64,000 nt of DNA from assembly GCA_964584165.1 (NCBI GenBank), contig CAZOYW010000006.1, positions 36,022 through 100,021 of the forward strand, in the 5' to 3' direction. Position 1 is the stretch's first letter, and the number at the start of each line of letters is the position of its first letter. The notes below the pieces were generated by a model. It searched no databases and was not told where the DNA came from. It saw only the letters and a list, made by a program, of their open reading frames with translations. The position numbers and the translations under genes were made by a program. Below, one piece after another: positions 1 to 64,000 of this stretch. Source of the stretch: an uncultured bacterium (GTDB taxonomy: Bacteria; Auribacterota; Erginobacteria; Erginobacterales; CAZKCI01).

Positions 1-2
1 CC

Positions 3-176
3 GCCTTCCTGAAAAAGAACGGGATCGGGACGGTCGAGTATCTCCTCCCCGACCCCGGGGTCGATCCCAAGGTCGTCCCCTACCTCCGCGCCATGGCCGA
101 AGGCGCGCGCGACGCCGGCGCGGAGCTCCGCCTCCACCTCCTCCCCCCCTTCCCCAGACTGGGGAGGGGGAGATAG
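3..176 (+). CDS. 3' end of an upstream gene (partial, unknown product); frame 3 reads ...AFLKKNGIGTVEYLLPDPGVDPKVVPYLRAMAEGARDAGAELRLHLLPPFPRLGRGR*
   Basis: Open frame running into the window edge and ending at TAG 174-176; plausible amino-acid composition; I recognised no family. Confidence 0.3.
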   Translation, partial: AFLKKNGIGTVEYLLPDPGVDPKVVPYLRAMAEGARDAGAELRLHLLPPFPRLGRGR

Positions 177-178
177 GG

Positions 179-2734
179 TCAGCGCCGTCCCGGAGCGGAC
201 GCGGGCCCCCGGCGACGGAGGGCAGCCCCGACGGAGAGGAGGACGACCGCCGCCCAGGAGGCGAGCGCGACGGCGCCGCCAGAGACCACCGCCGGGGGAA
301 GGAAAGCGAGCTCGACCCGGTGTTTCCCCGCCGCGAGCCAGACCCCCCGCTGGCAGTAGTTGACCCGGTGGAGGTCGGCGGGACGGCCGTCCACCCGCGC
401 CGTCCAGCCGGGGTACCAGACATCGGTGAAGATGAGCATCGCGGGCGAGCTGAAATCGCACTCGGCCACGACGGCGTTGGCCCGGGAGTAATCGATTCGA
501 CTGACAACGGCCTTCTCCTGCAGCTCGCGAAAACGGGCCGCCTCCTCGGCCGAGGCGGTCAGGGCGGTCCAGGCGCCGCAGGAGCGGTAGCTCGCGACCG
601 CCTCTCCCCCCTCGCGCGCCTCGGCCGGAGGCTCGATCATGAAGACCCCCCGCCGGAGATCCCCCCCGACTAGCTCCCGCATCTGCTCATCGGCGCTCGC
701 CTCCACGATCCGGTCCTGGGCGTAGACGCGGGGGAGAGCCTCGGCGTTCTCGTGGAGGTAGAGCGGCGGGCGGGGCTCCAGGGCGAGCGATCGGCCGGAG
801 GCGAAGGGGCCGGAGGGCCGGATGTCCATCAGGTCCCCGACCGAGAAGTGGGAGAGGAAAGGGACGAAGACCGGGCGGGGGTTGGCCCAGTAGATCGGCC
901 AGTCCATCGGCTTCTGGTAGGCGGCCTCGATCGCCCGCTTGAACCTCCGCTCCAGGGGCTTCATGTCGTAGCCCATGAGCGCGGCGGAACCGTCGAGGCG
1001 GGCGAAGTTGTCGTAGAAGGGCTGGTCGGAGCCCCAGCGGGCGGCGGGGGCGAAGCGGCGGCGGGAGAGGGGGTCGAGGACAGTCCGCACCATCGGGTGG
1101 CGTTCCGGCCGGGAAGCCCTCATGTGCTCGGGGCGCGCGAAGCGGCGTTCGAAGGTGCAGAAGTAGAACGCGTTGAAGGCGAAAAAGGCGGACTCGGCCA
1201 GGACGAGCCCCAGGGCCGCGGCGGCGCGGCGCCGGCCGCGGAGGCCGCGCCCGATGAGGACGAGGAGGACCACGGCGAGGCCGTAGTGAGTCACCGGCCC
1301 CAGCCAGAGCCAGGCGCTCTCATGGCGCGCGGCCATCTCCCCCCAGCCCGGGAAAGCCCAGGGCCGGGGCGGCGCTATCACCATCCCGGGGTGCTTCAGG
1401 GTGAGGTCCTGCGGCCAGGCCAGGGCCAGGACCACGACGGTCGCGGAGACGGCGACGAAACCCCAGACCAGGCGGGCGGAGAGGCGCCAGGCGGGCGCCC
1501 GGAAGAGCACCTCCGTCCCCAGACCGGCGAGCCAGGCAGAAGCCGCGCATTGGAGGAGGCGATAGCGGATGGGGAAAGGGAACTGGGAGAGGAAGGGGAC
1601 GGCGCGGAAGATCCAGCGGTAGAAGGGGATATGCCTCCCCAGGACGCAGAGGAGGCTGAAGAGGAAGACGAAGAGGGCGAAGGCGGACCAGAAGCGGAGA
1701 CGGCGGAGGCCGGCGCGGCGGGCGAGCGGACAGAGTCCGACCAGGGCGAGGAACATGAGGAGGAGTCCTCCGGACAGGTTCGCCTCCCAGTAGCGCGCCT
1801 CGCGGACGACGTTGAACCCCCAGATGTGCCTCCCGTCCACCGCGCCGAAGAGGTCGGGGGAAAAGAGCGTGGCCAGGTAGAGGGGGGGGAGCGAACCGTC
1901 GCCCCCGGCGACGCTCGCGTAGGAGAGGTCGATGTGCTGTTCGGTGTAGGACTGCCCCTCCAGGGCGGAGAACCAGTAGACCGCGGAGAGGCAGACGCCG
2001 AGGATGACGGCCGCGGCGAGGAGGAGCGGCGCGCGGAGCGAGGCGGCGTATTCGCCGCGGAGGAGACGGCGGGCGGAGAGGGCCAGGGCGAGGAAGGCGG
2101 CGAGGACGAGGCTGTAGCCGAGGTGGGGGGGCTGGGCGGCGAGCGACATCAGCCCCAGCACGATCCCCCCCCGCGCCACGCCGCCCCAGGAGGGTCGGCG
2201 GTCGAGTTGAACCACCTGGAGAAGGAGGAAGGGGAGCCAGGCCTGCACCGCCACGATCGGGAACCAGACGTAGGAGTAGGAGAAGGCGGGGCTGAAGACG
2301 TAGATCCACCCCCCGGCGAGGGAGGAGAGGGGACGGAGGCGGAGCGCCCGGCGGAGGAAGAGGTACATGCCGGCGCCGGCCAGCAGGTAGTGCAGGAAGA
2401 GGGGGAGGAGGGAGAGGGTCCAGTAGGAGAGGTCGAGATCCCCCGGCCGGGAGAGAAGGTAGAACGGCCAGAGGGGGAAATACCAGGTGTCGGCGTAGTA
2501 GCGGGCGTAGAAGGGGATCGCCCCGCACCAGGTGTGGGGCTCCCAGAAGGGGATCTCGCCCTGCTGGAAATGGACGGCGAGGAAGTAGTGCCAGGGGAAC
2601 TCCGCCATCGCCTGGTCGTCCTGGAAGATCCCCTGCCGGCCGAGGAAGGCGGGGAGAAAGAGGAGCATAACTCCGAGAGACAAAATGAAGAGCGAGCGGG
2701 CGTCGGAACAAAAGCGCCAGAAAGGAGCATTCAT
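179..2734 (-). CDS. YfhO-family GT-C membrane glycosyltransferase (851 aa)
   Basis: Many TM helices; C-terminal signature DVWYPGWTARVDGRPADLHRVNYCQRGVWLAAGKHRVELAF typical of YfhO proteins. Confidence 0.8.
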   Translation of the reverse strand: MNAPFWRFCSDARSLFILSLGVMLLFLPAFLGRQGIFQDDQAMAEFPWHYFLAVHFQQGEIPFWEPHTWCGAIPFYARYYADTWYFPLWPFYLLSRPGDLDLSYWTLSLLPLFLHYLLAGAGMYLFLRRALRLRPLSSLAGGWIYVFSPAFSYSYVWFPIVAVQAWLPFLLLQVVQLDRRPSWGGVARGGIVLGLMSLAAQPPHLGYSLVLAAFLALALSARRLLRGEYAASLRAPLLLAAAVILGVCLSAVYWFSALEGQSYTEQHIDLSYASVAGGDGSLPPLYLATLFSPDLFGAVDGRHIWGFNVVREARYWEANLSGGLLLMFLALVGLCPLARRAGLRRLRFWSAFALFVFLFSLLCVLGRHIPFYRWIFRAVPFLSQFPFPIRYRLLQCAASAWLAGLGTEVLFRAPAWRLSARLVWGFVAVSATVVVLALAWPQDLTLKHPGMVIAPPRPWAFPGWGEMAARHESAWLWLGPVTHYGLAVVLLVLIGRGLRGRRRAAAALGLVLAESAFFAFNAFYFCTFERRFARPEHMRASRPERHPMVRTVLDPLSRRRFAPAARWGSDQPFYDNFARLDGSAALMGYDMKPLERRFKRAIEAAYQKPMDWPIYWANPRPVFVPFLSHFSVGDLMDIRPSGPFASGRSLALEPRPPLYLHENAEALPRVYAQDRIVEASADEQMRELVGGDLRRGVFMIEPPAEAREGGEAVASYRSCGAWTALTASAEEAARFRELQEKAVVSRIDYSRANAVVAECDFSSPAMLIFTDVWYPGWTARVDGRPADLHRVNYCQRGVWLAAGKHRVELAFLPPAVVSGGAVALASWAAVVLLSVGAALRRRGPASAPGRR

Positions 2735-3030
2735 CGTGCCATCTCAGTGATCCCCGAGACCGCTTATAATACCTCTTTCCCGCCTACGTACGCGTATTGA
2801 ATTATTGCCCCAGCGGCCCTATAGTGACACCATTTCGCTGATCGGGCTGGGGCCGACTAACGAATTCACCACCGAGAGCGGCCGCCCGCCCGAGCCGGGG
2901 ACGATTTATCTTCTGCCCCGGAAAGGTGGAAACTAGTATTGCAAACACCCTGGACAAAGGGAGCTGATCGAGCGGGGCCGTCCGGCGTCCCCAGGGCACG
3001 AGGGCGAGCGTTCCCTCTGCGAACCAATCC
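2735..3030. promoter_or_regulatory. Divergent intergenic promoter region between the YfhO gene (-) and the Glf-like operon (+)
   Basis: 296-bp non-coding gap, locally AT-richer (cttataatacc, tattgaattattg, TTGCAAacaccctggacaaaggg); genes diverge on both sides. Confidence 0.35.
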
Positions 3031-4461
3031 ATGAGAGAAAAATGGGACTGTGTCGTGGTGGGGGCGGGTCCGGCGGGCCTGGTGGCGGCGCGGGAACTCG
3101 CGCGGGCGGGACAGCGGGTCGTGGTGCTAGAACAACGGCAGCATGTGGGGGGATTGGCCCGCACGATCGATTTCCGGGGTTGCCGCTTCGATATCGGCCC
3201 CCACCGCTTTTTCACCAAGTCCCAGGAAGTCGAAAGATTATGGGAAAACGCGTTGGGTCCCGACTACACCCGAGTGGATCGCCTGACCCGGATCCTTTAT
3301 CGGGGCCGCTACTTTTATTATCCGCTGAAGATCCTGAACACCCTGGTCGGCCTCGGCCCCTGGGGATCCATAAAGGCCTTTGGGAGCTACCTGGCGCGCC
3401 CCCGCCGGGGCGGGGACACCTACGAGGACTACATCAGTTCCGCCTTCGGCACGGTGCTCTACGAGACATTCTTCAAGTCCTATTCCGAGAAGATCTGGGG
3501 GATCCCCTGCCGACAGATTTCTCCGGATTTCGCCGTCCAGAGGATCCATGGGCTCTCCTTCTGGACGGCGATAAAAAACGCAATGATCGCCAGCCGGCAG
3601 GGGCTCCCCAGCAAGGTCAAGTCCCTGGTCTCCTCATTTCGGTACCCCCGGCAGGGGAGCGGATCCGCTTATGACCAGCTGGCCGATGGGGTCAGGAAGG
3701 CCGGGGGAGAGATCGCCACCGGATGGAAGGTAACCGACTGGAATATCGACCGAGATTCCCAGCGACTGGAATCGGTCCTCGCCGGACGCGGGCAGGAGAG
3801 AAGGATATTCCCCGGGAACAGTTTCATCTCTACCATTCCGATCAACGAGCTGGTCTTTTCGTTCCACCCCGCTCTCCCCCATCCCGCGATCGAGGCCGCC
3901 CGCGCCCTGCGTTTCCGCGACCACATCTCCGTCAACCTGATCTTCCGCGGCCCGCGGCCTTTTCCCGATCAGTGGCTTTACCTCCATGACCCCGGGCTGT
4001 TCGCCGCCCGCCTGACCAACTACTGCAATTTTAGCCGAGAGATGAGCAGCCAGGAGGGCGTCTATCCCTTGACCATGGAATATTTCTGCTTCAAGGACGA
4101 TCGCTTCTGGGCTGAGGATGACGCCTACCTGATCGCACTAGCCACCGCCGAACTGAAGAAGCGCGTCGTGACCGGCCCGGGTGAAATCGTGGATGCGTTT
4201 GTGGTCCGCGAGCCCGACGCCTATCCGGTCTACTTCCTCAAATACCAGCCCTATCTAAAAACCATCCGAGACCATCTGGCCGGTTTCCGCAACCTGCAGC
4301 TGGCCGGGCGCTCCGGGCTCTACCGGTACAACAACATGGACCATTCGATCCTGACCGGCCTCTACGCCGCCCGCAACGTGTTGGGGGAAGCCCATGACAT
4401 CTGGCAGGTGAATGCCGACGAAATTTATCTGGAGCAAGTCCGCGAACAGGACAGCTACTAG
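3031..4461 (+). CDS. FAD-dependent UDP-galactopyranose-mutase-like flavoenzyme (Glf family-like, 476 aa)
   Basis: N-terminal Rossmann VVVGAGPAGLVAARELARAGQRVVVLEQRQHVGG; internal YETFFKSYSEKIWG and C-terminal GRSGLYRYNNMDHSILTGLYAARN resemble Glf motifs (YxxxxKGYTEKQWG; GRLAEYKYYDMHQVI). Confidence 0.6.
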   Translation: MREKWDCVVVGAGPAGLVAARELARAGQRVVVLEQRQHVGGLARTIDFRGCRFDIGPHRFFTKSQEVERLWENALGPDYTRVDRLTRILYRGRYFYYPLKILNTLVGLGPWGSIKAFGSYLARPRRGGDTYEDYISSAFGTVLYETFFKSYSEKIWGIPCRQISPDFAVQRIHGLSFWTAIKNAMIASRQGLPSKVKSLVSSFRYPRQGSGSAYDQLADGVRKAGGEIATGWKVTDWNIDRDSQRLESVLAGRGQERRIFPGNSFISTIPINELVFSFHPALPHPAIEAARALRFRDHISVNLIFRGPRPFPDQWLYLHDPGLFAARLTNYCNFSREMSSQEGVYPLTMEYFCFKDDRFWAEDDAYLIALATAELKKRVVTGPGEIVDAFVVREPDAYPVYFLKYQPYLKTIRDHLAGFRNLQLAGRSGLYRYNNMDHSILTGLYAARNVLGEAHDIWQVNADEIYLEQVREQDSY

Positions 4462-4463
4462 CC

Positions 4464-5978
4464 ATGGGCCCCCCCCGCTTCGTTTCCCTGCTTCGCCGTC
4501 TCCCCCGCCGGTCCGTCTACTGGGCGCTGCTGCTAGCCGTGGCCGCCTACGTGGGTTTCGTGGTCTCGGACTACGATCGCTGCTGGATGTGCGTCGAGGT
4601 CTGGGAGCAGCACATCCCCAATGCGGTGAAAACGGGGCCACGGCTGGTAGCTGCCGATTTTTTGCGGGGATTCGAGAACTCCCCCTATGTCATTCTCACC
4701 GGCGAATTGCGCCTCTCCTTCGTCTCCAACCTCCTCCAGCTGCTCAACGTCAAGTTCCGTCTCTGGCTGTTCCAGCACCTGCCGATCCATCCCAGCCTCT
4801 CCTTAACCTGGGTGCTGGTGGCACTGGTCTCGCCGCTGCTCGCATACCAGCTAGCCAAGGAGCTCTCCGATGCATCGGGAGCCTGGACGACGGTGCTGCT
4901 CTATTGCCTTACCACCGGCTTCCTTTCCGGGCTGACCTACTTTATGAAGCCGAGCAAATACCTGACCAATGTCTTCGCCCTTCTCTGCTTTTATCTCGCC
5001 GCCCGCCTGGTCCGGGTCTCCACCGGCGCACCCTCGTGGGGGCGGCGGCAGTGGATTCTCCTCGCCGCGCTGCTCGGGAGTATTTTTCTGTCCTTCTTCA
5101 GCGACGAGGCCACCTGGTTCGTCTACCTGTGTCTCCCGATCATGTTTCCCGCCCTCTTCTCCCGGCGGGGGAAACGAGGCTTGATCTGGGGGCTCTATTT
5201 ATCGCTGGCGCTCTTCTTCGCCCTGACCGCCGTCTATCTGGCGCCGATCCTGGTCCGGCGTTTCGGGGGGGAGGAGATCAACTTCCTCTCGACGCTGCGA
5301 ACCTATCAGGGGCTGAGAAAGGCCAGCCCCTGGGAGACCTTCCGGTTCCGCTATCTCATCGTCAACACCGTCAACCTCTTGCGCAGCCAGTTTCTGACCG
5401 GGATCCGGGCCCTGGATTACCTGTGGTTCCCGCTCGCCGGCTACCTCGTCTGGTTGGCGGCGCTGATGCCCCCCCCTCGGCGGCGTCTGGCCGGACGGAT
5501 CGTCCTGACCATTGTCCTGTTCATCGTCTTTCAATCCTTTCTCCAGGCGCAGCATCCCGGGGTCCCCAGCCGGATCCTCAACTTCGCGTATTACTACGGA
5601 GTCCTCTTCTCCCTGCTCGCCGCCCTCCTCCTGGGGCTGCTCCTCTCCGGCTCCCCGCCCCGGCCCCTGCGGGCCGTCAACACCGCTGTTCTGGTGCTGT
5701 TGATGGTCGTCTTCGCCGTCAATTTCCTCCGCATCCGTCCGGGCTACGAGACCTGGAACGATCCGGAAGGCCTGGACCGACGCCGGGTCGACCGGGGCAT
5801 GGTGATAACCTGCTGGCGCTACCGCGAGCGGCTGGACGAGCTGGAGAAGGACCACCCCGAGATCGCCCGGTGGCTGGAGGGGGAGACCTGGCTGAAAACG
5901 GAGTTGAGATACATACCCCGGCGTCTCCCCGCTCCGGGGGCCGGGGAGACAGGCGCCCCCGGAGAAGGAACCAAGTGA
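4464..5978 (+). CDS. Polytopic integral membrane protein, putative GT-C-type partner of the downstream GtrB-like GT2 (504 aa)
   Basis: About 12 predicted TM helices; start ATG 3 nt after the upstream stop; its stop overlaps the next start (GTGA). Confidence 0.6.
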   Translation: MGPPRFVSLLRRLPRRSVYWALLLAVAAYVGFVVSDYDRCWMCVEVWEQHIPNAVKTGPRLVAADFLRGFENSPYVILTGELRLSFVSNLLQLLNVKFRLWLFQHLPIHPSLSLTWVLVALVSPLLAYQLAKELSDASGAWTTVLLYCLTTGFLSGLTYFMKPSKYLTNVFALLCFYLAARLVRVSTGAPSWGRRQWILLAALLGSIFLSFFSDEATWFVYLCLPIMFPALFSRRGKRGLIWGLYLSLALFFALTAVYLAPILVRRFGGEEINFLSTLRTYQGLRKASPWETFRFRYLIVNTVNLLRSQFLTGIRALDYLWFPLAGYLVWLAALMPPPRRRLAGRIVLTIVLFIVFQSFLQAQHPGVPSRILNFAYYYGVLFSLLAALLLGLLLSGSPPRPLRAVNTAVLVLLMVVFAVNFLRIRPGYETWNDPEGLDRRRVDRGMVITCWRYRERLDELEKDHPEIARWLEGETWLKTELRYIPRRLPAPGAGETGAPGEGTK

Positions 5979-7021
5979 AATCACGCGACCAGGGGGGGGG
6001 CGGAACCAGGGCAGCCGCCGGCCGCCCCCTTTTCTCGATCGTCATCCCCGTTTACAACGCGGCCGAGACGCTCCCGGAGTGCCTGGCGAGCATCTACGCC
6101 TCCACCTTCGCCGATTTCGAGGTGATCGTCGTCGATGACGCCTCGAGCGACGGATCGGCCGCCGTCGCCCGTTCCTCCCCAGCCGCCCTCGTGAGCCTCC
6201 CCGTTAACCAGGGCCCCTCGCTGGCCCGAAACGCCGGAGCCGAGCGGGCGCGGGGCCGCTTCCTGCTCTTCACCGATGCCGATTGCCTCTTCGAGAAGGA
6301 CCTCCTGGACCGGGCCCGCCGCCGGATCGAGGAGGAGGGGGCGGCCCTGTTCGGGGGCACCTACGACCCCCGTTCCGCCGAAGGAAACTTTTACGGCGAC
6401 TTCCAGGCCCTCTACGATTTCTACCACGAGACGAAAGATCCCTGCGCTAACTACCTGGCCGCGCACCTGCTGGTGATCGAAATGGACCTCTTCCGTCGCG
6501 TGGGGGGATTCCACCGGGGGGAGTTCGTCGGCCGGGACGCCGGCTGCGAGGACCTTGACCTGAGCTATCGGCTCAAGCGCCTGGGGTGCCGACTCTCCGT
6601 CTATCCGGAGCTTAGGGTGAAGCACTACTTCGGGTTCGGCCTCTTTTCCTCCCTGCGGAATGCCGCCAAAAAGAGCTACCTCTGGGCCCAGTTCCTCCTG
6701 GCGGAGAAGCTGCTGTTTTCCGACGCCGGCGTCGGATCCACCGAGCTGAAGGCGAACGCGGCCCTGGCGCTCCTCCTCCTCTTCGGCGCGGGGGCGGGCC
6801 TGGCCGGGCGGGCCGGGGGGTGGGCGGCGGCGGCCGGGCTGTTCGTTCTCATGCTCGCGATCAACCGGCGGTTCCTTTTGTTTGCCCTGAGGCAACGGGG
6901 GGCGCTTTTCGCCCTTCAGACGGCCCTCTACCTCCTAGTCCCCTACGCCCTGAGCGTGGGGGCGGGGGGATTCCTTCTCCTCTGCCAGGTCCCCTTCCGG
7001 CGGAGGCTTTGGAGAAAGTAG
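5975..7021 (+). CDS. GT2 glycosyltransferase with C-terminal TM helices (GtrB/polyprenyl-phosphate sugar synthase-like)
   Basis: LFSIVIPVYNAAETLPECLASIYASTFADFEVIVVDDASSDGS GT-A motif; DxD-like FTDADC; two C-terminal TM helices; GTG start overlapping the upstream TGA. The 869-aa ORF 4412-7021 is a read-through artefact. Confidence 0.8.
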   Translation: MKSRDQGGGGTRAAAGRPLFSIVIPVYNAAETLPECLASIYASTFADFEVIVVDDASSDGSAAVARSSPAALVSLPVNQGPSLARNAGAERARGRFLLFTDADCLFEKDLLDRARRRIEEEGAALFGGTYDPRSAEGNFYGDFQALYDFYHETKDPCANYLAAHLLVIEMDLFRRVGGFHRGEFVGRDAGCEDLDLSYRLKRLGCRLSVYPELRVKHYFGFGLFSSLRNAAKKSYLWAQFLLAEKLLFSDAGVGSTELKANAALALLLLFGAGAGLAGRAGGWAAAAGLFVLMLAINRRFLLFALRQRGALFALQTALYLLVPYALSVGAGGFLLLCQVPFRRRLWRK

Positions 7022-7028
7022 GCGGGCC

Positions 7029-8165
7029 ATGATGTACAGCCCCTTGCGCTTCCTGCCCCGGATCCTGCGGAAGGGGCGAGCGCCATTGCATCTCACCTAT
7101 TTCATCACCTCCCGCTGCAACTCCCGCTGCGGCTTCTGCTTCTACCGGAAAGAGGACCAAGCACCGGGGGTCGAGCTCGGCGCCGGCGAGGCGGAGCGGA
7201 TCGCCCGCGCCTATCCGGGGAACCTCCTCTGGCTCCTCCTCTCCGGCGGGGAGCCCTTCCTCCACCCGGAGATCTCCGCGATCTGCCGGGCCTTTTACCT
7301 CCACACCCGGCCTACCTTCATCGTCATCCCCACCAACTGCCTCCAGCCACGGGTGATCGAAGCAACGGTGGACCGGATCGCCCGGGAGTGTCCGCGCTCG
7401 CAGGTGGTGATCAAGGCCTCGCTCGACGGCTGGGGAGCAGACCATGACCGCCTCCGTGGCGTGGAAGGGAACTTCGAACTGTTTCGGGAGACCGTGGAAC
7501 GGGTCGGGGCGCTAAAGGTCGGGCGGCGGAACCTCTCCCTGGGCGTCAACACGGTCATCCTTCCCCAAAACCTAGATCTCCTCTCCGACCTGCGCCGGGA
7601 GGTCAGGAAATTGCCGCGCGTGGACTACCACAATTTCTCACTGGTAAGGGGCTCTGCGGCAACGGAGGAGTTGAAGGAGATCGATCCGGAGAGCTACCGG
7701 CGCCTGGGCGGGGATCTGGAAGCCGAGGCGCGGAGGGGAGAAGGCGGCAAGGGGAGCTTTTTCGGGGCCCAGCTGAAGGCCGCCCAGGATATCCGGCAGC
7801 GGGAGCTGGTGTACCGGGTGCTGGCGACGGGGAAGCGGCAGATCCCCTGTTACGCCGGCCGCCTGAACCTGGTCCTGAACGAAACGGGCGACATCTATCC
7901 CTGCGAGATGCTCCCCTGGAAGCTCGGCAACGCCAGGGAGGAAGGCTACGACCTCGGCAAAATCCTCTCCGGCCCCCGGACAGCCGAGTGCCTGAGAGCG
8001 ATCGCGGAGGGGAACGCGGTCTGCGACCGCTGCACCAACGAGTGCTACTTCATCACCAACATACTGTTCAACCCGCGCCAGGCCGCCGCCGCCCTGGGCC
8101 TCGCCGCCCGGATCCTCATCGGCGGAGCGGCGCGCGGAGCAAGGCCGCGGACTCGGCAGAGTTGA
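7029..8165 (+). CDS. Radical SAM/SPASM-domain enzyme, anSME-like (378 aa)
   Basis: CNSRCGFCFY CxxxCxxC cluster near the N-terminus; C-terminal Cys-rich SPASM region (GDIYPCEML...CDRCTNECYF). Confidence 0.85.
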   Translation: MMYSPLRFLPRILRKGRAPLHLTYFITSRCNSRCGFCFYRKEDQAPGVELGAGEAERIARAYPGNLLWLLLSGGEPFLHPEISAICRAFYLHTRPTFIVIPTNCLQPRVIEATVDRIARECPRSQVVIKASLDGWGADHDRLRGVEGNFELFRETVERVGALKVGRRNLSLGVNTVILPQNLDLLSDLRREVRKLPRVDYHNFSLVRGSAATEELKEIDPESYRRLGGDLEAEARRGEGGKGSFFGAQLKAAQDIRQRELVYRVLATGKRQIPCYAGRLNLVLNETGDIYPCEMLPWKLGNAREEGYDLGKILSGPRTAECLRAIAEGNAVCDRCTNECYFITNILFNPRQAAAALGLAARILIGGAARGARPRTRQS

Positions 8166-8230
8166 AATCGGGGGGCAGTAAGGCTATATTGTTGAAGTTC
8201 GCAGTGGCGGAGACGCGCCGGACAGCTCCC

Positions 8231-10144
8231 ATGAAATCCAGGCCGAGGATCCGCTCCGAGTGCTTGCTCGCTTTCAGTCTCCTCGCCGCCCTCCTCCCCG
8301 GCTTCGCCTGCCGCCCGAAAGCTCCGCCAGCCGACCGGCCCAATATCTTCATCGCCTTGCTGGACGGGGCGCGGGCCGATCATTTCTCCTCGTACGGTTA
8401 CCCGCTTCCCACCACCCCCCGGATCGACGAGATCGCCCGGAGGGGCGTCCTCTTCCTTGCGGCCTTCGCCCCCGACACCGTGACCCGAACCTCCCTGCCC
8501 CGCATCCTTTCGTCCCGCTATTTCAGCAAGGACATGTTCGGAGTCGACGGGCACCGCTGGGGGATCTGGCGGGAGGACCCCACCACCATCTTCCAGGATT
8601 TCGACCGCGAGGAGATCTCGCTTCCCGAGGTCCTCTCCGCCCAGGGCTACCGAACGATGCTGATCACCAATCACAAGGCGATCACGCCGATGGAGTTCGG
8701 ACGGCTCTTCGACGAGGTCATCGTCGTTCCTTATCCGGAGAACCGGCCCCCGGACGAGGAAACGGCCGCCCGGGCGCTCGCCTGGATCGCGGAAAACCGG
8801 GACCGGCCGTTTTTCGTCCTCTACCACGTCATGTCTCCGCATCATCCCTATCCGGCCAAGGCGGAGGACTCCGAGTTCACGGGCGGGGAGGATCCGGCGC
8901 GGGTCAAATGGGTGAAGACCGAGGCGATCGAGTCCCTGAGCGAGCTTTCCGACGGCTGGACCGCGGACGACCGGCGCATCCTGCGCGGGCTCTACGACGG
9001 GAACCTCCGGCATACCGACAACTGGGTGGGGAAGATTTTCGATCGGCTGGGCGAATGGGGCCTGAAAGACCGGACCATCTTCGTCATCACCGCGGACCAC
9101 GGCATGAACCTCGGCGAGCACCGCCGCATCCACCTGGGCGGCGACGCGTTCCAGTCGATCGCCCACGTCCCCTTGATCATGGCCTGGCCATCGCGCCTTC
9201 CCTCCGGCGTCCGCGTCTCCGGGCTGGTGGAGCTGATCGACCTCATGCCCACCCTCCTGGAACTGGCTGGCCGCGATCTCCCTCGGGGGAAAACGATGGA
9301 CGGCGGCAGCCTCGCGCCTTTCATCCGCAATCCCGACCAGGGGAAGGAGGCGGTCTTCTCGGGAAGGGGGATACGGACGCCGCGCTGGCTCTATTTCCCC
9401 GCGGGGGACGAAGAAGACGAGAGCGAGCTCCTTTTCGATCTCCAAGCCGATCCGGACGAGACCGCCGATCTGGCCGAACGCGACCCGCGGACGGCCGCGA
9501 CCCTGGCCGAGCGCCGGCGGCTTTCCCTCGAACCCTTCCGTAGACGCTTCGAGTCCGCCCGCCGGAAGACCCCCCCCGACTACGCCTTTTACCTCCTCCC
9601 CGAGATGTTCTCCATCACCCCGGAGGGATCTTACGCCGTCTCGGACAAGTGGCGCCGGACCAGGACCGTGCTCGAGAAAGAGGCGCCGACCAAGCCCTGG
9701 CTCCTGCACCGGGAGATGATCCACGGCGGCCTCTTCCGGATCCCTAAAAACGGGGCGGCCACTCCCCTGCGGATGACCGTCGCCGTCCCCAGCGGCGACT
9801 ATCGCGTTTCCCTCCTCCTGGATACTCCGGAGAACCCGCCGGACAATCCCGGGGCGATCGGCCTGCGCTATCGCTTCGATCCTTCCGGAGACTATCTCCT
9901 CCCCGCCGGGATCGAGCCTTTCGGAAGGGGGGAACGCCCCTACTTCTACCTCGACCTGGGCGAAACCTCCGTCCGCGACGATCGTTTCCGGGTCGAGATC
10001 GATTTCGCCCCCCCCGGCGACGAGCCCTACATCATCCGGCACGTCAAGTTCGTCCCCGCCGGGGCGGCGGAAAGCGGCGGCCAGAACGCGGCGCGGGAGG
10101 CGGAAGAGCGGAAGCAGGCGCTGAAGAAGCTCGGCTACGATTGA
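8231..10144 (+). CDS. Secreted/lipoprotein sulfatase-fold enzyme (alkaline-phosphatase superfamily) with degenerate FGly motif
   Basis: Signal peptide MKSRPRIRSECLLAFSLLAALLPGFAC; NIFIALLDGARADH metal-site motif; TTPRIDEIARRG; DHGMNLGEH; the CxPxR position reads T-R-T-S-L. Start taken at the internal ATG (the ORF 7988-10144 is an upstream extension). Confidence 0.8.
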   Translation: MKSRPRIRSECLLAFSLLAALLPGFACRPKAPPADRPNIFIALLDGARADHFSSYGYPLPTTPRIDEIARRGVLFLAAFAPDTVTRTSLPRILSSRYFSKDMFGVDGHRWGIWREDPTTIFQDFDREEISLPEVLSAQGYRTMLITNHKAITPMEFGRLFDEVIVVPYPENRPPDEETAARALAWIAENRDRPFFVLYHVMSPHHPYPAKAEDSEFTGGEDPARVKWVKTEAIESLSELSDGWTADDRRILRGLYDGNLRHTDNWVGKIFDRLGEWGLKDRTIFVITADHGMNLGEHRRIHLGGDAFQSIAHVPLIMAWPSRLPSGVRVSGLVELIDLMPTLLELAGRDLPRGKTMDGGSLAPFIRNPDQGKEAVFSGRGIRTPRWLYFPAGDEEDESELLFDLQADPDETADLAERDPRTAATLAERRRLSLEPFRRRFESARRKTPPDYAFYLLPEMFSITPEGSYAVSDKWRRTRTVLEKEAPTKPWLLHREMIHGGLFRIPKNGAATPLRMTVAVPSGDYRVSLLLDTPENPPDNPGAIGLRYRFDPSGDYLLPAGIEPFGRGERPYFYLDLGETSVRDDRFRVEIDFAPPGDEPYIIRHVKFVPAGAAESGGQNAAREAEERKQALKKLGYD

Positions 10145-10187
10145 GCCGGAGAGGGGATCGGCTTGACGGGCGGAGACCTTCGTCCCC

Positions 10188-13100
10188 CTACTTGTCGTAT
10201 CCCAACGCCTTCAGTTGCTTGAGCAAATGGAGGGACACCGGGGTGGGGGAGGGCGCCGCCGCGGCCCGCGGGACGTCGGAAATGATCCAATCCAAGTACA
10301 TCTTCTTCTCGCCCCTGATCTCCCGGGCCCTTTTCCGCAACCGGTCCGCCGCCTCCGGGCGGGCCGAGACGAGATCGGCCGCCTCGTCCGGGTCCGCCGC
10401 GAGATCGAAAAGGTGCTCCTGCAGCCTCACGTGGCGGGGATCCCACTCCCGGCAGTAGGAGAAGCCTCCCTCCTCCAGGCGGATCCGGCTCAGGTCGATG
10501 GAATAGCTGACCAGGGTCGGCCGGTAGGAGCCCCGGCCGGCGAGCAGGGGAAGAAAGGACACCCCCTGACGGCGGGGAAGAGCGGGCAGGCCCGCCCAGT
10601 CGCAGATTGTGGGGATCAGGTCGATCAGGCGGACGGTTTCGGCGATCTCGCGGCCGGCGAAAAGTCCCCCGGGAAACTTGACGATCAGGGGGACGCGGAG
10701 GTGCTCGATGAAGAGGCGCCCGTGGCAGCGGCTCTGGTGCTCGTAGAACTCCTGCCCGTGGTCGGCCAAGACCGCGATCAGAGCCTTGTCGTATATACCT
10801 TCCTTGGCCAGGAGCTCCCGCAGTCGGCGGAAGAGGTCGTCGGCGACGGCCACGCCGCCATCGTAGAGCTGGAGCGCGTGATCCCGGTGGTCGGGTCGGG
10901 AGAGGTCGATCCCCTTCCAGAAGGACTTGACTATATCCGCCCCGTTCTTGCCTAAGCCCTCCAGGCCGGTCGGAAGGCCGGGGACGGGGCGGCGAAGAAA
11001 GCGCCGGCGGATTTCCGGGGGACCGAAGACATAGGGGTCGTGGCAGTAGTTGTGATGGATAAAGAGGAAGAGTGGCTTTCCGCGGGCGCGGCTCTCCCCG
11101 ATCGCGGCCGCGATGTCGGCGGGCAAGGCCCCGGGGACGAGGCGGAGGTGGTCGAACGAATCCCGGAAAAGATCGAAGCCGCGGGCGAAGCCGAGTGAGC
11201 CGTCGAGCTCGGCCCCGCCGTGCACCGCCGCCGTGAAATATCCGTTGGCCCGGAGAAGCTCGGCATAGGTGGCGATCTTCGCGGGAAGGCTGTTGGCCCG
11301 CTGGCGGATGCCGACGCCCAGGTTTCGCACCAGGTTGACATCGGGCATCAGGGCGGTCAGGAGCGACATGTAGGAGGGAGCGGAGGTCGGACACTGGCTG
11401 AGCACGCGCCGGAAGAGCACGCCCTCTCGGGCGAGCTCGTCGAGGGCGGGGCTGGTCGGGCTCGGATTCCCATAGCAGGAGAGGCGGTCGGGGCGCAGGG
11501 CGTCGATCGAGAGCAGTACGATGTCGGGAAAGCCCGCGGGGGGAGACGAGCCGGCGACCGGGACCGGGGGGGCGGGCGAGGGCGGGCGGACCGGCGCGCC
11601 GTTTTCGGAACAGTGCTTCCAACCGATGTAGGCCCGGACGTCGGAGGGGTCGAGGTCGACCGCCGCGCGGAAGGAGCCGGCGGCGCGGGTCACGTCGCCG
11701 CGGGCGAGATAAATCTCCCCCTCTTCGAGGATCGCCTCCAGGCCGTCGGGTTCCCGCCGGCGGGCTTCCGCCGCCAATCCCGCGGCCCGGTCGAGATTCC
11801 CCCGTTCCCGGAAAAACCGGGAAAGGTGAACAAGGTCGGCGGCGCCGGGCGCGCCGAGCGACAGGAACCGCTCGAAATACCGCTCCGCCTCCTGGAAATG
11901 TTCCATCCCCTCCTCGGAGTAGCCCAAACCGAGCAGGGCGGAGGGGTTCTCGGGATCGGCGGCGAGCACGCGGGAGAACAGCTCGGACGCCGTCTGAAAA
12001 TCGTCGACCTCATAGCAGGCATAGGCCGATTGGATCATCCAGTCGGCTTCGCCGGGGCGGCGGGCCGGACCCGGGAGAACAGCGCCGGCCCGCGGGACGA
12101 GCCGGGCTTCCGGGGGCACCTCTCGGAAGGCGAAATAGCCGTCCCGCCAATCCGTGAAATAGCTCCGGTCCGCCAGCATCTCCAGACCCGCTCCGAAGTA
12201 GTGGTTGAAGATCGCCCGAAAGGTGTTGGCCGGCGTGATCCCGGGGTAGAGGGCCTTCTCTCCGCCGTCGGGCAGATGGTAGGCGTTCAGGATCGAGAGC
12301 CCCTCCCGCACGTTCGACTTCTCGAACTCGCAGAAGACATACTCCGAACGGGGCCCGTGATCGGCCTGCAGGATGATGATGGGCGGCCGGGAAGACCGCC
12401 GGAGAAGCCCGTCCACCATCTCGAGCACCTTCCGGTTCATGAACTTCAGCTGGCGGACGTAGCGCTCCCGGTACTCCTCCCGGCTGATCCCCAGGCGGTC
12501 GAGGAATCCCGCGGCGTCCCCCGACAGGAAATAATCGGCCAGCTGCACCGGCTCGCCGTTCTCGCCGAAGACAAACGGCGGGTGCGGGGCGCCGAGGTGG
12601 GCGAAGACGAAGAGCGGCCCGGGCAGGAGCGCGGTCTCGGGGATCTCCTCCAGGGCGAAAAGGATCCTCTGCCGGTGGCGCCGATATTGGGCGCTCTCCC
12701 CCCCCAGCAAGGCGAGCAGGGGCGGCAGGGGGGTGGCGTTGATCAGTTCGTTCTGGAACTCGGACGGCGACCAGCCGCAGGAGAAGTAGAGGTCGGCGGC
12801 CCGGAGCTCGGTCTTGTCGTAGCCGCTGGAAAAGGCCGCGAAGCGGTAGCCCAGACCCCGGAGCGAGGCCGCCGTCCGGTTGTTGAGGAGCAGAGACCGG
12901 GGATAGCCGATCTTGCTCGCCCGGAACCTTTTTTCATCCAGATACGACCAGTTGAGCGAGGAGGCGAGGCTGATCAGGCTCAGGTCGTAGTTCGACCGGG
13001 CCCGCTCGGCGACATAGAAACCCCGGGACTTCAGGGCGTCCAGGAACTCGGAGTTGTCGAACCCGTAGACCTCCCGGAGGATGTCGCCGCGGGCGTAGGC

Positions 13101-13643
13101 GTCGAGAATGACGTAGTAGACGTTGGGCAACCCTCCACCCCCCTCGGGCGGGCGAAGCGGGACGGGGGGAAGGGCGACGGCGGGACCGGCCCGCTCGGCC
13201 CGGATCGCCTGGCGGGCGATCCCGAGGAGGGGAAGACCGACCAGCACCAAGCCGACGACGGTGAAGACGGCCGTCCAGGAGGAGAGGCGGCCGCGGAAGC
13301 GGCGGCCGGCCAGGAAGAGCGCGGCGAAAACGGCCGCCCAGAGGGGGAGCAGAAAGCGGTGGCCGCCGACCCGGATCCCGGCGACCGTCCATTCCTGGGC
13401 CAGCTCGTGAAAGCGCCCGTAGGAAAAGAAGAGGAGGAGCAGGAGGGAAACCGTCGCCGCGGCGAACGCCCGGTCCTTCAGGATCAGGCGACCGGCCAGG
13501 AAGAGAACGCCGGCCAGGAGCGCGAGGAGAGCGAGCGGAAGCGGCAGTTCGGACGCCTCTATCTCCTGAAAGTTCCGGGAGTAAAGAAAAAGCGCCGGCG
13601 CCCAGGCGAAAAGAAAAGGGTGGAAGATCGGTCTCGGCCTCAT
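10188..13643 (-). CDS. Large membrane-anchored multidomain protein: N-terminal TM segment + AP-superfamily (LtaS/sulfatase-like) domain + TPR repeats + second sulfatase-fold domain (1151 aa)
   Basis: Four N-terminal TM helices; YYVILDAYARGD and ILQADHGP in domain 1; TPR-like FSRVLAADPENPSALLGLGYSEEGMEHFQEAERYFERFL; domain 2 IVLLSIDALRPDRLSCYGNPSPTSPALDELAREGVLF with motif S-A-P-S-Y and DHGQEF. Confidence 0.8.
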   Translation of the reverse strand: MRPRPIFHPFLFAWAPALFLYSRNFQEIEASELPLPLALLALLAGVLFLAGRLILKDRAFAAATVSLLLLLFFSYGRFHELAQEWTVAGIRVGGHRFLLPLWAAVFAALFLAGRRFRGRLSSWTAVFTVVGLVLVGLPLLGIARQAIRAERAGPAVALPPVPLRPPEGGGGLPNVYYVILDAYARGDILREVYGFDNSEFLDALKSRGFYVAERARSNYDLSLISLASSLNWSYLDEKRFRASKIGYPRSLLLNNRTAASLRGLGYRFAAFSSGYDKTELRAADLYFSCGWSPSEFQNELINATPLPPLLALLGGESAQYRRHRQRILFALEEIPETALLPGPLFVFAHLGAPHPPFVFGENGEPVQLADYFLSGDAAGFLDRLGISREEYRERYVRQLKFMNRKVLEMVDGLLRRSSRPPIIILQADHGPRSEYVFCEFEKSNVREGLSILNAYHLPDGGEKALYPGITPANTFRAIFNHYFGAGLEMLADRSYFTDWRDGYFAFREVPPEARLVPRAGAVLPGPARRPGEADWMIQSAYACYEVDDFQTASELFSRVLAADPENPSALLGLGYSEEGMEHFQEAERYFERFLSLGAPGAADLVHLSRFFRERGNLDRAAGLAAEARRREPDGLEAILEEGEIYLARGDVTRAAGSFRAAVDLDPSDVRAYIGWKHCSENGAPVRPPSPAPPVPVAGSSPPAGFPDIVLLSIDALRPDRLSCYGNPSPTSPALDELAREGVLFRRVLSQCPTSAPSYMSLLTALMPDVNLVRNLGVGIRQRANSLPAKIATYAELLRANGYFTAAVHGGAELDGSLGFARGFDLFRDSFDHLRLVPGALPADIAAAIGESRARGKPLFLFIHHNYCHDPYVFGPPEIRRRFLRRPVPGLPTGLEGLGKNGADIVKSFWKGIDLSRPDHRDHALQLYDGGVAVADDLFRRLRELLAKEGIYDKALIAVLADHGQEFYEHQSRCHGRLFIEHLRVPLIVKFPGGLFAGREIAETVRLIDLIPTICDWAGLPALPRRQGVSFLPLLAGRGSYRPTLVSYSIDLSRIRLEEGGFSYCREWDPRHVRLQEHLFDLAADPDEAADLVSARPEAADRLRKRAREIRGEKKMYLDWIISDVPRAAAAPSPTPVSLHLLKQLKALGYDK

Positions 13644-13706
13644 CGCGGATCGGATCGGCCCTGCATCATGTAAATGAGACCGTCCGTCGGATCGGTTGCC
13701 CGCTTC

Positions 13707-15188
13707 TCATCTTCCTTGCCCCGGTTCCTCCGCCCGAGGAATCCCCTTCTCCCGCCCCGGCGATCCGGAGAGGTAGCGCAGGTAGTTCTTGCGCGCGCGC
13801 CAGAAGACCTTCGCCGCCTCCGCCCAGGAGATCGGCTTCTCGGACTTGTAGCGCCAGAGGGAGGATAGCACATAGATCAGGAAAAAGAGCCTTTTGGATC
13901 GGACCCGGACCAGGCGGCGGAAGAGGGGGAGGAGGGCGGGGAAGCGCATCGCCAGGTGCGAGATCTTCTGCACGCGCTCGATCGTCTCGATCCCCGGAAA
14001 GCGGAAGACGCTGTTCAGGTGGATCCCCCGGTACGCCGGGGAGCGGAGGTAGTCGGGATCGAGGATCCCCGCCTTCCGGGCCGACTCCTCGATCGCGGTC
14101 TTGGGGAAGGGAAGGAGGACGTTGGAGGCGAGGAAGTCCGCGCCCAGGCGGAGGTTGAAGCGGATGTTCTCGAAGGCCTCGTCCACGGTCTCGAAGGGGA
14201 GTCCGAACATCACCGTGGTCTGGAGCTTCATCCCCTGCTCCTTGATCAGGCGGGCGGCGGCGAGCATCTCCTCGTTGGTCACGCGCTTGTTCAGGACCTC
14301 GAACCGCTTTCGCTCGCTCGCCGTCTCGACGCCGAAGTTCACGGTGTGGCATCCGCTCTCCTTGAGGAGGCGGGCGATCTCGGGGGTGAAGTTGGGCGGC
14401 GTGATCGCGCAGAAATAGGGGAGGCCGATCTCGCGGCGGTAGAGATCGGTGAAGCGCTTGAGCCAGCCGACGTCCATGATGAAGACGTCGTCGAGGAAAC
14501 AGAGCGAGGAGAGGCCGTAGCGCTTCTTCACCCCGGCGATCTCGGCGATCACCCGCTCCGGCGACTTCCGCCGGACGTAGCGGCCCTTCCCCCGGTAGAG
14601 GCGGCTGTAGACCTGGTGGCAGCAGAAGGCGCAGTCGAAGGGGCAGCCCCGGGAGGCCATGAAGTGCTTGAGCCGCTCGTCCCGGAGCGAGGGATACTTG
14701 CGGTAATAGAGATCGCGGTCCTCCTCGGGGAGCGAGTCGAGGTCGAGGATCGGCTCCGGTTCCCCCCCCCGGACGATCTCCCCACGCCGTTTTACCCAGA
14801 AACCGGGGAGCGGCTCCGGCTTCCCCCCGGCCCGGAGGGCGGCCAGGAAACGGGGGAAGGAGCGGTCCCCCTCGCCGACGCAGACGGCGTCGATACCCTC
14901 CTCCGCGACCATCTCCGGGCAGGCCGTGGCGTGGATGTAGCCGGCGACCACGGTCACGGAGGGATGGAGGGCCTTGACCCTCCGGGCCTGCTCCAGCATC
15001 CAGGCGTATTCCAGCGACATCACCGGGAGGGCGAGTACGTCCGGGCGGAAGGCCGCGGCGGAAGCCGCCGCGTCCCGCTCGAGGTCGCCGATGAAGACCT
15101 CCCGCTCCACCTCCGGAGGCAGTGAGGCGGAGAGGGCCATCACGCCGAAGTAGGGGAAAGGGTATTTCTGGAGAAAGGCGATCCGCAT
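13707..15188 (-). CDS. B12-binding (class B) radical SAM enzyme (493 aa)
   Basis: N-terminal cobalamin-binding-like domain; SRGCPFDCAFCCH radical SAM cluster. Confidence 0.85.
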   Translation of the reverse strand: MRIAFLQKYPFPYFGVMALSASLPPEVEREVFIGDLERDAAASAAAFRPDVLALPVMSLEYAWMLEQARRVKALHPSVTVVAGYIHATACPEMVAEEGIDAVCVGEGDRSFPRFLAALRAGGKPEPLPGFWVKRRGEIVRGGEPEPILDLDSLPEEDRDLYYRKYPSLRDERLKHFMASRGCPFDCAFCCHQVYSRLYRGKGRYVRRKSPERVIAEIAGVKKRYGLSSLCFLDDVFIMDVGWLKRFTDLYRREIGLPYFCAITPPNFTPEIARLLKESGCHTVNFGVETASERKRFEVLNKRVTNEEMLAAARLIKEQGMKLQTTVMFGLPFETVDEAFENIRFNLRLGADFLASNVLLPFPKTAIEESARKAGILDPDYLRSPAYRGIHLNSVFRFPGIETIERVQKISHLAMRFPALLPLFRRLVRVRSKRLFFLIYVLSSLWRYKSEKPISWAEAAKVFWRARKNYLRYLSGSPGREKGIPRAEEPGQGR

Positions 15189-15224
15189 CGGGGATAGGGG
15201 ATGGGGGCTAGAGGTTAGGTTTTT

Positions 15225-15248
15225 GGGTTCAGGGTTCAGGGTTCAGGG
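15225..15248. repeat. Tandem heptamer (GGGTTCA)x3 spanning the stop codon of the YfhO gene
   Basis: gggttcagggttcagggttcagggg read directly; it encodes the C-terminal ...LNPEP* on the - strand. Confidence 0.5.
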
Positions 15249-17517
15249 GCCGGCGGCGGAGGCCGCCGAGGGCGACGACGGCCAGGAAGAGAGCGACGGC
15301 GGAGGAGAAGACGGCGGGGGCAACGAACGCCCAGTGGCGGCCGTTGAAATAGAACAGCACGCGATGGCGCCCGGCGGGGACGGGCGTCCCCATCAGGACG
15401 TGGTAGACCCGGCGAAGAGGCGCTGGCTCGCCGTCCACCTCCGCCCGCCAGGGGAAGAACCAGAACTCGGAGAAGACGAGCCAGGCCGGGGCGGGAAGAT
15501 CGACCAGGGCTTCGATCCGGTCGCGGCGGCGAGCGCTCACCCGGATCGTCCCCTCCTCCGAGACGGCCGCCGGCCGCAGGGCCAGGGACTCGTCGGCGGC
15601 GTTGACATAGGCGATCCGCGCGATATCGGCTTCCCCCTCCCGCAAGCCGCGGAGAAAGTCCCCGTCTCGGACCACGGGCTCGGCGCGGAAACGGAGGAAG
15701 AGCTCCTCCTCCGCCCCCGGGTTGACCCGGAGATGGGCGTCGACCCGGCTCAGGCTCTCCAGCCCCTTCCGGCTGGTGTCCTCGGGGTCCCAGGAGGCGA
15801 AATAGGCGTCGAGGTCGATGAAGTATTTGACGTTGAGCAGTGACCACATCGGGTTCGACCAGTCGGCGAAGATGATCTCCTGGATCTCGCGAACCCGCCG
15901 CAGCTCCTCGTCGAGGAGGAAGTAGGGGAAGATCGGCCGGATTCCGTCGGAGAGGGCGTTGAGGTAGAAGTTGTGGGAGAAGAGGTCGGGGAGGTCCTTC
16001 ACGCCGAAGAAGGCGCGGTAATCCCGGCGGTCGGGCTGGCTGGCGAGCGCCTCCACCCGGGGCTGGGGACGGTAGATCTCGTCGTAGCGGTAGTAGGCGG
16101 TGGGGTCGCCCCGGTTCGCCTCCCCCAGGGTGGAGAAGAGGGCGGTTTTTTCCAGAAAAAAGAGGGGGAAGATCAGCCAGGCCGCGCGGAGGTCGAGGCG
16201 GGTGAAGGCGAGGGTGGCGAGGATCAACCAGGAGAAGGAGCAGGCGACGACGCCGCGGAGGGGTATCCCGCCCGCCCCGCGGAGGTGGAGGAGAAGCACG
16301 GCGGCGGGGAGCAGGACCGTCCCGCCGGCGATCCAGCGAAGGGAGCGCCGAAAGGAGAGGGAGTCGACGGCCAGGGCGACCAGGAAGGCGTAGAGGAAGT
16401 AGAGGAGCATCGCCATCCGGGCCGGGTGGCGGAGACCGAAGACCTTCATGAACCAGCCCTGCAGGGGAGCCAGGGGGGAGTGCTTCCCCAGGATCCAGAG
16501 GAAGCAGAGAAGGAGGGCGGAGAGCCAGAGGAGGCGGTCGGGGCGCCGGAAAAGGCGGAACAGCCCCACGGCCACCAGGGGGAGGAGGACGAGCGAGAAC
16601 TCCAGTGTGTTCTCCCAGGGATAGTCCGGGCGATCGGTGAAGCCGGTGGAGAGCTGGGTGAGGAAGAAGCGGGGGAGGGAGAGCGAATACTCCAGGATCG
16701 AGTCGAGCGGCTCGGCCCCCCTCCCCTGCTCGGGGAGCGAGTAGAGCGTGGGGATGGCTTGGACGGCGAAGACCATCCCGGCGAGAAGAAAGACCGCCAG
16801 GAGAAGCCGGAGGTTCCGCCACGAGAAGGGGCGCTGGCAGAGGGCCATCAGAGCCAGGAAAAGCCCGAAGAAGAAGGTCGGCTTGACGTCGCCGTTGGAG
16901 ACGAGGCCGATCCCGAGGAGGAGGGCGGAGAGGGCCGCCCAGCGGCGGCGGGCGGCGGAGCCGGGAGCGGCCAGGAGCGCGCGGCCAAAGGCCAGCAGAT
17001 AGAGCGGGGCGAAGAGGACGGCGGAGATCCGGTCGTAGCCGTGGCGGATCCCGAAGACATAGGTCTGATGGTTGTAGGCGTAGGCCAGCCCCCCGAGGAG
17101 GGATCCGGCCGGCCCGAGCCCCCGGGAGCGGAGGAAGAGGAACATGGCGAGGGCGCAGAGGACCTGGAGAACTGCCAGCACGGCGAGGAGGGCGGCCAGA
17201 AGGACGGGGCCGGTCAGGGCCGGGAAGAGGCGGTGGGCGGCGAGGAGCGCGAGGGTCACGGGGGAGAAGATCGGAGCCTGGGGAAAACGGGGAAGGTACT
17301 GGAGGTAGACGGGGTCCCAGAAGAGGGCAGCCCCCTCGTCCGCGGAGCGGAAGAGCGCTTCGACCTGGCAGAGCGTGTCCTTCAGCTCGTACCCCAGCAT
17401 CCCGGAGAAGCCGGGACTGAAGTAGGACTTCCCGTAGAAGGAGAGGAAGGCGAGGGCGGAGATCGCGAGGACGAGGGCGATCTGGCGGCCGGTGATCTTG
17501 GAGAATGCGGCATCCAT
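15229..17517 (-). CDS. YfhO-family GT-C membrane glycosyltransferase (762 aa)
   Basis: Polytopic; C-terminal FSEFWFFPWRAEVDGEPAPLRRVYHVLMGTPVPAGRHRVLFYF YfhO signature. Confidence 0.8.
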   Translation of the reverse strand: MDAAFSKITGRQIALVLAISALAFLSFYGKSYFSPGFSGMLGYELKDTLCQVEALFRSADEGAALFWDPVYLQYLPRFPQAPIFSPVTLALLAAHRLFPALTGPVLLAALLAVLAVLQVLCALAMFLFLRSRGLGPAGSLLGGLAYAYNHQTYVFGIRHGYDRISAVLFAPLYLLAFGRALLAAPGSAARRRWAALSALLLGIGLVSNGDVKPTFFFGLFLALMALCQRPFSWRNLRLLLAVFLLAGMVFAVQAIPTLYSLPEQGRGAEPLDSILEYSLSLPRFFLTQLSTGFTDRPDYPWENTLEFSLVLLPLVAVGLFRLFRRPDRLLWLSALLLCFLWILGKHSPLAPLQGWFMKVFGLRHPARMAMLLYFLYAFLVALAVDSLSFRRSLRWIAGGTVLLPAAVLLLHLRGAGGIPLRGVVACSFSWLILATLAFTRLDLRAAWLIFPLFFLEKTALFSTLGEANRGDPTAYYRYDEIYRPQPRVEALASQPDRRDYRAFFGVKDLPDLFSHNFYLNALSDGIRPIFPYFLLDEELRRVREIQEIIFADWSNPMWSLLNVKYFIDLDAYFASWDPEDTSRKGLESLSRVDAHLRVNPGAEEELFLRFRAEPVVRDGDFLRGLREGEADIARIAYVNAADESLALRPAAVSEEGTIRVSARRRDRIEALVDLPAPAWLVFSEFWFFPWRAEVDGEPAPLRRVYHVLMGTPVPAGRHRVLFYFNGRHWAFVAPAVFSSAVALFLAVVALGGLRRRPLNPEP

Positions 17518-17612
17518 GGTCTGCGATCGGTCACGGCGGTTTTTAACCGCGAATTGACGCGAATCTCCGCGAATATATCGGACAACCGATCACTTCTTCT
17601 ATTTGCCGGTTG

Positions 17613-17682
17613 CCTGTGGGAGCGACATTCTTGTCGCGAGCCACGCCCTATGGGATCGGGGCAGGAATGCCCCTCCCACAGG
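17613..17682. repeat. REP-like palindromic intergenic element (CCTGTGGGAGCGACATTCTTGTCGCGAG...GGGGCAGGAATGCCCCTCCCACAGG)
   Basis: 70-bp imperfect palindrome with terminal inverted repeats CCTGTGGGAG/CTCCCACAGG; a second copy lies at 48599-48710. Confidence 0.6.
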
Positions 17683-17714
17683 CTCGCTGAGCTGGGGCAC
17701 ACGCGATCGACCGG

Positions 17715-18767
17715 CTAGAGTTTCTCCCTTTCCCGGCGCCGCGGCCAGAGGTTTCCCAGGATAGTCTGGTAAGCCTCGCAGGGCGTCCAGCACTGGGGGC
17801 AGCGTCCGGAGTGGATCTCCCCCTGCAGGGCGCCGACCACCGGCGACGACCAGAGGCGGCCCAGGGAAAATCCCTCCCCCCGGAGGTTCCCCAACGGGCG
17901 GTCGTAGCCCGCGCAGGGGTAGACGGTCCCGGCGGGGTCGACGAAGCAGGACGCAGAGAGGGAGAGGCAGGGGAGCGGGCATCTCCCCGTGCGCAGATAA
18001 GCGCGGGCGAGCGAGAGGTAGCGCCGCTCCAAATAACTCTCCGGACGGAGCGCTCCCCCCGTCCGGGGGAGAGAAGAGAGGAGATCCTCCGGCTCCTCCG
18101 GGAGGAGGGAGGCTTCGCCCGGGTTATGGTAGAAGAACGAGCGGTGGACGAGGTTGAAATGAAGATCGGAGGGCTTCACCCAGGGGAGATACCGCCTCAC
18201 CGCCGCCAGCGTATCACCGACCGACCGGAAGTTCTCCGCGTGCAGGGTCATCCCCAGGTAGGCCTCCGCCCCAACCTCCCGCCGGAGGCGACCGAACGTC
18301 TCCAGGGCGCGGGCGAAGGATCCCTCCACCCCGCGCAGGCGGTCGTGGAGGGCGGGGGGGCCGTCGAGGCTGACGCTGACGATGAAGCGGGGCGGGCCGG
18401 AAGCGAGCGCCGCCCGCGCGGCGGCGAGAACGCGCTCGACCAGGTAGCCGTTGGTGGGGAAGTGCAGGAGGAGGAGCCGGCGGGAACGGGACGCGATCGC
18501 CCGGATGATCTCCGGCAGGTCTTCGCGCAGGGCGACCTCGCCCCCCGTCAGATCGACCCAGGAGAAGAAGGGATTGCGCTCGAAAAAAGAGTCGATCTCG
18601 CGGAGCGACAGATCGTCGGCGGACGGATGCGCCCAGGTCCGGCAGGCGAGGCAGCGGAGGTTGCAGCGGTAGGTGAGGGCGAAGGTGAGCTTGTATGGGC
18701 TCTGGAGGCGCCGGAAGTTGGAGAGGAGCGCCCGGGCGCCGAGTCGGAGATAGGAAAGGAGAGGCAT
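17715..18767 (-). CDS. Radical SAM/SPASM-domain enzyme, anSME-like paralog (350 aa)
   Basis: CNLRCLAC cluster; SLDGPPALHDRLRGVEGSF shared with the other three SPASM paralogs; C-terminal CPLPC...CPQCWTPCEAY. Confidence 0.85.
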   Translation of the reverse strand: MPLLSYLRLGARALLSNFRRLQSPYKLTFALTYRCNLRCLACRTWAHPSADDLSLREIDSFFERNPFFSWVDLTGGEVALREDLPEIIRAIASRSRRLLLLHFPTNGYLVERVLAAARAALASGPPRFIVSVSLDGPPALHDRLRGVEGSFARALETFGRLRREVGAEAYLGMTLHAENFRSVGDTLAAVRRYLPWVKPSDLHFNLVHRSFFYHNPGEASLLPEEPEDLLSSLPRTGGALRPESYLERRYLSLARAYLRTGRCPLPCLSLSASCFVDPAGTVYPCAGYDRPLGNLRGEGFSLGRLWSSPVVGALQGEIHSGRCPQCWTPCEAYQTILGNLWPRRREREKL

Positions 18768-18777
18768 CGGGGATTAA

Positions 18778-18830
18778 GTGATCAGTAATCAGTAATCAGT
18801 GATCAGTGATCAGTGATCAGTGATCAGTAA
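18778..18830. repeat. Perfect tandem heptamer array (GTGATCA/GTAATCA)x7 in the 123-bp gap upstream of the SPASM gene
   Basis: gtgatcagtaatcagtaatcagtgatcagtgatcagtgatcagtgatcagtaa; followed by gaacc-rich direct repeats (aactgcgaaccgcgaacccgtgaaccgttgaaccctg). Confidence 0.7.
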
Positions 18831-18890
18831 ACTGCGAACCGCGAACCCGTGAACCGTTGAACCCTGTATCCCGCATCCCGGTCCATCCTT

Positions 18891-19652
18891 TCATCCGAGA
18901 AGAAGATATTTCAGCCAGCTATACACGTATCGGCAAGACACCCGGCGGAGGCGGATCTTCGACTCCCCGAAGCGGCGGCTGAATTCGTGGGAGGGGATCT
19001 CGGCGATCCGGAAGCCCTTCCGCAGGGTCTTGATCGTCATCTCCTGCTCGATGGTGGTGATGTTCTCCTTGAGATCGAGGGCGCGAGCGCACTCCGCTGA
19101 GAGCGCCCGGAAGCCGTTCTGCGACTCGCTCAAGCGCACGCCGAAGCGGTAGTTGATCCCGAGCGTGATGATGTCGCTCCCGATCATCCGGAGAAACTTG
19201 TTCAAGTCGCCGTGAAGCTCGTCGGAGCCTCCCCGGGGGCGGGAGCCGACGACGTGGTCGGCCTCTCCCCGGAGGATGGGGAGGACCAGGCGGGGGATGT
19301 CGGCGGGACGGTGGGAGTAGTCGGCGTCGATAAAGACGATGACCTCGCCCGCGGCCTCCCGGATCGCGGTCCGCACGCCATCCCCCTTCCCCTTCCCCCC
19401 GTCCAGGACCACCCGGCAGCCCAAGCCGGAAGCGATCTCGCGGGTCCGGTCGGAGGAATGGCCGTCCACCACCAGGAGCTCGTCGGCGTAGGGGCGGGAG
19501 AAGCGGACGATCTCGCCGATCGACTTCTCCTCGTTCCGGGTCGGGATGACCACCGTGACCTTCTTCGTCCGGCGGCCGTACTCGGCGAGGATCTCCTCGT
19601 CGGAGCCGGCGGGGGCCCAGGGGTCGGCCGAATCGATCGGCGGGCGGTTCAT
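18891..19652 (-). CDS. GT2 polyprenyl-phosphate sugar synthase, DPM1/GtrB-like, soluble (253 aa)
   Basis: VTVVIPTRNEEKSIGEIV...VVDGHSSDRT...FIDADYSH; DPM1-type GT-A catalytic core. Confidence 0.85.
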   Translation of the reverse strand: MNRPPIDSADPWAPAGSDEEILAEYGRRTKKVTVVIPTRNEEKSIGEIVRFSRPYADELLVVDGHSSDRTREIASGLGCRVVLDGGKGKGDGVRTAIREAAGEVIVFIDADYSHRPADIPRLVLPILRGEADHVVGSRPRGGSDELHGDLNKFLRMIGSDIITLGINYRFGVRLSESQNGFRALSAECARALDLKENITTIEQEMTIKTLRKGFRIAEIPSHEFSRRFGESKIRLRRVSCRYVYSWLKYLLLG

Positions 19653-19886
19653 GCGGCCATTATGGGGGAGAGAAACCTTTCTGCCAAGACTTCTTCGGGC
19701 GCAAGAAACGGCTCGTTAGGTTATCGCGCCAAGACGCCAAGTCGCAAAGGGGGGATAGAGGATAGGGGATAGAGTTTAGAGATGGGGGGGCGGTGGCGTC
19801 GACCGAGAGAACGCGGTTTGCCTCCTCTGTAAGGCCTCAGTTACGAGGGGGAAATCCCATGGGAGCGGCGTCTAGCTTGCCCCGCA

Positions 19887-22373
19887 TTACTGAGGCCCTA
19901 CTCCCCGATCAAGCCGATTTCGTCGGCCAGGCAGGGAGAGGACCATGATTACGCCGATCAACCCCGCGGCGGTCCAGGCCAGGCCGGGGCCGAGGGAGGG
20001 GGGGAGGAATTCCATCACGATCTCGCGGCTGCCGGGGCGGCACCAGACCCCCCTCTGGAGGTAATTGACCCGGTGGACGTCCTTGGCGCGTTCGTCCACC
20101 CGGACCTTCCAGCCGGGGTGATGGAGATCGGTGACCACCAGCATCGAGAGCTTTTTCACCTCCATCCGGAAGACCAGCCGGTGGGGGTCCGTCTCGTCGA
20201 CGGAGAGGATGCGGTTGGATTCCTGGAGATCGTCGAAATGGGCCTTCCATTCGGCGTCGGAGAGTGGCGGGGGATGTGGGTAGAGGTGGGCGAAGGGGCG
20301 AACGTGCCAGACCTCCCGCGGGCAGTATCCGGCGGCGCGGAGGTCGAAGTTGAGGAGGGCAAACCTCTCCCGCTCCTCGTCCGCCACCACCCAGCGGTCC
20401 TGGAAATACCAACGCGGGAGGGGTTCCGGGAGAAGGCCGGCGTAGCAGCGCCCCGGCCCGGCGGGGATGGGCTGGGCCGGCGGGGCGAGGGGCGCTGCGG
20501 AAAGGAGGTAGCGGACGGACAGGTTCCGCCAGAAGTTCGACGCCCAGTCCCGGGGGACGAGCTCGCCCCCCGATCGGTCGGCGGCGCCGGAGAAGGCGGT
20601 GGCGGCGCGGCGGCCGACCGGGCCGAGCTCGAAACCAAGCGGGGACGCCGAGCCGAAGGCCCAGGCGAGGTTGTCGAAGGCGGAGCGGAAATATCCCCGG
20701 CGATAACGGTTCTCCAGGTCGGGGAAGGCGGCGGCGAAGGAAGCGGCCGCGCGATAAGCCGGATGGTCGGAAGGGCCTCGGTAGCGCGCGCCGAAGAGGT
20801 CGCCGGGGGGAAAGGCGGGAGCGGCGGAGCGGTAGAACCCACGGTAGGCTCCGAGCGCTATTTCCAGCAGGGCGAGAAGGAGGACGGCGGACGGGCGGAA
20901 ACGAAGGGGGAGGAAGCGGACGGCGGCGAAGAAAGCGCCGGCCGCGGCCAACCCCGCGAAGAGGGCGAGAAGGAGACCGGAAACGGCGACGGCGGCGAGG
21001 CCGCGGAGGCCGGGGAAAACGAGGCCAAGGGCGGACCGGTAGGGCCAGAACAGGGCGAAAAGGACGATCCCGGCGAAGACGGCCAGGATCTTCCCGATCC
21101 GGGAGGGAGACACGGCTTCCGGATGGCCGCGGAGGGACTGAAAAGAGAGGCCAAGGAGGAGCGACCAGGAGAAGGCGAGGAGAACGGGCGGCGAGGAGCC
21201 GAGGATGCGGTCGGGAGCGAGGAAGGCGAGTAAGGCGCCGGCGAGGAAGCAGAATATGGCGACGCCGGCCGCCGCCCCCGGTAGGCCCGCTCCCCCGACT
21301 CTGCTGTTGGATTGTAATATTGGAATGTCGGGGCAAGTGCGAGCGGGCGCGACGGCTCCCCTCCTCCGCCGGATAGAGATGAGCCCGCTAGCGACGAGAA
21401 GGGCGGAGGCGATCCCGCCGGGGAGAGCGACCGACGGCCAGCGGCGGCCCAGGGCGAGGGCCGGCCCCCAGAGGCCATGACCCGTATCGGCCCCAAAGAT
21501 GCCGGGGACGAGGAAACCGGCGAGCGCGGCCGGGGAGAGGGGGAAGACGGGCGGGGGAGGCGCGGCGAGCTCGGCTTCCCGGACGAGGCGCAGCGACTCG
21601 GGGAGGCCGGCCCAGCGGATGCCGGAGAGGCACCCCCCAAGGACGAGCGCGGCGAAGGCGCCCCCGAGAGCGCGCCGGGCGGCGAGGCGGTCGGCGCGCC
21701 GGAGAAAGGCGAGAACGAGCGCCAGGCCGAAAACGGCGATCGAGAGGAAGACGCCGGCGGCCGCGGCGAGGTCGCCCCCCAGGCTGGAAAGGGCGGCGGC
21801 ACCCGCAGCGGCGAGGAGGCGCCCGCGGCCGCCTTCCCGGGAGAAGAGGAGGAGGAAGAGGGCGGCGGCGGGGAGCCAGGCTAGGGAGAAGATCGCCGGC
21901 AACCGCCCGGTCTGGAGGGCGAAGACCGGCGAGAGCGACCAGGAAAGGGAGAGGAGGAGCGCGGGGGCGGGATCGAGGCGGAGCCCCCGGCGGGCGAGGG
22001 CGAAAGCGAAGAGGCAGGAGAGGAGGAGATGGGCGGCGAGCGGGAAGAGGTAGAGGGCCGGATAATCGGCGAAGGCCGATCCGCTCCCCAGGAGGAGAAA
22101 CGGCCAGTTCGGAGGATAGAGGGCGGCATGGGAAAGGCGCACGGACCAATCGACCGCCCCCGCCCCGACCGCCGGGTCAAACCAGGGATAGTGCCCCGCG
22201 CGGAGAAGGCGGGAGAGGAACAACTGCTGCGGATAGGAGAGGAGGGCGGCCTCGCCGGAGAAAGCGCCGGAAACGCCGCAGAGATAAGGGAGGAGAAAGA
22301 TCAGAAGAAGGAGAGGGCCGATGAAGGTCCCGATCCAGCGGAGAGAAGAAGCCGTCGGGGCGCGAGGGGTCAT
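19887..22373 (-). CDS. YfhO-family GT-C membrane glycosyltransferase (828 aa)
   Basis: Polytopic; C-terminal VVTDLHHPGWKVRVDERAKDVHRVNYLQRGVWCRPGSREIVMEF. Confidence 0.8.
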   Translation of the reverse strand: MTPRAPTASSLRWIGTFIGPLLLLIFLLPYLCGVSGAFSGEAALLSYPQQLFLSRLLRAGHYPWFDPAVGAGAVDWSVRLSHAALYPPNWPFLLLGSGSAFADYPALYLFPLAAHLLLSCLFAFALARRGLRLDPAPALLLSLSWSLSPVFALQTGRLPAIFSLAWLPAAALFLLLFSREGGRGRLLAAAGAAALSSLGGDLAAAAGVFLSIAVFGLALVLAFLRRADRLAARRALGGAFAALVLGGCLSGIRWAGLPESLRLVREAELAAPPPPVFPLSPAALAGFLVPGIFGADTGHGLWGPALALGRRWPSVALPGGIASALLVASGLISIRRRRGAVAPARTCPDIPILQSNSRVGGAGLPGAAAGVAIFCFLAGALLAFLAPDRILGSSPPVLLAFSWSLLLGLSFQSLRGHPEAVSPSRIGKILAVFAGIVLFALFWPYRSALGLVFPGLRGLAAVAVSGLLLALFAGLAAAGAFFAAVRFLPLRFRPSAVLLLALLEIALGAYRGFYRSAAPAFPPGDLFGARYRGPSDHPAYRAAASFAAAFPDLENRYRRGYFRSAFDNLAWAFGSASPLGFELGPVGRRAATAFSGAADRSGGELVPRDWASNFWRNLSVRYLLSAAPLAPPAQPIPAGPGRCYAGLLPEPLPRWYFQDRWVVADEERERFALLNFDLRAAGYCPREVWHVRPFAHLYPHPPPLSDAEWKAHFDDLQESNRILSVDETDPHRLVFRMEVKKLSMLVVTDLHHPGWKVRVDERAKDVHRVNYLQRGVWCRPGSREIVMEFLPPSLGPGLAWTAAGLIGVIMVLSLPGRRNRLDRGVGPQ

Positions 22374-22469
22374 GAGCGCTTATCGATCAGAGGCCGTTAT
22401 TCCGCGCCCGGGCGACCGCGGTGGCCGAGATATCCACGCGGCAGACGGGGCGGCGGGCGGAGGCGGGCC

Positions 22470-23966
22470 TCATCGCTGCTCCGATGCGGGCCGGCGCGGG
22501 CGAGGGAGAAAACGCTTCCCCAGGCGGGCCGCCAGCACGCCCGCGAAGACGAGGAAGTAGGGCTCAAGCACGAAGCGGTGGCGCATGTTCTCGCCCATGG
22601 AGAGGAGACAGGTGACCGCCGTCCACCAGGCCGAGGTGTAGAGCATAAAAAGAAGGGTCGCGGCGCCGGGGTCGGGAGCGGCGGGAGGCCGGGAGCGGCG
22701 CAGGCGGCGGGCGGCCTCGACGGCTCCGAAGAAGAAGAGGAGGAGCCAGGCCGCGACGAGCCCCCAGGCGACCCGGTCGTCGGCCCAGCGAGTGCGGAAC
22801 TCCTCCGGTTTCAAATAGAGCCGAGGGGGAGAGAAGCGACCGTAGAAGAGAACGTCGTAGAGGCGCACCGCCGAAGGGATCGGCCAGTTTCCACCTTCGC
22901 TGAAGTAGTCGGCGGCGGGCTGGAAGTATCCCCGGACCGCAAAGGCGACGGAGCGCAGATAGAACTCGGGGCGGGACAGGAGGAGGCGCACCGAGTCGGT
23001 CGTGTAGCGCTTGTTGATGTGGAGATAGGCGATGTGGTTGAAGTTGACGTCCTTCCCGTCCGACTTGAACTCGCGGTCGAGGGCGGGAACGCCGGTCGGC
23101 GGCCAGCTCGTCCAGGCGGGGGGATAGTCCTTGAAGGGCTTCATGGTCGGGATGGGGGGGAGAAGGGATAGTTCCGAGATGGCGCCGCCGGATTCCCGGA
23201 CGAGCTGCTGCCGGATTGCCGCCGGCATGTAGCCCGCGACCACGTGGTAGAGCGTCGTCCCCATCGAGGAACTCGCCGCGGGGGAGCCGAAGAGGACGAG
23301 GTTTTTCGCGTAGAGAACCAGGACCAGGGCGGTGGGGAGGGCGGCGGCGGCGAGGACCCGTTTCCGCCGGGCGGGGAAGCGGAGGAAGAGCCAGAGGACG
23401 ACCAGGAGGTACCAGGCGAGATGGAAGACGTTGCGGGTGAAGACCACGGCGGCGAGGAGGAGATAAAGGACGACGGCGTCGGCGCGGCGGCCGGAAGAGG
23501 CGAAGCGATGGAAAAAGAGGGCGCTGAAGGCCAAAAGGCCGGTGATGAGATAGGTGTCGAAGAGGTAGTTCTCGTAGAGGACGCAGGCAGGGCTCACCAG
23601 AAACCAGGAGACGAGGAGGGCGGAGAGGAGAGAGGAGACCCCGAACCTCCGGAGGAGGGCGAAGACGGCCCACCCCATGCCCAGGCCGAGGAGGCGGTGG
23701 AGAAAGGCGTAGGCTACGACCTCGCGGCCGGGGAAGGCCTTGAGGACCAGACCCAGGTAGAAATTGAACAGGGGAGGCTGGCAGTGGAGATAGACGAGGG
23801 ATTCGCCGAGGCGGTTCCGGAGGAGGTCGGGGTCCAGGAACTGCTCGGCGTACTCGAGCGTCTGGGCGTCGAAGCGGACGCCCAGGCGCGCGTAGACGAC
23901 CCGGGACAGGATGAAGACGGCAACGAGCAGGGTAGGCCAACGGCCGGATTTCAGGGCGGCTCTCAC
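22470..23966 (-). CDS. Polytopic integral membrane protein (~499 aa), function unknown, putative GT-C-like
   Basis: Multiple TM helices. Start placed at the GTG that overlaps the upstream TGA (GTGA), because the longer ORF to 24413 would overlap the sulfatase-fold gene by 450 nt. Confidence 0.55.
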   Translation of the reverse strand: MRAALKSGRWPTLLVAVFILSRVVYARLGVRFDAQTLEYAEQFLDPDLLRNRLGESLVYLHCQPPLFNFYLGLVLKAFPGREVVAYAFLHRLLGLGMGWAVFALLRRFGVSSLLSALLVSWFLVSPACVLYENYLFDTYLITGLLAFSALFFHRFASSGRRADAVVLYLLLAAVVFTRNVFHLAWYLLVVLWLFLRFPARRKRVLAAAALPTALVLVLYAKNLVLFGSPAASSSMGTTLYHVVAGYMPAAIRQQLVRESGGAISELSLLPPIPTMKPFKDYPPAWTSWPPTGVPALDREFKSDGKDVNFNHIAYLHINKRYTTDSVRLLLSRPEFYLRSVAFAVRGYFQPAADYFSEGGNWPIPSAVRLYDVLFYGRFSPPRLYLKPEEFRTRWADDRVAWGLVAAWLLLFFFGAVEAARRLRRSRPPAAPDPGAATLLFMLYTSAWWTAVTCLLSMGENMRHRFVLEPYFLVFAGVLAARLGKRFLPRPRRPASEQR

Positions 23967-25381
23967 TTGAGATAGCCGAGGGCCCTGAGCTTCTCCCGGG
24001 CTTCCGGGGTCCACCGCTGCTCGCGGCGCTGGTAAGAAAAGCGCGGAGTGATCCGAAGCCATTCCTCCAGCGCCCCTTCCAGGGCGGCGGCGCGCTCCGA
24101 GCCGCCGGGCAGGAGGTCGTTCGCCTCGTCCGGGTCCCGCGCGATGTCGAAGAGATGGCGCTCGCCCGCGTTCGACTCCCCTCCCCCGCGAATCAGGCGG
24201 CTCCCGTTCCGGAGGAGGCTCTGGAGACGCGGGGCTTCCTCCTCCTCGAGTTCGCAGGCCAGCGGCCGGGAAGGCCGCGGGGCGGACCCGGAGAGGCGAT
24301 CTAGTTGACTCACGCCCTGCAGCCCGGGCGGCGGGGGGATCTTCAGGCAATCCAGAATGGTGGGGTAGATATCGAGTATGGAGGCCGGATCGCCGACCAC
24401 CTTGCCCGCCCACTCCCCCTGCGGATCGGCCAGGATCAGGGGGATCCGCACCGACTGGGCATAGAGCGTCCTCCCGTGGGCGAGCCGGCCGTGTTCCAGG
24501 AACTCCTCGCCGTGGTCGGCGTGGAGAATGACCAACGTTTCGCCGGAGGGCAGAACCTCGGAGAAGAGCCGGCGGATGAAGTCGTCGGTGTAGGCGATCT
24601 CGCTGTCGTAGAGATCGACGAGCGTCTCCCGGCGGGCGGGGTCGTCACGGACGCCGGACTTCGAACCGTCGATATCGTCGTCGAAGTTGGACGCGTTCAG
24701 GGCCGGGTCGCCGATCAGGGCGGGGTGGCGGGCGTACTCTTCGATCCAGGGGGAGCGAGGGGTGTAGGGGGCGTGGGGGTCATAGTAGAAGATCCAGAGG
24801 AAGAAGGGGCGCTCCCGGCGAAGCCGCTCCCGCAGGGACAGCAGACGGCGGTGGACCGCGTCGGCGTCCATCAGGTCGCCGGTCTCGATGAAGACGTCGA
24901 AGCCCTGGTCGCTTCCCGTCCAGACCCCGGCCTGGGGGTTGGCGGAGACGCCGAAGGCGGCGTAGCCGTTCGCCTTCAGGGTCTCGGCCAGGGTGACGAA
25001 GGAGGGATCGATTTTGATCGGCCAGCGGGTGCCGTCGGTGGCGATCAGGTCGGTGGTGACGACGCCGTGGCTGCGGGGATGGAGGCCGGTGAAGAGGGAG
25101 GCCATCGCCGGGCGGGTCCAGGAGGTCACCGACCAGCAGTCGGTGAAGCGGGCGCCCCGGGCGGCCAGGGAGTCGATGAAGGGTGAGGTCTTCCTCCCAT
25201 AGCCGTAGGCGGAGAGGTGATCCGGACGGAGCGTGTCGACGCTGATCAGGACGACGTTGGGTCGCGGAGGGGTTCGGCCGCAGGAGGCCAGGAACAGGGC
25301 GAAAAGCGGAACCCAGGCGGCCGGTCGCCGGAGGAGCGAGCGCGCGAGCGGAAGGAGAGCAAACCGGGGCGATCGTTGCAT
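23963..25381 (-). CDS. Lipoprotein sulfatase-fold enzyme (AP superfamily) with degenerate FGly motif (472 aa)
   Basis: Lipobox LFALFLASC; [14 protein letters not shown]; motif position reads T-R-P-A-M followed by ASLFTG; HADHGEEF. Confidence 0.8.
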
Positions 25382-25388
25382 GCGAGCC

Positions 25389-25910
25389 TCACTCCCCCGC
25401 CGTACGGTCCCGCTCCGAGAGGATGGGACGCCGCACAGGCCAGTGGATCCCGAAGGCCGGGTCGTCCCAGCGGAAGGTCGCCTGGGCGGCGCGGTCGTAG
25501 TAGCCGGACTGCTTGTAGTGGAAGATGGCCTTGTCGCTCAGGACAAGATGGGCCACGCCGTGGCCGGGCGGGACGAGGACCTGGAGGTGGTTGGCGTCGG
25601 AGAGGGTGAAGGCCTCCCAGAGGCCGAAGTCCGAGCGGGACCGGTCGCAGACGGCCACCACCAGGTAGAACTTCCCGTAGAGGCAGTCGACCAGCTTCCA
25701 GATCCGGGGGTCGGCGTGGATCCCGCGGAGCACGCGGCGGGAGGAGACGGAGATGTCGTCCTGGACGAAACGCGCCGCGACGCCGGCCCGGCGGTAGAGC
25801 TCTTCGTTGTAGGTCTCGACGTAGACCCCCCGGTGGTCCCGGAAGACCGTCGGGGGAACGATCACCTTCACCCCCGGCAGCTCCGTCGGCTTCACGAGTA
25901 GCTCCGCCAT
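25389..25910 (-). CDS. rmlC: dTDP-4-dehydrorhamnose 3,5-epimerase-like cupin (RmlC family)
   Basis: FVQDDISVS, LRGIHAD, KLVDCLYGKFYLVVAV, VPPGHGVAHLVLSDKAIFHYKQSGYY match RmlC motifs. Start at the internal ATG, which has an AGGAGGA RBS; the ORF's first Met (25967) adds 19 aa. Confidence 0.75.
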   Translation of the reverse strand: MAELLVKPTELPGVKVIVPPTVFRDHRGVYVETYNEELYRRAGVAARFVQDDISVSSRRVLRGIHADPRIWKLVDCLYGKFYLVVAVCDRSRSDFGLWEAFTLSDANHLQVLVPPGHGVAHLVLSDKAIFHYKQSGYYDRAAQATFRWDDPAFGIHWPVRRPILSERDRTAGE

Positions 25911-26128
25911 GTCATCCTCCTGCCCGCCCCGGTCCGGGCGGAGCTCGGTTAAGGGCCGCTCAGCCACGGGTCAGCCGCTGGAAAGCCCGAACGGACGGGT
26001 TGGGGCGGACGGGGCAATAGATCGCCACCAGGATGCGCCGGCGGAGGGCAACGAATACCCGCCGGCATTCGGAGTCGATCATGCTTGAGGCTTCTTCCGC
26101 CCCCCCGCGCTCCCGCGCCGCCCGACGA

Positions 26129-27067
26129 TCAGCCCGCCGCCGCGTAGTCCAGGACGGTAGAAACGATCTTCTTCCGGTCCAGGCCGTAGAGGGACTGGAG
26201 GTTGGACCGGCCACCGTACTTGTAGCAGTAGCCCCGGGACATGTCCAAGCCGATCCGGAGGACGGGGAACCCCTTCCCCCCCTCGGCCAGGGCCTCGAGG
26301 ACGGCGCTGCCGAAGCCGCCCGGGAGGGTGTGCTCCTCCAGGGTGACCGCCCGCGGGCAGCCGGCGAGGGCCCGGCGAAGGGCGCCGGGATCGAGGGGGA
26401 GGGCGAAGGCGTCGATCACCCGCGCTGAGATCCCCTTCTTCTCCAGGTCCTCCGCCGCCTCCAGGGCCCGGTGGACCATGTTGCCGGTGGCGACCAGGGC
26501 GATCCCCTTCCCTTCTCGGAGCACGGCCAGTCCGGAGGAGTAGTCGGCGTCCTCCCGGTAGAGCGCGGGGAGGCGCTGGCGGTCGAGGCGAACGTAGTGG
26601 GGGTGCTTCATCTCCCGGGAGAGACCGGCGAAGGCGGCAGCCATCACGCTGTCAGTCATCGTGTAGACCCGCAGGTGGGGGAGGATCCGCATGACCGAGA
26701 TGTCCTCGATCGTGTGGTGGGTGGGGCCGGAGTCGTCGTAGCTCAGCCCCGCCCCCACCCCGACCACCGTCACGGGGAGGTTCATCCCGGCCAGGTAGAT
26801 CTTGATCTGCTCGAAGCAGCGGTAGGTGATGAAGGGGGCGATGGCGTAGGCGTAGACCTTCTTCCCCTCCAGGGCCAGTCCGGCGGCGACCAGGATCGTG
26901 TTCTGCTCCGCGATCCCGACGTTGACGAACTGGGCGGGGAGCTTCCGGCGGAACTGGTCGAGGGCCGGGGCGGCCATGTCGGCGGAGACGATCATCACGT
27001 TTTCGTCGGCCGCGGCCTGCTCGAAGACCCGGTTCCAGAAGGCGTCTCTCTGGGTCGGCGGTTTCAT
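26129..27067 (-). CDS. Transketolase C-terminal subunit (split transketolase, Pyr + C-terminal domains)
   Basis: FVNVGIAEQNTILVAAGLALEGKKVYAYAIAPFITYRCFEQI; GPTHHTIEDISVMRILPHLRVY. Confidence 0.85.
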   Translation of the reverse strand: MKPPTQRDAFWNRVFEQAAADENVMIVSADMAAPALDQFRRKLPAQFVNVGIAEQNTILVAAGLALEGKKVYAYAIAPFITYRCFEQIKIYLAGMNLPVTVVGVGAGLSYDDSGPTHHTIEDISVMRILPHLRVYTMTDSVMAAAFAGLSREMKHPHYVRLDRQRLPALYREDADYSSGLAVLREGKGIALVATGNMVHRALEAAEDLEKKGISARVIDAFALPLDPGALRRALAGCPRAVTLEEHTLPGGFGSAVLEALAEGGKGFPVLRIGLDMSRGYCYKYGGRSNLQSLYGLDRKKIVSTVLDYAAAG

Positions 27068-27898
27068 CTAGGGCTTCCCCTGACCGAGCTCTTCCCGGAC
27101 CCGGGCCGCCTCCGCCACGGTGGGGGCTCGGGAATGCCACATGGGATCATCGCAGATGAAAGGCGCCCCCTTCCCCTTCACGGTGTCGGCGATGACGACC
27201 AGGGGGAAGGCGGAGCGGCGGGAGCGGACGCCTTTCAGGGCGCAGAAGATCTCATCGAAGCTATGGCCGTCGATCCGCTTCACGTTCCACCCGAAGGAGC
27301 GCCACTTGTCGGCGAGGGGCTCGAGGGCGACGATGTTCTCGGTGAACTCGGTGGCGCAGAGAAAGTTGCGGTCCACGATCGCCACCAGGTTGTTCAGCTG
27401 GTAATGGCTGGCGAACATGGCCGTCTCCCAGACCGATCCCTCGTAGCACTCCCCGTCTCCGAGGAGGGCGAAGACCAGGTGGAGCTCGCGGTTCCGCTTG
27501 GCCGCCAGGGCCATCCCGGCGGCGATCCCGAAGCCGTTTCCCAGCGACCCCGAGGTGATCTCGGTGCCGGGGACGTCGTGCTGGAGGTGGACGCCGATCT
27601 TCCCGTCGCACTGGATGAAGCGCTTGAGGTCGTCCTTGGAGAAAAACCCCAGGTCGGCCAGGACGGGGTAGAGGATGACGCTGGCCTGGCCCTTGGAGAG
27701 GATGAAGCGGTCGCGCTCCTTCCAGTGCGGGTTGCCGGGGTCGCAGCGGATGATCCCCCCGTGGAAGAGGGCGACCAGGATCTCGGTGCAGGAGAAGGCG
27801 GAGGTGACGTGGCCGGTCCCGGCCGGCGTGCACATGTCCAGAATCAGGTGGCGGATATACTTCGCCTTGGCTTCCAGGTCGTTGATGGAATTTTTCAC
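27068..27898 (-). CDS. Transketolase N-terminal subunit (TPP-binding)
   Basis: ALLGDGECYEGSVWETAMFASHYQLNNLVAIVDRN; GTG start with a GAGGAG RBS; abuts the C-terminal subunit gene. Confidence 0.85.
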   Translation of the reverse strand: MKNSINDLEAKAKYIRHLILDMCTPAGTGHVTSAFSCTEILVALFHGGIIRCDPGNPHWKERDRFILSKGQASVILYPVLADLGFFSKDDLKRFIQCDGKIGVHLQHDVPGTEITSGSLGNGFGIAAGMALAAKRNRELHLVFALLGDGECYEGSVWETAMFASHYQLNNLVAIVDRNFLCATEFTENIVALEPLADKWRSFGWNVKRIDGHSFDEIFCALKGVRSRRSAFPLVVIADTVKGKGAPFICDDPMWHSRAPTVAEAARVREELGQGKP

Positions 27899-27947
27899 GG
27901 TTACTCCTCGGTCGCCGGTCGTCCCCCCCTCGCGGCGGAGTGAAGGT

Positions 27948-29447
27948 TCAGGCCGGGCGCTCGAGCAGGCGGCGAGGGAGGGAGATTCCCAGCATCTCCA
28001 GTATATGCTGCCGGACCCGAATTCCAAACTTTTTTTCCACGGCGTCGAGGTAACCCTCGTCCTGGAAGTAGCGCCGGAAGGCCTCTTCCCGGAAGCGCAG
28101 GACCTCGGCGGCGGAGAGATGGCGCGTGGGGAGGGGCTGGGCGTCGTAACCGTGCTGGGAGAATCCCTCCCAGCCGGGGGGGAGATGGCCGGGCTCCAGG
28201 CGGGCGCGCTCATAGAGGGGCGAGCCGGGGTAGGCCCGGAGGGTGTAGAAGTTGACGAACTCGCATTTCAGATCCAGGGCCAGGGCCAGGGTCTCCTCCA
28301 GCGTTGCCCGGTCGTCCTCGGGAAGCCCGAAGAGGAAGTTGCCCAGGACCGAGATGCCGCGGTCCTGGATCGCCCGGACCGCCCGGCGGATGTCTCCGGA
28401 GATCGTCTTGTGGACGTCCCGGCGCACGCGGTCGCTGGCGGTCTCGATCCCCAGGCAGATCCAGGTCACCCCGGCCCGCCGCAGGAGGTCGAGGAGGCGG
28501 TCCGGCACGGTGTCCGCCCGCCCGTAGACCCAGAGGTTGAGATCATATCCTCGCTCGATCACCCCGTCGCAGAAACGCTCGACCCGCTCCGGGTCAAGGA
28601 TGAAGAGCTCGTCGTCGAGGCGGATGTTCCTCACCCCGTGCCGCTGGACCAAGCGGTCGATCCAGGAGAGAACCCGGGGGAGCGACCAGTAGCGGACCCC
28701 GCGGCGGCCGGCGAGCGCGTTGATACAGCAGTAGTCGCAGGCGAAGGGGCAGCCGAGCGAGGTGTAGAGGACCGCGTAGGGCGACCGGACGTCCGAGAAG
28801 TCATCCTTCCGGGACCGGGAGAAGTCCTGGAAACAGTGCATGTTGTGAGCCCGATAGCGGCCGAGCTCGGGGAGAAGGTCCCAGGCGTAGTCCGGCAGGA
28901 GGCGGTCGAGGTCCTCGGCCGCCGGAGCCGGGGGGGTCGCTGAGGCGGCGGAACCGGATCGGTACCAGAGTCCGGGGACGCGGGAGAGGTCCCGGGTCCC
29001 GCGCAAGTATTCCACCAGGGCCGGGATGGTGTAAACACCCTCCCCCGCGATGACGTAATCGGCCGCTTCCTCCCGGAGCGTCCGCTCGGGCAGGACCGTG
29101 GGGTGGAGGCCGCCCATCGCCACCGGCAGGTCGGGCGCGCTTTCCTTGAGCGAGCGGGCGATAGCCCCCGCCGCCGGCATGGTCTGGGTCGAGGCGGAGG
29201 GGTGATGGCCGTAGACCATGATCACCGCCAGGCGGGGGCGGTGCTGTTCGAGGAGGGCGGCGGCGGTCTCCTCTCCCCATCCCTCCAGGTTGGCGTCGTA
29301 GACGGCGGGGGCGAAGCCCTTCTCCCGGACGGCCTGGGCGAGGAGGGCGATCCAGACCGGGGGGGCGATCGCGGTCAGCCCGCGGGAGAGGCCCTGGTAG
29401 ATTTTTCGCTGGCCGCCCGGATGGATGAAGAGGACGTCCGCCTTCAT
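27948..29447 (-). CDS. B12-binding (class B) radical SAM enzyme
   Basis: MKADVLFIHPGG...; SLGCPFACDYCCINA. An alternative TTG start at 29471 would overlap the upstream gene by 20 nt. Confidence 0.85.
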   Translation of the reverse strand: MKADVLFIHPGGQRKIYQGLSRGLTAIAPPVWIALLAQAVREKGFAPAVYDANLEGWGEETAAALLEQHRPRLAVIMVYGHHPSASTQTMPAAGAIARSLKESAPDLPVAMGGLHPTVLPERTLREEAADYVIAGEGVYTIPALVEYLRGTRDLSRVPGLWYRSGSAASATPPAPAAEDLDRLLPDYAWDLLPELGRYRAHNMHCFQDFSRSRKDDFSDVRSPYAVLYTSLGCPFACDYCCINALAGRRGVRYWSLPRVLSWIDRLVQRHGVRNIRLDDELFILDPERVERFCDGVIERGYDLNLWVYGRADTVPDRLLDLLRRAGVTWICLGIETASDRVRRDVHKTISGDIRRAVRAIQDRGISVLGNFLFGLPEDDRATLEETLALALDLKCEFVNFYTLRAYPGSPLYERARLEPGHLPPGWEGFSQHGYDAQPLPTRHLSAAEVLRFREEAFRRYFQDEGYLDAVEKKFGIRVRQHILEMLGISLPRRLLERPA

Positions 29448-29451
29448 GGGC

Positions 29452-30438
29452 TCAGGGCCGCGGACGGTCAAGATTGCGAGTGCTGTCGACGATCACCCGC
29501 GGCCGACCGCGGCTCTGCCGGAAGACGCGTCCCAGATACACCCCGACCACTCCTATCGCCAGAAGCTCCAGGCCGGTCGAGAGGGCACCCCCCAGTCCCA
29601 GCCAGCAGACCGCTCCGGGCGGCGCGCCCGCCAGAACGGCGGCGGCGGCGACCAGGACCGCCAGGATGGCCGCGGCGGACAGGGCCAGACCCACGAGGAG
29701 GATCAGCATCAGGGGCATGATCGAATAGGAGGTCAGGCCGCTGACCAGCGTGCCGAGCGGCCCGTGCAGGGTCGAGAGGTCGCGCAGGAAATTGCGGAAG
29801 ATCGGGAAATGGCTCTCGCCGACGGCGCGCGGCTGGCGGTGGTAGGAAACCGGCACCTGCTTGAAGCCGATCCAGGGGATCATCCCGCGGGGATAGGGGT
29901 CGACCTCGGGCAGAGAGAGAAGGTGGGCAAGGACCCGGCGGGAGATCAGCTTGAAATCCCCCGCCTCCACGGCCAGATCGACGTCGGGGGTAAGCGAGTG
30001 AATCAGTCGGTAGGCGAACCGGGTCAGCCGGAGCCGGATGCGGCTCTCGGCCTGGCGGGAGGCCCGGACCGTATAGACGACCTCCGCCCCTTCCTTCCAG
30101 CGCGCGACCAGTTCGGGGATCAGCTCCGGGGGGTCCTGCAGGTCGGCGTCCATGGTGACCACCGCCTGACCGGCGGCGTATTCCATGCCCGCCAGGATGC
30201 ATTCCGCCTGCCCGAAACGGCGGGAGGTGGTGATGATCTTGATCCGGTTGTCCCGGTCGGCATAGGAATCCAGGAGCCGGCGGGATCCGTCGGAGGACGC
30301 GTCGTCGACAAAGATCAGCTCGAAGCCCTCGGCCATTCCGGCCAGGGCCTTCTCCAGGCGATCGATGAGGAGAGGCAGGAGTTCCTTCTCGTTGCGAAAG
30401 GTGAGGACGACGGAGAGAAGGGGGCGGGCAGCGGTCAT
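29452..30438 (-). CDS. GtrB/ArnC-like polyprenyl-phosphate glycosyltransferase (GT2 with two C-terminal TM helices)
   Basis: LSVVLTFRNEKELLPLLIDRL...FVDDASSDGS...TMDADLQDPPELIPELV; two C-terminal TM helices. Confidence 0.85.
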   Translation of the reverse strand: MTAARPLLSVVLTFRNEKELLPLLIDRLEKALAGMAEGFELIFVDDASSDGSRRLLDSYADRDNRIKIITTSRRFGQAECILAGMEYAAGQAVVTMDADLQDPPELIPELVARWKEGAEVVYTVRASRQAESRIRLRLTRFAYRLIHSLTPDVDLAVEAGDFKLISRRVLAHLLSLPEVDPYPRGMIPWIGFKQVPVSYHRQPRAVGESHFPIFRNFLRDLSTLHGPLGTLVSGLTSYSIMPLMLILLVGLALSAAAILAVLVAAAAVLAGAPPGAVCWLGLGGALSTGLELLAIGVVGVYLGRVFRQSRGRPRVIVDSTRNLDRPRP

Positions 30439-30467
30439 GGAGTCTCCCCAATCAGGGCCAAGCTTGT

Positions 30468-32951
30468 TTATCTTACGACAGGTCGCGACTCCGGCGCCAG
30501 ATCATTCGGCCGGCGGCGGGCGGCGGCGAGAGCGGAGAGGATCTCCCGCCGGTTGGAACCGGCCAAGGCCGCCCAACGGTCGACGGTCAGGCCCTCGGAA
30601 TCCCAAGCCGCGGGGTCCGCCCCCGCGGCCAGGAGAAGGGAGAGGATCTCGGCGCGGCCGTAACTCGCCGCGAACATCGCCGGGGTGCGGCCGCGGAGGT
30701 CGGGGACGTCCGGGCCGGCTCCCGCAGCCAGGAGAGCTCTCACGACTCCGATATCGCCGCTCTTCACGGCCAGGATCAGCGGCGGCTCGCCCGGGACCGC
30801 AAAACCCCTCTCGGCGACGTCCGCGCCGGAGGCGATGAGGGCGGCGACCCGTTCGGGACGTTTGAGGTAGACCGCCGAAGCGAGCTCACCCGGACCCGAG
30901 GCCAAGGCGACCGGGGAGGCGAGTCGGCGCAGATACCAGTCCTTGCCCAGATGGACGTCCCCCTCGCCGCGCTGGAGGATCCCTTCGAAGTCGTCGGCCC
31001 AGAGGAGGTACTCCGCCCGAGGCGGGATCGGCTGGAGACCCCGCCAGAAGGAGTTGAGCGGGATGACGGTCCGGGTCAGGCCGCGTCCGAAGAGCGGATA
31101 CTCGTAGGAGTGCCAGTTCAGGCAGGCCGCCACCACGGCGTCGGGGGGGACGAGCTCCTCGAACTTGCGGATCGCGCCCTCGAAGACCGGGCCGTCGCGG
31201 AGGAGCTGACCGAGACGGTCGCGGGCGAAGACGGAATCGGTCCGCGACGGGAGCTGGATCTCCTCCCGCCAGGCGGAGCTGAGGCAGGAGCGGAGCCAGA
31301 CCGCCTGGTCGAAGAGGATCGGCGAGCGCAGCTGGAAGAGGAGGCCGAGGACCGCCGAAACCGCCCCCAGACCGGCGGCGCCGGAGAGGGCGATCCATCC
31401 CAGGGGACGGGAGGGCGGGAAGAGAAAACCCGAGAGAGGGACGGCGAAGACCGTGGCGTAGAGGGTATAGTGCCCCCAGCTCGCCCCGCTGAAGGCGTGG
31501 ACGGCGACGCAGACGACGGCCGAAGCGGCCAGGACGCGGGAAGCGGGCGGGCGGCGGCGGGAGACAAGTCCGAGCAAGACCCCGGGCCAGACCAGGCCGA
31601 AGCCGAGGACCCCCCAGAGGGAGTAGTCGGGATGGCTGACCGGGGGCTTACCCCAGTGCCAGGGCTTGTCGTAGTACCAGTTGTCCGCGGGGTCGGACTC
31701 AAGCTCCAGACCGGCGGCGCGGATAGCGGCGGCGGGGAGGAAATGAAGCGCCTTCTGGGCGGAGACCACCGCCGGGACGGGAGGGAGCCCGTCCAGGGCC
31801 AGGAAGTCGAGGGCCATGGCGAAGAGATGCTTCGTCCCGTTGCGGAGGACCGCCGCGCCCCCCTTCCCCTCCACCAGGTTGATCTCCCGGAAATACCTGT
31901 CCCCCACGGGATGGCCGAAGATCCTCCAGTTTTCGGCGTAGCCGGCGGGGAGGGCGAAGAGGACGAGCGCCGCCGTCGTGGCCGCGGCGAGGCGGGCGGC
32001 GTCGCGGCAGCGCGCGCGGAGCGGGGTCGGGCGGGCGAAGAGGGCGAAGGCCGCGACCAGAAGGAGCGAGGGAGCGGCGAGGAGGACCGAGACCTTGGCC
32101 CCGGCCGCCAGGGCGAAAGCCGCCCCCGCCGTCCAGAGCCAGGCGGCGCGGGAGGTCTCGCGAAAGGCGAGAAGCGAATAGACGGCGGCGCCGAGGAGGG
32201 CGGCGAGGAAAAGGTCGCTGTTCGCGGTGTACGACTGGAGGACGACCTGGGGGAGAAGGGCGAAGACCAGCCCGGCGAAGAGGGCGGCGGGGCGGGCGCA
32301 GCCGAGACGGCGGGTGATCCCGTAGACCAGCGCCAGGCCGACGAGGTAGGAGGCTAACTGGGGAAGGCCGGTCAGGTTTTCGTTGCGGCCGAAGGCCAGG
32401 AAGACCCAGAGCAGGATCAGCTCGTACCCCTTCTGGGCCAGAACCTGGGTGTACATGTTGGCGTCGTAATAGCCGCAATGACCCTGCTGGATCCAGTAGG
32501 CGATCCGGGGGAGGCGCGTGACCATGTTGTCCCAGACGTGGGGGGCGGCGAAGAAGACGAGAGAGAGGGAAAGGAGGGCGGCGGCGAGGACGGCCGCGAG
32601 CATGGCACCGAGCAGGGCCCTCGGGAAGGGAGGGGTCTCCCGCCACCCCGACCACCGGCGCTGACCGAAGGCAGCTCTCCGGAACCACACCCGGCGGCGG
32701 AGGGGGGCGAAGGAGAGCGTCCCGGCCAGGAGCAGGAGGAGGGCCGCGGCCGAGGAGATCGCCCAGGCCCCAAGGCTCCCGAGAAGACCGGCGCGGGAGA
32801 GAAGATAGCCGAGCGACGGGAGAAGGGCGGCGGCGGGGAGGAAGAATGCGATGACCCGGGCGGGCAGCCCCCGGCCGCGGGCCGCCCGGGAGGCCAGGTG
32901 GCAGAAGAGGAGCACCGAGACCAGCGAAACCAATCCGAGCGTTGGCGGCAT
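30468..32951 (-). CDS. GT-C-like polytopic membrane glycosyltransferase (ArnT/PMT-like) fused to a C-terminal ankyrin-repeat domain (~827 aa)
   Basis: Multiple TM helices; C-terminal tandem ankyrin repeats (GEPPLILAVKSGDIGVVRALLAAGAGPDVPDLRGRTPAMFAASYGRAEILSLLLAAGADP). Internal ATG 32951 with an AAGGAGGG RBS was chosen over the ORF's first Met. Confidence 0.7.
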   Translation of the reverse strand: MPPTLGLVSLVSVLLFCHLASRAARGRGLPARVIAFFLPAAALLPSLGYLLSRAGLLGSLGAWAISSAAALLLLLAGTLSFAPLRRRVWFRRAAFGQRRWSGWRETPPFPRALLGAMLAAVLAAALLSLSLVFFAAPHVWDNMVTRLPRIAYWIQQGHCGYYDANMYTQVLAQKGYELILLWVFLAFGRNENLTGLPQLASYLVGLALVYGITRRLGCARPAALFAGLVFALLPQVVLQSYTANSDLFLAALLGAAVYSLLAFRETSRAAWLWTAGAAFALAAGAKVSVLLAAPSLLLVAAFALFARPTPLRARCRDAARLAAATTAALVLFALPAGYAENWRIFGHPVGDRYFREINLVEGKGGAAVLRNGTKHLFAMALDFLALDGLPPVPAVVSAQKALHFLPAAAIRAAGLELESDPADNWYYDKPWHWGKPPVSHPDYSLWGVLGFGLVWPGVLLGLVSRRRPPASRVLAASAVVCVAVHAFSGASWGHYTLYATVFAVPLSGFLFPPSRPLGWIALSGAAGLGAVSAVLGLLFQLRSPILFDQAVWLRSCLSSAWREEIQLPSRTDSVFARDRLGQLLRDGPVFEGAIRKFEELVPPDAVVAACLNWHSYEYPLFGRGLTRTVIPLNSFWRGLQPIPPRAEYLLWADDFEGILQRGEGDVHLGKDWYLRRLASPVALASGPGELASAVYLKRPERVAALIASGADVAERGFAVPGEPPLILAVKSGDIGVVRALLAAGAGPDVPDLRGRTPAMFAASYGRAEILSLLLAAGADPAAWDSEGLTVDRWAALAGSNRREILSALAAARRRPNDLAPESRPVVR

Positions 32952-33001
32952 ATCGTTGACCGGCGCCCTCCTTGGGGGGGAGAGCGCGCGGACGGCGAAG
33001 A

Positions 33002-35230
33002 TTATAGCCCTTTTCGCGGATCGCCGCAGCTGCCGGGAGCGGCCGTGAAGTGGCGGGGGCTCATCACGGCGAAGATCTCCCGCACCTCTCCCCCCCGACC
33101 CGGAAAAGCGATCCATCCCCGCCGGTACTCCCGCCGGAAGACGTCGCGGACCCAGAGCGTGTCGCCGAACTGCATGGCCCAGGGGCGGCTGTCGTCCCCC
33201 GGGCGGTCGGGCCAATCATCGCGGGGGACCTCTTCGCGCCCCCCCTCGCCCGCGAGCTCGACGCGGGCGGCGGCCGCGGCGGACGGACTCCCGCAGACGA
33301 CATAGATATCGCTGCAGAGAAGAGGGTCGAATCGGAAGGAGACCGCCTCGGCGCTCCCCGGACCGAGACGGGCGGAGGTTTCGAGCGACCCGTCGAAGGG
33401 TTCGGCGGGCGAGCCGCCCGCCGGCGCCAGGGCCCCGGAAGCGCGCGGCATCTCCACGAAGAGGTGGCCGGCGAAACCGCGCTCCTCCTGGAACCGGCTC
33501 AGCTCGCGGTAGGCGACCCGGGCGGTCGAGCCGGACCAGTTGAGAAAGGTGAGGGGGAACTGGCGGCGGGCGGCCGCGAAGTTCCCTAGTTTGCGGAAGG
33601 TGATGGAGCGGCCGTGAGCGAGGCCGGACTCGTCCCAGAGGTCGAAGACGACGGTCCGCCAGCGGGAGCGGTAGAACCCCTCCCTCTCCCGCTCGGCGAT
33701 CCAGCGCTTCCCCGACTCGCCGACGGCCGCGATGACGAGCAGGCTGTAGACGGCGAAGGCGGCGGCCGCCGCCGCGGGCAGCCGGCCCGGCGGCGGAAAA
33801 CGGCGGAACCGACGGCCGGCGAGAGCGGCGGCCGCCAGGCAAGCGACGGACGCGGCGGCGACGGCCGCCGCCGCGGGGGCGCCGGCGAACTTCGGATGGA
33901 AGAGAAGATAGGCCCCATCCCGGGCCAGAAGGGGGAGGCGACGGAGAAGCTCGGCGGGGGGGATGAAGGCGCGGGGGGCTTCGTTGGCGAGTACCCGCTC
34001 GCCCCACTGAAAGAAGGGGGCGGAGCCCTTGAAAATCTCGCTGCACTCGCCGAGGTAGCGGGAGAGCGGACCGAGCAAGTTGACTCCCATCCCGGCGATG
34101 AAGACCCCCATCCCGATCGGCATGGGGAGGCGGGAGATGGCGAGCGAGAGGCCGAGAACGGAGAAGGGGAGAAGCAGCATCGGGAAGCGCCCCCCCGCCC
34201 AGCACTGGTTCTCCCAGCCCCGATAGAGGGCCATCTCGAGGAACGAGCCGAGGAGCATGAACCCTCCCCCCAGCGCCACGCCGGGGGATCTCCGGATGAG
34301 CAGGACGGAGAGAAGCACGCCGGTGATGAAAACCGGGCTTTCCAGGAGGCGGGGGGAGAGATGGCGCACGACCTGGAGGATCTCACCCCAGCTCTGGCCG
34401 GTGGACCCGAAGGTGTAGGTCAGGTTCCAGGCCCCGACGTAGTAATGCTGGTAGAGGATGGCGGGGGCGACGCCCAGGGCGAAGCCGGCGATCACCATGA
34501 GAAGGCGAAATGGGGCCCCCCGGCCCTTTTCCCGAAGGGCGAGAATGATCCAGGAAGCGGCCGGTATGCCCAGCGAAACGATCGCCTGGAGGCGAAAGAA
34601 CGCGGCGAGTCCGGAGAAGAGGCCGAGGGCGAACCAAACCCCCGCGCCGCGGGACCCGCCGCGGTCGACCGCCGCCGCCTCGCGGACGAGGAGCGCGAGC
34701 GCGAGCATCAGCGGCCCGTCGGCCCAGCTGTGGTGGACGACCAGGAGCAGGAAGAAGTAGGAGGAGGCGACCGCGAGGGCCGTCCCGGCGAGGGCGGGGA
34801 GTGCGCCGGCCAGGCGGCGGGCGGTCCGGAAGAGAACGGCCAGGGCGAGGAGGGCGGCGAGGAGTCCGGGAAGGTTGAAGGCCGCCCGGTACAGGGGGGT
34901 TCCGGGGCCGAAGGCGGGCGCCGGCAAGCCGAGCGCGCCGCCGGCGGAGAGGGCGAGACGGAAAAGGGCGTAGGCGGGGAGAGCGAGGAGGGAGCGCCCG
35001 ATGGTGTGGTGGAGAGAGAGGTAGCCGGCCGGCGTCATGTAGTTCCCGATCCAGTCGGAGAACTCGGGGACCTCCCAGACCCGAAAGCCGCTCCCGCCGT
35101 CGATCGACTCGGCGATCATCCGGTAGGTGATGTCGGCGTAGCCGACGAAGGGGTTGGACCAGAGGAAGACGGCGGCGGCGAGCGCCGCCCAGGCGAGACC
35201 GGAAGCCATATGTCGCCTGAAACCAATCAT
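33002..35230 (-). CDS. GT-C-like polytopic membrane protein, paralog family A (C-terminal ...REIFAVMSPRH)
   Basis: N-terminal TM helices plus a large C-terminal domain. It shares a C-terminal motif with the genes at 45386-47623 and 53439-55586. Start ATG 35230 with an AGGAAAGAG RBS. Confidence 0.65.
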   Translation of the reverse strand: MIGFRRHMASGLAWAALAAAVFLWSNPFVGYADITYRMIAESIDGGSGFRVWEVPEFSDWIGNYMTPAGYLSLHHTIGRSLLALPAYALFRLALSAGGALGLPAPAFGPGTPLYRAAFNLPGLLAALLALAVLFRTARRLAGALPALAGTALAVASSYFFLLLVVHHSWADGPLMLALALLVREAAAVDRGGSRGAGVWFALGLFSGLAAFFRLQAIVSLGIPAASWIILALREKGRGAPFRLLMVIAGFALGVAPAILYQHYYVGAWNLTYTFGSTGQSWGEILQVVRHLSPRLLESPVFITGVLLSVLLIRRSPGVALGGGFMLLGSFLEMALYRGWENQCWAGGRFPMLLLPFSVLGLSLAISRLPMPIGMGVFIAGMGVNLLGPLSRYLGECSEIFKGSAPFFQWGERVLANEAPRAFIPPAELLRRLPLLARDGAYLLFHPKFAGAPAAAAVAAASVACLAAAALAGRRFRRFPPPGRLPAAAAAAFAVYSLLVIAAVGESGKRWIAEREREGFYRSRWRTVVFDLWDESGLAHGRSITFRKLGNFAAARRQFPLTFLNWSGSTARVAYRELSRFQEERGFAGHLFVEMPRASGALAPAGGSPAEPFDGSLETSARLGPGSAEAVSFRFDPLLCSDIYVVCGSPSAAAAARVELAGEGGREEVPRDDWPDRPGDDSRPWAMQFGDTLWVRDVFRREYRRGWIAFPGRGGEVREIFAVMSPRHFTAAPGSCGDPRKGL

Positions 35231-35326
35231 ATTTTTAGGCTCTTTCCTACTTAAACGGGATGGAAGAGAACCGCGATTTCTCAACAGCGATCAACGACCG
35301 AACACTGCTCGCGGCGGGGAGAGAGA

Positions 35327-35971
35327 TCAAAGTGAGGGCGAAGAGCCGCGGGAGACTCGGCCGACCCCTAGCAGCGTCATCGCGTAGACGTAGTGGACCC
35401 GGACATCCCGCAGGGACGCCCTTTCCATCAGATCCTGGAGCTCGGAGGGGCTGAAGGGGAACTCCTCGGCGAAGAGCCACTGGGAGCCGAGGCACTTCTC
35501 GTAGAGGTTGAGGAGGCCCACCCGGGCCGGGACCACCGCTCCCACCCACCCCCCCTCCTTCGTCACCCGTCTTTTCTCCCGGAGAAGCTCGACCGCCCGC
35601 TCCCGGGAGTAGTGCTCGATCAGCCCGATGCTGTAGACCAGGTCAAACCCCCCCCGGAAGGAGAGGTTCAAGGCATCGCCCATGAAGAACGAGGAGCCCC
35701 GCTCCGTCTCGCGCGCGATCTCGATCGCCACCCGGGAGGAGTCGATCCCGAAACCGGAGAGATCGGGGCGCTGGGCTTTGAGGCAGTGAAGCGTGGCCGC
35801 GGTGCCGCAACCCGCCTCCAGGACACGGGGGCGGACGGAGGACGGAAGAAGCGGGCGGAGGATCCGGGCGTAGGAGCGGGCGAAGACCGGCCGGAGGCGG
35901 CGGATCAGGAACATCGTCAGGTTGAAGGAGTCCGCCTCCTTCGACCAGTACTCGTCGTTGTATTCCCGGGC
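35327..35971 (-). CDS. Class I SAM-dependent methyltransferase
   Basis: VLEAGCGTA motif I, DLVYSIGLIEH. An alternative TTG start at 36034 would add 21 aa. Confidence 0.75.
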   Translation of the reverse strand, partial: AREYNDEYWSKEADSFNLTMFLIRRLRPVFARSYARILRPLLPSSVRPRVLEAGCGTAATLHCLKAQRPDLSGFGIDSSRVAIEIARETERGSSFFMGDALNLSFRGGFDLVYSIGLIEHYSRERAVELLREKRRVTKEGGWVGAVVPARVGLLNLYEKCLGSQWLFAEEFPFSPSELQDLMERASLRDVRVHYVYAMTLLGVGRVSRGSSPSL

Positions 35972-36034
35972 CATAACGCAAGGCGGGCCGACGCCCGCCC
36001 GGACATTATGCCACAACCACAACCGCTCCACCAA

Positions 36035-38470
36035 TCAAGACCGGCAGCGGCCGAGGAGGAGGAGCAGGGCCGCGGCCACAACTCCCCCCGCCGTCATCAG
36101 CCTCCCCCGGAACAGGGCCGCCGGGCGGAAGGCCATCTCCAGGCGGTGGCGCCCCGGCCCGCACCAGACCCCCCGCTGCAGAAAGTTCACCCGCCGGAGG
36201 GCTTCCGGGCGGCCGTCGACCCGGAGCGTCCAGTCGGGATGCCAGACATCGGTCAGCACGAGCATGGCGGGGCGCCAGACCTCCGCCTCGATCACGACGC
36301 GGTTGGGATCGGAGAAGTCGGCCTCGAGGATCCGCCCGCCCTCCCGGCGGGCGGCGGGATCGCCGGCCGGGGACGGGTAAGGCCGGGGGCGCGCTTCCCA
36401 GACCTCGGACGAGCAGACCCCCTCCGGCGCCAGGTCGGAGGAGAGAAGGGCATCCTTCTCCTTCGAAGCGTCCGCCGTTCGCCAGCGGTCCTGGAAATAG
36501 ACCCGGGGGAGGGCGGAGGGGGCTTCGAAGGCGAAATAGCCCCCGGCCCGCCCGAGCGGACGGAAGGAGGGATCTCCGAGCGGCCCGTCCGTCACCAGGT
36601 AGCGGACGGACATGTTCGCCCAGAACGGCTGCTTCCAGTCCCGGGGCCAGAGCTCGTTGGGCAAGCCGTCGGCGACGGCTTCCACCGCCTCCTTGTACCA
36701 GGGGAGAAGCGGCTTGGTATCGAAGCCGAGCGCGGAGAGGGATCCGTTGAGCCAGCCGGCCTGGTCCAGGTAGGAGCGGTGATAGCCGACGCGGTAAAGG
36801 CCGGCGGAGGGGGGAGAAAACTCCGCCGCCAGGCGGTAGAGAGGATGGTCGTGAGTCCCGTAATACCGGTCCGCCGAAAGGTCCTGGTTCCGGTAGTTGA
36901 GGATCCGGTTGTCGTAGAAGGCCGGACCGGCGAAGAGGAGGAGCTCGGCGAGCGCGGTTCCGAGCAGAAGGGGAAGCCGTCGCCGGGCGGGGAGCCGGGC
37001 GATCAGAGCGATCGCCGCCCCCGCCAACAGGAAGGAAAGGAGCGGACCACGGACGAACCAGGCGCCATCGCCGAGGGCGAGAAGGTGGCGAAAGGCCGGA
37101 GAAAAGCGCTGCCCCAGCGCCTGAACGGGGGCGAGCGAGGACGCTCCCAGGGCGAGGGAGGAGAAGGCGAGGAAGGCGGCCGTCCACCTCCCCGTCCAGG
37201 CCCGGCCGAGGAGGCGCGGCCGCCCCCAGAGAACGGAAACGGCCGTCCCGGCGAGGGCGCTCACCGCCCAGCACTCGATCACCCGCCAGCGGAGGGGATA
37301 GGGGAGCTCCCGGAAGACGGGGATGACGGAACGGATGATCCGATGGAGGGGAGTGTAGGATCCCAGGACCACCACCAGGCCGAAGAGGCCCTGGAGGGCG
37401 AAGACGCGGAGCCAGAAGCCGGGGGCGGTCTTCCGCGCCCTCCCCCAGCCGAGGCGGAGGCCGAGCAGGGCCAGGAAGGCGAGAGCCAGCCCCCCGGAGA
37501 GGGCGGCGTCGTTCATGCTGAACTGGATCTCGTAGGGCGGACCCCAGGCGTGGGCGCCGGTGACCGTCCCGAACCAGTCCGGAGCGAGGAGGGTGGCGAG
37601 GAGGGCGGGGTGGAGGCTGTAGGGGCGTCCGACCATCTCTTCGGCGTCGAAGAGGGGCGCCTCCCGGATCGACTCGATCCCGGAGAGGACCCGGGTCCAG
37701 AAGCCGCCGGCGAGGAGAAAGCCGACGAGGACGATCGCCGCCATCCCCCCCGCCAGGCGGAGCGCGCCGCGATACCTTCGGCAAAGGAGGAGGCCGGCCG
37801 TCGCGATCGCGACGGTCGTCCCGGAGACGGTCAGAACCTGGATGACGCCGGTCACCTCGCCGGCGGTGGAGTAGAGGGCGAAGACCGCCGCGCCGGCGGC
37901 GAGGTGAATCGTCCGGCCAAAGCGGGCGAAGAGCAAGACCCAGAGGAGAAGGGCGGGGAGGAGGTTGTAGACGAAGATGCAGGGAGGGAAGGTGACGTAG
38001 TAGACCATCATCGGGGAAAGGAGGTAGGCGGCGGCGAGGGCGATCCCGCCCGGGCGGTTCAGGCGGAGGCCGCAGACGCCCAGGAAGTAGGCCCAGAGCG
38101 CCGCCAGCCAGTAGTGGAGAGCGATCGGGAACTTCAGGATCCAGAAGAGGGCGGCTTTCTCCCGGGCGAGATCGGCGAACTGGAGAAAGGGCCGGAGGAG
38201 CGGGTAGCCGGCGAAGGAATAGAAGCGGGTGTAGAAGAGGCAGCCGCCGGCGTTGGTGTAGGGGTCCCACCAGGCGGGGGAGCCGGACTGGAAAGAGCGG
38301 GCGAGGAAAAGGGCCTGGGGGTAGTAGACGAAGGCGATGTCGTCGTAGAACATCGGCTTCCAGTCGAGGAGGAAGGGGAGGAGGAACCCTCCGACCGCGA
38401 GGAGGAGGGCGAGGGCGACCAAGAGCTCCCTCCGGAAATCGGAACCAAGGCGCTCCGACCGGGGTTTCAT
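36035..38470 (-). CDS. YfhO-family GT-C membrane glycosyltransferase
   Basis: C-terminal LVLTDVWHPDWTLRVDGRPEALRRVNFLQRGVWCGPGRHRLEMAF. The ATG at 38470 forms an ATGA overlap with the upstream stop; the ORF's first codon (GTG 38494) is the alternative. Confidence 0.8.
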   Translation of the reverse strand: MKPRSERLGSDFRRELLVALALLLAVGGFLLPFLLDWKPMFYDDIAFVYYPQALFLARSFQSGSPAWWDPYTNAGGCLFYTRFYSFAGYPLLRPFLQFADLAREKAALFWILKFPIALHYWLAALWAYFLGVCGLRLNRPGGIALAAAYLLSPMMVYYVTFPPCIFVYNLLPALLLWVLLFARFGRTIHLAAGAAVFALYSTAGEVTGVIQVLTVSGTTVAIATAGLLLCRRYRGALRLAGGMAAIVLVGFLLAGGFWTRVLSGIESIREAPLFDAEEMVGRPYSLHPALLATLLAPDWFGTVTGAHAWGPPYEIQFSMNDAALSGGLALAFLALLGLRLGWGRARKTAPGFWLRVFALQGLFGLVVVLGSYTPLHRIIRSVIPVFRELPYPLRWRVIECWAVSALAGTAVSVLWGRPRLLGRAWTGRWTAAFLAFSSLALGASSLAPVQALGQRFSPAFRHLLALGDGAWFVRGPLLSFLLAGAAIALIARLPARRRLPLLLGTALAELLLFAGPAFYDNRILNYRNQDLSADRYYGTHDHPLYRLAAEFSPPSAGLYRVGYHRSYLDQAGWLNGSLSALGFDTKPLLPWYKEAVEAVADGLPNELWPRDWKQPFWANMSVRYLVTDGPLGDPSFRPLGRAGGYFAFEAPSALPRVYFQDRWRTADASKEKDALLSSDLAPEGVCSSEVWEARPRPYPSPAGDPAARREGGRILEADFSDPNRVVIEAEVWRPAMLVLTDVWHPDWTLRVDGRPEALRRVNFLQRGVWCGPGRHRLEMAFRPAALFRGRLMTAGGVVAAALLLLLGRCRS

Positions 38471-40566
38471 CGTCTCACGATTCCCGCGCGGCACCGTTCC
38501 CCGGCCCTTCTCCCTCCGGGCCTAAGAAAGCGCAGAGGGCGGACGCCGCTGGGGGGAAAGGGGGGCGGGGGGCGGCTGATCCAGGGGATCTCTTCCAGGG
38601 CGGCGGCGGGGAGGAGGACGGGGCCGAGGACCTCGGCCTCTCCCTTCCCGTCGATCTCGAGGAGAGAGGCGCCAGGAGGGGAGAGGACGATCTTCCAGGA
38701 CCAGCCGTAATCCCAGCTTTGCCATTCCCCAGCCGCGGCGCCGGAAAAACGATAACGCGCCCCGCCCCGGCAACGGAGCGCCGCCGCCAGGACCGGAGAC
38801 CGGCCCGCAGAAACGCCAACCGCCTCCGCCCTCCAGGAACCTGGGGGGAGCGCGGCCGCCGCGGGGAAGCCCCAGAAACCCGGCCGGGACGCCGCCGCCA
38901 ATCCGCCGGCGCCGGACCAGAGCGGAGAGCGCCCCGCGGCTGAGGCGGCGACGGCCGCGGAGAAGGACTCGAGGTCCCGGGCCTCGCCGGCGACAAGGTC
39001 GCAGTAGGTCCGGGCACGGCCGAGATAGGACACCTCCGGCGTGCCCTTCCAGGGCTTGAACTCGTCGGGGTCGCCGAGGAGGGTCCCCTCCTCGAAAAAG
39101 CGGAGGTAGAGGATCGGGAGGAGGTAGCGGTGGAGGGGCCAGGGAAGGAGATAGCCGCGGTCGAAATCGCTCTTGAACTCTAGCTCGTCCCAGGCGGAGC
39201 GGGACGAATCGGGGAGGCGCGGGTAGGCGAGGTAGACCGGGGATTCGAGCTCCCCGGAGACGAGGCGCGCGCGGAGATCGAGGATCCCGTCCACGCCCAG
39301 GCGGGTCAGGTTGTTCTCGGGGTTGCGGGCGACCTCCCAGGCGCTGAAACGGAGGTTGCCGAGGCCGAAGACGAGGAGGCAGAGAAGGGCGAGGCGGGCG
39401 GGGAGGCGGCGGGAAGAAACGAAGAGGGGGGTGAGCCAGACGCCGAGGGCGGCGAGGAGGAGAGCGACCGGCGGCCGGTTGTAATAAGTATACTGGTACA
39501 GAATGTCCGTCCCAGCCGGGAGAAGGACGACGCCGGCGAGGACGACCAGGAGGAGGGAGAGCGCGGTCGGCTGGCCGGCGCCTTTCCAGCCCCGGACCGA
39601 AAAAACCGAGCCGGCCAGGACAACGAAAGCCGCGATCAGGACCGCCTTCCCTCCCGGCCCCGAGACCCCGAGCCAGCCCAGGCAGCACTTCAGGATGTGG
39701 CGGGAGTTCTCCCACCCGTAGGCCAGGTTGCGCGGGATGAACTCGCGGGCCATCTCGGCGATCTTCCAGGCAACGAAGGGACCCCGCGCCTCGGGCGAGG
39801 CGACATGGGGGAGAACCTTGATGTAGACCGCGGCGGCGAGGAGTCCGGCCGCGGCCAGCCCCCCGATCAGTCCCCAGCGCAGAGGCCGGAGCCGCTTCTC
39901 CAGGAGGATGAGCGCGGCGTAGAGGACCGCCGCCAGGGCCCCGTACTCGTCGCTGAAGAGGCCGGCCAGGAAGACCAGGAGAAAGGCGGCCGCCCGCGGC
40001 CAGGCCCGGCGGAGGGAAAGCCCGCGCAACGAGAGAAGGAGGAGGAGGCCGAGGAGGATCTCGGCGGAGACAAGGCTCTTGGTCGGGCGGACGGGGGCGT
40101 GGTGGCCGACCATCACCTCGGTGGTGATGAGCCAGAAGCCGGCCGCCGACCAGCCCCCTTCCCAGCGGCCGGTCCAGGAGCGGGAGAGGGCGGCGATCAA
40201 AAACCCGATCAGGAGGGTGAGGAGGAGATCGGAAGGGAACCAGAGGAAGGGGCCGAAGCGGCGCATCAGGCGCACGTCCAGGCGGGGGGTGAGAACCTCC
40301 AGGAGCTGGGCGACCGGGCGGGGGCGGTACTCGGTGTCGCCGGCCTTCCAGTCGAAGACCTTGCGCCACTCGAAATCCCTCCAGTCCGAGGAGAGGGAGC
40401 CGAAGCGCAGGCCGCACTGGAGGGCGTCGTACTCCAGCCGCAGCGGCTCCGGCGTGCGGAAGCGGACGGGGAAGGCGGCGAGGAAGCAGGCGAACAGAGC
40501 GGCGGCGGCCAGGAGGAAGAACGCCGCCGCCGGGCGCGGCGAACGGGAGGACGGGGTCTCGGCCAT
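38467..40566 (-). CDS. Membrane protein, paralog family B (N-terminal TM helices + periplasmic domain), unknown function
   Basis: Starts MAETPSSRSPRPAAAFFLLAAAALFACFLAAF. Shares LRLEYDALQCG, RFFEEGTLLGDPDEF and ...VLGPVLLPAA with the gene at 41366-43504. The upstream part of ORF 38467-41019 overlaps the MTase gene, so it was trimmed. Confidence 0.65.
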   Translation of the reverse strand: MAETPSSRSPRPAAAFFLLAAAALFACFLAAFPVRFRTPEPLRLEYDALQCGLRFGSLSSDWRDFEWRKVFDWKAGDTEYRPRPVAQLLEVLTPRLDVRLMRRFGPFLWFPSDLLLTLLIGFLIAALSRSWTGRWEGGWSAAGFWLITTEVMVGHHAPVRPTKSLVSAEILLGLLLLLSLRGLSLRRAWPRAAAFLLVFLAGLFSDEYGALAAVLYAALILLEKRLRPLRWGLIGGLAAAGLLAAAVYIKVLPHVASPEARGPFVAWKIAEMAREFIPRNLAYGWENSRHILKCCLGWLGVSGPGGKAVLIAAFVVLAGSVFSVRGWKGAGQPTALSLLLVVLAGVVLLPAGTDILYQYTYYNRPPVALLLAALGVWLTPLFVSSRRLPARLALLCLLVFGLGNLRFSAWEVARNPENNLTRLGVDGILDLRARLVSGELESPVYLAYPRLPDSSRSAWDELEFKSDFDRGYLLPWPLHRYLLPILYLRFFEEGTLLGDPDEFKPWKGTPEVSYLGRARTYCDLVAGEARDLESFSAAVAASAAGRSPLWSGAGGLAAASRPGFWGFPAAAALPPGSWRAEAVGVSAGRSPVLAAALRCRGGARYRFSGAAAGEWQSWDYGWSWKIVLSPPGASLLEIDGKGEAEVLGPVLLPAAALEEIPWISRPPPPFPPSGVRPLRFLRPGGRRAGERCRAGIVRR

Positions 40567-40589
40567 GGATCTTCCGCCTCTCCTTCCGG

Positions 40590-41369
40590 TCAGGCGCGCT
40601 TGCGGGCGACCACCGCTACCGAGGTCCCCAGGGGGAATTCCCAGCGCTTGAGCCAGAACCGCTCGCAGGCCCCGAGCACGAGGAAAACAAGGTTGAGAAA
40701 GGAGTTGGTGACGGTGAGGTCGGTCTTGTGTTTCTCCAGGCGGGTCCGCTGCAGGCCCCCGACCTGCTGCGCCTTCCGGATGAGCAGCGCGGGGAGGAAG
40801 GCGGTGGGGTGGAGATAGGTGTGGCGGATGATCTCGACCGGGAAGCGCTTCAGGATCGCCGCCAGGCGGGGACGGGTGAAGCGCCGGCAGCCGCCCTCCA
40901 CGTCGTCGTGGGGACCGAAGAGGCAGTCGAAGGCCGGCTCGGAGAGAAGGACGAGACCGCCGGGACGGCAGACCCGGACCAGCTCCCCGACCACCGCCGG
41001 CACGTCCTTCACCGAACACTGGTGCAGGGTGTCGGAGCAGACCACCACGTCGGCGAGGTTCTCGCCCAGGGGGAGGAGCTGGGCGTCGCCCTGAACCTTG
41101 AGGACCGGGCCGCGGATGTAGGAGTCAAGCACCCGAAAGTTGAGATCGACGAAGACCCTCTCCCATCCCCGGGGGAACTGGGAACTGGCACCGCCCGGGC
41201 CGCAGCCCACGTCCAGGAGGAACCTCCCCCGGTCCAGATACGGCTCGACCAGATCGCTCAGGCAGCGGTAGTGGACCCGGAACCACCAATGCCGGTTGCA
41301 GAGGGCCACCATCTCGCGGTAGAGGCGTTCCCGGTCCACCGCGCCCGAGGCGGGGGAGAGGCCTTTCAC
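40590..41369 (-). CDS. Class I SAM-dependent methyltransferase
   Basis: LDVGCGPGG motif I; GTG start overlapping the upstream TGA (GTGA); the ORF's upstream extension is Arg/Pro-rich junk. Confidence 0.75.
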   Translation of the reverse strand: MKGLSPASGAVDRERLYREMVALCNRHWWFRVHYRCLSDLVEPYLDRGRFLLDVGCGPGGASSQFPRGWERVFVDLNFRVLDSYIRGPVLKVQGDAQLLPLGENLADVVVCSDTLHQCSVKDVPAVVGELVRVCRPGGLVLLSEPAFDCLFGPHDDVEGGCRRFTRPRLAAILKRFPVEIIRHTYLHPTAFLPALLIRKAQQVGGLQRTRLEKHKTDLTVTNSFLNLVFLVLGACERFWLKRWEFPLGTSVAVVARKRA

Positions 41370-43504
41370 GACGCCCTCCCCCCCGGCGGGAAAAGGGGCC
41401 GGGGCGAAAGGGCGGCGGGGAGGAGCGCCGGGCCGATCACTTCCACTTCCGCGTCGCCGGCGACCTCGATCTCGACCTCGCCGGCGGCGGCGGGGAGGGG
41501 GACGGCGAAGATTTGGAAGGCCCAGTCGTAGGTCTGCTCGCGGCGCATGAGCTCCTCGCCGGTGTCGAGCCGGCGCGCGACCAGGAGGCACCTCCTCCCG
41601 GTGGTGGGAACCGTGCGCGGGAGGACGTCATCCCCTCCGTCCGGGGTCAGGTCCGCCCGAAGCAGGAACAGGAGGGACCGCTCCGGGCCGCCGGCGGGGA
41701 TGTTCGCCCGCAGGCGCCAGCAGCCCGGCGGGAGGCGGGCGGCGACCTGGAGCCCGAGCAGGGAGAGGCGCGCCTCCGGCGCCACCGGGGCCCGGCCGGA
41801 GGGCGGGCAAGCGCGCCAGTCCCCCGGCGAAACGGCGCCGGCGACGATCGCCTTGCGCCACGACGCCAGGTCGTAGACGGTCCCGGCGGGGAGGTCCAGA
41901 TAGGCGTTCGCCGCCGCAAGGTACCCCCCCTCTTCGACCGCGACGAGGGCGCGGAACTCGTCCGGGTTGCCCAGGAGCGTCCGCTCCTCGAAATGGCGAA
42001 GGTTGAGAACGGGCATCATCATCGCGAAGACCGAGAAGGGATCGTTGTTCCAGACCCGGAGCATCAGATCCCAGCGCTCGGATATCCCCATCCGCCGGGG
42101 GCGGGGATAGGCGGCGTAGGCCGGGATGGGCAAGCTCCGGCCGCGAACCGCCCGGGAGAGTCGGAGCATCCGCTGCACGTAGCACTGGGCCTGATCGCCG
42201 TAGCCAAACCAGGAGGGGTAGCGCCGAGCGGCGATCCCCGCCGTACGGGTGTTGAGAGCGCCGATCAGAAGCAACCCTCCCAGCATTATATACCAGAGAG
42301 CAGGCCGGCGGCGCGAGAAGATATCGGCGCCGAGCGCCGCGACCATGATCATGGCTGAAGCGGCGATCGAGGCGTAGTAATACGTCTCCGCCTGGACCGA
42401 GGTCGGCTCCCGGGGAAAGATGAAGACCGTGATCAGCCAGACGTAGAGCAGCCAGGCGGCCAGGAAGCGCCAGACGCGCCGCCAGGCCAGAAGGCCGGCA
42501 CCCAGGAACAGGAGCAACGACAGTGACCGGGCGGACCAGTCGAGGAGAGGGGGGCCGTAGGGGCTCCCCCCCAGGTTGTACGCCCAGAACCAGCGCAGCC
42601 CGTTGAGGAAGAAATCCCGGGTCCGGGCCAGGAGAACGGCCGGAGAGCCGGCGAAGGGCGCCAGCGCGCCCCCGACGTATCCCAAGGGGGGCGACTCGCC
42701 GGTCACCTTCCACACCGCCCAGCGGGAGATCCCGAGCAGGACCGCGGCATAGACCAGGCCCGGGAGCGCCAGGACCAGCCCGACCAGGCCGGCGTGAGGG
42801 CGGAAGCTGCGCCATTGCAAACCCACCCAGAGGGCGAGCGCGGGAAGGAGGCAGAGGGAAACCTCGTGGGTGTGGCACTGGGCGATCAGGATCAACAGGA
42901 GCAGCAGCGCGGGCCCCCGGGCCCGACCCCGGGGGCGCTCTCTGAGCGCCGCGAGCAGGCAGAAGGAAACGACCGTGAGCAAAGCGACCAAAGGCATGTT
43001 GGACCGGCAGTTGTAGCGAAGGCCGAGCAGGGCCTCGGTCGTCATCAGCCACATCCCGCCGGCGACCAGGCCGGGGGCCCAGGAAGCGAACCAGCGGCGA
43101 CCGATCCAGGCGAGCGCCACCGCGGTGAGGAGGCCGATCAGCATGAAGAACGGCTCGTCGAGGAACGGCCCCCGGATCCGGTAGAGGGCCTGGTCGAGCT
43201 TGGCGACCAGGGCGTCCAGAAGCATCGACGGCTGGCGCGCGTCGTACATCCCGCCGTGGGAGCGCCAGACGAAGGGCTTGAGCAAGTCGGTCCGGGTCAG
43301 GGCGGCGGTCAGGGGGCCCTCCCGGATGCCGTCCTGGAGGGCGTAGTAATGGAGGCGAAGCGTCTCCGGCTGCTGCCAGCGGAGAGGATGGCGGAGCACG
43401 AAGAGGGCGGAGTTGGCGGCGGCCACCGCCGCGAAGACACAGGCGGCCGCAGTCAGCGAGCGCGGGGCGCCGCGGCGCGGTGGATTGGCGGAGGCGACGG
43501 TCAT
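41366..43504 (-). CDS. Membrane protein, paralog family B (second copy)
   Basis: LRLHYYALQDG, RHFEERTLLGNPDEF and EVIGPALLPAA are parallel to the gene at 38467-40566. Confidence 0.65.
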   Translation of the reverse strand: MTVASANPPRRGAPRSLTAAACVFAAVAAANSALFVLRHPLRWQQPETLRLHYYALQDGIREGPLTAALTRTDLLKPFVWRSHGGMYDARQPSMLLDALVAKLDQALYRIRGPFLDEPFFMLIGLLTAVALAWIGRRWFASWAPGLVAGGMWLMTTEALLGLRYNCRSNMPLVALLTVVSFCLLAALRERPRGRARGPALLLLLILIAQCHTHEVSLCLLPALALWVGLQWRSFRPHAGLVGLVLALPGLVYAAVLLGISRWAVWKVTGESPPLGYVGGALAPFAGSPAVLLARTRDFFLNGLRWFWAYNLGGSPYGPPLLDWSARSLSLLLFLGAGLLAWRRVWRFLAAWLLYVWLITVFIFPREPTSVQAETYYYASIAASAMIMVAALGADIFSRRRPALWYIMLGGLLLIGALNTRTAGIAARRYPSWFGYGDQAQCYVQRMLRLSRAVRGRSLPIPAYAAYPRPRRMGISERWDLMLRVWNNDPFSVFAMMMPVLNLRHFEERTLLGNPDEFRALVAVEEGGYLAAANAYLDLPAGTVYDLASWRKAIVAGAVSPGDWRACPPSGRAPVAPEARLSLLGLQVAARLPPGCWRLRANIPAGGPERSLLFLLRADLTPDGGDDVLPRTVPTTGRRCLLVARRLDTGEELMRREQTYDWAFQIFAVPLPAAAGEVEIEVAGDAEVEVIGPALLPAALSPRPLFPPGGRAS

Positions 43505-43547
43505 CGCGGGGTTCGTCTAGTGGAAGCGGCCGGGAAGATCCGCGGCT

Positions 43548-45389
43548 CTATTTTCGCCCGTTTGGGAGCGCGGGGCTACGTTTTTCCGCCAGGTAGAGGT
43601 AGAAGGAGTTGGGGGGCCAGTAGATCGACTGGTGGAGGGCGCGGGGGGCGTTCCCCGGCGTCTCCCGGAGGGTCGTCAGCGTGTAGCCCGGGGGGATCGT
43701 CCGCTCGGGGTCGGGGTAGAAGCGCCGCATCGCCTCCCCTTCGTAACGGGATCCGCGCGAGATGTGCATGTCCACCCAGAGGAAGCGGTCGCCGGCGGGG
43801 AAATAACCCTCCCGGACGCCGTGGACTCGCCACTCCCGCCCCCCCCAGGAAAAAGAGAAAACGGGGAAGGAGGCGGCGAAGTCGGCGTCGAGCGAGTCGG
43901 AGGGACGGGGAAAGGACGGCCAGCGGACCTCGCCGAAGCGGGAGGAACGGGCCAGGGCCATCTCGAGGATCTGGAGGTTCTGCTCGCTCGCGACCAGGCC
44001 GTCGGGGCGGCAGCGCTCGAGCGCGGCGCCGATCGCGTCGAGATCGAGGCGGGAGACCCGGTCGCGGTAGAGGCCGGGGAGCGAGAGAGCGAAAGGGAGG
44101 GCGGGAAGGAGGCAGAGGAGGAAGACGAGGAGTCGGGCGGCGCCGGTCATCCCGGGCCGGCGACCGAGAATCCCTTCGACCAGCCAGCCGTAGAAGAGGG
44201 CGAAGAGGGGAGAGAGGAAGAAGAGCTGGCGGACGCCGCCGAAGGGGACGAGGAAGAGGAGGTTGGCGGCGAAGCAGGCGAGAAGAGTGGAGAGGAGGAG
44301 ACGGGGGACGGGAGAAGCAGTGATCGGTGACCAGCGATCAGTAATCAGTCGGTCTCTCCCCCGATCGATAGCTTGTCCCCCACTGATCACTGATAACTGA
44401 TCACTGACCACTCTCTTTCTCCTCGACCAAAGACCACCGAACCTGCACGCAATCCCCGCAGCCAGAACGAGGAGGAACGGGACGGAGACCCAGTTCCAAC
44501 GGAGGGGGAGATAGACCCTGGGATCGAAGACCAGAGCGAGCTGGTAGTTGAAAAGGTCGTAAAGGCGGACCAGGAGGTAGAGCGGGAGATGGGCCATTCC
44601 TCCCCCCCCTCCCCCGCGCAGGAAGAGGGGGTAGTAGGAGTCCATGTACCAGCGGAAGGACTCGCTCCAGGGGATGATCCGGAGGAGGAGGCGGAGGTGG
44701 ACGGCACAGAGGGCGCCGTAGAGGAGAGCGCCGGGGAGCAGGGCGGTGGGAGGCCGGCGGCGCGACATGGCGCCCAGGCCCTCATAAAGCCCGCAGAGGA
44801 AGATCCCCGCGGTGAGCCAGAGCTGAGTATACATGAAGAGGGCGGAGACAAAGGCGGCGAGCGCGAAGACGACCCAGCCCCGGTAGTCGCCCCGAGGACG
44901 GGCGACAAAGAAATAGGCCGCGAGCTGGAGGGAGGAGGCGAGAAGGGCCGCGGCGTAGACGTCGGCGAACTGGCCGAAGACGACCCCCGGGACGGAGAAG
45001 GCCGCGGAAAAAGCGGCGGCGAACGCCGCCGCGGGGCGGCCCGGGAAGAGCCGGCGCGCGATCGCGAAGACCGCCGCCGCCCCCACCGCCCCTCCCCCGG
45101 CGGCGATCAGCCTCACGGCGACCAGGCTCGTCCCGGTGAAAAGCTGGAGCGCCTCCACCAGGGCCGACCAGGCGACCGTCTGGCCCGAGGCGACGTAATC
45201 CCGGACGTTGGACCAGAACTCCCCCCCCAGGACGAGAAGCGATCCGGACCAGCGAAGAGCGGGGTTGGCGTGCCAGCCGCCCAGCCATTCGTCGAACTGC
45301 ATCTGGACCCGGGAGATGAGGATCAGCCTTAAGCCCAGGGCGAGCAGACCGACGGCCAGGGCCGCGGGCCAGACCGGTCTTTCCTTCAT
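43548..45389 (-). CDS. GT39/GT83-like GT-C membrane glycosyltransferase containing an in-frame repeat-encoded insert
   Basis: N-terminal LRLILISRVQMQFDEW (GT-C DE-type motif) and many TM helices; residues ...VVSDQLSVISGGQAIDRGRDRLITDRWSPIT are encoded by the heptamer arrays at 44318-44412. Confidence 0.6.
   Translation of the reverse strand: MKERPVWPAALAVGLLALGLRLILISRVQMQFDEWLGGWHANPALRWSGSLLVLGGEFWSNVRDYVASGQTVAWSALVEALQLFTGTSLVAVRLIAAGGGAVGAAAVFAIARRLFPGRPAAAFAAAFSAAFSVPGVVFGQFADVYAAALLASSLQLAAYFFVARPRGDYRGWVVFALAAFVSALFMYTQLWLTAGIFLCGLYEGLGAMSRRRPPTALLPGALLYGALCAVHLRLLLRIIPWSESFRWYMDSYYPLFLRGGGGGGMAHLPLYLLVRLYDLFNYQLALVFDPRVYLPLRWNWVSVPFLLVLAAGIACRFGGLWSRRKRVVSDQLSVISGGQAIDRGRDRLITDRWSPITASPVPRLLLSTLLACFAANLLFLVPFGGVRQLFFLSPLFALFYGWLVEGILGRRPGMTGAARLLVFLLCLLPALPFALSLPGLYRDRVSRLDLDAIGAALERCRPDGLVASEQNLQILEMALARSSRFGEVRWPSFPRPSDSLDADFAASFPVFSFSWGGREWRVHGVREGYFPAGDRFLWVDMHISRGSRYEGEAMRRFYPDPERTIPPGYTLTTLRETPGNAPRALHQSIYWPPNSFYLYLAEKRSPALPNGRK
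44318..44412. repeat. Inverted pair of degenerate heptamer arrays (CAGTGAT-like x5 ... CACTGAT-like x4) inside a coding region
   Basis: cagtgatcggtgaccagcgatcagtaatcagtcgg ...tctcccccgatcgatagcttgtcccc... cactgatcactgataactgatcactgaccact; related to the intergenic array at 18778-18830. Confidence 0.6.
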
Positions 45390-47623
45390 GGCTTCACCTC
45401 TTTCCCAAGCGCGGGCCGGCCATGGCGCGGGGACATGATCGCGAAGACCTCGCGCAGAGACGCTTCTTCCGGCCGCCGGAATCCGCTCAGGAGGATGTAG
45501 CGCCAGGGACGCTGGTAGAAATCCCAGATCCAGAGGGTATCACCCCGCGGATCCGCCCGGTAGGGCTTCTCCCAGAGCCGCCGGTCCGCCGACACCAGGA
45601 CCTCCAGGCGTCCCACCGCGTCGGGGCGATCGAAGGCGACCAGGACATCGCTGAAGGGTCCCGACCGGTCGCTGAGGGCGATCTCCAGCTCCGGCCCGGG
45701 AGACAGGAACCTCGCGGCGGGGGCGCAGGAGAGGAGGTTCCCGTCGGTGATCGCCCCCTCCTCCCGGAACTTGACGCCGCCGACGGCCCGGATCGCTCCC
45801 GGGACGCCGTAGGCGGCGCAGATCGCCTGCCAGGGATGACGGACCGCCGCCCGGCGGCGGTATTCCCCGATCAGGCGGAGGCCGAGGTCGACGACCGCTC
45901 CCTCCCGGATCGGCTTGATCGCCATGGAGAGGGCGAGGAGGCGCTCGGCTTCCTGCAGCATCCCCGCCTCCAGGTAGCTCAAGGAGCGGAGCTGGAGGTC
46001 GTCGACCGCGTTCGACCAGTCATAGCGGAGCGTCCGCCAGCGGTCGCGGTAGAACCCAGAGCGCTCCCATTCGCCGGTCATCAGGCGGGCGCCCGCGATC
46101 CCCCGGGCCGTGAGGAGAAGGGTCGCCGCGGTGGCGAGGAGCGCGGCGAGGGCGCCGGCGGTGACGAGCCGGCGGCCGGGGGAACGGGGGAGGGTCTTCA
46201 GCGCCACCCCGAGGAGGACCAGCGGAACGACGGCGGCCGCCGCCATCCAGGCGTGGGGGGAGCGGGGTCCGGAGAGCATCACCTTGAGGACCCGGGGGAG
46301 GAGCGGAAGGGCGAGAACGGCGGCGCGCAAGAGGCCAGCGGGGGTCTCGGAGGCCGGCAGGGCGCGCACCGCCGCGGAGAGATCCGGCGGGAAGAGGCCG
46401 GAGGAGGACCGGCGGAGAAGGCCGACGAAGCCGGCGTAGGCGCAGAGGCAGGCGGCCGAGACAACGAGGAGGCGCCCCCGCCGGGTCCGCCGCCCCGCCC
46501 CGAGCGCGGCCAGGCCGATCATGAAGATCGGGGCGAGGATCAGGCAGTAGCGGGAGCCGAGGTAGGCGTGGAACTCCAGGCCGGAGCGCCGGGAGAAGAT
46601 CAGGAGGAGCTCGGCGGGCACGATCAGGGCCGAGGAGAGAGCGAGGGGGCGGAACGGGCGGGGGGCGAGGATCATGCCGAGTATCCCCAGGAAAGGGACG
46701 AGGCTCAAGGAGATGAACTCGGGGTGCCGGGGAAGGAGACGGACCAGGCTGGCCAGCTTCTCCGCGGCCAGCCCCCCTCCGTAGGGGTCGGTCCAACAGC
46801 TCCCGAACCACTCCCGGAAGATCAAAGCCTGGGGGAGAAGGGCGAGGGCAAAACCCGCGCCGAAGAGCGCGAGGAGGAGAACGGCCGCCCGCCCGACCAC
46901 CTTTCCCTCCCTCCTCCATTTCAGCGCGTAGACCGCCGGAAGGGCGATCCAGACCGCCGCCTGGAGGCGGATGAAAACGAGCCAGCCGAGGAGAAGGCCG
47001 GCGAGGAAGGCGGCGGCGGGAGGAGGAGCGGGTTGCCCGTCCAGGTAAAGGCAGAGGCTGATCAGGAGAGCGACGAAGAGGAGGGCGACCAGCTCCGAGC
47101 CGCCCGGGGTGAGAAAGAGCATCATCCAGATCTCCGTCCCCCAGAAAACCGCCGCCACCGCCAGGGCGGCCGCGGCCGGAGGCGCCAGCCGGCGGCAGAT
47201 CCGGTACATCAGGAGGAGCGCAAGGAGCCCGCAGAAGACGGCGCTGGCGTTGTACCAGAGGAGGCGATAGCCACCGACCGGACCGTAGGCGTCCGAGATC
47301 TGCCAGCGTTCGGAATCGGCCGGCCAGAGCAGGGTCTGGAAGATCTCCCCCAGCCAGAAGAAGGGGTAGGCGACCAGGGCCGCCCCGCCCGTCTGCGGCA
47401 TGGCGAGGTGGCCGGTCACGGTGAGGTGGTACTCGGTCTCCGCGAGCTTGGGCTCGTGGTCGAGGAGGAAGATGTCAGCGTCCCGGAAGAGGCTGGTGGC
47501 CAGCATGCAGTAGGTGGAGTCGACGAAGACGGGGCGATCGCTCGTCCAGAGGTAGAGGCCGCCGAGGATCGCCGCCCCGGCGCCGAGGGCGCCGAGGAGT
47601 GAACGGAGGGGGAAGGGCTTCAC
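45386..47623 (-). CDS. GT-C-like polytopic membrane protein, paralog family A (C-terminal ...REVFAIMSPRHGRPALG)
   Basis: VFVDSTYCMLATSLFRDADIFLLDHEPKLAETEYHLTVTGHLAMP is parallel to the gene at 53439-55586. GTG start overlapping the upstream TGA (GTGA); the ORF's upstream 257 aa is junk overlapping the GT2 gene. Confidence 0.7.
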   Translation of the reverse strand: MKPFPLRSLLGALGAGAAILGGLYLWTSDRPVFVDSTYCMLATSLFRDADIFLLDHEPKLAETEYHLTVTGHLAMPQTGGAALVAYPFFWLGEIFQTLLWPADSERWQISDAYGPVGGYRLLWYNASAVFCGLLALLLMYRICRRLAPPAAAALAVAAVFWGTEIWMMLFLTPGGSELVALLFVALLISLCLYLDGQPAPPPAAAFLAGLLLGWLVFIRLQAAVWIALPAVYALKWRREGKVVGRAAVLLLALFGAGFALALLPQALIFREWFGSCWTDPYGGGLAAEKLASLVRLLPRHPEFISLSLVPFLGILGMILAPRPFRPLALSSALIVPAELLLIFSRRSGLEFHAYLGSRYCLILAPIFMIGLAALGAGRRTRRGRLLVVSAACLCAYAGFVGLLRRSSSGLFPPDLSAAVRALPASETPAGLLRAAVLALPLLPRVLKVMLSGPRSPHAWMAAAAVVPLVLLGVALKTLPRSPGRRLVTAGALAALLATAATLLLTARGIAGARLMTGEWERSGFYRDRWRTLRYDWSNAVDDLQLRSLSYLEAGMLQEAERLLALSMAIKPIREGAVVDLGLRLIGEYRRRAAVRHPWQAICAAYGVPGAIRAVGGVKFREEGAITDGNLLSCAPAARFLSPGPELEIALSDRSGPFSDVLVAFDRPDAVGRLEVLVSADRRLWEKPYRADPRGDTLWIWDFYQRPWRYILLSGFRRPEEASLREVFAIMSPRHGRPALGKEVKP

Positions 47624-48480
47624 GGCGCCGCTTCCCTCCCGGCCGCGCGCCGGCCTCTGACGCGGGGATAGCTGGAGGCCTGGACCCGCCCGAGCAGCCG
47701 GGCTTGAAACCAGGCGGAGAGGATGACCCGGAGCATCCCGAAGCCGGCGCGGACAACCGCGGACGCTGAGCGGTGCATCGATGCCCCCGCCTCCCGGTGA
47801 CGGTAGCGGACCGGGACTTCCCGGAGGGGGTAGCCGCCGGCGAGCGTCCGGATGATCAGCTCGATGTCGAAGGAGAAGCGGTCGTCGTCGAACCAGGTCC
47901 GGAGGAGGTGGCGGCGGTCCCAGGCGTGGAACCCCGCGGTGACGTCGGTGACCCGGGTCCCGGTCAGGGCGGAGACCAGGAGGGAGAGGAAGGAGTTGCC
48001 CAGGTCGCGCAGACGGTCCCTCGCCTCCGGGGACCAATCCCCGCCCCGGAAGCGCGAGGCGTGGGCGAGAACGCACTCCCCCCGCGCCACGGGGTAGAGG
48101 AGGGAGGGGAGGTCCTCGGGGGCGAACTGGAGATCGGCGTCGATCGTCCCCTGGAGGTCGCGCGCGGCGGCGAGGATCCCCACCTTGCTCGCGTGCCCCT
48201 TGCCGTAATCCGGGCGGTTGCGGATCGTCCGGACCAGGCGGTCGGACCGGCCGATCGCCTCGGCGATCTCGGCCGTGCGGTCGTTTCCGCCGTGGACGAC
48301 CAGGATCTCGGCCCGGGGCAGGACGCCCCGGAGGCGCGAGATCAGCTCGGCGATCGTCCCCGCCTCGTTGAAGCAGGCGACGATCACGCTGCACTCGACC
48401 GTCCGGGCGAAGTCCCGCAGGGCGGCGGGGACCTCGGGAACGGCGGAGGAGAACGGCGGATCGCCGGTCGGGCCACTCAT
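47620..48480 (-). CDS. GT2 polyprenyl-phosphate sugar synthase, DPM1-like (286 aa)
   Basis: CSVIVACFNEAGTIAELI...VVHGGNDRTAEIA...TIDADLQF; start ATG 48480 with a GGGGAGG RBS. Confidence 0.8.
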   Translation of the reverse strand: MSGPTGDPPFSSAVPEVPAALRDFARTVECSVIVACFNEAGTIAELISRLRGVLPRAEILVVHGGNDRTAEIAEAIGRSDRLVRTIRNRPDYGKGHASKVGILAAARDLQGTIDADLQFAPEDLPSLLYPVARGECVLAHASRFRGGDWSPEARDRLRDLGNSFLSLLVSALTGTRVTDVTAGFHAWDRRHLLRTWFDDDRFSFDIELIIRTLAGGYPLREVPVRYRHREAGASMHRSASAVVRAGFGMLRVILSAWFQARLLGRVQASSYPRVRGRRAAGREAAP

Positions 48481-48598
48481 GGCGTGGACGCCTCCCCGAT
48501 ATTGGGTTCTCTTCCGTTTCGCGTGGGTTATTTCACGGGGAACGGCAGCCTGCCCTGAGTTTGTCGAAGGGTTTCGCCGCGACCCGGCCCCCGCCGGG

Positions 48599-48710
48599 CC
48601 TGTGGGAGCGACATTCCTGTCGCGATCCGAGCCAGCCGAGCCTGTGGGAGCGCCGTCCCCGGCGCGATCCGAGTTGGCCCGGATCGGGGCAAGAATGCCC
48701 CTCCCACACA
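48599..48710. repeat. REP-like palindromic element, second locus (one and a half units)
   Basis: cctgtgggagcgacattcctgtcgcgatcc... cctgtgggagcgccgtccccggcgcgatccgagttggcccggatcggggcaagaatgcccctcccaca; about 85% identical to 17613-17682. Confidence 0.6.
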
Positions 48711-48756
48711 ATCCGGCGTCTATCGCCAATTTACCCATACATGAGGAAGAGAACCG

Positions 48757-49920
48757 TTAATGGCTTGAGCTGAAGATACCGTTCCAGATGGACAAGCCCT
48801 GGAAAAAGCGGGCGAAGGTCTCCCGGTCCGCCCGGTCCTCGGTTCGTTCGACGAGCTCCCTCCCCGCCGCCGCGAGTTCCCGGCAGCAGGAACAGTAATC
48901 ATTCCCGGCGAGGCGGACGCCCCGGAGAAAGGCGCAAAGGGCATCGGAAAGCCGCATCCCCGCCTGCTCATTCTCGAAGTCGCGGAAGAAGTCGTGGGGA
49001 TTGCGCTCCTGGGCGACCAGGGGGAAGCCGTAGCTCACCCGGTCGCCCAGGTGGTCGGAGATCGCCCTCACCACGTAGGCGGCCCAGATGTCGTCATACC
49101 TACCGATCGCCGGGCTCAGGAAATAGGCCGGGATCACCTCCCGGGCCAGCGCGGTGTTCTGGGAGTTGAAGGGGGCCCAGGTCCCCGGCTCCAGAGCGAA
49201 GTTGGCCTCTCGCGCGTAGCGCTCCACCCTAAGCTCCTTGTAGAGATGGGTCAGGGCGTCGACGTCGGGGACGCCGAGCCAGAGGCCGGCGTTGACCGCG
49301 AGACGCCCCTCGGCCTGCCGCGCGCGATAGTCGCCGTCCTTCCATCTCGCCCCCATCGGGTAGCCTCGGGGATAGAAGGGGAAAGCCGTCCGCTCCTCGA
49401 GAAAGCGGCAGACGTTGAACCAGCCGGAATCGGAGGCGAAGCTCTCGAGCGCGGCCCGACGGCCGACCACGGAGTGCGCCCCCAAATAATCCCCCTCCCG
49501 GACGAAGTTGTCGTCGTCGATGGTGACGATCACCTCCGCCCCCTGCTGGTAGGCGTAGAGCGTCGAAAGGTTCCTCCTCTGGATGACGTTCCAGGGGAGG
49601 TGGGCGAGGAGGTCGCGGTGGGCGGCGAAGGCCTCCTCCTGGCGCGCGGCCGGGAAAAAGATCATCTCCTCCCCGAAACGGCGGCGCAGCCCGGCCAGGA
49701 GATCTTCGACTGCCCGGTCCGGCGTCTTCCGGTCGCCGGCGATCACCCAGAGGACTCCGCGGTGGCCGTAGCGTGCGGCGTTTTCGAGGTACCCCTCGAG
49801 GAGACGGGGGACGTGGATGGTGGTGGTGACCACCGCTGTGGCTCGATCGGTCATGGTCGACGGCATGACTTCCGGAAGCGGCCCCGCCGCAGTTGATGGC
49901 CGCACGCCCGGATTATTCAC
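48757..49920 (-). CDS. RGP (reversibly glycosylated polypeptide)/GT75-family protein, putative UDP-L-arabinopyranose mutase
   Basis: IVTIDDDNFV, FYPRGYPMGARW, AGLWLGVPDVDA and GRYDDIWAAYVVRAISDHLG match plant RGP motifs ([54 protein letters not shown]). The start is uncertain: GTG 49920 lies inside the palindrome, and ATG 49866 and ATG 49854 are alternatives. Confidence 0.65.
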   Translation of the reverse strand: MNNPGVRPSTAAGPLPEVMPSTMTDRATAVVTTTIHVPRLLEGYLENAARYGHRGVLWVIAGDRKTPDRAVEDLLAGLRRRFGEEMIFFPAARQEEAFAAHRDLLAHLPWNVIQRRNLSTLYAYQQGAEVIVTIDDDNFVREGDYLGAHSVVGRRAALESFASDSGWFNVCRFLEERTAFPFYPRGYPMGARWKDGDYRARQAEGRLAVNAGLWLGVPDVDALTHLYKELRVERYAREANFALEPGTWAPFNSQNTALAREVIPAYFLSPAIGRYDDIWAAYVVRAISDHLGDRVSYGFPLVAQERNPHDFFRDFENEQAGMRLSDALCAFLRGVRLAGNDYCSCCRELAAAGRELVERTEDRADRETFARFFQGLSIWNGIFSSSH

Positions 49921-49950
49921 GAAAAACGGCGGTTTTCACGAATAATCCGG
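49908..49950. promoter_or_regulatory. AT-rich palindromic operator-like motif CCGGATTATTCACGAAAAACGGCGGTTTTCACGAATAATCCGG
   Basis: Inverted repeat CCGGATTATTC/GAATAATCCGG flanking two direct TTCACGAA repeats; sits at the 5' end of the RGP-like operon; the same outer motif recurs at 63700-63743. Confidence 0.55.
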
Positions 49951-50109
49951 GAGGATCTTCCCCAAATCAGCTGATAAGAAACGCGCCAGGCCATCTCTAT
50001 CCAGATTGGATCGGGGCGGGACGCCCCTCCTATTCAATCGTCTGTTCTATTTTTTAAGTCGGGCCGACGGCGACAGCGCGCGGTGAGGTGAGAGGCCGCC
50101 GCGCCGGCG

Positions 50110-51153
50110 CTACCGTAACAGAGCCGGCCAGAAGTGCGGGTTACCGATCAGGGCGCAAGTCTGGGCGCAGGACCAGGAGCAGTGGCAGGGCGGATCCGAG
50201 CGGCGGAGCTTCCGGGCAAACTCGCGGGCGGCCGGAGACCGCAGTACCGCCCGGAGATCGTAGCCGTGGTCGCGAACGTTGCCGAGCGAGGCCCAGAGCG
50301 GCTCGCAGGCGAAGACCTCCCCGGCCTCGCTTAAGACCCCCAGCCGCCGGAGGGCTCCGCAGAATCGCCCCAGGTTCCGCTCCGACTCCCAGCGCTCGAC
50401 CAGGCGGTCCTTGGCCTCCTTGAAGCGAACGGCGAGGCGGGAGGAGGGGGCGCGCGCGCCGGCAGCGTTGAGAGCCGAGACGCGGAGGCGCAGTCGGCGG
50501 AAGGCCTCCCCGCCGACGTCCGCGCGCGCCCCCTCCGGGGCGGTTCCGTGGACGCCGGTCAGGATCAAGCGGTGGAAGAAGAAGCCCTCCCCCACCCGAT
50601 CGAGGAACTCCTCGAGGCGGCCGGCGTTCCCGGAGCTGAAGACGGTGACGATCTCGACCCGCAGGTTGGGGAGGCGGGCGGCCGCCGCCGCTAAGAGGCG
50701 GTTCGTCCGGCGGACGCGCTCGAAGAGGCCGGGCCGGCCACGGATCTCGTCGTGGAGATCCCCCCAGCCATCGACCGAGAGCTGGACGCTGAGGAGGGAG
50801 GAAGGGAGGGCGCGGGCGAAGCGCTCGGCCAGGTCGAGGAGGGGCTCGGCGCGCCCGCCGTTGGTCGAGACCTCGACCAGGCGGGGCCGCCGGCCGGCGG
50901 CGGCCAGGACCAGCTCGGGGAGGTCGGGGCGCAGGGTCGGCTCCCCCCCCGTGATCTTGAGGTAGGCGAGCGGCCCGTAGCCCCGGAAGATCCTCCCCGC
51001 CTCGTCCGGCGTAAGCTCAACGGACGGGTCGCTCGCGGCGATCCGGGGGAGATAGAAACACATCCGGCAGCGGCAATCGCAGCGGGCGGTGACGAAGAAG
51101 ACGAGGAGCTGGGGCGTAGAGCGGAAAAGGAAGGCGGGGGCGATCCCGATCAT
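50110..51153 (-). CDS. Radical SAM/SPASM-domain enzyme, anSME-like paralog (347 aa)
   Basis: CDCRCRMCFY; SVDGWGDLHDEIRGRPGLFERV; C-terminal CEPLW...CHCSWSCAQTC. Confidence 0.85.
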   Translation of the reverse strand: MIGIAPAFLFRSTPQLLVFFVTARCDCRCRMCFYLPRIAASDPSVELTPDEAGRIFRGYGPLAYLKITGGEPTLRPDLPELVLAAAGRRPRLVEVSTNGGRAEPLLDLAERFARALPSSLLSVQLSVDGWGDLHDEIRGRPGLFERVRRTNRLLAAAAARLPNLRVEIVTVFSSGNAGRLEEFLDRVGEGFFFHRLILTGVHGTAPEGARADVGGEAFRRLRLRVSALNAAGARAPSSRLAVRFKEAKDRLVERWESERNLGRFCGALRRLGVLSEAGEVFACEPLWASLGNVRDHGYDLRAVLRSPAAREFARKLRRSDPPCHCSWSCAQTCALIGNPHFWPALLR

Positions 51154-51210
51154 GGCGACAACCCAGCGGACCGGACGGGCCAGAACCCGTCCCGGGACGA
51201 TTTCACGGCT

Positions 51211-53442
51211 TCAATAAAGCGCCAGCTCCGCCAGCGTCGAGAAACGGAACGGCGTCTCCCCGGTCCCGTGCCCGGAGTAGATGACGAGCTTATAATAGCG
51301 GAAAGGCCCCCGCTCGGGCAAATCCCAGAAACGCCACTCCCCGCCCGAGATCGGTTCGCCCTGGACGATCGGGGCGATCTCCTCCCAGTCCTGGCCGTCC
51401 CGGCTCCCCTGGAGGAGGGCGCAGTTGAGGAAACCCTCCGGGCATTCCCGGCACGACTGGGCGGCCAGGACCCGCGCCGCCGCCGGCCGGCCGGGGCCCA
51501 AATCCGCCAGCACCCAGTCCGGGGGCCCGGGCGGATGCGGGGACAGACGCCAGCAGGTCTCCGGGCGGCCATCCGCCAGGACGGCCGCGTCGAACTCGGC
51601 AGCGCGGCGGGAGGATCCGGAGATGGCCGCCCCGGCCAGGAGGTTCTTGCGCCGGGGGAGGACGATGCTCCGCCCCTCCCCCGGCGGCGGGGGCGACGGC
51701 GGAAAAGCCGTCTCCGGGAACGCGCGCAGTATTTCCGTGATGTCCATCGTCCAGGCCGTCCCGGCGCGGCGGAAATCCGCCCCCACCTCCGTTGGGCACC
51801 GGCTCCGGAGCTCCTCCAGAACCGCTTCGAGCCGAGCCGGTGACCGGGCCAGGACGACGGCCCGGAAGGGAGCGTCCCGCCGGGCCAGCCGCCAGAGGGA
51901 GAGGGCGTCCGTCACCAGCATCCCCCGGTTCGGAAAGGTCAAGACCGGCGCGTCGGCGTAGTACTCGATCTCCGGCGAGATCTGGGGGACGTTGGGAGCG
52001 TGCTCGCGGTCCGCGTAGCTCCGGAAGAAACCGTAATCGAAGTACACCGTCTCCTCCCGGCGTTCCCGGAGGAGGGCGCGGGCGGCGCGGAGGTCATCCT
52101 CGGCGATGGGGAGGGAGGCGGCGGAGGCGACCTGGAGGCTCGTCAGCAGGTTGACCGTGACCAGGACGACGGCGGCGGCGAAGACCGCGAGTGAGGCGGC
52201 CAGGGACACGGCCCGCCGGAGAAAGGAGCCTCCGCCGGCGCCGGGGGGGGCGGTCATTCCCCGCGCGGCGCCGACGAGGGCAGCGGCCACGAGGAGGGAA
52301 CGGAAGGGGCCGATCTGCCGGGTCTGGTAGGCCATCGCCCCGGAGACGGGGACGAGAAGGGGGAAGAGGAGGCCGCCGGCGAGGAGGAGGAGGAGGACGG
52401 GCAGGCCGGCCGGGGAGAGAAGGCGGCGGCGCCAGGACCAGATAGCGCCGGCCGCAGAGGCCGCCCAGGCGGCCCCGAGGAGAACGGGGGGGAGAAGATA
52501 GCGGGGGACGTTGCGGACGTAGATCGCCTGCTCGTCGAAAACGAAGCGGAGCGTGCTCGGGATCAGGCGGAACTGGGAAGTCCCGGCCCGGGAGCGGCTG
52601 AGGAAGGTCTCCCGGACGTCGAGCCAGGCGTCGGCCCAGCCGAGGTACCAGGCGTTCTGGCAGAACTGCAGGCCGTAGGCGAGAAGGGGGGCGGCCGCCA
52701 TCAAGGCCCAGCGGCGCCAGCGCCGCCGGCCCGCGATGAGGTCGAAGCCGACGATCCAGAAGAAGGAGAAGAGGACGGCGTCGAAGCCGTGGGCGGCCAC
52801 GGCGAAGAGCAGAAGCCAGGTGAGAAGGGCGCGGCGGCGGGACGGCCTCTCCCGCTCCCAGACCGTCGCCGCCATCACGGCGAAGCGGAGGAGGTCGTCC
52901 CCGGGCATCTGGGCGAGACTTAAGGCGTAGCGGAGGAAGCCGCGGCTCGTGAGGTAGTAGAGACAGGCGAGGAGGGCGACCGTCCCGCCGCAGAGGCGCC
53001 GGAGGGCGAAGAAGAACAGGGCCACGGAGCTTAAGGAGAGGAGGAGCGCGTACTTGGAGAGGAGAGGATAGGTGGCGAGCCCCAGCTTCCAGAGGAGGGC
53101 GGGAAGGACCAGGTAGCCGCTGGGGTAGTGGGTGTAGTAGAGGCGGGGGCCGACCAGGGGAGAGACCGCCCAGTCCGTCCCGTGGGCGAGATGGCGGAGA
53201 GGGGGCTCGTCGAGGAACCGGACGGCCCGCGCGTAGCCGTGGGCGATGAAGAGGAACCGGTGGCGGAGGAAGCCGTCCCGCCCCCAGAACCGGCAGGTGA
53301 GGAGCGTCTGGGCGTCGCCGAAGGACCAGTCGCTCCAGCCGGCGTCGCGGGCGGACTCCACCGCGAGGTAGCCACCGGACGCGAGCAGGGCGGCGACGAG
53401 AAGGATCCAGGCCAGGCGGTCGCCGGATGCGGTGCCTTTCAT
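51211..53442 (-). CDS. Polytopic membrane protein with a C-terminal discoidin/F5-8-type-C-like domain (743 aa)
   Basis: TM-rich N-terminal 450 aa; C-terminal ...WRLSPHPPGPPDWVLADLGPG...YYKLVIYSGHGTGETPFRFSTLAELALY, which I judge (tentatively) to resemble a carbohydrate-binding module. ATG 53442 forms an ATGA overlap with the upstream stop. Confidence 0.55.
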   Translation of the reverse strand: MKGTASGDRLAWILLVAALLASGGYLAVESARDAGWSDWSFGDAQTLLTCRFWGRDGFLRHRFLFIAHGYARAVRFLDEPPLRHLAHGTDWAVSPLVGPRLYYTHYPSGYLVLPALLWKLGLATYPLLSKYALLLSLSSVALFFFALRRLCGGTVALLACLYYLTSRGFLRYALSLAQMPGDDLLRFAVMAATVWERERPSRRRALLTWLLLFAVAAHGFDAVLFSFFWIVGFDLIAGRRRWRRWALMAAAPLLAYGLQFCQNAWYLGWADAWLDVRETFLSRSRAGTSQFRLIPSTLRFVFDEQAIYVRNVPRYLLPPVLLGAAWAASAAGAIWSWRRRLLSPAGLPVLLLLLAGGLLFPLLVPVSGAMAYQTRQIGPFRSLLVAAALVGAARGMTAPPGAGGGSFLRRAVSLAASLAVFAAAVVLVTVNLLTSLQVASAASLPIAEDDLRAARALLRERREETVYFDYGFFRSYADREHAPNVPQISPEIEYYADAPVLTFPNRGMLVTDALSLWRLARRDAPFRAVVLARSPARLEAVLEELRSRCPTEVGADFRRAGTAWTMDITEILRAFPETAFPPSPPPPGEGRSIVLPRRKNLLAGAAISGSSRRAAEFDAAVLADGRPETCWRLSPHPPGPPDWVLADLGPGRPAAARVLAAQSCRECPEGFLNCALLQGSRDGQDWEEIAPIVQGEPISGGEWRFWDLPERGPFRYYKLVIYSGHGTGETPFRFSTLAELALY

Positions 53443-55586
53443 CTCGCGGACCGGCCGTGACGGGGGGACATGATCGCGAAGACCTCCCGGGGGGACGTCC
53501 CGGCGGATGGGGGGAGGCCGAGAATCCGGACCGAGTTCCAAGGACGCTCATAGAAGTCCCAGACCCAGAGCGCGTCCTCCCACCGCTCCATCCGCAGGGG
53601 CGCCTCCCAGGAGATCCCGTCCGACGAGACCTCGACCACGGGCGTCTCCGCGAGGGCGGTCGGGAAGACCACGATCAGGTCGCTGAAGGGCCCCCCGGAG
53701 CGGTCGAGGAGGATTTCGAGTCCGCCCCCGCTCCTCTCCCGCGCCCCCTTGACCGCACCCGGGACTCCGTAGCGGGAGCGAAGCTCCTCCCAGAGGCGCG
53801 GCCCGAGGACGGGATGGCGCCGGAGCTGGAGGAGGAGGTCCGGGACCTCCCCCTCCGGGATCGGCTTGACCGCGGCGGCGGCCAGCCCCATCCGGAGCGC
53901 TTCCTCATCCTGGCCGTCCCTCAGGTAGAGGCGGGCGCGCATCTGCAGGTCGTCGACGCAGTTGGACCAGTCGAAGGGGAGCGTCCGCCAGCAGCCGGCG
54001 TAGCGCCCCGCGCGCTCCCAGCGTTCGACCGCGGCGGCGGTCCGGCGGAGAGCGGCGGCGACCGCGGCCAGATTGGCGGCGGCCAGGGCGGCGAGGGCAA
54101 ACGCCGCCAGGCGGAAGCGGGCGGGGCGGGAGAGGCGGCGGCGGAGCGCCGCGACCGCGGCGGCGAGGGGCACCCCGGGGAAGAGGACAAGGAGACTCCA
54201 CCAGTAGTCCGAACGGGGGACCTGGAGAAGGGGAGAAAGGAGAGCGCCGGCGCGGGGGAGCACCCGGAGGGCGGCGCGGACCGCCGCGATCGGGTTCTCC
54301 GGCGAAGCGATCTCCCGGGCGGCGGACGGGAGAAGCGGGGCCGTCCGGTACCACCAGGGGAGATACCAGAGAGAAAGCTTGACGAAGGTGACGTAGGCGA
54401 GGAAGAGCGCGGCCGCCGCCCACGCCGCGCCCGCCCAGCGCCGGCGGAAGAGAAAGGTCAGCCCCAGCACGAAAGCCGGCGCCAGGGAAAGGCTGTAGCG
54501 GGAGCTGAGATAGAGCTGCGCCTCGATATGGCCCCGCCGGAAGAGGCTGATGGCGAAGGCCAGCGCGATCACCCCCCAGAGCGGAAGAACGACCGGGCGA
54601 AAGCGGCGGGGCGCGAGAAACAAACCGGCGAGGCCGAGCAGCGGGACGATGCTCAGGGTCAGGAAATCGGGCTGGCGGAGGAGAAGACGAGCGACCTGGG
54701 AGAGCGACTCCCGGGCCACCGCCGCCCCGTAGAGGTCCGGGTTCCAGGACCCGAACCAAGCCCGGAAGACGAGGGCCTGGGGCAGAACCGCCAGGGCGAA
54801 GCCGGCCGCTCCCTGGATCCACGCCGCCAGGAGGGAGAGGCCCCGGAGCCGCCCCGACCTCCACCAGCCGATCCCGGCCGTGGCCAGGAAAATCCCCCAG
54901 AAGGCCGACTGGATCCGGACCAGGGCGGCCATCCCCAGGAGGAGGCCGAGGAGGAGACCCCAGAAGCGGGGAAAGGAGGGCGAGAAATGGAGGGAGAGGA
55001 CGAGGTGGAGGAGGAGACCGATCAGGAGAAGCGCGATCAGCTCCGATCCCCCCTGTTTGAAGAAGAGGAGCCACCACCACTCGGTGCTGAAGAGGACCGC
55101 CGCCAGCGCCATGAGCGCCGGCGCGCAACCGGAGCCGAGACGGCGGCAGAGGCGGTAGAGGACGAGGAGGGCGGCGAACCCGCAGAAGACCGCGGTGGCG
55201 TTGTACCAGAAGAGGCGGAAGCGGTCGACCGGCCCGGAGGCGGGGGAGGCGGACCAGTCTCCTTCGACCGGAAGGCGCGCCAGTCTCGCCGCCGCCCGGC
55301 CGGCGAAGAGGAAGGGGCAGGAGAGGAGGGCGCTCCCCACCGTGTGCGGGACGGCGAGATGGCCGGTGACGGTCAGGTGCCGCTCGGTTTGGGGGATCTT
55401 GGCCTCCTGGTCGTAAAGGAAGAGGTCGCCGTCCCGGCAGAGGCTGGCGGCCATCAGGAAATAGGAGGAATCGACGAAGACGGCCTTTCCCCTCGTCCAG
55501 AGGGCGGTCGCCAGAAGAAGGGCCGCGCCGCCGAGCGCTACTCGGCGGACAAGGCGGCCGGACGGGATCGGTGCTTCCGCAGCCAT
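53439..55586 (-). CDS. GT-C-like polytopic membrane protein, paralog family A (C-terminal ...REVFAIMSPRHGRSAR)
   Basis: VFVDSSYFLMAASLCRDGDLFLYDQEAKIPQTERHLTVTGHLAVP. Start ATG 55586 lies 43 nt after the rSAM stop, with a GAGAGG RBS. The upstream 500 aa of the 1217-aa ORF is an alternate frame of the rSAM gene. Confidence 0.7.
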   Translation of the reverse strand: MAAEAPIPSGRLVRRVALGGAALLLATALWTRGKAVFVDSSYFLMAASLCRDGDLFLYDQEAKIPQTERHLTVTGHLAVPHTVGSALLSCPFLFAGRAAARLARLPVEGDWSASPASGPVDRFRLFWYNATAVFCGFAALLVLYRLCRRLGSGCAPALMALAAVLFSTEWWWLLFFKQGGSELIALLLIGLLLHLVLSLHFSPSFPRFWGLLLGLLLGMAALVRIQSAFWGIFLATAGIGWWRSGRLRGLSLLAAWIQGAAGFALAVLPQALVFRAWFGSWNPDLYGAAVARESLSQVARLLLRQPDFLTLSIVPLLGLAGLFLAPRRFRPVVLPLWGVIALAFAISLFRRGHIEAQLYLSSRYSLSLAPAFVLGLTFLFRRRWAGAAWAAAALFLAYVTFVKLSLWYLPWWYRTAPLLPSAAREIASPENPIAAVRAALRVLPRAGALLSPLLQVPRSDYWWSLLVLFPGVPLAAAVAALRRRLSRPARFRLAAFALAALAAANLAAVAAALRRTAAAVERWERAGRYAGCWRTLPFDWSNCVDDLQMRARLYLRDGQDEEALRMGLAAAAVKPIPEGEVPDLLLQLRRHPVLGPRLWEELRSRYGVPGAVKGARERSGGGLEILLDRSGGPFSDLIVVFPTALAETPVVEVSSDGISWEAPLRMERWEDALWVWDFYERPWNSVRILGLPPSAGTSPREVFAIMSPRHGRSAR

Positions 55587-57052
55587 CGCCTCTCGATCCG
55601 GGAGGAGAGCGCCGGCCAGAACTCCGGGCTGATCAGAGCGTAGCCGAAGGCGCTGAGTATGGAATTGGACCACTGGACCCCCCGGAAGAGCCGGGAGATT
55701 ATCCGGGGGAGGAAGATCATCGGGTTGGCGAGGAAGGTCATCCAGACCAGGCGGCCGCCGAAGACGAGGTAGGTCTTCAGGATCATCCGGGGGACGAAGG
55801 AGGGCGGCACGCCGGGGTTCTTCGCCCCCCGGCTGTAATGGAACGAGTACATCGTCTGGGCGTCGGCGGACTCGTTCATCTCCGCCGCCCGGGTGGCGAG
55901 ATCGGTGCCCGGCAGCGGCGTATAGGAGAAGAAAAGCGGCACGTGCAATTCCATGCGCCGGGCCAGATTGTAGGTGGCCCGGATCGTCCGCTTGGTGTCC
56001 CCGGGAATCCCGAAGATGGCGTAGGTCTTGACGATGATGCCGCGCCGGTTGCAGCTGTCGACGATTTCGGGGAAGACGCTCCCCGAGCTCCCCTTTTTCC
56101 GGAGCACCGTTTCCCGGATCGCGTCGTCGCCCGACTCCATCCCGATCCGCACCTGCACGCAGCCGCTCTCTTTCATCAGGTCGAGCTTCTCCTCGGAGGC
56201 GTTGTGCCGGTCCGCCTTGAGAAAGGCCGAGTAGGGGAGCGCGCGGTCGAGGCCGAGGGAGCGGTACTCGTCCGCCCAGGCCTTGAGCCAGTCGAGATCG
56301 AAGCTGAAGACGGAGTCGTAGAGGTGGGCCGCCTTCATCCCCCGGTGCCGGTAGCGGTCGTAGAGGACCTTGATCTCGCGGACGTAGCGGCGGGGGTCGC
56401 GCAGGCGGAAGCGCCGGCCCGGGCAGACGCCCTTGAGCATCGACTCGGCGCAGAAGGCGCAGTCGTAGGGGCAGCCCCGGCTGCCGATGACGTAAAGGCG
56501 CTGGAGGAAGTAGAGGTACTTGTCGATGTCGGCGAAGAGGTCGTAGTCGGGGACGGGGAGGGAATCGAGGTCGGGGTTGTGCGGCCGGGGCTCGTTCCGG
56601 ACGATCTCCCCGCCCCGGCGGTACCAGATCCCCCTGACCCCGGAGAGATCCCGCTTCCCCTCGAGCGCTTGGAGCCACTCCGCCAGGGCCTCCTCGCCGT
56701 CGCCGATGCAGAGGGCGTCGAACTCCGGGACCCGCATCGTCTCCTCGGGGGCCATCATCGCCTGGAAACCCCCGACGATCATCGGGACCGGCCGGATCCG
56801 CTTGATCCGCCGGGCGATTTCCCGGGCGTAGTCGAAGTAGAGGGAGACGACCGAGATCCCGACCGCGTCGGGTTGGAAGCGGCGGATTTCGCCCTCGATG
56901 TAGGACCGCCAGTCGCGGCGGCGGAAGGTGGGGTCGATGATCCGCACCTGGTGCCCCGTGCGCTCCTTGAGGTAGGTGGCGAGGTAGGCCACCCCCATGT
57001 CCAGGCTGGGGACGGTGCCGTCGAGGTTGGGGTAGACGATGGCGACTTTCAT
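55538..57052 (-). CDS. B12-binding (class B) radical SAM enzyme
   Basis: MKVAIVYPNLDG...; SRGCPYDCAFCAES. An alternative TTG start at 57094 is possible. Confidence 0.85.
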   Translation of the reverse strand: MKVAIVYPNLDGTVPSLDMGVAYLATYLKERTGHQVRIIDPTFRRRDWRSYIEGEIRRFQPDAVGISVVSLYFDYAREIARRIKRIRPVPMIVGGFQAMMAPEETMRVPEFDALCIGDGEEALAEWLQALEGKRDLSGVRGIWYRRGGEIVRNEPRPHNPDLDSLPVPDYDLFADIDKYLYFLQRLYVIGSRGCPYDCAFCAESMLKGVCPGRRFRLRDPRRYVREIKVLYDRYRHRGMKAAHLYDSVFSFDLDWLKAWADEYRSLGLDRALPYSAFLKADRHNASEEKLDLMKESGCVQVRIGMESGDDAIRETVLRKKGSSGSVFPEIVDSCNRRGIIVKTYAIFGIPGDTKRTIRATYNLARRMELHVPLFFSYTPLPGTDLATRAAEMNESADAQTMYSFHYSRGAKNPGVPPSFVPRMILKTYLVFGGRLVWMTFLANPMIFLPRIISRLFRGVQWSNSILSAFGYALISPEFWPALSSRIERRWLRKHRSRPAALSAE

Positions 57053-57128
57053 GGCGGAGGCGGCCGGGCGCGGCTGCCGGGGATTGTAGCACAACCCTCC
57101 GCCGCCTGCCGAGGGGATGCTGCCCGCT

Positions 57129-58517
57129 TTAGGTCCGGGGGGAGAAGAGGGAGCGGACCAGGTCCGGCCGGCGCAGGAGCGCCCGCCAGGCCATCGGGTC
57201 CTTGAGCTTCCTCGCCCAGTAGGACGGGCGGCGGTAGAAGGCGGCGAAGGCGCGGCGGAGCCAGGATTCCAGGTCGGGGACGAGGTAGGGGAGGCGGTCG
57301 GAACGGAGGCCCAGCGTGTATTGGCGCCAGTAGTCCGGGTCGATCAGCCCCTCCCGGACCGCGTCCTCGTGGAGGAGGGTGCCGGGGAGCGGGACCGCGG
57401 GGTAGAACATCACGTAGTCGGGTGCGAGCGAGCGGGCGAGGCGGATCGTCGCCGCCATCGTCTCGGGCGTCTCCCCGGCGTAGCCCAGGATGAAGTAGGC
57501 GCCGGTCTTCAGGCCGGCCGCCCGGGCCCCGGCGAAGGCGGCCTTTGCCTGGGCGATTGTGATCCCCTTCTCCATCCGGTCGAGGATCGCCTGGGAGCCC
57601 GACTCCACTCCGAACTTGAGCTGCCGGCAGCCCGACTCCCTCATCAGCTTCATCAAGTCGGCCGAAACGATGTCCACGCGGGTCGCGCCCTGCCAGCGGA
57701 GGCGCAGCCCCCGGCGCCGGATCGAGCGGCAGAGGGACTCGATCTGGGCGGCGTTGACGGTGAGCATGTCGTTGCAGAAGATGATCTCCCTCACCCCCTC
57801 GTCGACGGCGAGGCGCTCCATCTCCTCCGCGACCAGCTCGGGCGAGCGGTGCCTCACCCGCCGCTGCTCCGGCGGGCGGTGGCAGAAGCCGCAGCGGAAA
57901 GGGCAGCCCCGGGTGGAGATCATCGTCGCCATCGGGGAACGGGCGTCGGCCCGGCCGTACCGGCGGGGGGGGATGAGGTCGCGGGCGGGGAGCGGGATCC
58001 CGTCCAGGTCCTCGACCACGGCGGAGGGGTTGCAGACCGTCTCCCCCCCCCTCCTCCAGACCAGTCCGGGGACCCCGGCTAAGTCGCCCCCTCCCCGCAG
58101 GGCGTCGAGGAGGACGAGCAGCGCCTCCTCGCCCTCCCCGGCGACGGCGAAGTCGAAACAGCGGTGGGAGAGGGTCTCGCGGGGGAGGAGCGAGACGTGG
58201 GGGCCGCCAACCACCACCCGGGGGGCGCATTCCCGCGCCTGCGAAGCGGCCTCCACCGCCCCCTGGATCTCCGGCGTGGTGGCGGTGATCCCCACGAGGT
58301 CGGGGCGCCAGCGCTCGAGGGCGCGCCGGAGGTCGTCCGCCCCCCACCCTTCCCGGACGCAGTCGAAGAGGGCGGCCTCGTGGCCGGTGGCCCGCAGCGC
58401 CCCTCCCAGGTAGGCGAGACCGAGCGGCGGCCAGACGCCCATCCGGTCGACCACCGAGGGGAGCTCCCGGGTGTTGACCATCGCCCGGTCGTGATAGCGG
58501 ACGAGCGCCACCCTCAT
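57129..58517 (-). CDS. B12-binding (class B) radical SAM enzyme (463 aa)
   Basis: MRVALVRYHDRAMVN...; TRGCPFRCGFCH. ATG 58517 forms an ATGA overlap with the upstream stop; the 851-aa ORF extension is junk. Confidence 0.85.
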   Translation of the reverse strand: MRVALVRYHDRAMVNTRELPSVVDRMGVWPPLGLAYLGGALRATGHEAALFDCVREGWGADDLRRALERWRPDLVGITATTPEIQGAVEAASQARECAPRVVVGGPHVSLLPRETLSHRCFDFAVAGEGEEALLVLLDALRGGGDLAGVPGLVWRRGGETVCNPSAVVEDLDGIPLPARDLIPPRRYGRADARSPMATMISTRGCPFRCGFCHRPPEQRRVRHRSPELVAEEMERLAVDEGVREIIFCNDMLTVNAAQIESLCRSIRRRGLRLRWQGATRVDIVSADLMKLMRESGCRQLKFGVESGSQAILDRMEKGITIAQAKAAFAGARAAGLKTGAYFILGYAGETPETMAATIRLARSLAPDYVMFYPAVPLPGTLLHEDAVREGLIDPDYWRQYTLGLRSDRLPYLVPDLESWLRRAFAAFYRRPSYWARKLKDPMAWRALLRRPDLVRSLFSPRT

Positions 58518-59944
58518 CGCGTCCCCTCCCCCGTCTCGAAGATCTCCCGGAGCACCCGCCCGGCCGAGCGGGCGGGCGGGCGGAGGCCGAGGATGGCCGC
58601 CGCCGTCGCCCCGATGTCCATGATCGTCCCGGAGGCTTCGACCCGGGCGCCCCGCCGGATCATCGGCCCGCGGGCGATGAAGGGGACGATCCGCTCGGAG
58701 GGGGCGAGGAGGTAGGAGTGGTCGATCCCGGCGATCCCGTGGTCGGAGCAGACGATCACCGCCGTCTCCGCCTCCAGCCCCTCTCGGCGGAGCCAGCCGA
58801 AGAAGCGGCCGAGGCGCTCGTCGGTCCGCTCCAGCGACTCCCGGTAGAGCGCGGAAGCGGAGCCATAGGCGTGGCCGACGAAATCCGCCTCGCTGATGTC
58901 GAAGACGAAGAGCCGGACCTCGGGGCGGCCGAGCAGGTCGCGCTGGAGCTCCGCCAGCGCGAGCTCGTCGATCCGCCAGCAGGAGACGGCGGCGATCGGG
59001 ACGACCTTCACCTCCCACTCCGGCTTGGAGAAGTGGCGCACGTGCATCGATCCGTAGAGGACCGTCGGCGTGAGGTCGGGCAGCCCCTCGACCCGGATCC
59101 GCTGGCCGAGGTTGTTGTTGAGGACGCCGTGGACCCGGGGCGGCGCGCCGGTGAGGATGCTGGCGAAGGCCGGGTTGGTCAGGGCCCGGTAGACCGTCCG
59201 GAGCCCCGGGAGGATCTCCGTCCCCTCCCCCGCGAAGGACCGGAGCGACGGTCGGGCGATCCGGTCGAAGACGTCCCGCCGAACGCCGTCGATGTTGAGG
59301 ATGATCAGGCGGCGGGCGGGGGCGAGAGCGGGGAGGGCGGGGCCGGACGCCGGGTCCGAGAGGATGCGGGGGAGGAGCTTGCGCACCGCCGCCGCCCAGA
59401 GAAGGAGGAGAGGGAAGGGAGCGGCGGCCGTTAAACTCCCCCGGGCGGCGGCGAGAAGAGAGAGCGTCAGGAAGCCGGAAAAGGCGACCGACATCGAGAG
59501 GCTGACCGTGGTCGGGGCGACCGTCCAGCAGGAGTTCCAGAGCATCCGGAAGGGGACCGAGCCGTCGCGGCTGACCAGGCCGTTGGGGATGCCCATGAAG
59601 AGGAGCTGGACCGCGGCGAAGACCGCGATCTGGAGGAGGAGCGCGGCGGCGAGCGTCCCCGGCGCCAGGACGCCCATGAGCCACCAGTAAGCGGCCGCCG
59701 CCGGGACGGCCAGGGAGAGCCAGGGGTGAAAGTCGCCGATCCGGCAGATCGCGTAGACCGCCCCCGCCGCCGGGAGGGCCCAGAGGGTCGCGGCCGACCA
59801 GGGAGGGGAGAGGAGGAGGAAGACCCCGATCCCGGCGATCGCGTAGTAGGTGTCGATGCTGTTGAAGAAGTAGAGGACGCGGACCGCGACGTCCTCCACC
59901 CCGGCGAGGAGGTCGGAGAGGGCCGAGCGCAGGGAGCGGTTCAT
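58514..59944 (-). CDS. Membrane-anchored alkaline-phosphatase-superfamily enzyme, NPP/type I phosphodiesterase-like (476 aa)
   Basis: Six N-terminal TM helices; ILNIDGVRRDVF, LTGAPPRVHGV, VCSDHGI. ATG 59944 forms an ATGA overlap with the upstream stop. Confidence 0.75.
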   Translation of the reverse strand: MNRSLRSALSDLLAGVEDVAVRVLYFFNSIDTYYAIAGIGVFLLLSPPWSAATLWALPAAGAVYAICRIGDFHPWLSLAVPAAAAYWWLMGVLAPGTLAAALLLQIAVFAAVQLLFMGIPNGLVSRDGSVPFRMLWNSCWTVAPTTVSLSMSVAFSGFLTLSLLAAARGSLTAAAPFPLLLLWAAAVRKLLPRILSDPASGPALPALAPARRLIILNIDGVRRDVFDRIARPSLRSFAGEGTEILPGLRTVYRALTNPAFASILTGAPPRVHGVLNNNLGQRIRVEGLPDLTPTVLYGSMHVRHFSKPEWEVKVVPIAAVSCWRIDELALAELQRDLLGRPEVRLFVFDISEADFVGHAYGSASALYRESLERTDERLGRFFGWLRREGLEAETAVIVCSDHGIAGIDHSYLLAPSERIVPFIARGPMIRRGARVEASGTIMDIGATAAAILGLRPPARSAGRVLREIFETGEGTR

Positions 59945-60996
59945 CTTCGGTGGCGGAGGAGGTTGCCCGGCGGAAAACTCAAGCGGGTCTCGAGGTAGCA
60001 GACGTAGCAGGTGGTCCGGCAGCGGGCGCAACCGGCCAGGGAAGCGAGCGTCCGCCGGTATTCCGGAGTCGCCATGACTCCGGGCCAGTCCCGGAGCCGG
60101 AAGGGGGACCGCCAGCCCATCCCCTCGAGGCAGGGGAAGACCGTCCCGTCCGGCCAGACCTCCAGGTGATGATAGCCGAAAAGGCAGGGCCGGGAAGCGA
60201 AAACGTCCGTCCGGCCCCGGACGAGGAACTCGGCGGCGGCCCGGAGGAAACGGTCGGAGTTGATCACCCGCCGCGAGCGGGCGAGCTCCCGGAAGACCGC
60301 CTCGATCCGCGCCGGGTCCGGCGGGGGGGCGGACCGCTCCCCGGCGGCGCCGTCGAAGGCCGGGTGGGAGTTGCGCGGCTGGATCTTCATCTTCACCCCC
60401 GCCTCCCCGGCCAGGCGGAGGACGCTTAAGGCCTCCTCCGGCCGGTCGGGCATGACCACGGCGTTCAGGACCACCGCCGTCGCCGGGGCGGCGGCGCGGA
60501 GCGCCTCCACCGCCTGGAGCGCCCCGACGTGCGCGCCCGGCTTTCCCCGGATGGCGTCGTGGAACGCGGGCGAGCCGTCGATGCTGATCGAGACCTCGTC
60601 CACGCCGGCGGCCCGGAGGGAGGCCGCCCGCGAACGGTCGAGAAGGGAGCCGTTGGTCACCAGGTGCGTGTAGAGGACGCCCCCGGCGCGCGCCGCCGCG
60701 AGCGCCTCCTCGGCGTAGGGGAGGAGGAGCGGCTCGCCGCCGCTGATGCTGAAGTAGGCGCAGGAGAGGTTCCCCAGCTCCCGGGCCAACCTCAGGATCT
60801 CCTCGCGCCCGAGGGTCGGGGACCCCGGGTGCTTCCTGATCTCGCAGAAGGAGCAGGCAAAATTGCAGCGGGTGGTGATGTAGCAGCCGCAGGCCATCGG
60901 ACGGGGGCGGGAGCGCAGGTAGGACGCGTACCAGCGGGCGGTCCGAAAGAGGAGCGGAAGGGCCCGGCGGGGCTTGAGGAGGAGGGGATGCCTCAC
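59941..60996 (-). CDS. Radical SAM/SPASM-domain enzyme, anSME-like paralog (351 aa)
   Basis: CNFACSFCEIRK; SIDGSPAFHDAIRGKPGAH; C-terminal CLFGYHHLEVWPDGTVFPC...CARCRTTCYVCY. Confidence 0.85.
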   Translation of the reverse strand: MRHPLLLKPRRALPLLFRTARWYASYLRSRPRPMACGCYITTRCNFACSFCEIRKHPGSPTLGREEILRLARELGNLSCAYFSISGGEPLLLPYAEEALAAARAGGVLYTHLVTNGSLLDRSRAASLRAAGVDEVSISIDGSPAFHDAIRGKPGAHVGALQAVEALRAAAPATAVVLNAVVMPDRPEEALSVLRLAGEAGVKMKIQPRNSHPAFDGAAGERSAPPPDPARIEAVFRELARSRRVINSDRFLRAAAEFLVRGRTDVFASRPCLFGYHHLEVWPDGTVFPCLEGMGWRSPFRLRDWPGVMATPEYRRTLASLAGCARCRTTCYVCYLETRLSFPPGNLLRHRR

Positions 60997-62147
60997 CGCT
61001 TCACCTCCGGGCGGGCGGCAAGGAGGCGGAGGGCGGCCGCGACCACCTCCTCGGTCCCGATCGCCTGGAGGCAGCGGTTGTCCCGGCAGTTGGCCATCTT
61101 GTAGCGGTAGACGTTGAGGCAGGGGCTGCAGTGGCGGCGGGAGTAGAGGACCTCGTGGCGCTCGGGCGGGAGCGGGCCGTAGAGGCGGGGGGTTTCCGGC
61201 CCGAAAAGGGCGACGCAGGGCGTCCCCAGCGTGGCGGCGAGATGCATCGGGCCGCTGTCGTTCCCGATGTAGAGGGCGGCCCGGCGGAGAAGTCCGGCGA
61301 GCTCGGCGAGGGTGAGCGTCCCGACCAGGGGGATCAGGCGCTCCTCCTTCCGGAAGGCCTCGACCAGGGGAGCCATGTACTCGCGGTCGGCGGGGCCGCC
61401 GATGGCGGCGACGGCGAGGTCGGTCCGGTCCAGGAGCCCCCGGATCGCGGCGATGTACCGGTCCCGGGGCCAGCGGCGCTGGAGGGAGAGGTCGCCCGCG
61501 TTGGGGTTGACCACGGCGAAGGGGCGGGAGAGGAAGGGGAAGCGGGCCGCGTCCAGGGCCGCGGGGCCGGTGGCCACCCGGGGCTCGCTCGCCTCCGCGC
61601 AGCCCAGGAAGGCGGCGATCCGGCCAAAGCAGTCCCGAGCATGGAGGGAGTGGTCGAAGACGACCCCGACGTCGTAGAGGGCGTCCCGCTCCGGCTTCAG
61701 GGAGGTGAAGCCGATCGAGGGTGAGCCGGACGAGAAGGCGACCAGGGCGGTAAAGTTGGAGGAGAACTCGAAGTCGATCACCAGGTCATAGCGCGCGGCG
61801 CGGACCGCGGCGAAGAGCTTGAGGACGGCGAGGGGGAAGGACGGCCGGCGGAGATCGACCGTGACCACCCGGTCGATCTCCGGGATCAGGCGGCAGGCCT
61901 CCGCCGTCTCCGGAAGGGTGAGGAAATCGATCCAGGCCCGGGGCCAGCGCCCCTTGATGGCCCGGAGGGTGGGCGAGATCAGAAGGATCGATCCGATCCC
62001 CCAGCATTTGACGCAGAGGATGCGGGGCGACGAACCCGGGGCCGGGGCCACGTTTCCCCTCCGCCGGCGACGAAAAAGGCCGGCCAGGCGGCCCAGGAAG
62101 AAGCCGGCCGAGGCGTCAACGCGGCGGAGGAAATTGATCGAGTACAT
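60993..62147 (-). CDS. GT9-family glycosyltransferase (ADP-heptose:LPS heptosyltransferase-like)
   Basis: ILCVKCWGIGSILLISPTLRAIKGRWP...; GNDSGPMHLAATLGTPCVALFGP; ATGA overlap with the upstream start. Confidence 0.8.
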   Translation of the reverse strand: MYSINFLRRVDASAGFFLGRLAGLFRRRRRGNVAPAPGSSPRILCVKCWGIGSILLISPTLRAIKGRWPRAWIDFLTLPETAEACRLIPEIDRVVTVDLRRPSFPLAVLKLFAAVRAARYDLVIDFEFSSNFTALVAFSSGSPSIGFTSLKPERDALYDVGVVFDHSLHARDCFGRIAAFLGCAEASEPRVATGPAALDAARFPFLSRPFAVVNPNAGDLSLQRRWPRDRYIAAIRGLLDRTDLAVAAIGGPADREYMAPLVEAFRKEERLIPLVGTLTLAELAGLLRRAALYIGNDSGPMHLAATLGTPCVALFGPETPRLYGPLPPERHEVLYSRRHCSPCLNVYRYKMANCRDNRCLQAIGTEEVVAAALRLLAARPEVKR

Positions 62148-62201
62148 TTTATTCCATTATACCCCATCCGCGGCCGTCCCCAGCCAGGGGGGCCGCCGAC
62201 C

Positions 62202-63620
62202 TCAGCGGGACCGCCGGAAGCGCCAGAAGTAGCGGATCGCCTCGCCATAGCCCATCCGTTTCCAGTTCTTGAACCAGAAAAACAATCCCGCGTAGCGGAC
62301 CCCCCGCAAAGGGAAAGGCAGGCGAGCGAGCCAGCGGAAGCGGCGGTAAAAACCCGGAAAGCGGACGAAGAAGTAGAAGAGGTATTGGACGTTCTCGATC
62401 GTCCGGCGGTCGGGAATGGCGCAGACCGAGCGGGTGAAGTAGTTCCCCGGGAGGTCCTCGGCTTTGAAATCGGGGGGGATGCACCCCGCCCGGACCGCCG
62501 CGTCGAAGATCCGGGTGTCGGGGTAGGGGAAGAGGAAGCTGGAGAAGGGGTGGTCCACCTTGAGCTCGTGGTAGAGCTCGACCGTGCGGAAGGCGTCGGC
62601 GACGGTCTCGCCGGGGAAGACGAACATGGAGGGGGCGTAGACCTCGATCCCCCGCTCCTTGACCAGGCCGATCTGGCGGCGGAACTCGGCGTCGGTGAAG
62701 GCCTTCTTGTTGAAGACTCCCCGGCGCTTTTCCTCGCTCCCGGTCTCGATCCCGAACTCGACGCTGGCGCAGCCGGTATCCCGGAGGAGGTCGGCGACCT
62801 CGGCGTCGATCGTCCCCGGCCCGGCCGAGCAGATGTAGGGGAGGCCGATCTCCTTCCGATAGCGGGGGAGGAAGCTTTTGAGCCAGTCCCGGTCGAGGAG
62901 GAAGAGGTCGTCGATGAAGAAAACCGTCTCCGCTTTCCGATAGCGGTCCCGGAGCCGGATGAGCTCCCCGAGTGCGAACTCGGGCGACTGGCGGCGCTGC
63001 ACCGGCCCCAGCCCCTTGAAAAGCCGGTTGAGCGTCTCGTTGACGCAGAAGGAGCAGGGGAAGGGGCAGCCCCGGGAGGAGAGGTACTGGAGGAGGGTGT
63101 CGTCGGCGAGCCGCGGGTAGCGGCGGAAGTAGACCTCGCGGTCCTCCGGGTAGGCGTCGAGGTCGGCGATGAGCGGGCGCAAGGGGTTCCGGTAGATCTT
63201 CCCCTGGCGGCGGACATGGAGGTTCCGGATACCAGTGATCACTGCTTTGTTCGCCTTCCCCAGCGCCGCCAGGAGTTCGACCACCGCCTCCTCCCCCTCC
63301 CCCACGCAGATCGCGTCGAGCTCCTTCGTCTCCTCGAGGAGCGCGGGGTGGATGGTGGGGTGGATGCCCCCGGCGAGGAGGAAGGCCGCCGGCGCCGCCC
63401 GCCGGATCGCGGGGACGACCGCCCGGAACCAGTTGAGGTCGCTGGAGCAGAGCGTGATCCCGACCGCGTCGGGTCCGAAGGCGGCGATCTCCCGCGGGAG
63501 GTCCTTCTCGGCGTTCTCCATCAGGACCAGGCACGTGTGACCGGCCCGGGCGGAGGCGGCGGCGAGGGAGGCGATCCCGGGGAGGGCGAAGACCTGGCGC
63601 TGGACGAAGAGGATCTTCAT
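62202..63620 (-). CDS. B12-binding (class B) radical SAM enzyme
   Basis: MKILFVQRQVFALPGIAS...; SRGCPFPCSFCVNE. An alternative TTG start at 63641 is possible. Confidence 0.85.
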   Translation of the reverse strand: MKILFVQRQVFALPGIASLAAASARAGHTCLVLMENAEKDLPREIAAFGPDAVGITLCSSDLNWFRAVVPAIRRAAPAAFLLAGGIHPTIHPALLEETKELDAICVGEGEEAVVELLAALGKANKAVITGIRNLHVRRQGKIYRNPLRPLIADLDAYPEDREVYFRRYPRLADDTLLQYLSSRGCPFPCSFCVNETLNRLFKGLGPVQRRQSPEFALGELIRLRDRYRKAETVFFIDDLFLLDRDWLKSFLPRYRKEIGLPYICSAGPGTIDAEVADLLRDTGCASVEFGIETGSEEKRRGVFNKKAFTDAEFRRQIGLVKERGIEVYAPSMFVFPGETVADAFRTVELYHELKVDHPFSSFLFPYPDTRIFDAAVRAGCIPPDFKAEDLPGNYFTRSVCAIPDRRTIENVQYLFYFFVRFPGFYRRFRWLARLPFPLRGVRYAGLFFWFKNWKRMGYGEAIRYFWRFRRSR

Positions 63621-63699
63621 CGGGACTCGGGAGCTAAACAAGCGATCAACCGGCCCAAACCACGCGGAGGCGCCGGCGGTTACAGCTCAAGGCACTATT

Positions 63700-63743
63700 C
63701 CGGATTATTCATGGCGATCGAAAGATCGCCATGAATAATCCGG
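63700..63743. promoter_or_regulatory. Perfect 20-bp-arm palindrome CCGGATTATTCATGGCGATC-GAAA-GATCGCCATGAATAATCCGG in a divergent promoter region
   Basis: Exact inverted repeat read directly; it shares the outer CCGGATTATTCA/TGAATAATCCGG with 49908-49950; it lies between the - strand rSAM operon start and a + strand gene. Confidence 0.6.
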
Positions 63744-63848
63744 AACAGTATACCCTAAAACGGCCGAACGCCAGATACTGCTTGAGGGGGGGCTCGCTTC
63801 GGTATATTTTCCTCTTCGATGGCCGCCACCGCGGCCTGCAGGGAGAAA

Positions 63849-64000
63849 ATGACCGGACCCCTCGTCATCGCCCTGGGAACCGCTTCTTTCCTCGTCGCCT
63901 TTTTCCTCCACGCCGCCCTCTGGCGGAGGGGGCGGCCAGAGCGGGAGATGACCCGCCTCTTCGTCATCTTCGCCGCCCTCCCCCTCCCCTTCTACCTGGC
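63849..64000 (+). CDS. 5' end of a + strand membrane protein gene (partial), divergent from the island
   Basis: GGGAGAAA RBS followed by ATG; MTGPLVIALGTASFLVAFFLHAALWRRG... is a hydrophobic TM start; runs off the window. Confidence 0.35.
   Translation, partial: MTGPLVIALGTASFLVAFFLHAALWRRGRPEREMTRLFVIFAALPLPFYL

Follow-up and report, generated by a model that had tools for sequence, protein, structure and literature searches.

Two evolutionarily unrelated predicted nucleotide-sugar pyranose/furanose mutases in a cell-envelope glycan island of an uncultured diderm bacterium

The DNA analysed here, a stretch of 64,000 nucleotides referred to as the window, takes in the greater part of a cell-envelope glycan island exceeding 60 kb. 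Its host is an uncultured diderm (lipid-A-containing) bacterium with high-GC DNA. Encoded in this island are two evolutionarily unrelated enzymes, g02 and g30, which most likely convert nucleotide sugars from the pyranose to the furanose form in the cytoplasm; each is a member of a large, still uncharacterised group of bacterial enzymes. The best explanation of this gene content, to which we assign a probability of roughly 0.55, is that two NDP-furanose mutases would feed family-2 glycosyltransferases (GT2) loading a lipid, followed by GT-C transfer outside the membrane. LpxD is encoded on the same contig, 2.5–3.5 kb to the left of the window, which rules out Actinobacteria and marks the host as a diderm, bearing out the non-actinobacterial origin proposed in a previous sequence-only reading of this DNA. 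The anaerobic lifestyle suggested there also finds support, as the nearest relative of the island is a PUNC01 clade/Auribacterota MAG and the paper naming it describes related lineages as anaerobic. Each predicted mutase gene adjoins one GT2 and one polytopic membrane protein, forming two sets of adjacent, co-directional genes (g02-g03-g04 and g30-g29-g28):

3031..4461 (+), g02: UGM-like, FAD-dependent flavoprotein (PRK07208 / NF005548 family), predicted NDP-sugar pyranose/furanose mutase (profile and residues)
4464..5978 (+), g03: polytopic membrane protein whose model shows the glycosyltransferase fold GT-C (AF2 model and Foldseek)
5975..7021 (+), g04: GT2 glycosyltransferase whose transmembrane segments are C-terminal (PF00535, E 4.9e-30)
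45386..47620 (-), g28: polytopic membrane protein, nearly an orphan, encoded downstream of g29; at least 12 hydrophobic segments
47620..48483 (-), g29: ArnC/DPMS/GtrB-like soluble GT2, polyprenyl-phosphate glycosyltransferase class (PF00535, E 9e-18)
48757..49854 (-), g30: GT75 (RGP family) protein of the bacterial 'T-K-x-I...Q' clade, predicted NDP-pyranose mutase (PF03214 and MtdL)

The GT-C fold of g03 is confidently modelled (pLDDT 89.7, pTM 0.91), and its top 27 Foldseek matches in the PDB were all GT-C enzymes, including STT3, AftB (9dlf), PglB, Pmt4 and ArnT; their rank is non-discriminating, because TM scores were alike for OST, ArnT, PMT and AftB (0.35–0.47). Its homologues comprise 300 representatives, for which no Pfam or NCBIfam model exists: none of 51 members gave a meaningful Pfam match, with only scattered weak ones in single members. 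Homologues of g28 number only 3 among 5.8 billion clusters; hhalign against the g03 family gave a probability of 70% (E 4e-5), and the protein is possibly GT-C-related. A 348-aa gene is called on the contig at the position of g04, which carries four hydrophobic segments (aa 258–340) and whose homologues adjoin UGM-like genes in two other loci (L088, L089). The g29 ORF, directly downstream of g30, reaches 48738 with M86 as likely start, and gave weak NCBIfam matches to Dol-P-hexose transferase and AglJ. In the closest relative (L085) the GT75-GT2 pair is kept, the g29 orthologue (59–61% identical) lying directly after the GT75 gene, and is followed by an Fcl-like GDP-fucose-synthase homologue.

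Further candidates for sugar transfer occur throughout the window. The claim of many GT-C enzymes largely holds, since 14 large polytopic membrane proteins are present, with evidence of a GT-C fold limited to 7 to 11 of them.

179..2734 (-), g01: YfhO-like (GT-C type) membrane protein (PF09586, 23.7 bits, weak)
15229–17517, 19887–22373 and 36035–38494, g09, g12 and g23: g01 paralogues (E 7e-73 to 2e-12)
18891..19652 (-), g11: AglJ/DPM1-like GT2 (TIGR04182 AglJ, E 6.8e-43, below cut-off)
29452..30438 (-), g19: GT2 resembling GtrB/ArnC/PgfS, two TM segments towards the C-terminus, candidate polyprenyl-phosphate sugar synthase
30468..33215 (-), g20: membrane glycosyltransferase of GT-C (PMT_2) type, ankyrin repeats at its C-terminus (Pfam)
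33002..35284 (-), g21: polytopic membrane protein whose paralogues are g28 and g33 (blastp g21-g28, E 7e-20)
38467..41019 (-), g24: polytopic membrane protein, a homologue of g03 and its GT-C family (hhalign)
41366..43504 (-), g26: g24 paralogue related to the g03 GT-C family (blastp g24-g26, E 3e-41)
53439..55541 (-), g33: polytopic membrane protein, g28 paralogue (blastp E 4e-119, 42% identity)

The relation of g24/g26 to the g03 family extends over 370 columns (probability 99.0%, E 8.9e-18), while g20 exceeds the cut-offs of PF13231 (36.7 bits vs 26.1) and PF02366 (28 bits vs 22.7), its ankyrin repeats occupying aa 780–880. In the YfhO-like group, g09 is borderline for PF09586 (29.7 bits vs 28.5), and PgfM1/M2 matches are weak. 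The TM segments of g19 lie at aa 230 and 280; it matches NF047588 PgfS at E 6.8e-56 and, more weakly, ArnC at E 6.3e-37, each below the cut-off. A 715-aa gene is called on the contig at the position of g33.

In the proposed pathway, g02 and g30 would convert NDP-sugars to NDP-furanoses in the cytoplasm and pass them to the adjoining GT2, either g04 with its TM helices or g29 of the ArnC/DPMS/GtrB class, which would load the furanose on a membrane lipid, probably polyprenyl phosphate. The lipid-linked furanose would then be flipped across the membrane and transferred by GT-C-fold enzymes (g03, g24/g26, perhaps g28, g33 and g21, and the YfhO-like and PMT_2-like proteins) to a putative extracytoplasmic glycan or protein acceptor. 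The adjacency of a mutase, a GT2 and a polytopic protein (g03 modelled as GT-C, g28 GT-C-like) makes this logic plausible; we infer the lipid-linked step from adjacency, because GT2 enzymes of the GlfT2 type use NDP-furanose directly. In a second reading, possible though less probable, the mutases are real and cytoplasmic GlfT-like GT2s would use the NDP-furanose directly on a lipid-linked oligosaccharide, leaving other donors to the many GT-C and polytopic proteins. Consistent with it, both GlfT1 and GlfT2 belong to GT2, a TM helix is absent from g29, g04 matches general GT2s in the PDB and not ArnC or DPMS, and the structure closest to that of MtdL, the bacterial GDP-L-galactose/GDP-L-fucose pyranose mutase, is GlfT2 (PMC9937993). 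However, the PDB matches of g29 are confined to the polyprenyl-phosphate class (ArnC, Dol-P-Man synthase and GtrB only), the GT-C protein g03 is located between g02 and g04, and the GT2 accompanying the g30 clade elsewhere is AglJ/Dol-P-hexose-transferase/ArnC-like and often followed by GT-C-like or flippase-like proteins.

Contrary to the rarity supposed for RGP homologs in bacteria, this clade numbers at least 1925 homologous proteins and occupies at least 566 loci in the genomes of species belonging to more than 10 phyla. Across 81 of these loci, also from more than 10 phyla, an SDR-GT2-GT75-GT-C neighbourhood recurs. An NDP-sugar SDR of ∼355 aa lies directly upstream of the GT75 gene in 29, its identity ambiguous between UDP-hexose 4-epimerase and GDP-mannose 3,5-epimerase; a ∼254-aa DPM1/AglJ-like GT2, to which g11 is the most similar window protein, lies no more than three genes away, usually one or two, in 39; and ∼23 loci have GT-C-like membrane proteins, one of these proteins matching an AftB-type arabinofuranosyltransferase model.

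The longest ORF of g30 spans 48757–49920 (-), M23 at 49854 being the likely start, which gives 365 aa, in agreement with a 98%-identical protein (P0001). The RGP signature blocks previously quoted are all present (TIDDDNFV, aa 133–140; GRYDDIWA, aa 273–280; DHLG, aa 289–292), and PF03214, named as a check, matches at 57.6 bits (cut-off 23.8, E 1.6e-15) over aa 206–360, the C-terminal half only. The label 'plant-type' does not hold. The MtdL structures 7xpr/7yua align over the full length (E 1.8e-50, 36% identity), ∼45 orders of magnitude better than the plant-type UAM structure 8cid (5.9e-6 only); GDP-type Thr13 is retained, T33 replacing the Pro of UDP-using plant enzymes, and the plant Asp86 is absent. 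Among characterised enzymes, g30 is nearest to MtdL and Hyg20, two GDP-L-galactose/GDP-L-fucose mutases of actinomycetes, and not to plant UAMs, and UDP-Araf is not the favoured product since g30 is MtdL-like and carries T33. An Fkp-like fucokinase/pyrophosphorylase homologue is encoded 3.6–6.7 kb left of the window, within which there is no SDR, GMD or Fcl gene able to supply GDP-6-deoxyhexose.

Sixteen of the 20 functional residues of MtdL listed in PMC9937993 are identical in g30, including R159, D195, D260, R257, Q229 and DDDN; K65, V112, I113 and Q304 of g30 differ. With D135–D137, N138, R185, D219, S253/Q254, R274, D277, R306 and H309 conserved, g30 is predicted to be a metal-dependent GT75 enzyme keeping the nucleophilic Arg, the catalytic Asp and the DDD motif. 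Relative to MtdL, the clade signature is N42→K, D87→I and, at a Mn ligand, H287→Q, an altered pocket which suggests that the sugar, and possibly the nucleotide, differ from those of MtdL.

Mutase activity of g30 is not guaranteed, since GT75 proteins also act as arginine autoglycosyltransferases. We consider it unlikely, though, that g30 has retained nothing but the glycosyltransferase function of GT75, glycosylating its own arginine or some other acceptor, or that it serves as a non-catalytic partner in the manner of class-2 plant RGPs. Such a role could account for the loss of two residues essential in MtdL, Asp87 (Ile in g30) and His287 (Gln), in ∼70 of 81 genomic and 111–118 of 120 protein homologues, and for a weak STELLO glycosyltransferase match in the Pfam scan of g30. 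The MtdL mutants D87N and D87S are inactive, and Mn-coordinating His287, conserved in active plant RGPs, is lost in inactive AtRGP5; position 87, however, is Ser rather than Asp in active plant RGPs (PMC9937993). Moreover, positions 87 and 287 covary (I with Q, D with H), a joint change more suggestive of remodelling of the site than of decay, and the remaining catalytic and substrate-binding residues are invariant over 120 homologues, speaking for an enzymatic pocket that has been conserved. The tight linkage of the clade to NDP-sugar SDRs and downstream transferases likewise favours the predicted mutase.

As for g02, its ORF runs from ATG to stop (476 aa), the identical protein being called on a 349,689-bp metagenomic contig, and the Glf-like strings reported for it are literally there (GAGPAG, GPHRF, YSEKIWG, GRSGLYRYNNMDHS). 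PF03275, the GLF model proposed as the companion check to PF03214, gave no match to g02 even at E ≤ 1, so that of the two models only the RGP one hits its protein, the Glf-likeness of g02 being visible solely at the level of family profile and residues. TIGR00031 scored 68.5 bits, below its cut-off of 303.75, while NF005548 (PRK07208) passed with 496 bits (cut-off 389). The top 22 PDB matches were all UDP-galactopyranose mutases, with full-length alignment to A. fumigatus and T. cruzi UGM; the family profile reached eukaryotic UGMs at E 7.6e-42 versus 1.2e-13 for the best non-UGM flavoenzyme, and 31 of 34 family members matched PF03275 weakly (best 6e-8). H58, Y151, W156, R171, R327, Y398, R427 and Y433, invariant across the family, align with identical AfUGM residues (H63, Y162, W167, R182, R327, Y419, R447 and Y453), so the UGM diphosphate- and uridine-binding Arg, Tyr and Trp, whose loss would have spoken against the Glf assignment, are kept. 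PRK07208 and eukaryote-type UDP-galactopyranose mutase are sister groups, and the PRK07208 family retains the histidine loop.

It is improbable that g02 instead acts on a sugar or lipid as a redox flavoenzyme of an ordinary kind, whether amine oxidase, protoporphyrinogen oxidase or desaturase-like. Its best Pfam match is Amino_oxidase (E 9e-26, besides NAD_binding_8), public annotation of the family reads 'protoporphyrinogen oxidase' or 'FAD-dependent oxidoreductase', and both curated UGM models fail. Nevertheless, non-UGM matches in the PDB are confined to aa 1–100, UGMs alone matching beyond the Rossmann segment, every UGM substrate-binding residue is invariant, and the family occurs in glycan-gene neighbourhoods in 4 genomes, adjoining GT2, Wzx, UDP-Glc dehydrogenase plus SDR, and PMT_2 GT-C genes.

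Also improbable is that a plant-type UDP-L-arabinopyranose mutase (g30) and a Glf (g02) make Araf and Galf for an arabinogalactan-like polymer via lipid-linked Araf: the RGP blocks and PF03214 match of g30, the UDP-Galf also made by plant GT75 enzymes (PMC9937993), AftB among the top structural matches of g03, the arabinofuranosyltransferase-like neighbour of the GT75 clade and a Verrucomicrobia UGM-like gene after UDP-Glc dehydrogenase and SDR genes, which would suit a UDP-pentose route, are outweighed by the MtdL-like sequence of g30 with Thr for the plant Pro and without Asp86, the diderm host, the like TM scores of g03 across GT-C enzymes, and the lack of UbiA, DprE1 and DprE2 homologues in Pfam scans of the window ORFs. 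Neither Galf nor Araf can be assigned. The earlier observation as a whole is confirmed, with both ORFs in place; of its interpretation, two predicted mutases in one glycan island stand, whereas plant type, rarity and the Galf/Araf assignment fall away. These scans detected no UbiA or DprE1/DprE2-type genes of the mycobacterial DPA pathway, and the proposed resemblance to mycobacterial arabinogalactan assembly is an analogy, and what the island would plausibly share with that system is its logic, a lipid-linked donor used by GT-C enzymes.

The two predicted mutases of the window, g02 and g30, represent uncharacterised subfamilies of the UGM-like and GT75 mutases, and they lie in an unusually large island together with unannotated GT-C families. 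The genes on which the argument turns are the following:

3031-4461, + strand: g02, UGM-like flavoprotein
4464-5978, + strand: g03, polytopic membrane protein
5975-7021, + strand: g04, GT2 with transmembrane segments at its C-terminus
45386-47620, - strand: g28, polytopic membrane protein
47620-48483, - strand: g29, GT2
48757-49920, - strand, probable start at 49854: g30, GT75 protein (PF03214)

In gene order, g02 is followed by g03 and then g04, and g30 directly by g29 and then g28.

The sequence-only reading had described g02 as Glf-like and had named PF03275 as the model that ought to detect it. PF03275 gave no match to g02 even at E ≤ 1, so that on this formal point the assignment fails, and TIGR00031 reached 68.5 bits against a cut-off of 303.75 with only the N-terminus aligned. 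The protein passes instead NF005548 (PRK07208.1-4; 496.3 bits versus a cut-off of 389, residues 6-474 aligned), an NCBIfam family of its own, separate from the Glf models and annotated as 'hypothetical protein'. The kinship with UGMs was nevertheless sustained by profile, structures and residues. The best 22 PDB matches of g02 were UDP-galactopyranose mutases without exception, and HMMER aligned it over its full length with the enzymes of Aspergillus fumigatus (AfUGM, 4u8l) and Trypanosoma cruzi (4dsg). A family profile built from 34 members matched eukaryotic UGMs at E 7.6e-42, compared with 1.2e-13, over the Rossmann segment only, for the best non-UGM flavoenzyme; 31 of these members matched PF03275 weakly (best 6e-8). 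Compared with eukaryote-type UGMs (A. fumigatus 3ute/4u8l, T. cruzi 4dsg) and bacterial Glf (1i8t), g02 thus combines full-length alignment and a conserved histidine loop with a failure to reach the PF03275 and TIGR00031 thresholds, falling in NF005548 instead.

The FAD Rossmann motif and the histidine loop are both present in g02. In the HMMER alignment, AfUGM residues H63, Y162, W167, R182, W315, Y317, R327, Y419, R447, Y453 and N457 correspond to H58, Y151, W156, R171, W315, Y317, R327, Y398, R427, Y433 and N435 of g02. Almost all of these eleven positions are invariant in the 34-member family, and the equivalents of H63, Y162, W167, R182, R327, Y419, R447 and Y453 are both identical in g02 and invariant throughout. 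We take their roles to be those of the histidine loop at the flavin, the diphosphate-binding Arg pair, the phosphate-binding Tyr pair and uridine stacking. The UDP-binding residues, on which the Glf-like assignment had also been staked, were found in place, the equivalents of the diphosphate- and uridine-binding residues of AfUGM all being identical. Asn163 of AfUGM is a Ser in g02. The protein is clearly UGM-related, and from its sequence we predict an NDP-sugar pyranose/furanose mutase.

At least 3844 matches belong to the g02 family, labelled 'FAD-dependent oxidoreductase' or 'protoporphyrinogen oxidase'. Family members have GT2 and Wzx genes nearby in a Chloroflexi genome and UDP-Glc dehydrogenase and SDR genes nearby in a Verrucomicrobia genome, and a 66%-identical relative of g02 has B12-rSAM, PMT_2, GT2 and rSAM-SPASM genes as neighbours. 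The most similar g02 operon was found in the MAG GCA_003551625 (identity 66% for g02, 59% for g05, 49% for g04 and 45% for g20), which comes from a soda lake and is assigned to the 'PUNC01' clade, close to Auribacterota within the PVC superphylum and among anaerobic lineages (PMC12057145, 2025).

For g30, PF03214 scored 57.6 bits against a gathering threshold of 23.8, over residues 206-360 only, and the motif blocks TIDDD and GRYDD.WA...DHLG that had drawn attention to the gene are present. Its description as plant-type did not survive. Among solved structures MtdL of Marinactinospora thermotolerans comes closest: 7xpr, 7yua and other entries match along the whole protein with 36% identity (E 1.8e-50), while the UAM structure 8cid matched at E 5.9e-6 over residues 206-356 only, and T33, K65 and V112 of g30 are not the plant residues. 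Identity to AtRGP1 is about 25%, a figure that is indicative only. With plant RGP/UAM proteins g30 shares PF03214, the TIDDD, RGYP and GRYDD.WA...DHLG blocks and the autoglycosylated Arg, but the relationship is remote and the UDP-type residues of the plant enzymes (Pro13, Asp42 and Asp86 in MtdL numbering) are absent; the plant residues at these positions were taken from PMC9937993 and from the AtRGP1 sequence.

That MtdL structure paper was the only one found in a literature search on PRK07208 or on characterised members of the g02 or g30 clades. According to it, MtdL, from the A201A pathway, and Hyg20, from Streptomyces hygroscopicus, both interconvert the pyranose and furanose forms of GDP-L-galactose and GDP-L-fucose, and as of 2023 no other bacterial GT75 member had been characterised; R159 of MtdL is both nucleophile and autoglycosylation site, and D260 is the general base (PMC9937993). 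We mapped the functional residues of that work onto g30 and 120 homologues. The DDD-N motif, R159 (R185 in g30), D195, S228/Q229, R257, D260, R289, H292, I15, D40, R90 and the guanine-contacting T13 (T33 in g30) are kept, and D109-D111, R159 and D260, which correspond to D135-D137, R185 and D277 of g30, are invariant in the 120 homologues. At four positions g30 departs from MtdL, with K65 in place of N42, V112 of S86, I113 of D87 and Q304 of the Mn ligand H287. Of the MtdL/Hyg20-type pocket residues Thr13 alone, a contact of guanine N2, is left; Asp87 of the sugar pocket and Asn42 and Ser86 at the guanine are absent. Lys, Ile and Gln are the consensus at their positions in 111-118 of the 120 homologues, and Gln occupies the H287 position in 118 of them and, among 81 genomic homologues, in nearly every one. 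The signature T-K-S/C/V-I...Q is carried by about 70 of these 81, the MtdL-type D87 and H287 pair occurs in only two of the 81 loci, and positions 87 and 287 change together. This consensus and the joint change argue that the g30 clade is a distinct subfamily with a remodelled pocket and not a decayed copy. Mutase activity is nevertheless not assured, since D87N and D87S variants of MtdL are inactive and since the Mn-coordinating His at position 287, conserved in active members, is lost in AtRGP5, which is inactive (PMC9937993).

Compared with MtdL and Hyg20, g30 thus shows full-length homology and shares DDD(N), the nucleophilic Arg and Thr13, but differs in the N42 to K, S86 to V, D87 to I and H287 to Q changes, which are constant across a huge clade. 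It also differs in setting, an envelope-glycan island with GT2 and GT-C genes in a diderm host as against antibiotic gene clusters of actinomycetes. The altered pocket predicts, on sequence grounds, a sugar different from that of MtdL. As the substrate of g30, a GDP-linked L-Gal/L-Fuc-type sugar or 6-deoxyhexose is weakly favoured over UDP-L-Ara, because the nearest characterised relatives use GDP-sugars, because g30 retains Thr13 and does not have the Asp86 of plant enzymes (MtdL S86D loses GDP binding; PMC9937993), and because there is an Fcl-like neighbour in the closest related locus, L085, and an Fkp-like gene near the window. This preference is tempered by the window itself, in which tblastn with SDR, GMD and Fcl queries found none, and by the usual SDR partner of the clade, which is ambiguous between a UDP-hexose 4-epimerase and a GDP-mannose 3,5-epimerase. 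The Fkp-like fucokinase/pyrophosphorylase homologue (1044 aa, 3.6-6.7 kb left of the window) scored 94.9 bits, below cut-off; over residues 178-535 it is similar to the fucokinase portion of bifunctional Fkp, it also has a weak match to UDPGP pyrophosphorylase, and it may offer the island a salvage route to an NDP-sugar. The gene is adjacent to that of LpxD (L091:15205-19476, 2.5-6.7 kb left of window position 1). On the same contig as the window, 2.5-3.5 kb to its left, the LpxD gene product exceeds the cut-offs of both curated models (342 bits for TIGR01853, where 242.5 are required). It follows that the host produces lipid A and is a diderm and not an actinobacterium, in agreement with the sequence-only reading.

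RGP homologues had been thought rare in bacteria, a view contradicted by at least 1925 g30 homologues among the scored candidates of the protein search and at least 566 confirmed loci in a scan of one genome per species. The hosts include Patescibacteria, Chloroflexota, Dormibacterota, Acidobacteriota, Planctomycetota, Gammaproteobacteria, Nitrospirota, archaea and Actinomycetes (Kitasatospora, Streptomyces, Nocardioides). Culturable carriers exist (Kitasatospora cystarginea JCM 7356, Streptomyces enissocaesilis JCM 9088 and Nocardioides sp. SYSU D00038), which makes the hypothesis on this clade directly testable. Among 81 loci compared, an extended SDR of about 355 aa lies immediately upstream of the GT75 gene in 29, and its best PDB and NCBIfam matches are split between UDP-Glc or UDP-GlcA 4-epimerase, GDP-Man 3,5-epimerase and Fcl. 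Recurrent within three genes of GT75 are a GT2 of about 254 aa resembling AglJ, PgfS, Dol-P-hexose transferase and ArnC (39/81), GT-C-like membrane proteins with weak PMT_2 matches (about 23/81) and a flippase-like LPG_synthase_TM protein (5/81), and one of the GT-C-like neighbours matches the AftB-type model NF041481 at 4e-10. GMD was considered as the GT75 partner and discarded: the first single-linkage cluster was misleading, and re-clustering showed its representative to be atypical, the usual upstream gene being the SDR.

In L085, where the g30 homologue is 58% identical, the GT75-GT2 pair is kept and followed by the Fcl-like SDR (288 bits to the GDP-L-fucose synthase model, below cut-off), and GT9, rSAM, phosphodiesterase-like and B12-rSAM genes are retained at 58-74% identity to those of the window. 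G+C is 52% in L085, 58% in a second related island (L089) and 66-69% in the window, despite 45-74% protein identity and shared gene order, which implies either that base composition diverged rapidly in one lineage or that the island moved horizontally. These differences in G+C also keep the taxonomic placement of the window tentative. In two Bryobacterales MAG loci the GT75 gene stands directly next to a g02-like gene, which physically links both mutase families in some Acidobacteriota; in both (L022:9965-12584 and L023:3034-9061) the g02-like gene (40-42% identity) comes right after the GT75-clade gene, and in L023 a g04-like GT2 follows the g02-like gene. A phmmer search with the 14 membrane proteins of the window against the ORFs of the 81 GT75 loci gave almost no matches, which indicates that the GT-C-like set of the window differs from that of the other GT75 loci.

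The membrane proteins of the island belong mostly to no annotated family. No Pfam or NCBIfam family could be assigned to g03, and 51 homologues examined gave no meaningful match either, only scattered weak ones in single members. Its AlphaFold (AF2) model (pLDDT 89.7, pTM 0.91) supports a polytopic GT-C fold: the top 27 Foldseek PDB matches were all GT-C enzymes (STT3, AftB, PglB, AglB, Pmt4, ArnT, DPY19 and ALG3), with probabilities of 0.72-1.00 (≥ 0.99 in 24 of 27), although E-values were only 7e-4 to 0.15 and TM scores 0.28-0.47 (0.35-0.47 for the top 20). From this fold and the neighbouring GT2 we infer that g03 uses a polyprenyl-phosphate-linked sugar donor. Two other membrane proteins, g24 and g26, are linked to the g03 family by hhalign (probability 99%, E 9e-18), and g28, g33 and g21 more weakly (probability 70%). 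For g28 only three homologues were found in 5.8 billion protein clusters; its paralogues are g33 and g21. These three (45386-47620, 53439-55541 and 33002-35284, all on the - strand) form a nearly lineage-specific polytopic family of about 700-750 aa; the structure model of g28, from a five-sequence alignment, suggests that the C-terminal domain is rich in beta structure but is unusable (pLDDT 46). By Pfam, g20 is a PMT_2 protein and g09, at threshold, a YfhO protein, and g01, g12 and g23 are given as paralogues of these two. Three further membrane proteins, g13, g27 and g32, fall in none of these groups. The g20 protein (30468-33215, - strand) fuses a PMT_2-type GT-C to C-terminal ankyrin repeats (residues ~780-880), an unusual combination for a bacterial membrane glycosyltransferase.

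The best-supported reading is a scheme leading from mutase to GT2 to GT-C, in which the lipid-linked step and the identity of the sugars are inferred. Two independent types of mutase would turn a cytoplasmic NDP-pyranose into NDP-furanose, the adjacent GT2 would load the furanose on a membrane lipid, and GT-C enzymes would spend the lipid-linked furanose outside the membrane. The PDB matches of g29, the GT2 beside g30, are limited to ArnC, Dol-P-Man synthase and GtrB. A serious alternative is that NDP-furanose is used directly by a GlfT-like GT2. The claims of the sequence-only reading thus held as observation, and its interpretation is supported in part.

The window sequence is identical to positions 95582-159581 of ENA ERZ15185029 NODE_2, a metagenomic contig of 349,689 bp. 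The window has a G+C content of about 69% with a strong third-position bias, and an Rfam scan of it found no RNA families. Pfam and NCBIfam identify 4-5 family-2 glycosyltransferases, one GT9, five B12-binding and four SPASM/twitch radical SAM proteins, two methyltransferases, a split transketolase, an RmlC-like epimerase and four sulfatase/phosphodiesterase-superfamily proteins; most of the 14 large polytopic membrane proteins have no family match. The layout of the window and its other features are as follows:

3031-10144, + strand: short operon
63641 to 10188, - strand: co-directional array of more than 30 genes
13707-15188, 27948-29471, 55538-57094, 57129-58520, 62202-63641: B12-rSAM genes
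7029-8165, 17715-18767, 50110-51153, 59941-60996: SPASM/twitch rSAM genes
8230-10144 (+ strand); 10188-13643, 23963-25381, 58514-60031 (- strand): sulfatase/phosphodiesterase superfamily
25389-28213, - strand: RmlC-like 3,5-epimerase, then split transketolase (separate N- and C-terminal subunits), then B12-rSAM
60993-62147, - strand: GT9 (heptosyltransferase-family) gene, 64-66% identity in L085

All nine radical SAM proteins carry CxxxCxxC. Polysaccharide loci do not usually hold so many, and the set recurs in L085 and L089; their number suggests that sugars are C-methylated, epimerised or otherwise modified by radical chemistry. The succession of RmlC-like, transketolase and B12-rSAM genes is a hint that a 4-keto-6-deoxy sugar is branched or extended by two carbons, and the GT9 gene points to an LPS-core-like or glycolipid acceptor. 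One of the four sulfatase-superfamily proteins is fused to TPR repeats. The C/S-x-P-x-R formylglycine motif is missing from three (g06, g07 and g14) even though radical SAM/SPASM genes adjoin them, and in the remaining protein (g36) an S-x-P-x-R match lies outside the sulfatase domain. A reading of the rSAM-SPASM/sulfatase pairs as sulfatase plus anSME is rejected for now, since g06, g07 and g14 are without the motif; for these proteins a role as LtaS/EptA-like phospho-substituent transferases is more probable than one as true sulfatases. The island goes on to the right of window position 64000 (L090:1-7027) with a GalE-like SDR, three DegT/PseC-like aminotransferases and a further radical SAM gene, an order shared with the left part of L085, and the SDR and aminotransferases make amino-/deoxy-sugar synthesis part of the same locus.

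To our knowledge, furanose sugars are absent from mammals. Bacterial furanoses are known mainly as Galf, which Glf produces, and as the Araf of mycobacteria, for which DPA is the route. So far GT75 mutases have been treated as plant enzymes with two exceptions from actinomycete antibiotic pathways (PMC9937993). The results presented here show that a GT75 clade, uncharacterised and remodelled in its active site, is common across bacterial phyla, CPR lineages included, and that its genes lie systematically with those of lipid-directed GT2s and of GT-C enzymes. A second uncharacterised, eukaryotic-UGM-like family, that of g02, is equally widespread. We put at roughly three in ten the probability that the T-K-x-I...Q clade (Mn ligand His to Gln, Asp87 to Ile) is a functionally new branch of metal-dependent NDP-sugar mutases which, with SDR, DPM1/ArnC-like GT2 and GT-C partners, supplies extracytoplasmic glycosylation with polyprenyl-phosphate-linked furanose donors by a route both widespread and undescribed, a functional analogue of mycobacterial DPA by way of NDP-furanose, with the window as an extreme elaboration by a second, flavin-dependent mutase module and orphan GT-C families. 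If the predicted activities are true, lipid-linked furanose donors would be general in bacterial envelope glycobiology, new biocatalysts forming NDP-furanose would become available, and several currently unannotated GT-C families would gain a function.

The scheme would work like the CsbB/YfhO, GtrB/Gtr, PgfS/PgfM and ArnC/ArnT systems, extended by a mutase. As in GtrA/GtrB/Gtr*, CsbB/YfhO, PgfS/PgfM and ArnC/ArnT, a small GT2 of the ArnC/DPMS/GtrB/PgfS class stands beside enzymes of GT-C fold, some of them YfhO-like. Unlike those three-component systems, which consist of a polyprenyl-phosphate sugar synthase, a flippase and a GT-C, the module contains a pyranose-furanose mutase, 14 polytopic proteins and 4-5 GT2s, and most of its GT-C-like proteins fall outside all Pfam and NCBIfam families. 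The sequence-only reading had likened the locus to mycobacterial arabinogalactan assembly, a likeness that extends to the logic only. DPA is made from PRPP by UbiA and DprE1/E2, with no NDP-furanose involved, and among the scanned window ORFs there were no Pfam families for a UbiA-type PRPP:decaprenyl-phosphate transferase or for DprE1/DprE2. What is plausible is the logic of a lipid-linked furanose donor for extracytoplasmic GT-C enzymes, which the putative system would share with DPA and Emb/Aft, and AftB of the mycobacterial system is among the best structural matches of g03. The two would thus be analogous and not homologous, the furanose lipid being reached here through an NDP-sugar mutase and a GT2, and in the DPA pathway without NDP-furanose.

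Follow-up and report, generated by a model that had tools for sequence, protein, structure and literature searches.

Radical SAM enzymes encoded beside glycosyltransferases in a large bacterial glycosylation locus: candidates for sugar tailoring

Introduction

What do four radical SAM enzymes do among glycosyltransferases? The question is raised by a 64-kb stretch of DNA from an uncultured bacterium (the window), in which an earlier note, made from the sequence alone, saw four paralogous enzymes resembling sulfatase maturases (anSME-like) and asked whether their substrate was a protein or a glycan. Here, profile, structure, and gene-context comparisons were used to follow up that reading.

Results

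The four enzymes and their relatives

The four genes, rSAM-1 to rSAM-4, were confirmed as open reading frames of about 350 amino acids with coding-type GC3 of 0.86–0.93 (Table 1). Public assemblies contain called genes that match rSAM-1, -2, and -3 exactly and one, P0002, with 99% identity to rSAM-4. All four proteins match Pfam Radical_SAM, and alignment bore out the common CxxxCxxC and S-x-DG...HD..RG..G blocks noticed before, together with GGE, TNG, and five aligned C-terminal cysteines. Two copies had been credited with the anSME-like CxxxCxYCFY; the CFY ending is present, but the actual motifs are CNSRCGFCFY and CDCRCRMCFY, or CxxxCx(F/M)CFY, without tyrosine before the third cysteine. 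The Cys-rich SPASM tail also held in part: every protein has a cysteine-bearing C-terminal domain, but it is incomplete, with five invariant cysteines (Cx17C...Cx1-2Cx3C), rSAM-3 included, or six conserved in the rSAM-2 family (Cx6Cx10C...Cx2Cx3C), versus the 7–8 of anSME. The Pfam SPASM threshold was passed by rSAM-1 and rSAM-2 only, and rSAM-4 gave no Pfam SPASM match. Judging from sequence, the auxiliary-cluster domain is probably twitch-like or a partial SPASM domain, whose cluster number and ligation cannot be read at this level.

None of the four approached a curated family threshold in the NCBIfam comparison and, in keeping with the earlier note, profile scores place them in no characterized SPASM subfamily. 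Against two family HMMs that we built (rSAM-1 family and rSAM-2 family), rSAM-1, -2, and -3 scored 104–212 bits, the highest value being that of rSAM-3 with the rSAM-1 family, whereas rSAM-4 scored 52–54 bits, no better than its PqqE or AhbD match (67 bits). The claim of four paralogues thus survives for three, which by these scores form a single clade; rSAM-4 is only a distant superfamily relative. We found 828 homologues of rSAM-2, 16 of rSAM-3, and few of rSAM-4. The rarity of the rSAM-3 and rSAM-4 families leaves few independent gene contexts for them.

In an AF2 model of rSAM-2 (pLDDT 91.8), Foldseek ranked SkfB first, BlsE second (TM 0.64/0.68), and anSME eighth. BlsE was likewise second to SkfB for the rSAM-1 model. 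It led the structural matches of rSAM-1 when these were ranked by aligned length, and those of rSAM-2 when ranked by TM-score. Sequence identity to BlsE/BtrN-type twitch enzymes is only 16–20%.

Table 1. Radical SAM genes and neighboring genes in the window.
Feature	Position	Strand	Remarks
PRK07208-type FAD oxidoreductase	3031-4461	+	Amine-oxidase fold, UDP-galactopyranose-mutase-like N-terminus; NF005548 496 bits (cutoff 389)
GT2 with ~3 predicted C-terminal TM segments	5975-7021	+	Pfam Glycos_transf_2 1.3e-30; stop 8 bp before rSAM-1 start
rSAM-1	7029-8165	+	378 aa; twitch-like or partial SPASM C-terminal domain; large GT2-paired family
Sulfatase-fold AP-superfamily protein, N-terminal signal or TM	8231-10144	+	Pfam Sulfatase 2.1e-44; no FGly motif
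Membrane protein, TPR repeats and sulfatase-fold domain	10188-13643	-	1151 aa; Pfam; S-A-P-S-Y at FGly position
B12-binding radical SAM	13707-15188	-	Pfam B12-binding and Radical_SAM; no NCBIfam family at its cutoff
YfhO-like polytopic protein, ~10 TM, presumed GT-C-type	15229-17517	-	Directly downstream of rSAM-2; Pfam YfhO 29.7 bits (cutoff 28.5)
rSAM-2	17715-18767	-	350 aa; SPASM-type domain (Pfam)
Soluble GT2, polyprenyl-phosphate sugar synthase type (DPMS/ArnC/AglJ-like)	18891-19652	-	Pfam; upstream of rSAM-2
B12-binding radical SAM	27948-29447	-	Pfam; start approximate (start-codon candidates)
GT2 of rSAM-3 operon	47620-48738	-	Pfam Glycos_transf_2 9e-18; start uncertain, 48711-48738
RGP-like (UDP-arabinopyranose mutase) protein	48757-49866	-	Directly downstream of rSAM-3; Pfam PF03214 57.6 bits (cutoff 23.8)
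rSAM-3	50110-51153	-	347 aa; Pfam Radical_SAM; nearest rSAM-1 family, rare branch
Polytopic membrane protein	51211-53541	-	Upstream of rSAM-3; 776 aa without a Pfam match
B12-binding radical SAM	55538-57094	-	Pfam; 72% identical homologue in locus L010
B12-binding radical SAM	57129-58517	-	Pfam; ATG overlaps NPP stop (ATGA); GGAGG upstream of start
Membrane-anchored NPP/phosphodiesterase-type AP-superfamily protein	58514-59944	-	Pfam Phosphodiest 5.7e-26; ATG (start 59944) overlaps rSAM-4 stop
rSAM-4	59941-60996	-	351 aa; Pfam Radical_SAM 2.7e-25; rare family
GT9 (heptosyltransferase-family)	60993-62147	-	Pfam Glyco_transf_9 1.7e-27; stop overlaps rSAM-4 start (GTGA)
B12-binding radical SAM	62202-63641	-	Pfam

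Gene neighborhoods in the window and in other genomes

The set sits inside a very large glycosylation locus. The neighbors that had been claimed do lie beside the enzymes: a sulfatase-fold gene after rSAM-1, the YfhO-like gene after rSAM-2, NPP after rSAM-4, and a polytopic membrane protein beside rSAM-3. Two things had been missed: rSAM-1, -2, and -4 each have a glycosyltransferase gene immediately upstream, and the five B12-binding radical SAM genes of Table 1 bring the window total to nine radical SAM genes, a density that we would put far above chance expectation for 64 kb. A dTDP-sugar epimerase-like gene and a split transketolase are also present. The GT2 upstream of rSAM-2 scored 147 bits with NCBIfam AglJ (dolichyl-P hexose transferase), matched PpgS as well, and aligned over its full length to the DPMS structure 5MLZ and to ArnC; the GT2 of the rSAM-3 operon is its paralogue.

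We counted the context of rSAM-1 homologues in 80 species-level loci from bacteria and archaea. In 74, a homologue of the rSAM-1 partner GT2 immediately preceded the radical SAM gene on its own strand, and five of the six remaining loci were contig ends; a sulfatase homologue was nearby in 2 of the 80. The conserved partner is a glycosyltransferase and not an AP-superfamily protein. B12-binding radical SAM genes (40/80), homologues of the PRK07208-type oxidoreductase (19/80, e.g., L004 and L008), and PMT_2 GT-C proteins (13 and 10 loci) recur nearby, and a corrinoid protein, RACo, and a URO-D/MtaA-like protein do so in actinomycete-type loci (Actinomycetes/Thermoleophilia). Many minimal loci consist of GT2 and radical SAM alone. 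Among the best 150 family representatives, 12 exceed 600 amino acids, and at least 11 are fusions: nine GT2-rSAM, one rSAM-GT2, and one joining the radical SAM protein to a WecG/TagA/CpsF transferase. For the GT2 domain of nine fusion proteins, the best match in the window was the rSAM-1 partner GT2. We found no paper on this pairing in the literature searched.

The other enzymes have glycosyltransferase-rich contexts as well. Loci of the rSAM-2 family hold PMT_2, DPMS-like GT2, GT9, and sugar-nucleotide genes, and the order rSAM-2-like then YfhO-like is repeated in L013, L014, and L095. Homologues of rSAM-3 were seen in L095 and L096, and the RGP-like and GT2 pair is kept in L010. GT9 followed by a radical SAM gene occurs in L010, L014, and L093.

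Discussion

We consider it about an even bet that the four proteins are cytoplasmic radical SAM tailoring partners of the adjacently encoded glycosyltransferase, acting probably on carrier-lipid-linked sugars. The adjacent enzyme would build a membrane-bound glycosyl intermediate, most likely a polyprenyl-(pyro)phosphate-linked sugar, the candidates being the membrane GT2 for rSAM-1, the DPMS/ArnC-type synthase for rSAM-2, the RGP-like protein with GT2 for rSAM-3, and GT9 for rSAM-4. The radical SAM enzyme would then cleave SAM to a 5'-deoxyadenosyl radical and abstract hydrogen from an unactivated sugar carbon, with an auxiliary cluster handling the electron, to give an oxidized, epimerized, decarboxylated, or ring-rearranged sugar. 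The B12-type enzymes may add C-methyl groups, and the many YfhO/PMT_2-type polytopic transferases could pass the altered sugars to an acceptor in the envelope. The sulfatase-fold and NPP proteins would belong to the same pathway, acting outside the cytoplasm as transferases or hydrolases of phospho- or sulfo-esters, and would not be substrates. We infer the substrate, the reaction type, and the step order; linkage to GT2, the fusions, the recurrent B12-type and PMT_2 genes, and the gene content of rSAM-2-family loci support this reading, as does the full-length DPMS/ArnC alignment of the rSAM-2 partner. Sugar tailoring is further supported by the 4-nt overlaps that join GT9, rSAM-4, NPP, and a B12-binding radical SAM gene, an order kept in L010, and by the high rank of BlsE, a twitch enzyme whose substrate is a sugar acid. 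Several points count against this reading. GT-C genes are near only about a third of GT2-rSAM pairs, the PDB sequence matches of the rSAM-1 partner are generic (GT2, PglI, PcManGT, and ArnC), and contexts for rSAM-3 and rSAM-4 are few. The coupling of rSAM-4 to NPP is as tight as that to GT9, and in L096 a sulfatase-like gene whose product has a canonical C-V-P-S-R motif lies upstream of an rSAM-3 homologue, at a distance of ~570 bp.

The earlier premise of peptides or proteins as the normal SPASM substrates was too narrow, as sugar- and lipid-acting twitch and SPASM enzymes are known. Structures of BtrN, BlsE, and DesII are solved, and Cds, HpnJ, and Hbs are sugar- or lipid-acting radical SAM enzymes (PMC13459092; bioRxiv 10.1101/2023.10.20.563219). 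Remodeling after glycosyl transfer finds support in Cds and in hopanoid cyclitol-ether synthesis by HpnI (a GT2) and HpnJ, where a lipid is first glycosylated by the glycosyltransferase and its new sugar is then remodeled by a radical SAM enzyme (PMC13459092). The recurring set of GT2, B12-type enzyme, and second radical SAM enzyme resembles these systems; however, no hopanoid or GDGT genes occur here, the B12 enzymes of the window score 78–153 bits against an HpnJ cutoff of 577, and Cds is likened by description, not sequence. BlsE (cytosylglucuronate decarboxylase) and BtrN are twitch enzymes acting on sugars or cyclitols, but their substrates are soluble intermediates of antibiotics encoded by natural-product clusters of actinomycetes, without a membrane GT2 pairing or fusion in envelope-glycan loci, and the BlsE model TIGR04466 (cutoff 400) gave 24–40 bits for rSAM-1, -3, and -4 and fell outside the 25 best for rSAM-2. 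A DPMS/ArnC-like GT2 beside YfhO-like and PMT_2 proteins also recalls three-component polyprenyl-phosphate systems (a GtrB/CsbB or ArnC GT2, a flippase, and a YfhO/ArnT/PMT GT-C), although no flippase was identified at the locus. In the Arn pathway, ArnD modifies the lipid-linked sugar before GT-C transfer; here the intervening enzyme would be a radical SAM protein, for which, to our knowledge, such systems offer no described example.

The substrate could equally be a nucleotide sugar before transfer, or a lipid moiety. It strikes us as unlikely, if still worth weighing, that the enzymes tailor soluble NDP-sugars or similar precursors, much as BlsE, DesII, and BtrN work on soluble sugars, and supply the neighboring glycosyltransferase with a non-standard donor. 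BlsE, whose substrate is a nucleoside-linked sugar acid, is one of the two best structural neighbors of both models; sugar-nucleotide genes abound in some rSAM-2-family loci (e.g., L092, with epimerases, a DegT aminotransferase, and acetyltransferases); the window has its epimerase-like gene, split transketolase, RGP-like protein, and UGM-like flavoprotein; and fusions would suit donor channeling. However, the partner conserved throughout is a GT2 anchored in the membrane, not a nucleotidyltransferase or dehydratase, one fusion partner is of the WecG/TagA class, which works on lipid-PP-linked acceptors, and no sugar-nucleotide genes were recognized in many minimal loci. None of these objections is decisive. 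It is more doubtful that the enzymes alter the hydrocarbon part of a lipid (the carrier or a GT2-made membrane glycolipid) by cross-linking, cyclization, or adenosylation, with B12 enzymes methylating the chain, as the precedents of Tes, Hbs, and HpnH would allow. Scores fall far under the cutoffs (Tes 450; HpnH 225, scored at 26–40 bits), lipid-synthesis genes are not linked, neither an Hbs-type lipid-binding extension nor any other precedes the radical SAM core, and the fusion partners are glycosyltransferases only.

The earlier idea, that anSME-like maturases modify an active-site residue of adjacent sulfatase-fold or NPP proteins, now seems very improbable, and for rSAM-1, -2, and -3 it is largely refuted by scores, motifs, linkage, and fusions to glycosyltransferases. 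TIGR03942 was outside the 25 best families for all four, and an rSAM-3 homologue reached 35.4 bits over the core only (cutoff 349.45); the five or six C-terminal cysteines and the rarity of nearby sulfatase genes are further differences from anSME. The motif C/S-x-P-x-R is absent from every AP-superfamily protein of the window; the three sulfatase-fold ones have T-R-T-S-L, T-R-P-A-M, and S-A-P-S-Y at the FGly-x-P-x-R position. In HMMER alignment, T-R-T-S-L of protein 8231-10144 stands opposite FGly-G-P-S-R of sulfatase 4UPI; S-A-P-S-Y of protein 10188-13643 aligns with S-T-P-A-R of 7OZ8. Two of the three proteins thus have threonine at the nucleophile position, as do orthologues of the third in L013 (T-A-P-S-H) and L014 (T-T-P-S-H), and threonine cannot give formylglycine. 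Least credible of all is maturation of a small ribosomal peptide, RiPP- or mycofactocin-like, which GT2 would then glycosylate: MftF is the best NCBIfam match of the partner GT2 (85.9 bits, cutoff 280), the enzymes match MftC (38–57 bits, cutoff 265), PapB, SkfB, and similar families, and SkfB is the top structural match, but these scores are far under the cutoffs, there is no RRE domain since the radical SAM motif begins at residue 25–44, no PqqD/MftB-like gene was found, the flanking gaps (≤243 bp) hold only Arg/Ser-rich spurious frames, and clustering around the 80 homologous loci gave no conserved small frame, only out-of-frame shadows of neighboring genes.

The evidence thus favors a glycan over a protein as the substrate, and we return to tailoring of sugars in concert with the adjacent glycosyltransferase. 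At least one of the four enzymes belongs to a large uncharacterized family that is adjacent or fused to glycosyltransferases in hundreds of uncultured bacteria and archaea. Consequently, modification of sugars, here those of a cell-envelope glycan, is the most likely role of these enzymes.

Four radical SAM proteins with a partial auxiliary domain

The four radical SAM genes of the earlier note, rSAM-1 to rSAM-4, lie where it had placed them (see the table), and their products share 26-34% pairwise identity. All four exceed the gathering threshold of PF04055 (Radical_SAM), and their alignment has CxxxCxxC, GGE, TNG and an S-x-DG...HD..RG..G block in common. With the models below, these features identify the partial TIM-barrel core of the radical SAM superfamily in them. 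The anSME-like CxxxCxYCFY motif attributed to two of them actually reads CNSRCGFCFY and CDCRCRMCFY. A full SPASM domain has seven to eight conserved cysteines and two auxiliary [4Fe-4S] clusters. The tail that had been called SPASM does fit the Cx9-15Gx4C ... Cx2C... pattern of a C-terminal auxiliary-cluster domain in all four proteins, but it has five to six conserved cysteines and not the full set. Five align across the four proteins (C274-x12-G-x4-C292 ... C332-x2-C335-x3-C339 in rSAM-1 numbering); family alignments have five invariant C-terminal cysteines for rSAM-1 and rSAM-3 and six for rSAM-2. Pfam SPASM (PF13186) exceeds its gathering threshold in rSAM-1 (28 bits) and rSAM-2 (27 bits) and has no match in rSAM-3 or rSAM-4. 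AlphaFold2 modelled rSAM-1 and rSAM-2 with confidence (pLDDT 90.3 and 91.8), and the known structures closest to these models all belong to SPASM or twitch enzymes. For the rSAM-2 model, Foldseek placed SkfB first, BlsE second with the best TM-score (0.64/0.68) and anSME eighth, while BlsE is among the two closest neighbours of both models. Since the matches extend to SkfB, BlsE and anSME alike, the fold is a generic SPASM/twitch one. These results show radical SAM enzymes with one predicted twitch-like, partial-SPASM auxiliary domain.

Against each other's family HMMs, rSAM-1, rSAM-2 and rSAM-3 score 104-212 bits, compared with at most 70 bits for any curated family, and these profile scores show the three to be a predicted single clade. 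The idea of four paralogues holds for them but not for rSAM-4, which reaches 52-54 bits with the rSAM-1 and rSAM-2 families, not above what it scores with PqqE or AhbD. NCBIfam matches of all four are weak (23-70 bits against curated cutoffs of 170-850 bits), and by this comparison the proteins belong to no named family.

Linkage to glycosyltransferases

The rSAM-1 family is widespread, with 404 relatives among 185,579 species genomes and 1,958 representatives (50% identity, E <= 1e-30) among 1.84 billion proteins. Its bacterial members come from Nitrospirota, Thermoleophilia and other Actinomycetes, Desulfobacterota, Alpha-, Beta- and Gammaproteobacteria, Rokubacteria and PVC-group bacteria, and its archaeal members from Hydrothermarchaeota and Methanobacteriota. 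The nearest GTDB representatives are "PVC group bacterium" MAGs (59-61% identity). Context was counted by searching the 80 best rSAM-1-family loci, almost all from metagenome-assembled genomes, with each of the window proteins (tblastn). A homologue of the GT2 gene at 5975-7021 lies directly upstream of the radical SAM gene, on the same strand, in 74 of the 80 loci; in five of the other six the contig ends there. Stop and start codons of the pair frequently overlap. Half of the loci (40/80) have a B12-radical SAM gene, 19/80 have a PRK07208-type flavoprotein, and neighbour clustering found PMT_2-type GT-C proteins in 13 + 10 loci. In ten actinomycete-type loci (Actinomycetes/Thermoleophilia) a PMT_2 gene lies immediately downstream; these loci also have a corrinoid protein, RACo and a URO-D/MtaA-like methyltransferase, next to which the B12-radical SAM homologues are found.

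Gene fusion brings the two activities closer still. Among the best 150 rSAM-1-family representatives, 12 proteins exceed 600 aa (P0327, P0333, P0339, P0358, P0379, P0395, P0414, P0417, P0420, P0319, P0399 and P0383). In nine, an N-terminal GT2 domain matches the GT2 at 5975-7021 better than any other window protein; a tenth carries its GT2 after the radical SAM part, and an eleventh is fused to a WecG/TagA/CpsF glycosyltransferase; P0383 has a C-terminal extension of ~350 aa. Fusions of this kind are strong evidence that glycosyltransferase and radical SAM enzyme work on the same pathway intermediate. The radical SAM enzymes are thus coupled genetically, and sometimes physically, to glycosyltransferases, in loci that also hold B12-radical SAM enzymes and GT-C-type transferases.

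The other three proteins have comparable surroundings. The rSAM-2 family is broad (828 matches), and one homologue is from Candidatus Euphemobacter (Auribacterota). In one of its loci (L093) a GT9 gene precedes the radical SAM gene, and another, from an Altiarchaeota MAG (L094), has PMT_2, carbamoyltransferase and GT2 genes. The window's own order, with a YfhO-like gene after the radical SAM gene, recurs in L013, L014 and L095. Dolichol-phosphate mannose synthase and ArnC align with the whole length of the window's rSAM-2 partner GT2, which also scores 147 bits with AglJ and is consequently a GT2 of the polyprenyl-phosphate sugar synthase type. The rSAM-3 protein represents a rare branch (16 matches). 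One homologous locus (L095) is a similar island with B12-radical SAM enzymes, 850-aa membrane proteins, an ankyrin protein, another radical SAM enzyme and a GT9; in another (L096), a GT2 fragment and epimerases follow the rSAM-3 homologue. A metagenome scan with the rare rSAM-4 returned the same organism and three weak relatives only. In the window, genes for GT9, rSAM-4, NPP and a B12-radical SAM enzyme are chained by 4-nt stop/start overlaps (GTGA, ATGA, ATGA), an order also found in L010. This arrangement implies that two radical SAM enzymes are probably coupled in translation to a glycosyltransferase and a membrane phosphodiesterase.

The surrounding island

Since the G+C content of the window is ~69%, mechanical ORF lists are crowded with overlapping artefacts. 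Genes were therefore called by third-position G+C (GC3), and the calls are consistent with the public ones for the same DNA (ENA ERZ15185029 NODE_2, 349 kb, metagenome-assembled). Near-identical copies of that DNA occur in other assemblies, and the exact window proteins also occur in ENA, NCBI and Logan assemblies. From ~10.2 kb to the window end, the minus strand holds nearly all genes, with short or overlapping junctions. The inventory, based on Pfam and NCBIfam scans and a hydrophobicity count for transmembrane segments, comprises five GT2 genes and one GT9 gene, three sulfatase-fold proteins and one NPP-type phosphodiesterase of the AP superfamily, two SAM methyltransferases, two YfhO-like proteins, one PMT_2 protein with C-terminal ankyrin repeats, and about eleven more polytopic membrane proteins in several paralogue groups.

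Features of the window, with positions in nucleotides
Feature	Position	Strand	Remark
rSAM-1	7029-8165	+	378 aa
rSAM-2	17715-18767	-	350 aa
rSAM-3	50110-51153	-	347 aa
rSAM-4	59941-60996	-	351 aa
B12-binding radical SAM	13707-15188	-	
B12-binding radical SAM	27948-29447	-	
B12-binding radical SAM	55538-57094	-	
B12-binding radical SAM	57129-58517	-	
B12-binding radical SAM	62202-63641	-	
GT9, rSAM-4, NPP, B12-radical SAM chain	58514-62147	-	
GT2	5975-7021		
GT2	18891-19652		rSAM-2 partner
GT2	29452-30438	-	
Sulfatase-fold protein	8231-10144		T-R-T-S-L opposite FGly-G-P-S-R of sulfatase 4UPI
Sulfatase-fold protein	10188-13643		S-A-P-S-Y opposite S-T-P-A-R of 7OZ8
Sulfatase-fold protein	23963-25381		T-R-P-A-M opposite FGly-S-P-T-R of 7STT
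Split transketolase	26129-27067 and 27068-28027	-	
dTDP-4-dehydrorhamnose-3,5-epimerase-like cupin	25389-25967	-	
RGP/UDP-arabinopyranose-mutase-like protein	48757-49866		PF03214, 57.6 bits
PRK07208-type flavoprotein	3031-4461		N-terminus UDP-galactopyranose-mutase-like; NF005548, 496 bits, cutoff 389
Polytopic protein	179-2734		
Polytopic protein	4464-5978		
Polytopic protein	15229-17517		
Polytopic protein	19887-22373		paralogue of YfhO-like proteins
Polytopic protein	22470-23966		
Polytopic protein	30468-33215		
Polytopic protein	33002-35284		
Polytopic protein	36035-38494		paralogue of YfhO-like proteins
Polytopic protein	38467-41019		
Polytopic protein	41366-43504		
Polytopic protein	43548-45389		
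Polytopic protein	45386-48394		
Polytopic protein	51211-53541		
Polytopic protein	53439-55586		
AGTGATC repeat	18777-18828		x7.4, 95% matches, GATC in each unit
AGTGATC repeat	44381-44412		x4.6, opposite orientation
GGGTTCA repeat	15225-15248		x3.4

The roughly 14 polytopic proteins are of 500-1000 aa with 5-12 predicted transmembrane segments, and only three (two YfhO, one PMT_2) have a Pfam match. The others may be divergent GT-C-type transferases or polymerases, a label that rests on size, predicted transmembrane count (6-12), context and, for some, paralogy to the YfhO-like proteins. Two candidate pyranose/furanose mutase-like proteins are also present, the flavoprotein and the RGP-like protein. 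Together with the polytopic transferases, this pair recalls what might be an arabinogalactan-type assembly from lipid-linked furanose donors. A minus-strand row at 25389-29447, with the split transketolase, the cupin, a B12-radical SAM gene and a GT2 gene, looks like a pathway for a branched or otherwise unusual sugar.

Nine radical SAM genes lie in the window: rSAM-1 to rSAM-4 and five B12-binding ones, which the earlier note did not mention. The five B12 proteins are 24-36% identical pairwise. Their best NCBIfam matches are BchE, HpnJ, ApyD and a ladderane-type lipid radical SAM enzyme, none at cutoff, with HpnJ (TIGR03471) scores of 78-153 bits against a cutoff of 577.6. An Rfam scan of the window for cobalamin and SAM riboswitches gave zero matches. 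Three short tandem arrays were also observed. An AGTGATC heptamer array fills part of the 123-bp gap between rSAM-2 and its GT2 partner. The same unit recurs within the long ORF at 43548-45389, whose GC3 coding signal breaks exactly at the repeat; the ORF could be two genes, or the repeat could be a slippage site. The GGGTTCA array sits at a junction of a B12-radical SAM gene and a YfhO-like gene.

Proposed substrate and alternatives

We consider it highly probable that rSAM-1, rSAM-2 and rSAM-3 are coupled to glycosyl transfer and not to the maturation of a protein or peptide; for rSAM-4, we favour the same conclusion with less assurance. Our confidence is evenly balanced on a more specific model, in which the substrate is a lipid-linked sugar. 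The glycosyl intermediate made by the glycosyltransferase would be bound to the membrane, most likely through polyprenyl-(pyro)phosphate, and the radical SAM enzyme would abstract hydrogen from a sugar carbon, so that the sugar is oxidised, epimerised, decarboxylated or rearranged. The B12 enzymes would C-methylate the sugar, YfhO/PMT_2-type transferases would deliver the product outside the membrane, and Thr/Ser-type AP-superfamily proteins would there add or remove phospho- or sulfo-ester groups.

Action on nucleotide sugars is an unlikely alternative. In one rSAM-2-family locus (L092), PMT_2, GT2, radical SAM, epimerase and second radical SAM genes are followed by sugar-nucleotide genes. 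Action on the lipid chain seems less probable still. The rSAM-1 and rSAM-2 proteins differ from HpnH (TIGR03470), scoring 26-40 bits against a cutoff of 225.

The earlier note had proposed an anSME-like role beside AP-superfamily genes. In the profile comparison, TIGR03942 (anSME; cutoff 349.45 bits) fell outside the best 25 NCBIfam families for all four proteins, where the lowest scores listed were 23.5-40 bits. An rSAM-3 homologue (P0243) reached 35.4 bits over model positions 5-213, the core only, and the PDB profile match to anSME (E 1e-8) was likewise confined to the core. The candidate partners were also examined. Threonine cannot be converted to formylglycine, and Ser/Thr nucleophiles are used by phosphoryl-transfer members of the AP superfamily (NPP, LtaS, EptA). 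HMMER alignments to solved sulfatases (see the table) place Thr or Ser at the nucleophile position of the sulfatase-fold proteins, the formylglycine position reads T-A-P-S-H and T-T-P-S-H in the orthologues of the protein at 10188-13643 from the two closest genomes, and the pattern C/S/T-x-P/A-x-R has no match at this site in the window's sulfatase-fold proteins. These neighbours are, as far as their residues predict, not formylglycine enzymes. A sulfatase-fold homologue lies within +/-8 kb in only 2/80 rSAM-1-family loci, both from the closest PVC-group relatives. The sole observation for an anSME-like role concerns the rSAM-3 branch: in L096 (GCA_038125745.1, JAYPEJ010000002.1, 7521-11071), a 635-aa sulfatase-like gene with the canonical Cys-type formylglycine motif C-V-P-S-R lies ~570 bp upstream of an rSAM-3 homologue (P0250, 40% identity) and adjoins a TauD-family dioxygenase. 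Given the NCBIfam scores, the cysteine count, the missing formylglycine motifs and the lack of conserved sulfatase linkage, we reject an anSME identity, and anSME-like maturation of neighbouring proteins is very improbable. This corrects a plausible mis-annotation, as a radical SAM gene beside a sulfatase-fold gene need not encode an anSME. The oddity that prompted the proposal is real, and broader than first described.

Peptide maturation fares worst. The gaps beside the four genes, where a search for precursor-peptide ORFs had been suggested, are at most 243 bp and hold only Arg/Ser-rich spurious ORFs, and small ORFs clustered around 80 homologous loci are only out-of-frame (antisense or spurious) shadows of neighbouring genes. 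The radical SAM motif starts at residue 25-44, which leaves no N-terminal domain and no RRE, and no window protein scanned has a PqqD-type Pfam match. A mycofactocin identity was rejected because the radical SAM proteins score 38-57 bits with MftC (TIGR03962; cutoff 265) and the GT2 at 5975-7021 scores 85.9 bits with MftF (TIGR03965; cutoff 280). With neither an adjacent precursor gene nor an RRE/PqqD-like domain fused or nearby, RiPP or mycofactocin-like maturation is scarcely credible.

Relation to known systems and significance

Sugar tailoring by radical SAM enzymes has been described chiefly in antibiotic pathways and for two lipid head groups. By sequence family, our proteins are not BlsE: rSAM-1, rSAM-3 and rSAM-4 score 24-40 bits with TIGR04466 (cutoff 400), and for rSAM-2 this model is outside the best 25. 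By analogy, the linkage to glycosyltransferases, the fusions and the place of BlsE among the two best structural neighbours would group them, indirectly, with the carbohydrate-acting BtrN, BlsE and DesII. Calditol synthase, and HpnI with HpnJ, are precedents in which a radical SAM enzyme remodels a lipid-linked sugar after a glycosyltransferase has acted (PMC13459092); for a SPASM and B12 pair that acts on lipids, the precedent is Hbs with Hgm (bioRxiv 10.1101/2023.10.20.563219). Neither the enzyme class nor radical tailoring of sugars as such is new. Our search of the open-access literature found no description of this clade, of its near-universal GT2 pairing and fusion, or of its envelope-glycan placement across phyla.

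Tentatively, we propose a widespread module of two genes, sometimes one, in which a membrane GT2 and a twitch-like radical SAM enzyme would carry out radical chemistry on carrier-lipid-linked sugars before delivery to the envelope; in many cases a cobalamin radical SAM enzyme and a GT-C protein accompany them. The more than 400 species concerned are bacteria and archaea, most of them uncultured. Epimerisation, oxidation, C-methylation and carbocycle formation are conceivable reactions. In the window organism, probably a PVC-group member close to Auribacterota, the module would be expanded to four twitch-type and five B12-type radical SAM enzymes with ~14 polytopic transferases, which suggests an envelope polymer of several radical-modified sugars. 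Adjacency and gene fusion lock the clade to glycosyltransferases of what would be primary envelope-glycan machinery, and the GT2-radical SAM fusions are a compact, directly testable system. If the module reading is true, it would add a new class to glycan tailoring, one that lies outside natural-product pathways. Should the substrate prove to be a polyprenyl-phosphate-linked sugar, the three-component scheme of GT2, flippase and GT-C glycosylation would gain a new step, and unknown envelope sugars would be predicted in Nitrospirota, Thermoleophilia, sulfur-oxidising Proteobacteria, PVC-group bacteria and Hydrothermarchaeota.

Follow-up and report, generated by a model that had tools for sequence, protein, structure and literature searches.

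Sulfatase-fold proteins of an uncultured Auribacterota bacterium carry threonine or serine in place of the formylglycine signature

We analysed a 64,000-nucleotide stretch of DNA from an uncultured bacterium (contig CAZOYW010000006.1, positions 36,022 to 100,021 of the forward strand; hereafter the window, with coordinates counted from its first letter). It contains three genes for sulfatase-fold proteins, A, B and C, whose lengths were matched by independent public gene calls on the same contig:

8231-10144, + strand: protein A, 637 aa; T85-R-T-S-L at the signature position; Thr-type sulfatase-fold domain at residues ~37-430, then a C-terminal region of ~200 aa
23963-25381, - strand: protein B, 472 aa; T89-R-P-A-M at the signature position; putative Thr-type sulfatase-fold enzyme and predicted lipoprotein
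10188-13643, - strand: protein C, 1151 aa; S754-A-P-S-Y at the signature position of domain 2
10188-11546, - strand: C domain 2 (residues ~700-1151), which belongs to the same clade but has Ser; PF00884 at 706-1018
11547-13643, - strand: N-terminal part of C; ~4-5 predicted transmembrane (TM) helices, a divergent alkaline phosphatase (AP)-like domain 1 and TPR repeats at ~535-675

In HMMER alignments with solved sulfatases, the replaced motifs fell exactly on the formylglycine (FGly) signature: (FGly)-G-P-S-R of 4upi aligned with T85-R-T-S-L of A, (FGly)-S-P-T-R of 7stt with T89-R-P-A-M of B, and S-T-P-A-R of 7oz8 with S754-A-P-S-Y of C. This confirmed the placement of these motifs at the CxPxR position in a preliminary description of the locus, which had concluded that the proteins are not canonical FGly sulfatases. 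We also looked for an intact C/S-x-P-x-R elsewhere in the three proteins. Scanning their whole length for [CS]-x-[PA]-x-R gave no match in A or C and a single match in B (S71-L-A-A-R; 0.64 expected by chance), which lies in a different helix, 18 residues before the active-site position. No other C/S-x-P/A-x-R signature was found at a plausible site in any of the three proteins.

The replacement is a general property of the relatives of these proteins. Threonine was kept in 120 of 120 close homologues, within the motif W-T-x-P-[SA]-[MVHL]-x-S-x-x-T-[GS], and in 147 of the 149 domains of 50%-cluster representatives, in which neither Cys nor Arg occurred at the signature positions. This invariance indicates that the substitution is under selection and is not a result of decay. 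The closest motif relatives of the Ser-type domain of C likewise carry Thr (T-A-P-S-F in P0120; T-L-P-S-Y in P0100 and P0109). At E ≤ 1e-30, the database entries resembling the three proteins formed 18,020 clusters at 50% identity. The preliminary description had treated the motif as unusual; instead, it is the hallmark of a family that numbers tens of thousands of sequences or more. Judged by their sequences, A, B and C domain 2 lack the sulfatase signature and are not canonical FGly sulfatases. Thr-type non-sulfatases within PF00884 have already been published (PMC5066984).

Each of the three proteins matched the Pfam model PF00884 end to end (E values of 1.6e-44, 1.1e-37 and 3.7e-39 for A, C and B), and all three also matched the S1-type C-terminal module PF16347. 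They therefore have the two parts of the S1 sulfatase architecture, the PF00884 alpha/beta core and the S1-type C-terminal subdomain. The phosphodiesterase-type model PF01663 scored above its cut-off of 23 bits in all three (B, 50.3; C, 35.6; A, 29.2), with PF00884 ahead by ~95-125 bits in each. Protein A scored 157 bits with members of the Thr clade versus 90 bits with the best solved FGly sulfatase, and C domain 2 scored 202 bits with its best Thr-clade protein versus 75 bits with the best solved sulfatase.

Export signals were predicted for the two shorter proteins. A carries an N-terminal signal peptide, in which G-F-A-C27 may be a non-canonical lipobox, and one N-terminal hydrophobic segment, and B has a canonical lipobox (L-A-S-C34) and no TM segment above threshold. 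In C, the ~4-5 TM helices precede a domain other than the Ser-type one. This domain 1 retains conserved D181, S217-N218-Y219, H353 and D428-H429 and matches PF00884 only below threshold (21 bits); homologues of the N-terminal part of C, 630-710 aa in length, occur in Zixibacteria and WOR-3. In a minority of clade members, 5-6 TM helices lie directly N-terminal to the Thr domain, an arrangement reminiscent of LtaS and EptA.

Alignment columns gave the following putative catalytic sets:

A, + strand: D45, R48, D50, T85 (codon 8483-8485), H204, D289-H290, H301
B, - strand: D49, R52, D54, T89 (codon 25115-25117), H203, D289-H290, H302
C domain 2, - strand: D714, R717, D719, S754 (codon 11382-11384), H868, D961-H962, H974

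Across the clade, R52, D54, T89, H203, D289, H290 and H302 (B numbering) are invariant and D49 is near-invariant. All of these positions are retained in the three window proteins, with Ser in place of Thr in C domain 2.

Within PF00884, EptA, MCR-1 and EptC are phosphoethanolamine transferases and LtaS, LtaP, GacH and OpgB phosphoglycerol transferases, all with a Thr nucleophile. The elements of this active-site type, a Thr (Ser in C), a carboxylate and Asp-His metal site and two further His, are present in the window proteins. The residues D49, T89, H203, D289-H290 and H302 of B resemble E31, T70, H180, D250-H251 and H263 of the MCR-1 catalytic domain in type, order and spacing, including the 12 residues between the last two His, a correspondence read from the published MCR-1 and EptA residue lists (PMC7576196) rather than from a direct alignment. 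The NCBIfam EptA models also gave local matches to the Asp...Thr segment of A and to the DHG...H segment of B. Membership of the known transferase families is not indicated: the window proteins scored 16-29 bits with the EptA, CptA, MCR and LtaS models of NCBIfam, whose cut-offs are 404-1250 (500-970 for the EptA and LtaS models). In contrast to EptA, MCR-1, EptC, LtaS, LtaP, GacH, OpgB and YejM/PbgA, neither A nor B has a multi-span membrane domain, and both carry an S1-type C-terminal module. The first ligand position is Asp, not Glu, and the nucleophile lies in W-T-x-P, not in the T-x-N-x-E or G-T-S-T of the EptA and LtaS types. The motif also resembles that of the NPP/PafA-type phosphodiesterases and phosphatases (PF01663), with Thr in T-x-P followed by ...S-x-x-T-G-x-x-P, and the D-x-x-R-x-D block of the window proteins resembles the NPP block D-G-F-R-x-D.

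We consider it probable that A, B and C domain 2 belong to the AP superfamily as active, metal-dependent enzymes that work outside the cytoplasm, transfer phosphoryl groups by means of a Thr or Ser nucleophile and serve an envelope-glycan island. Phospho-transfer chemistry of the Thr-nucleophile type had been raised as an alternative in the preliminary description, and our results favour that option. In the proposed mechanism, the Thr hydroxyl (Ser in C) would be the direct nucleophile, with no formylglycine, and would be activated by a divalent metal ion with D49, T89, D289 and H290 (B numbering) as its ligands. Its attack on a phosphate ester or diester would give a covalent phospho-Thr intermediate that is resolved by water or an acceptor hydroxyl, with H203 and H302 of B possibly contacting either the phosphoryl group or another metal. 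The preference for phosphoryl over sulfuryl chemistry, the metal, the choice between hydrolase and transferase and the substrate are the parts of this reading that we infer. We found no characterised member of the clade, and no solved structure closer than ~25% identity, so that its chemistry is read from residue identity alone. For A and B, a hydrolase is the stronger reading; a transferase is the weaker one because both proteins lack the membrane domain by which LtaS and EptA reach lipid donors. The most likely role of A, B and C would be to attach, take off or shorten a phosphate-linked substituent of an envelope glycan or glycolipid. That molecule would be built by the surrounding GT-C-like membrane glycosyltransferases and GT2 enzymes, and the nearby radical SAM genes would encode further enzymes of the glycan island, acting on sugars or lipids.

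Orthologues of B at four other loci (L001-L004) are syntenic with sugar-modifying genes, namely those for an RmlC-like protein, a split transketolase, a B12 radical SAM protein, a GT2 enzyme and PMT_2. When the open reading frames (ORFs) around B homologues at 38 loci were clustered, no universal neighbour of the Thr clade was found, and the only synteny was lineage specific (haloarchaea). Among the Pfam contexts of three homologues with 41-43% identity, the only shared element was a downstream TPR protein (two of three). Distant clade members thus have no common partner, and their context is of little help for the substrate. Within the window, an 869-aa ORF at 4412-7021 was discarded because it runs out of frame through the genuine gene at 4464-5978; the GT2 gene (~5975-7021) accounts for no more than the C-terminal third of this ORF.

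We regard it as unlikely that these proteins form a formylglycine-independent S1 branch, that is, sulfatases or sulfo- or phosphonate-ester hydrolases with Thr or Ser as direct nucleophile. In overall fold and in the best matches among sequences of known function, the proteins do side with phosphonate monoester hydrolases and true S1 sulfatases rather than with LtaS or EptA. The clade keeps the two-module S1 architecture and a His (H203 in B) equivalent to the one that binds the sulfate ester. AP-superfamily enzymes are also notoriously promiscuous, so that sulfate or phosphonate esters are possible substrates, and low-level sulfatase activity is known for Ser/Thr-nucleophile members of the superfamily. 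However, compared with S1 FGly sulfatases and phosphonate monoester hydrolases (6hr5, 7stt, 4upi, 4upl and human ARSA), the window proteins have Thr or Ser rather than an FGly-converted Cys or Ser, and Met, Leu or Tyr in place of the signature Arg. At the second Asp of the 'DD' pair they have Thr, Gly or Ala, and the clade has an additional invariant R-x-D after the first Asp and an additional invariant distal His. In ARSA, we take the sulfate-binding residues to be K123, H125 and K302. The 'GKWH'-type segment with the first two is unaligned and not conserved in the family, and the sulfatase Lys of 7stt aligns with R304 in B, at a position that varies across the family. No sulfate-metabolism or sulfotransferase gene was found among the window genes scanned. 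To our knowledge, all characterised Thr-nucleophile members of PF00884 transfer phosphoryl groups, and we found no characterised Thr-type member with S1 architecture in a literature search. Weak matches to the NCBIfam model of EfAS, an Mn-dependent arylsulfatase, do not provide a precedent, as this enzyme uses Cys61 and formylglycine.

It also seems quite improbable that A, B and C are catalytically dead, sulfatase-derived binding or scaffold proteins, with the TPR-linked members acting as adaptors of the glycan machinery. The sulfatase signature is lost, fusion or adjacency to TPR proteins recurs (in C itself and at L002, L040 and L042), and YejM/PbgA was long held to be non-enzymatic (PMC7576196). 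Against this, six catalytic-type residues, among them the nucleophile and the metal ligands, vary little or not at all between highly divergent sequences, as expected of active enzymes and not of scaffolds, and A, B and C have kept all of them.

The preliminary description had further noted that the sulfatase-fold genes sit next to radical SAM genes resembling those of anaerobic sulfatase-maturing enzymes (anSMEs), and had offered a new maturase and substrate relationship as one of two explanations of this pairing. Three of the radical SAM genes bear on this claim:

7029-8165, + strand (public call starts at 7056): g05, radical SAM protein whose C terminus is SPASM-like but reduced (Pfam)
13707-15188, - strand: g08, B12-binding radical SAM protein (Pfam), immediately upstream of C and on its strand
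17715-18767, - strand: g10, second SPASM-type radical SAM paralogue, between genes for a YfhO-like membrane protein and a GT2 enzyme

The claim holds only in part, in that A starts 66 bp downstream of g05 on the same strand and C lies beside g08, which belongs to a set of four window paralogues and has orthologues with 63-70% identity at L001 and L002. However, the window has seven radical SAM genes among ~34 genes, so that adjacency to a sulfatase-like gene is to be expected; we roughly estimate its chance at ~0.4-0.7. Only one of the three SPASM paralogues in the window adjoins a sulfatase-like gene, and g10 is flanked by none.

The resemblance to anSMEs did not hold up. Like anSMEs (AtsB and anSMEcpe), g05 and g10 encode the radical SAM cluster motif CxxxCxxC (C30, C34 and C37, invariant in the g05 family) and a Cys-rich C-terminal region that weakly matches the SPASM model of Pfam. 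The SPASM domain of anSMEs has at least seven Cys, which bind two auxiliary clusters, in the pattern CX9-15GX4C ... CX2CX5CX3C ... C. By contrast, only five C-terminal Cys are conserved across the g05 family and two window paralogues (C274, C292, C332, C335 and C339, forming C-x17-C ... C-x2-C-x3-C), with none downstream. No solved anSME appeared among the PDB matches of g05 and g10 at E ≤ 1, and none was among the top 25 NCBIfam matches of the SPASM-type proteins, the best of which (TIGR04053, AhbD, NirJ and ScmE) reached 40-70 bits and fell well short of their cut-offs. The conserved partner of g05 is the GT2 gene upstream of it (~5975-7021): the pair recurs at three loci in other phyla (L045, L046 and L047), where no PF00884 or other sulfatase-like gene is present and the g05 orthologue keeps company with the GT2 gene, in some cases together with B12 radical SAM, amine-oxidase-like and GT-C genes. 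Conversely, in none of 35 other genomes was a copy of g05 or g10 found within 10 kb of a B homologue. The proteins beside the radical SAM genes also lack the C/S-x-P/A-x-R motif of anSME substrates. None of the radical SAM neighbours is demonstrably anSME-like, and a role for them as maturases of A, B and C is not supported.

It is thus highly improbable that g05 or a paralogue generates a keto or aldehyde residue by oxidising T85 of A or S754 of C, giving cofactor-bearing sulfatases or hydrolases with a relaxed motif and the superfamily a second maturation system: the proximity of A to g05, the Cys-rich C terminus and the Ser-x-P of C, which resembles the first three positions of a Ser-type signature, are outweighed by the findings above, by the invariance of Thr across thousands of relatives that mostly have no such neighbour, by the missing Arg needed for formylglycine chemistry and by the fact that oxidation of Thr would yield a ketone, not formylglycine (PMC5066984).

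Nothing in the window points to a new chemistry or a new maturation system. The significance of the replaced signature lies instead in annotation and in the evolution of the superfamily. A, B and C and many similar database entries are named 'sulfatase' or 'arylsulfatase A-like', yet cannot make formylglycine. Because of this mis-naming, counts of 'sulfatases' in metagenomes may be inflated, as may those in Planctomycetota, Myxococcota, Acidobacteriota and Haloarchaea. The clade appears to combine the architecture of S1 sulfatases with an active site of the EptA/LtaS type, and characterising a single member biochemically would change the annotation of a very large family. Such a characterised member would also bridge sulfatases and phosphotransferases in our picture of how the alkaline phosphatase superfamily evolved.

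The window has a G+C content of 63-73% in 2-kb steps (66-72% for most steps), and codon-position G+C places about 34 genes in it, mostly on the minus strand. Three are annotated as sulfatases, and on these our calls agree with those publicly available for a metagenome scaffold of identical sequence:

8231-10144, plus strand: A, 637 aa
10188-13643, minus strand: C, 1151 aa
23963-25381, minus strand: B, 472 aa

All three gave full-profile matches to PF00884 (Sulfatase; E = 1.6e-44 for A, 1.1e-37 for C and 3.7e-39 for B) and weaker, above-cut-off matches to the NPP family PF01663. The S1-type C-terminal module PF16347 was above cut-off in A and C, and B fell slightly under it (27.2 against 29.3 bits). 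The lipobox of B is canonical (L-A-S-C34), that in the signal peptide of A is less so (G-F-A-C27), and C has several predicted N-terminal transmembrane helices, so all three should act outside the cytoplasmic membrane.

To place the formylglycine signature, we read its position from HMMER alignments to solved structures. S-W-T89 and the ten residues that follow it in B aligned to P-V-(FGly)-S-P-T-R-A-S-I-M-T-G of 7stt, T-V-T85-R-T-S-L-P-R of A to T-V-(FGly)-G-P-S-R-M-S of 4upi, and P-T-S754-A-P-S-Y-M-S-L-L-T-A of C to P-S-S-T-P-A-R-A-G-L-L-T-G of 7oz8; the residues thus fall exactly on the signature. A regular-expression scan for [CS]-x-[PA]-x-R found no occurrence in the whole of A or C, and a single one in B, at S71, which precedes the active-site position by 18 residues (chance expectation 0.64). 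Together, these results confirm the preliminary description, in which Thr or Ser replaces the formylglycine residue and the signature Arg is absent; no intact signature lies elsewhere that would overturn it.

These proteins have many relatives. In a search of 5.8 billion proteins with B as query, 2,479 of the scored candidates matched at E ≤ 1e-10, and Thr filled the nucleophile column in all 120 matches listed, within the motif W-T-x-P-[SA]-[MVHL]-x-S-[LIM]-x-T-[GS]. An exhaustive HMMER search of 1.84 billion 50%-identity representatives returned 59,016 matches with an E-value of 1e-10 or lower, of which 18,020 reached 1e-30. Among the best 150 of the 59,016, the nucleophile was Thr in 147 of 149 alignable domains (Ser 1, Pro 1, Cys 0), and Arg never stood at the fifth signature position, which held Met, Val, Thr, His or Leu. 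Against B, the top-scoring formylglycine sulfatase of solved structure reached 87.6 bits, by our own rough arithmetic about E = 1e-19 in the 1.84-billion library, so the 18,020 clusters are nearer to B than is any true sulfatase with a solved structure. A scored 157 bits against clade members versus 90 against the best solved sulfatase, and domain 2 of C (residues ~700-1151) scored 202 versus 75. This W-T-x-P clade includes A, B and domain 2 of C. The Ser of C is rare within it: the closest relatives of C by motif (T-A-P-S-F and T-L-P-S-Y) carry Thr. Source databases name clade proteins 'sulfatase' or 'arylsulfatase A-like enzyme'. Six clade members of 900-1550 aa (P0295, P0300, P0306, P0323, P0327 and P0395) each aligned with the query (472 aa) at 2-5 distinct places and may carry tandem Thr-type domains in a single polypeptide.

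Conservation across the clade was assessed in a 66-sequence alignment (mean column identity 28%). In B numbering, R52, D54, T89, G139, G160, H203, Y258, D289, H290, G291, H302, G356, E419 and Y470 were invariant, and D49, W88 and P91 were at least 90% conserved. The alignment columns show the same catalytic set retained in each of the three:

A: D45, R48-x-D50, T85, H204, D289-H290, H301
B: D49, R52-x-D54, T89, H203, D289-H290, H302
C domain 2: D714, R717-x-D719, S754, H868, D961-H962, H974

The active site of the MCR-1 catalytic domain comprises E31, T70 (phosphorylated), H180, D250, H251 and H263, and EptA and LtaS have analogous sets (PMC7576196). Compared by residue lists rather than by direct alignment, the clade set D49/T89/H203/D289/H290/H302 resembles that of MCR-1 in residue type, order and spacing: the carboxylate-to-Thr gap is 40 residues in the clade and 39 in MCR-1, and the last two His are 12 apart in both. 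Local matches to NCBIfam EptA models covered exactly the carboxylate-Thr segment of A (residues 39-97) and the segment spanning the last two His of B (251-304), with whole-protein scores far under the cut-offs. A few clade members also have the LtaS/EptA layout, with 5-6 N-terminal transmembrane helices immediately preceding the Thr domain. The clade thus joins a sulfatase architecture to the catalytic set found in Thr-nucleophile phosphotransferases, and the earlier suggestion of phospho-transfer-type enzymes proved essentially right.

That A, B and C are direct Thr-nucleophile sulfatases, sharing that architecture, is unlikely. Sulfatases have the signature Arg, whereas the clade is without it, and the residue aligned with the conserved sulfatase Lys varies within the clade. 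Loss of the signature could also mark pseudo-enzymes, which we consider very unlikely: retention of the catalytic set is unlike a decaying pseudo-enzyme.

The N-terminal part of C (residues 1-700; 11547-13643, minus strand), with transmembrane helices, a divergent AP-like domain and TPR, is a separate family, whose stand-alone members in Zixibacteria and WOR-3 are 630-710 aa long. Its AP-like domain, sub-threshold against PF00884 (21 bits), keeps the Asp, P-H and D-H-G, with a conserved S-N-Y at the expected nucleophile place.

The preliminary description also placed the genes next to radical SAM enzymes resembling anSME (anaerobic sulfatase-maturing enzyme). The window has seven radical SAM genes:

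7029-8165, plus strand: SPASM-type, first of three paralogues
17715-18767, minus strand: SPASM-type, second paralogue
50110-51210: SPASM-type, third paralogue
13707-15188, 27948-29471, 55538-57343 and 62202-63686: B12-binding, four paralogues

Only 7029-8165, upstream of A, is a SPASM-type gene adjoining a sulfatase-like gene; C neighbours a B12-type gene, and B an RmlC-like gene and a membrane protein. A rough calculation of ours puts the probability of a radical SAM neighbour for one or more of the three genes at about 0.7 (7 among ~34 genes), and at about 0.4 for a SPASM-type neighbour alone. Searched against solved structures, the SPASM-type proteins matched no anSME, even with E-values up to 1 allowed; their best NCBIfam matches were TIGR04053, AhbD, NirJ and ScmE, all far under cut-off, with anSME not among the top 25. 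The SPASM domain of anSME has seven or more cysteines, whereas the 7029-8165 family conserves only five C-terminal ones (C-x17-C ... C-x2-C-x3-C). This family is widespread at ~45% identity, including MAGs labelled Nitrospirota, Beta-/Gammaproteobacteria and Thermodesulfobacteriota. An upstream GT2 gene was its invariable partner in all three loci examined (pair at L045 3600-5689, L046 5994-8128 and L047 6006-8080; a Betaproteobacteria and a Thermodesulfovibrionales MAG are included), none of which has a PF00884 gene; some also carry a B12 radical SAM, an amine-oxidase-like flavoprotein and PMT_2/YfhO-type membrane proteins. Copies of 7029-8165 or 17715-18767 lay within 10 kb of a B homologue in 0 of 35 GTDB genomes, and none occurred in the contexts of three 41-43%-identical B homologues. 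The anSME likeness is therefore unsupported, and a new maturase system, which the adjacency had suggested, is extremely improbable.

This pairing of GT2 and radical SAM genes also occurs in the window (~5975-7021 and 7029-8165, plus strand). Its GT2 (~340 aa, Glyco_transf_21-like) has C-terminal transmembrane helices, and directly 3' lies the radical SAM gene (360 aa), whose SPASM region is reduced. Conserved in both named MAGs and the window lineage, the pair looks like a glycolipid or glycan-modification module. No gene corresponds to the 869-aa mechanical ORF at 4412-7021 (plus strand): over the first two thirds of its length it reads the membrane-protein gene 4464-5978 in the wrong frame, and just the final third belongs to the GT2 gene.

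The gene content of the window is that of an envelope-glycan island. Present are no fewer than 13 polytopic membrane proteins (490-1050 aa), of which several match YfhO or PMT_2 weakly (GT-C-like), together with four GT2 genes and one GT9 gene, an RmlC-like epimerase, a split transketolase, a methyltransferase, an RGP-like protein and a fourth alkaline-phosphatase-superfamily protein, of NPP type:

58514-61000, minus strand: 828 aa, C-terminal PF01663 (E = 2.4e-25)

This protein has about three predicted transmembrane helices (residues 440-539) before the NPP-type domain, and its gene adjoins the GT9 heptosyltransferase-like gene. The membrane proteins (179-53547, mostly minus strand; 7-13 predicted helices) include several paralogues, and most of the set have no Pfam match or weak YfhO/PMT_2 matches only; such an array of GT-C-like genes is unusually dense for a single 64-kb stretch. 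At 30468-33215 (minus strand) a PMT_2-type glycosyltransferase is fused to C-terminal ankyrin repeats; in related loci a separate ankyrin gene lies beside or replaces the PMT_2 gene (L001 3044-3562, L002 2189-4701).

In four other loci (L001-L004), B orthologues of 51-62% identity hold the same place in the gene order, following a B12 radical SAM, split transketolase and RmlC-like gene, with heptose-type nucleotide-sugar genes close by. This run lies immediately upstream of the B orthologue:

Window 25389-29471, minus strand: B12 radical SAM, transketolase split into two genes (N and C halves), RmlC-like (dTDP-sugar isomerase)
L001 6121-9932: same run, GDP-heptose-type genes nearby (SIS, GHMP kinase, HAD, nucleotidyltransferase)
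L002 6074-9882: same run

The conserved run points to the making of an unusual sugar, either branched or higher-carbon. TPR proteins repeatedly adjoin or fuse with clade members (C itself, L002, and the more distant L040 and L042).

The best reading of A, B and C is as metal-dependent phosphoryl-transfer enzymes with a Thr/Ser nucleophile, secreted or anchored in the membrane, which would act on a phosphate-linked substituent of a glycan or glycolipid made by the island; both the substrate and the choice between hydrolysis and transfer are matters of inference. For A and B, the lack of a lipid-binding membrane domain favours a hydrolase or polymer-to-polymer transferase. Searches found no close relative of the clade among solved structures, and no characterised or solved member of this S1-architecture clade in the literature or solved structures; the Mn-dependent arylsulfatase EfAS is no precedent, as it uses Cys61. 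PF00884 has numerous sequences without the formylglycine signature, with Thr at the catalytic position in 30 of 59 Pfam seed sequences, and such proteins are not to be regarded as sulfatases (SulfAtlas; PMC5066984). The Thr-type kind is thus already known, and A, B and C are an instance of a very common, already flagged annotation problem.
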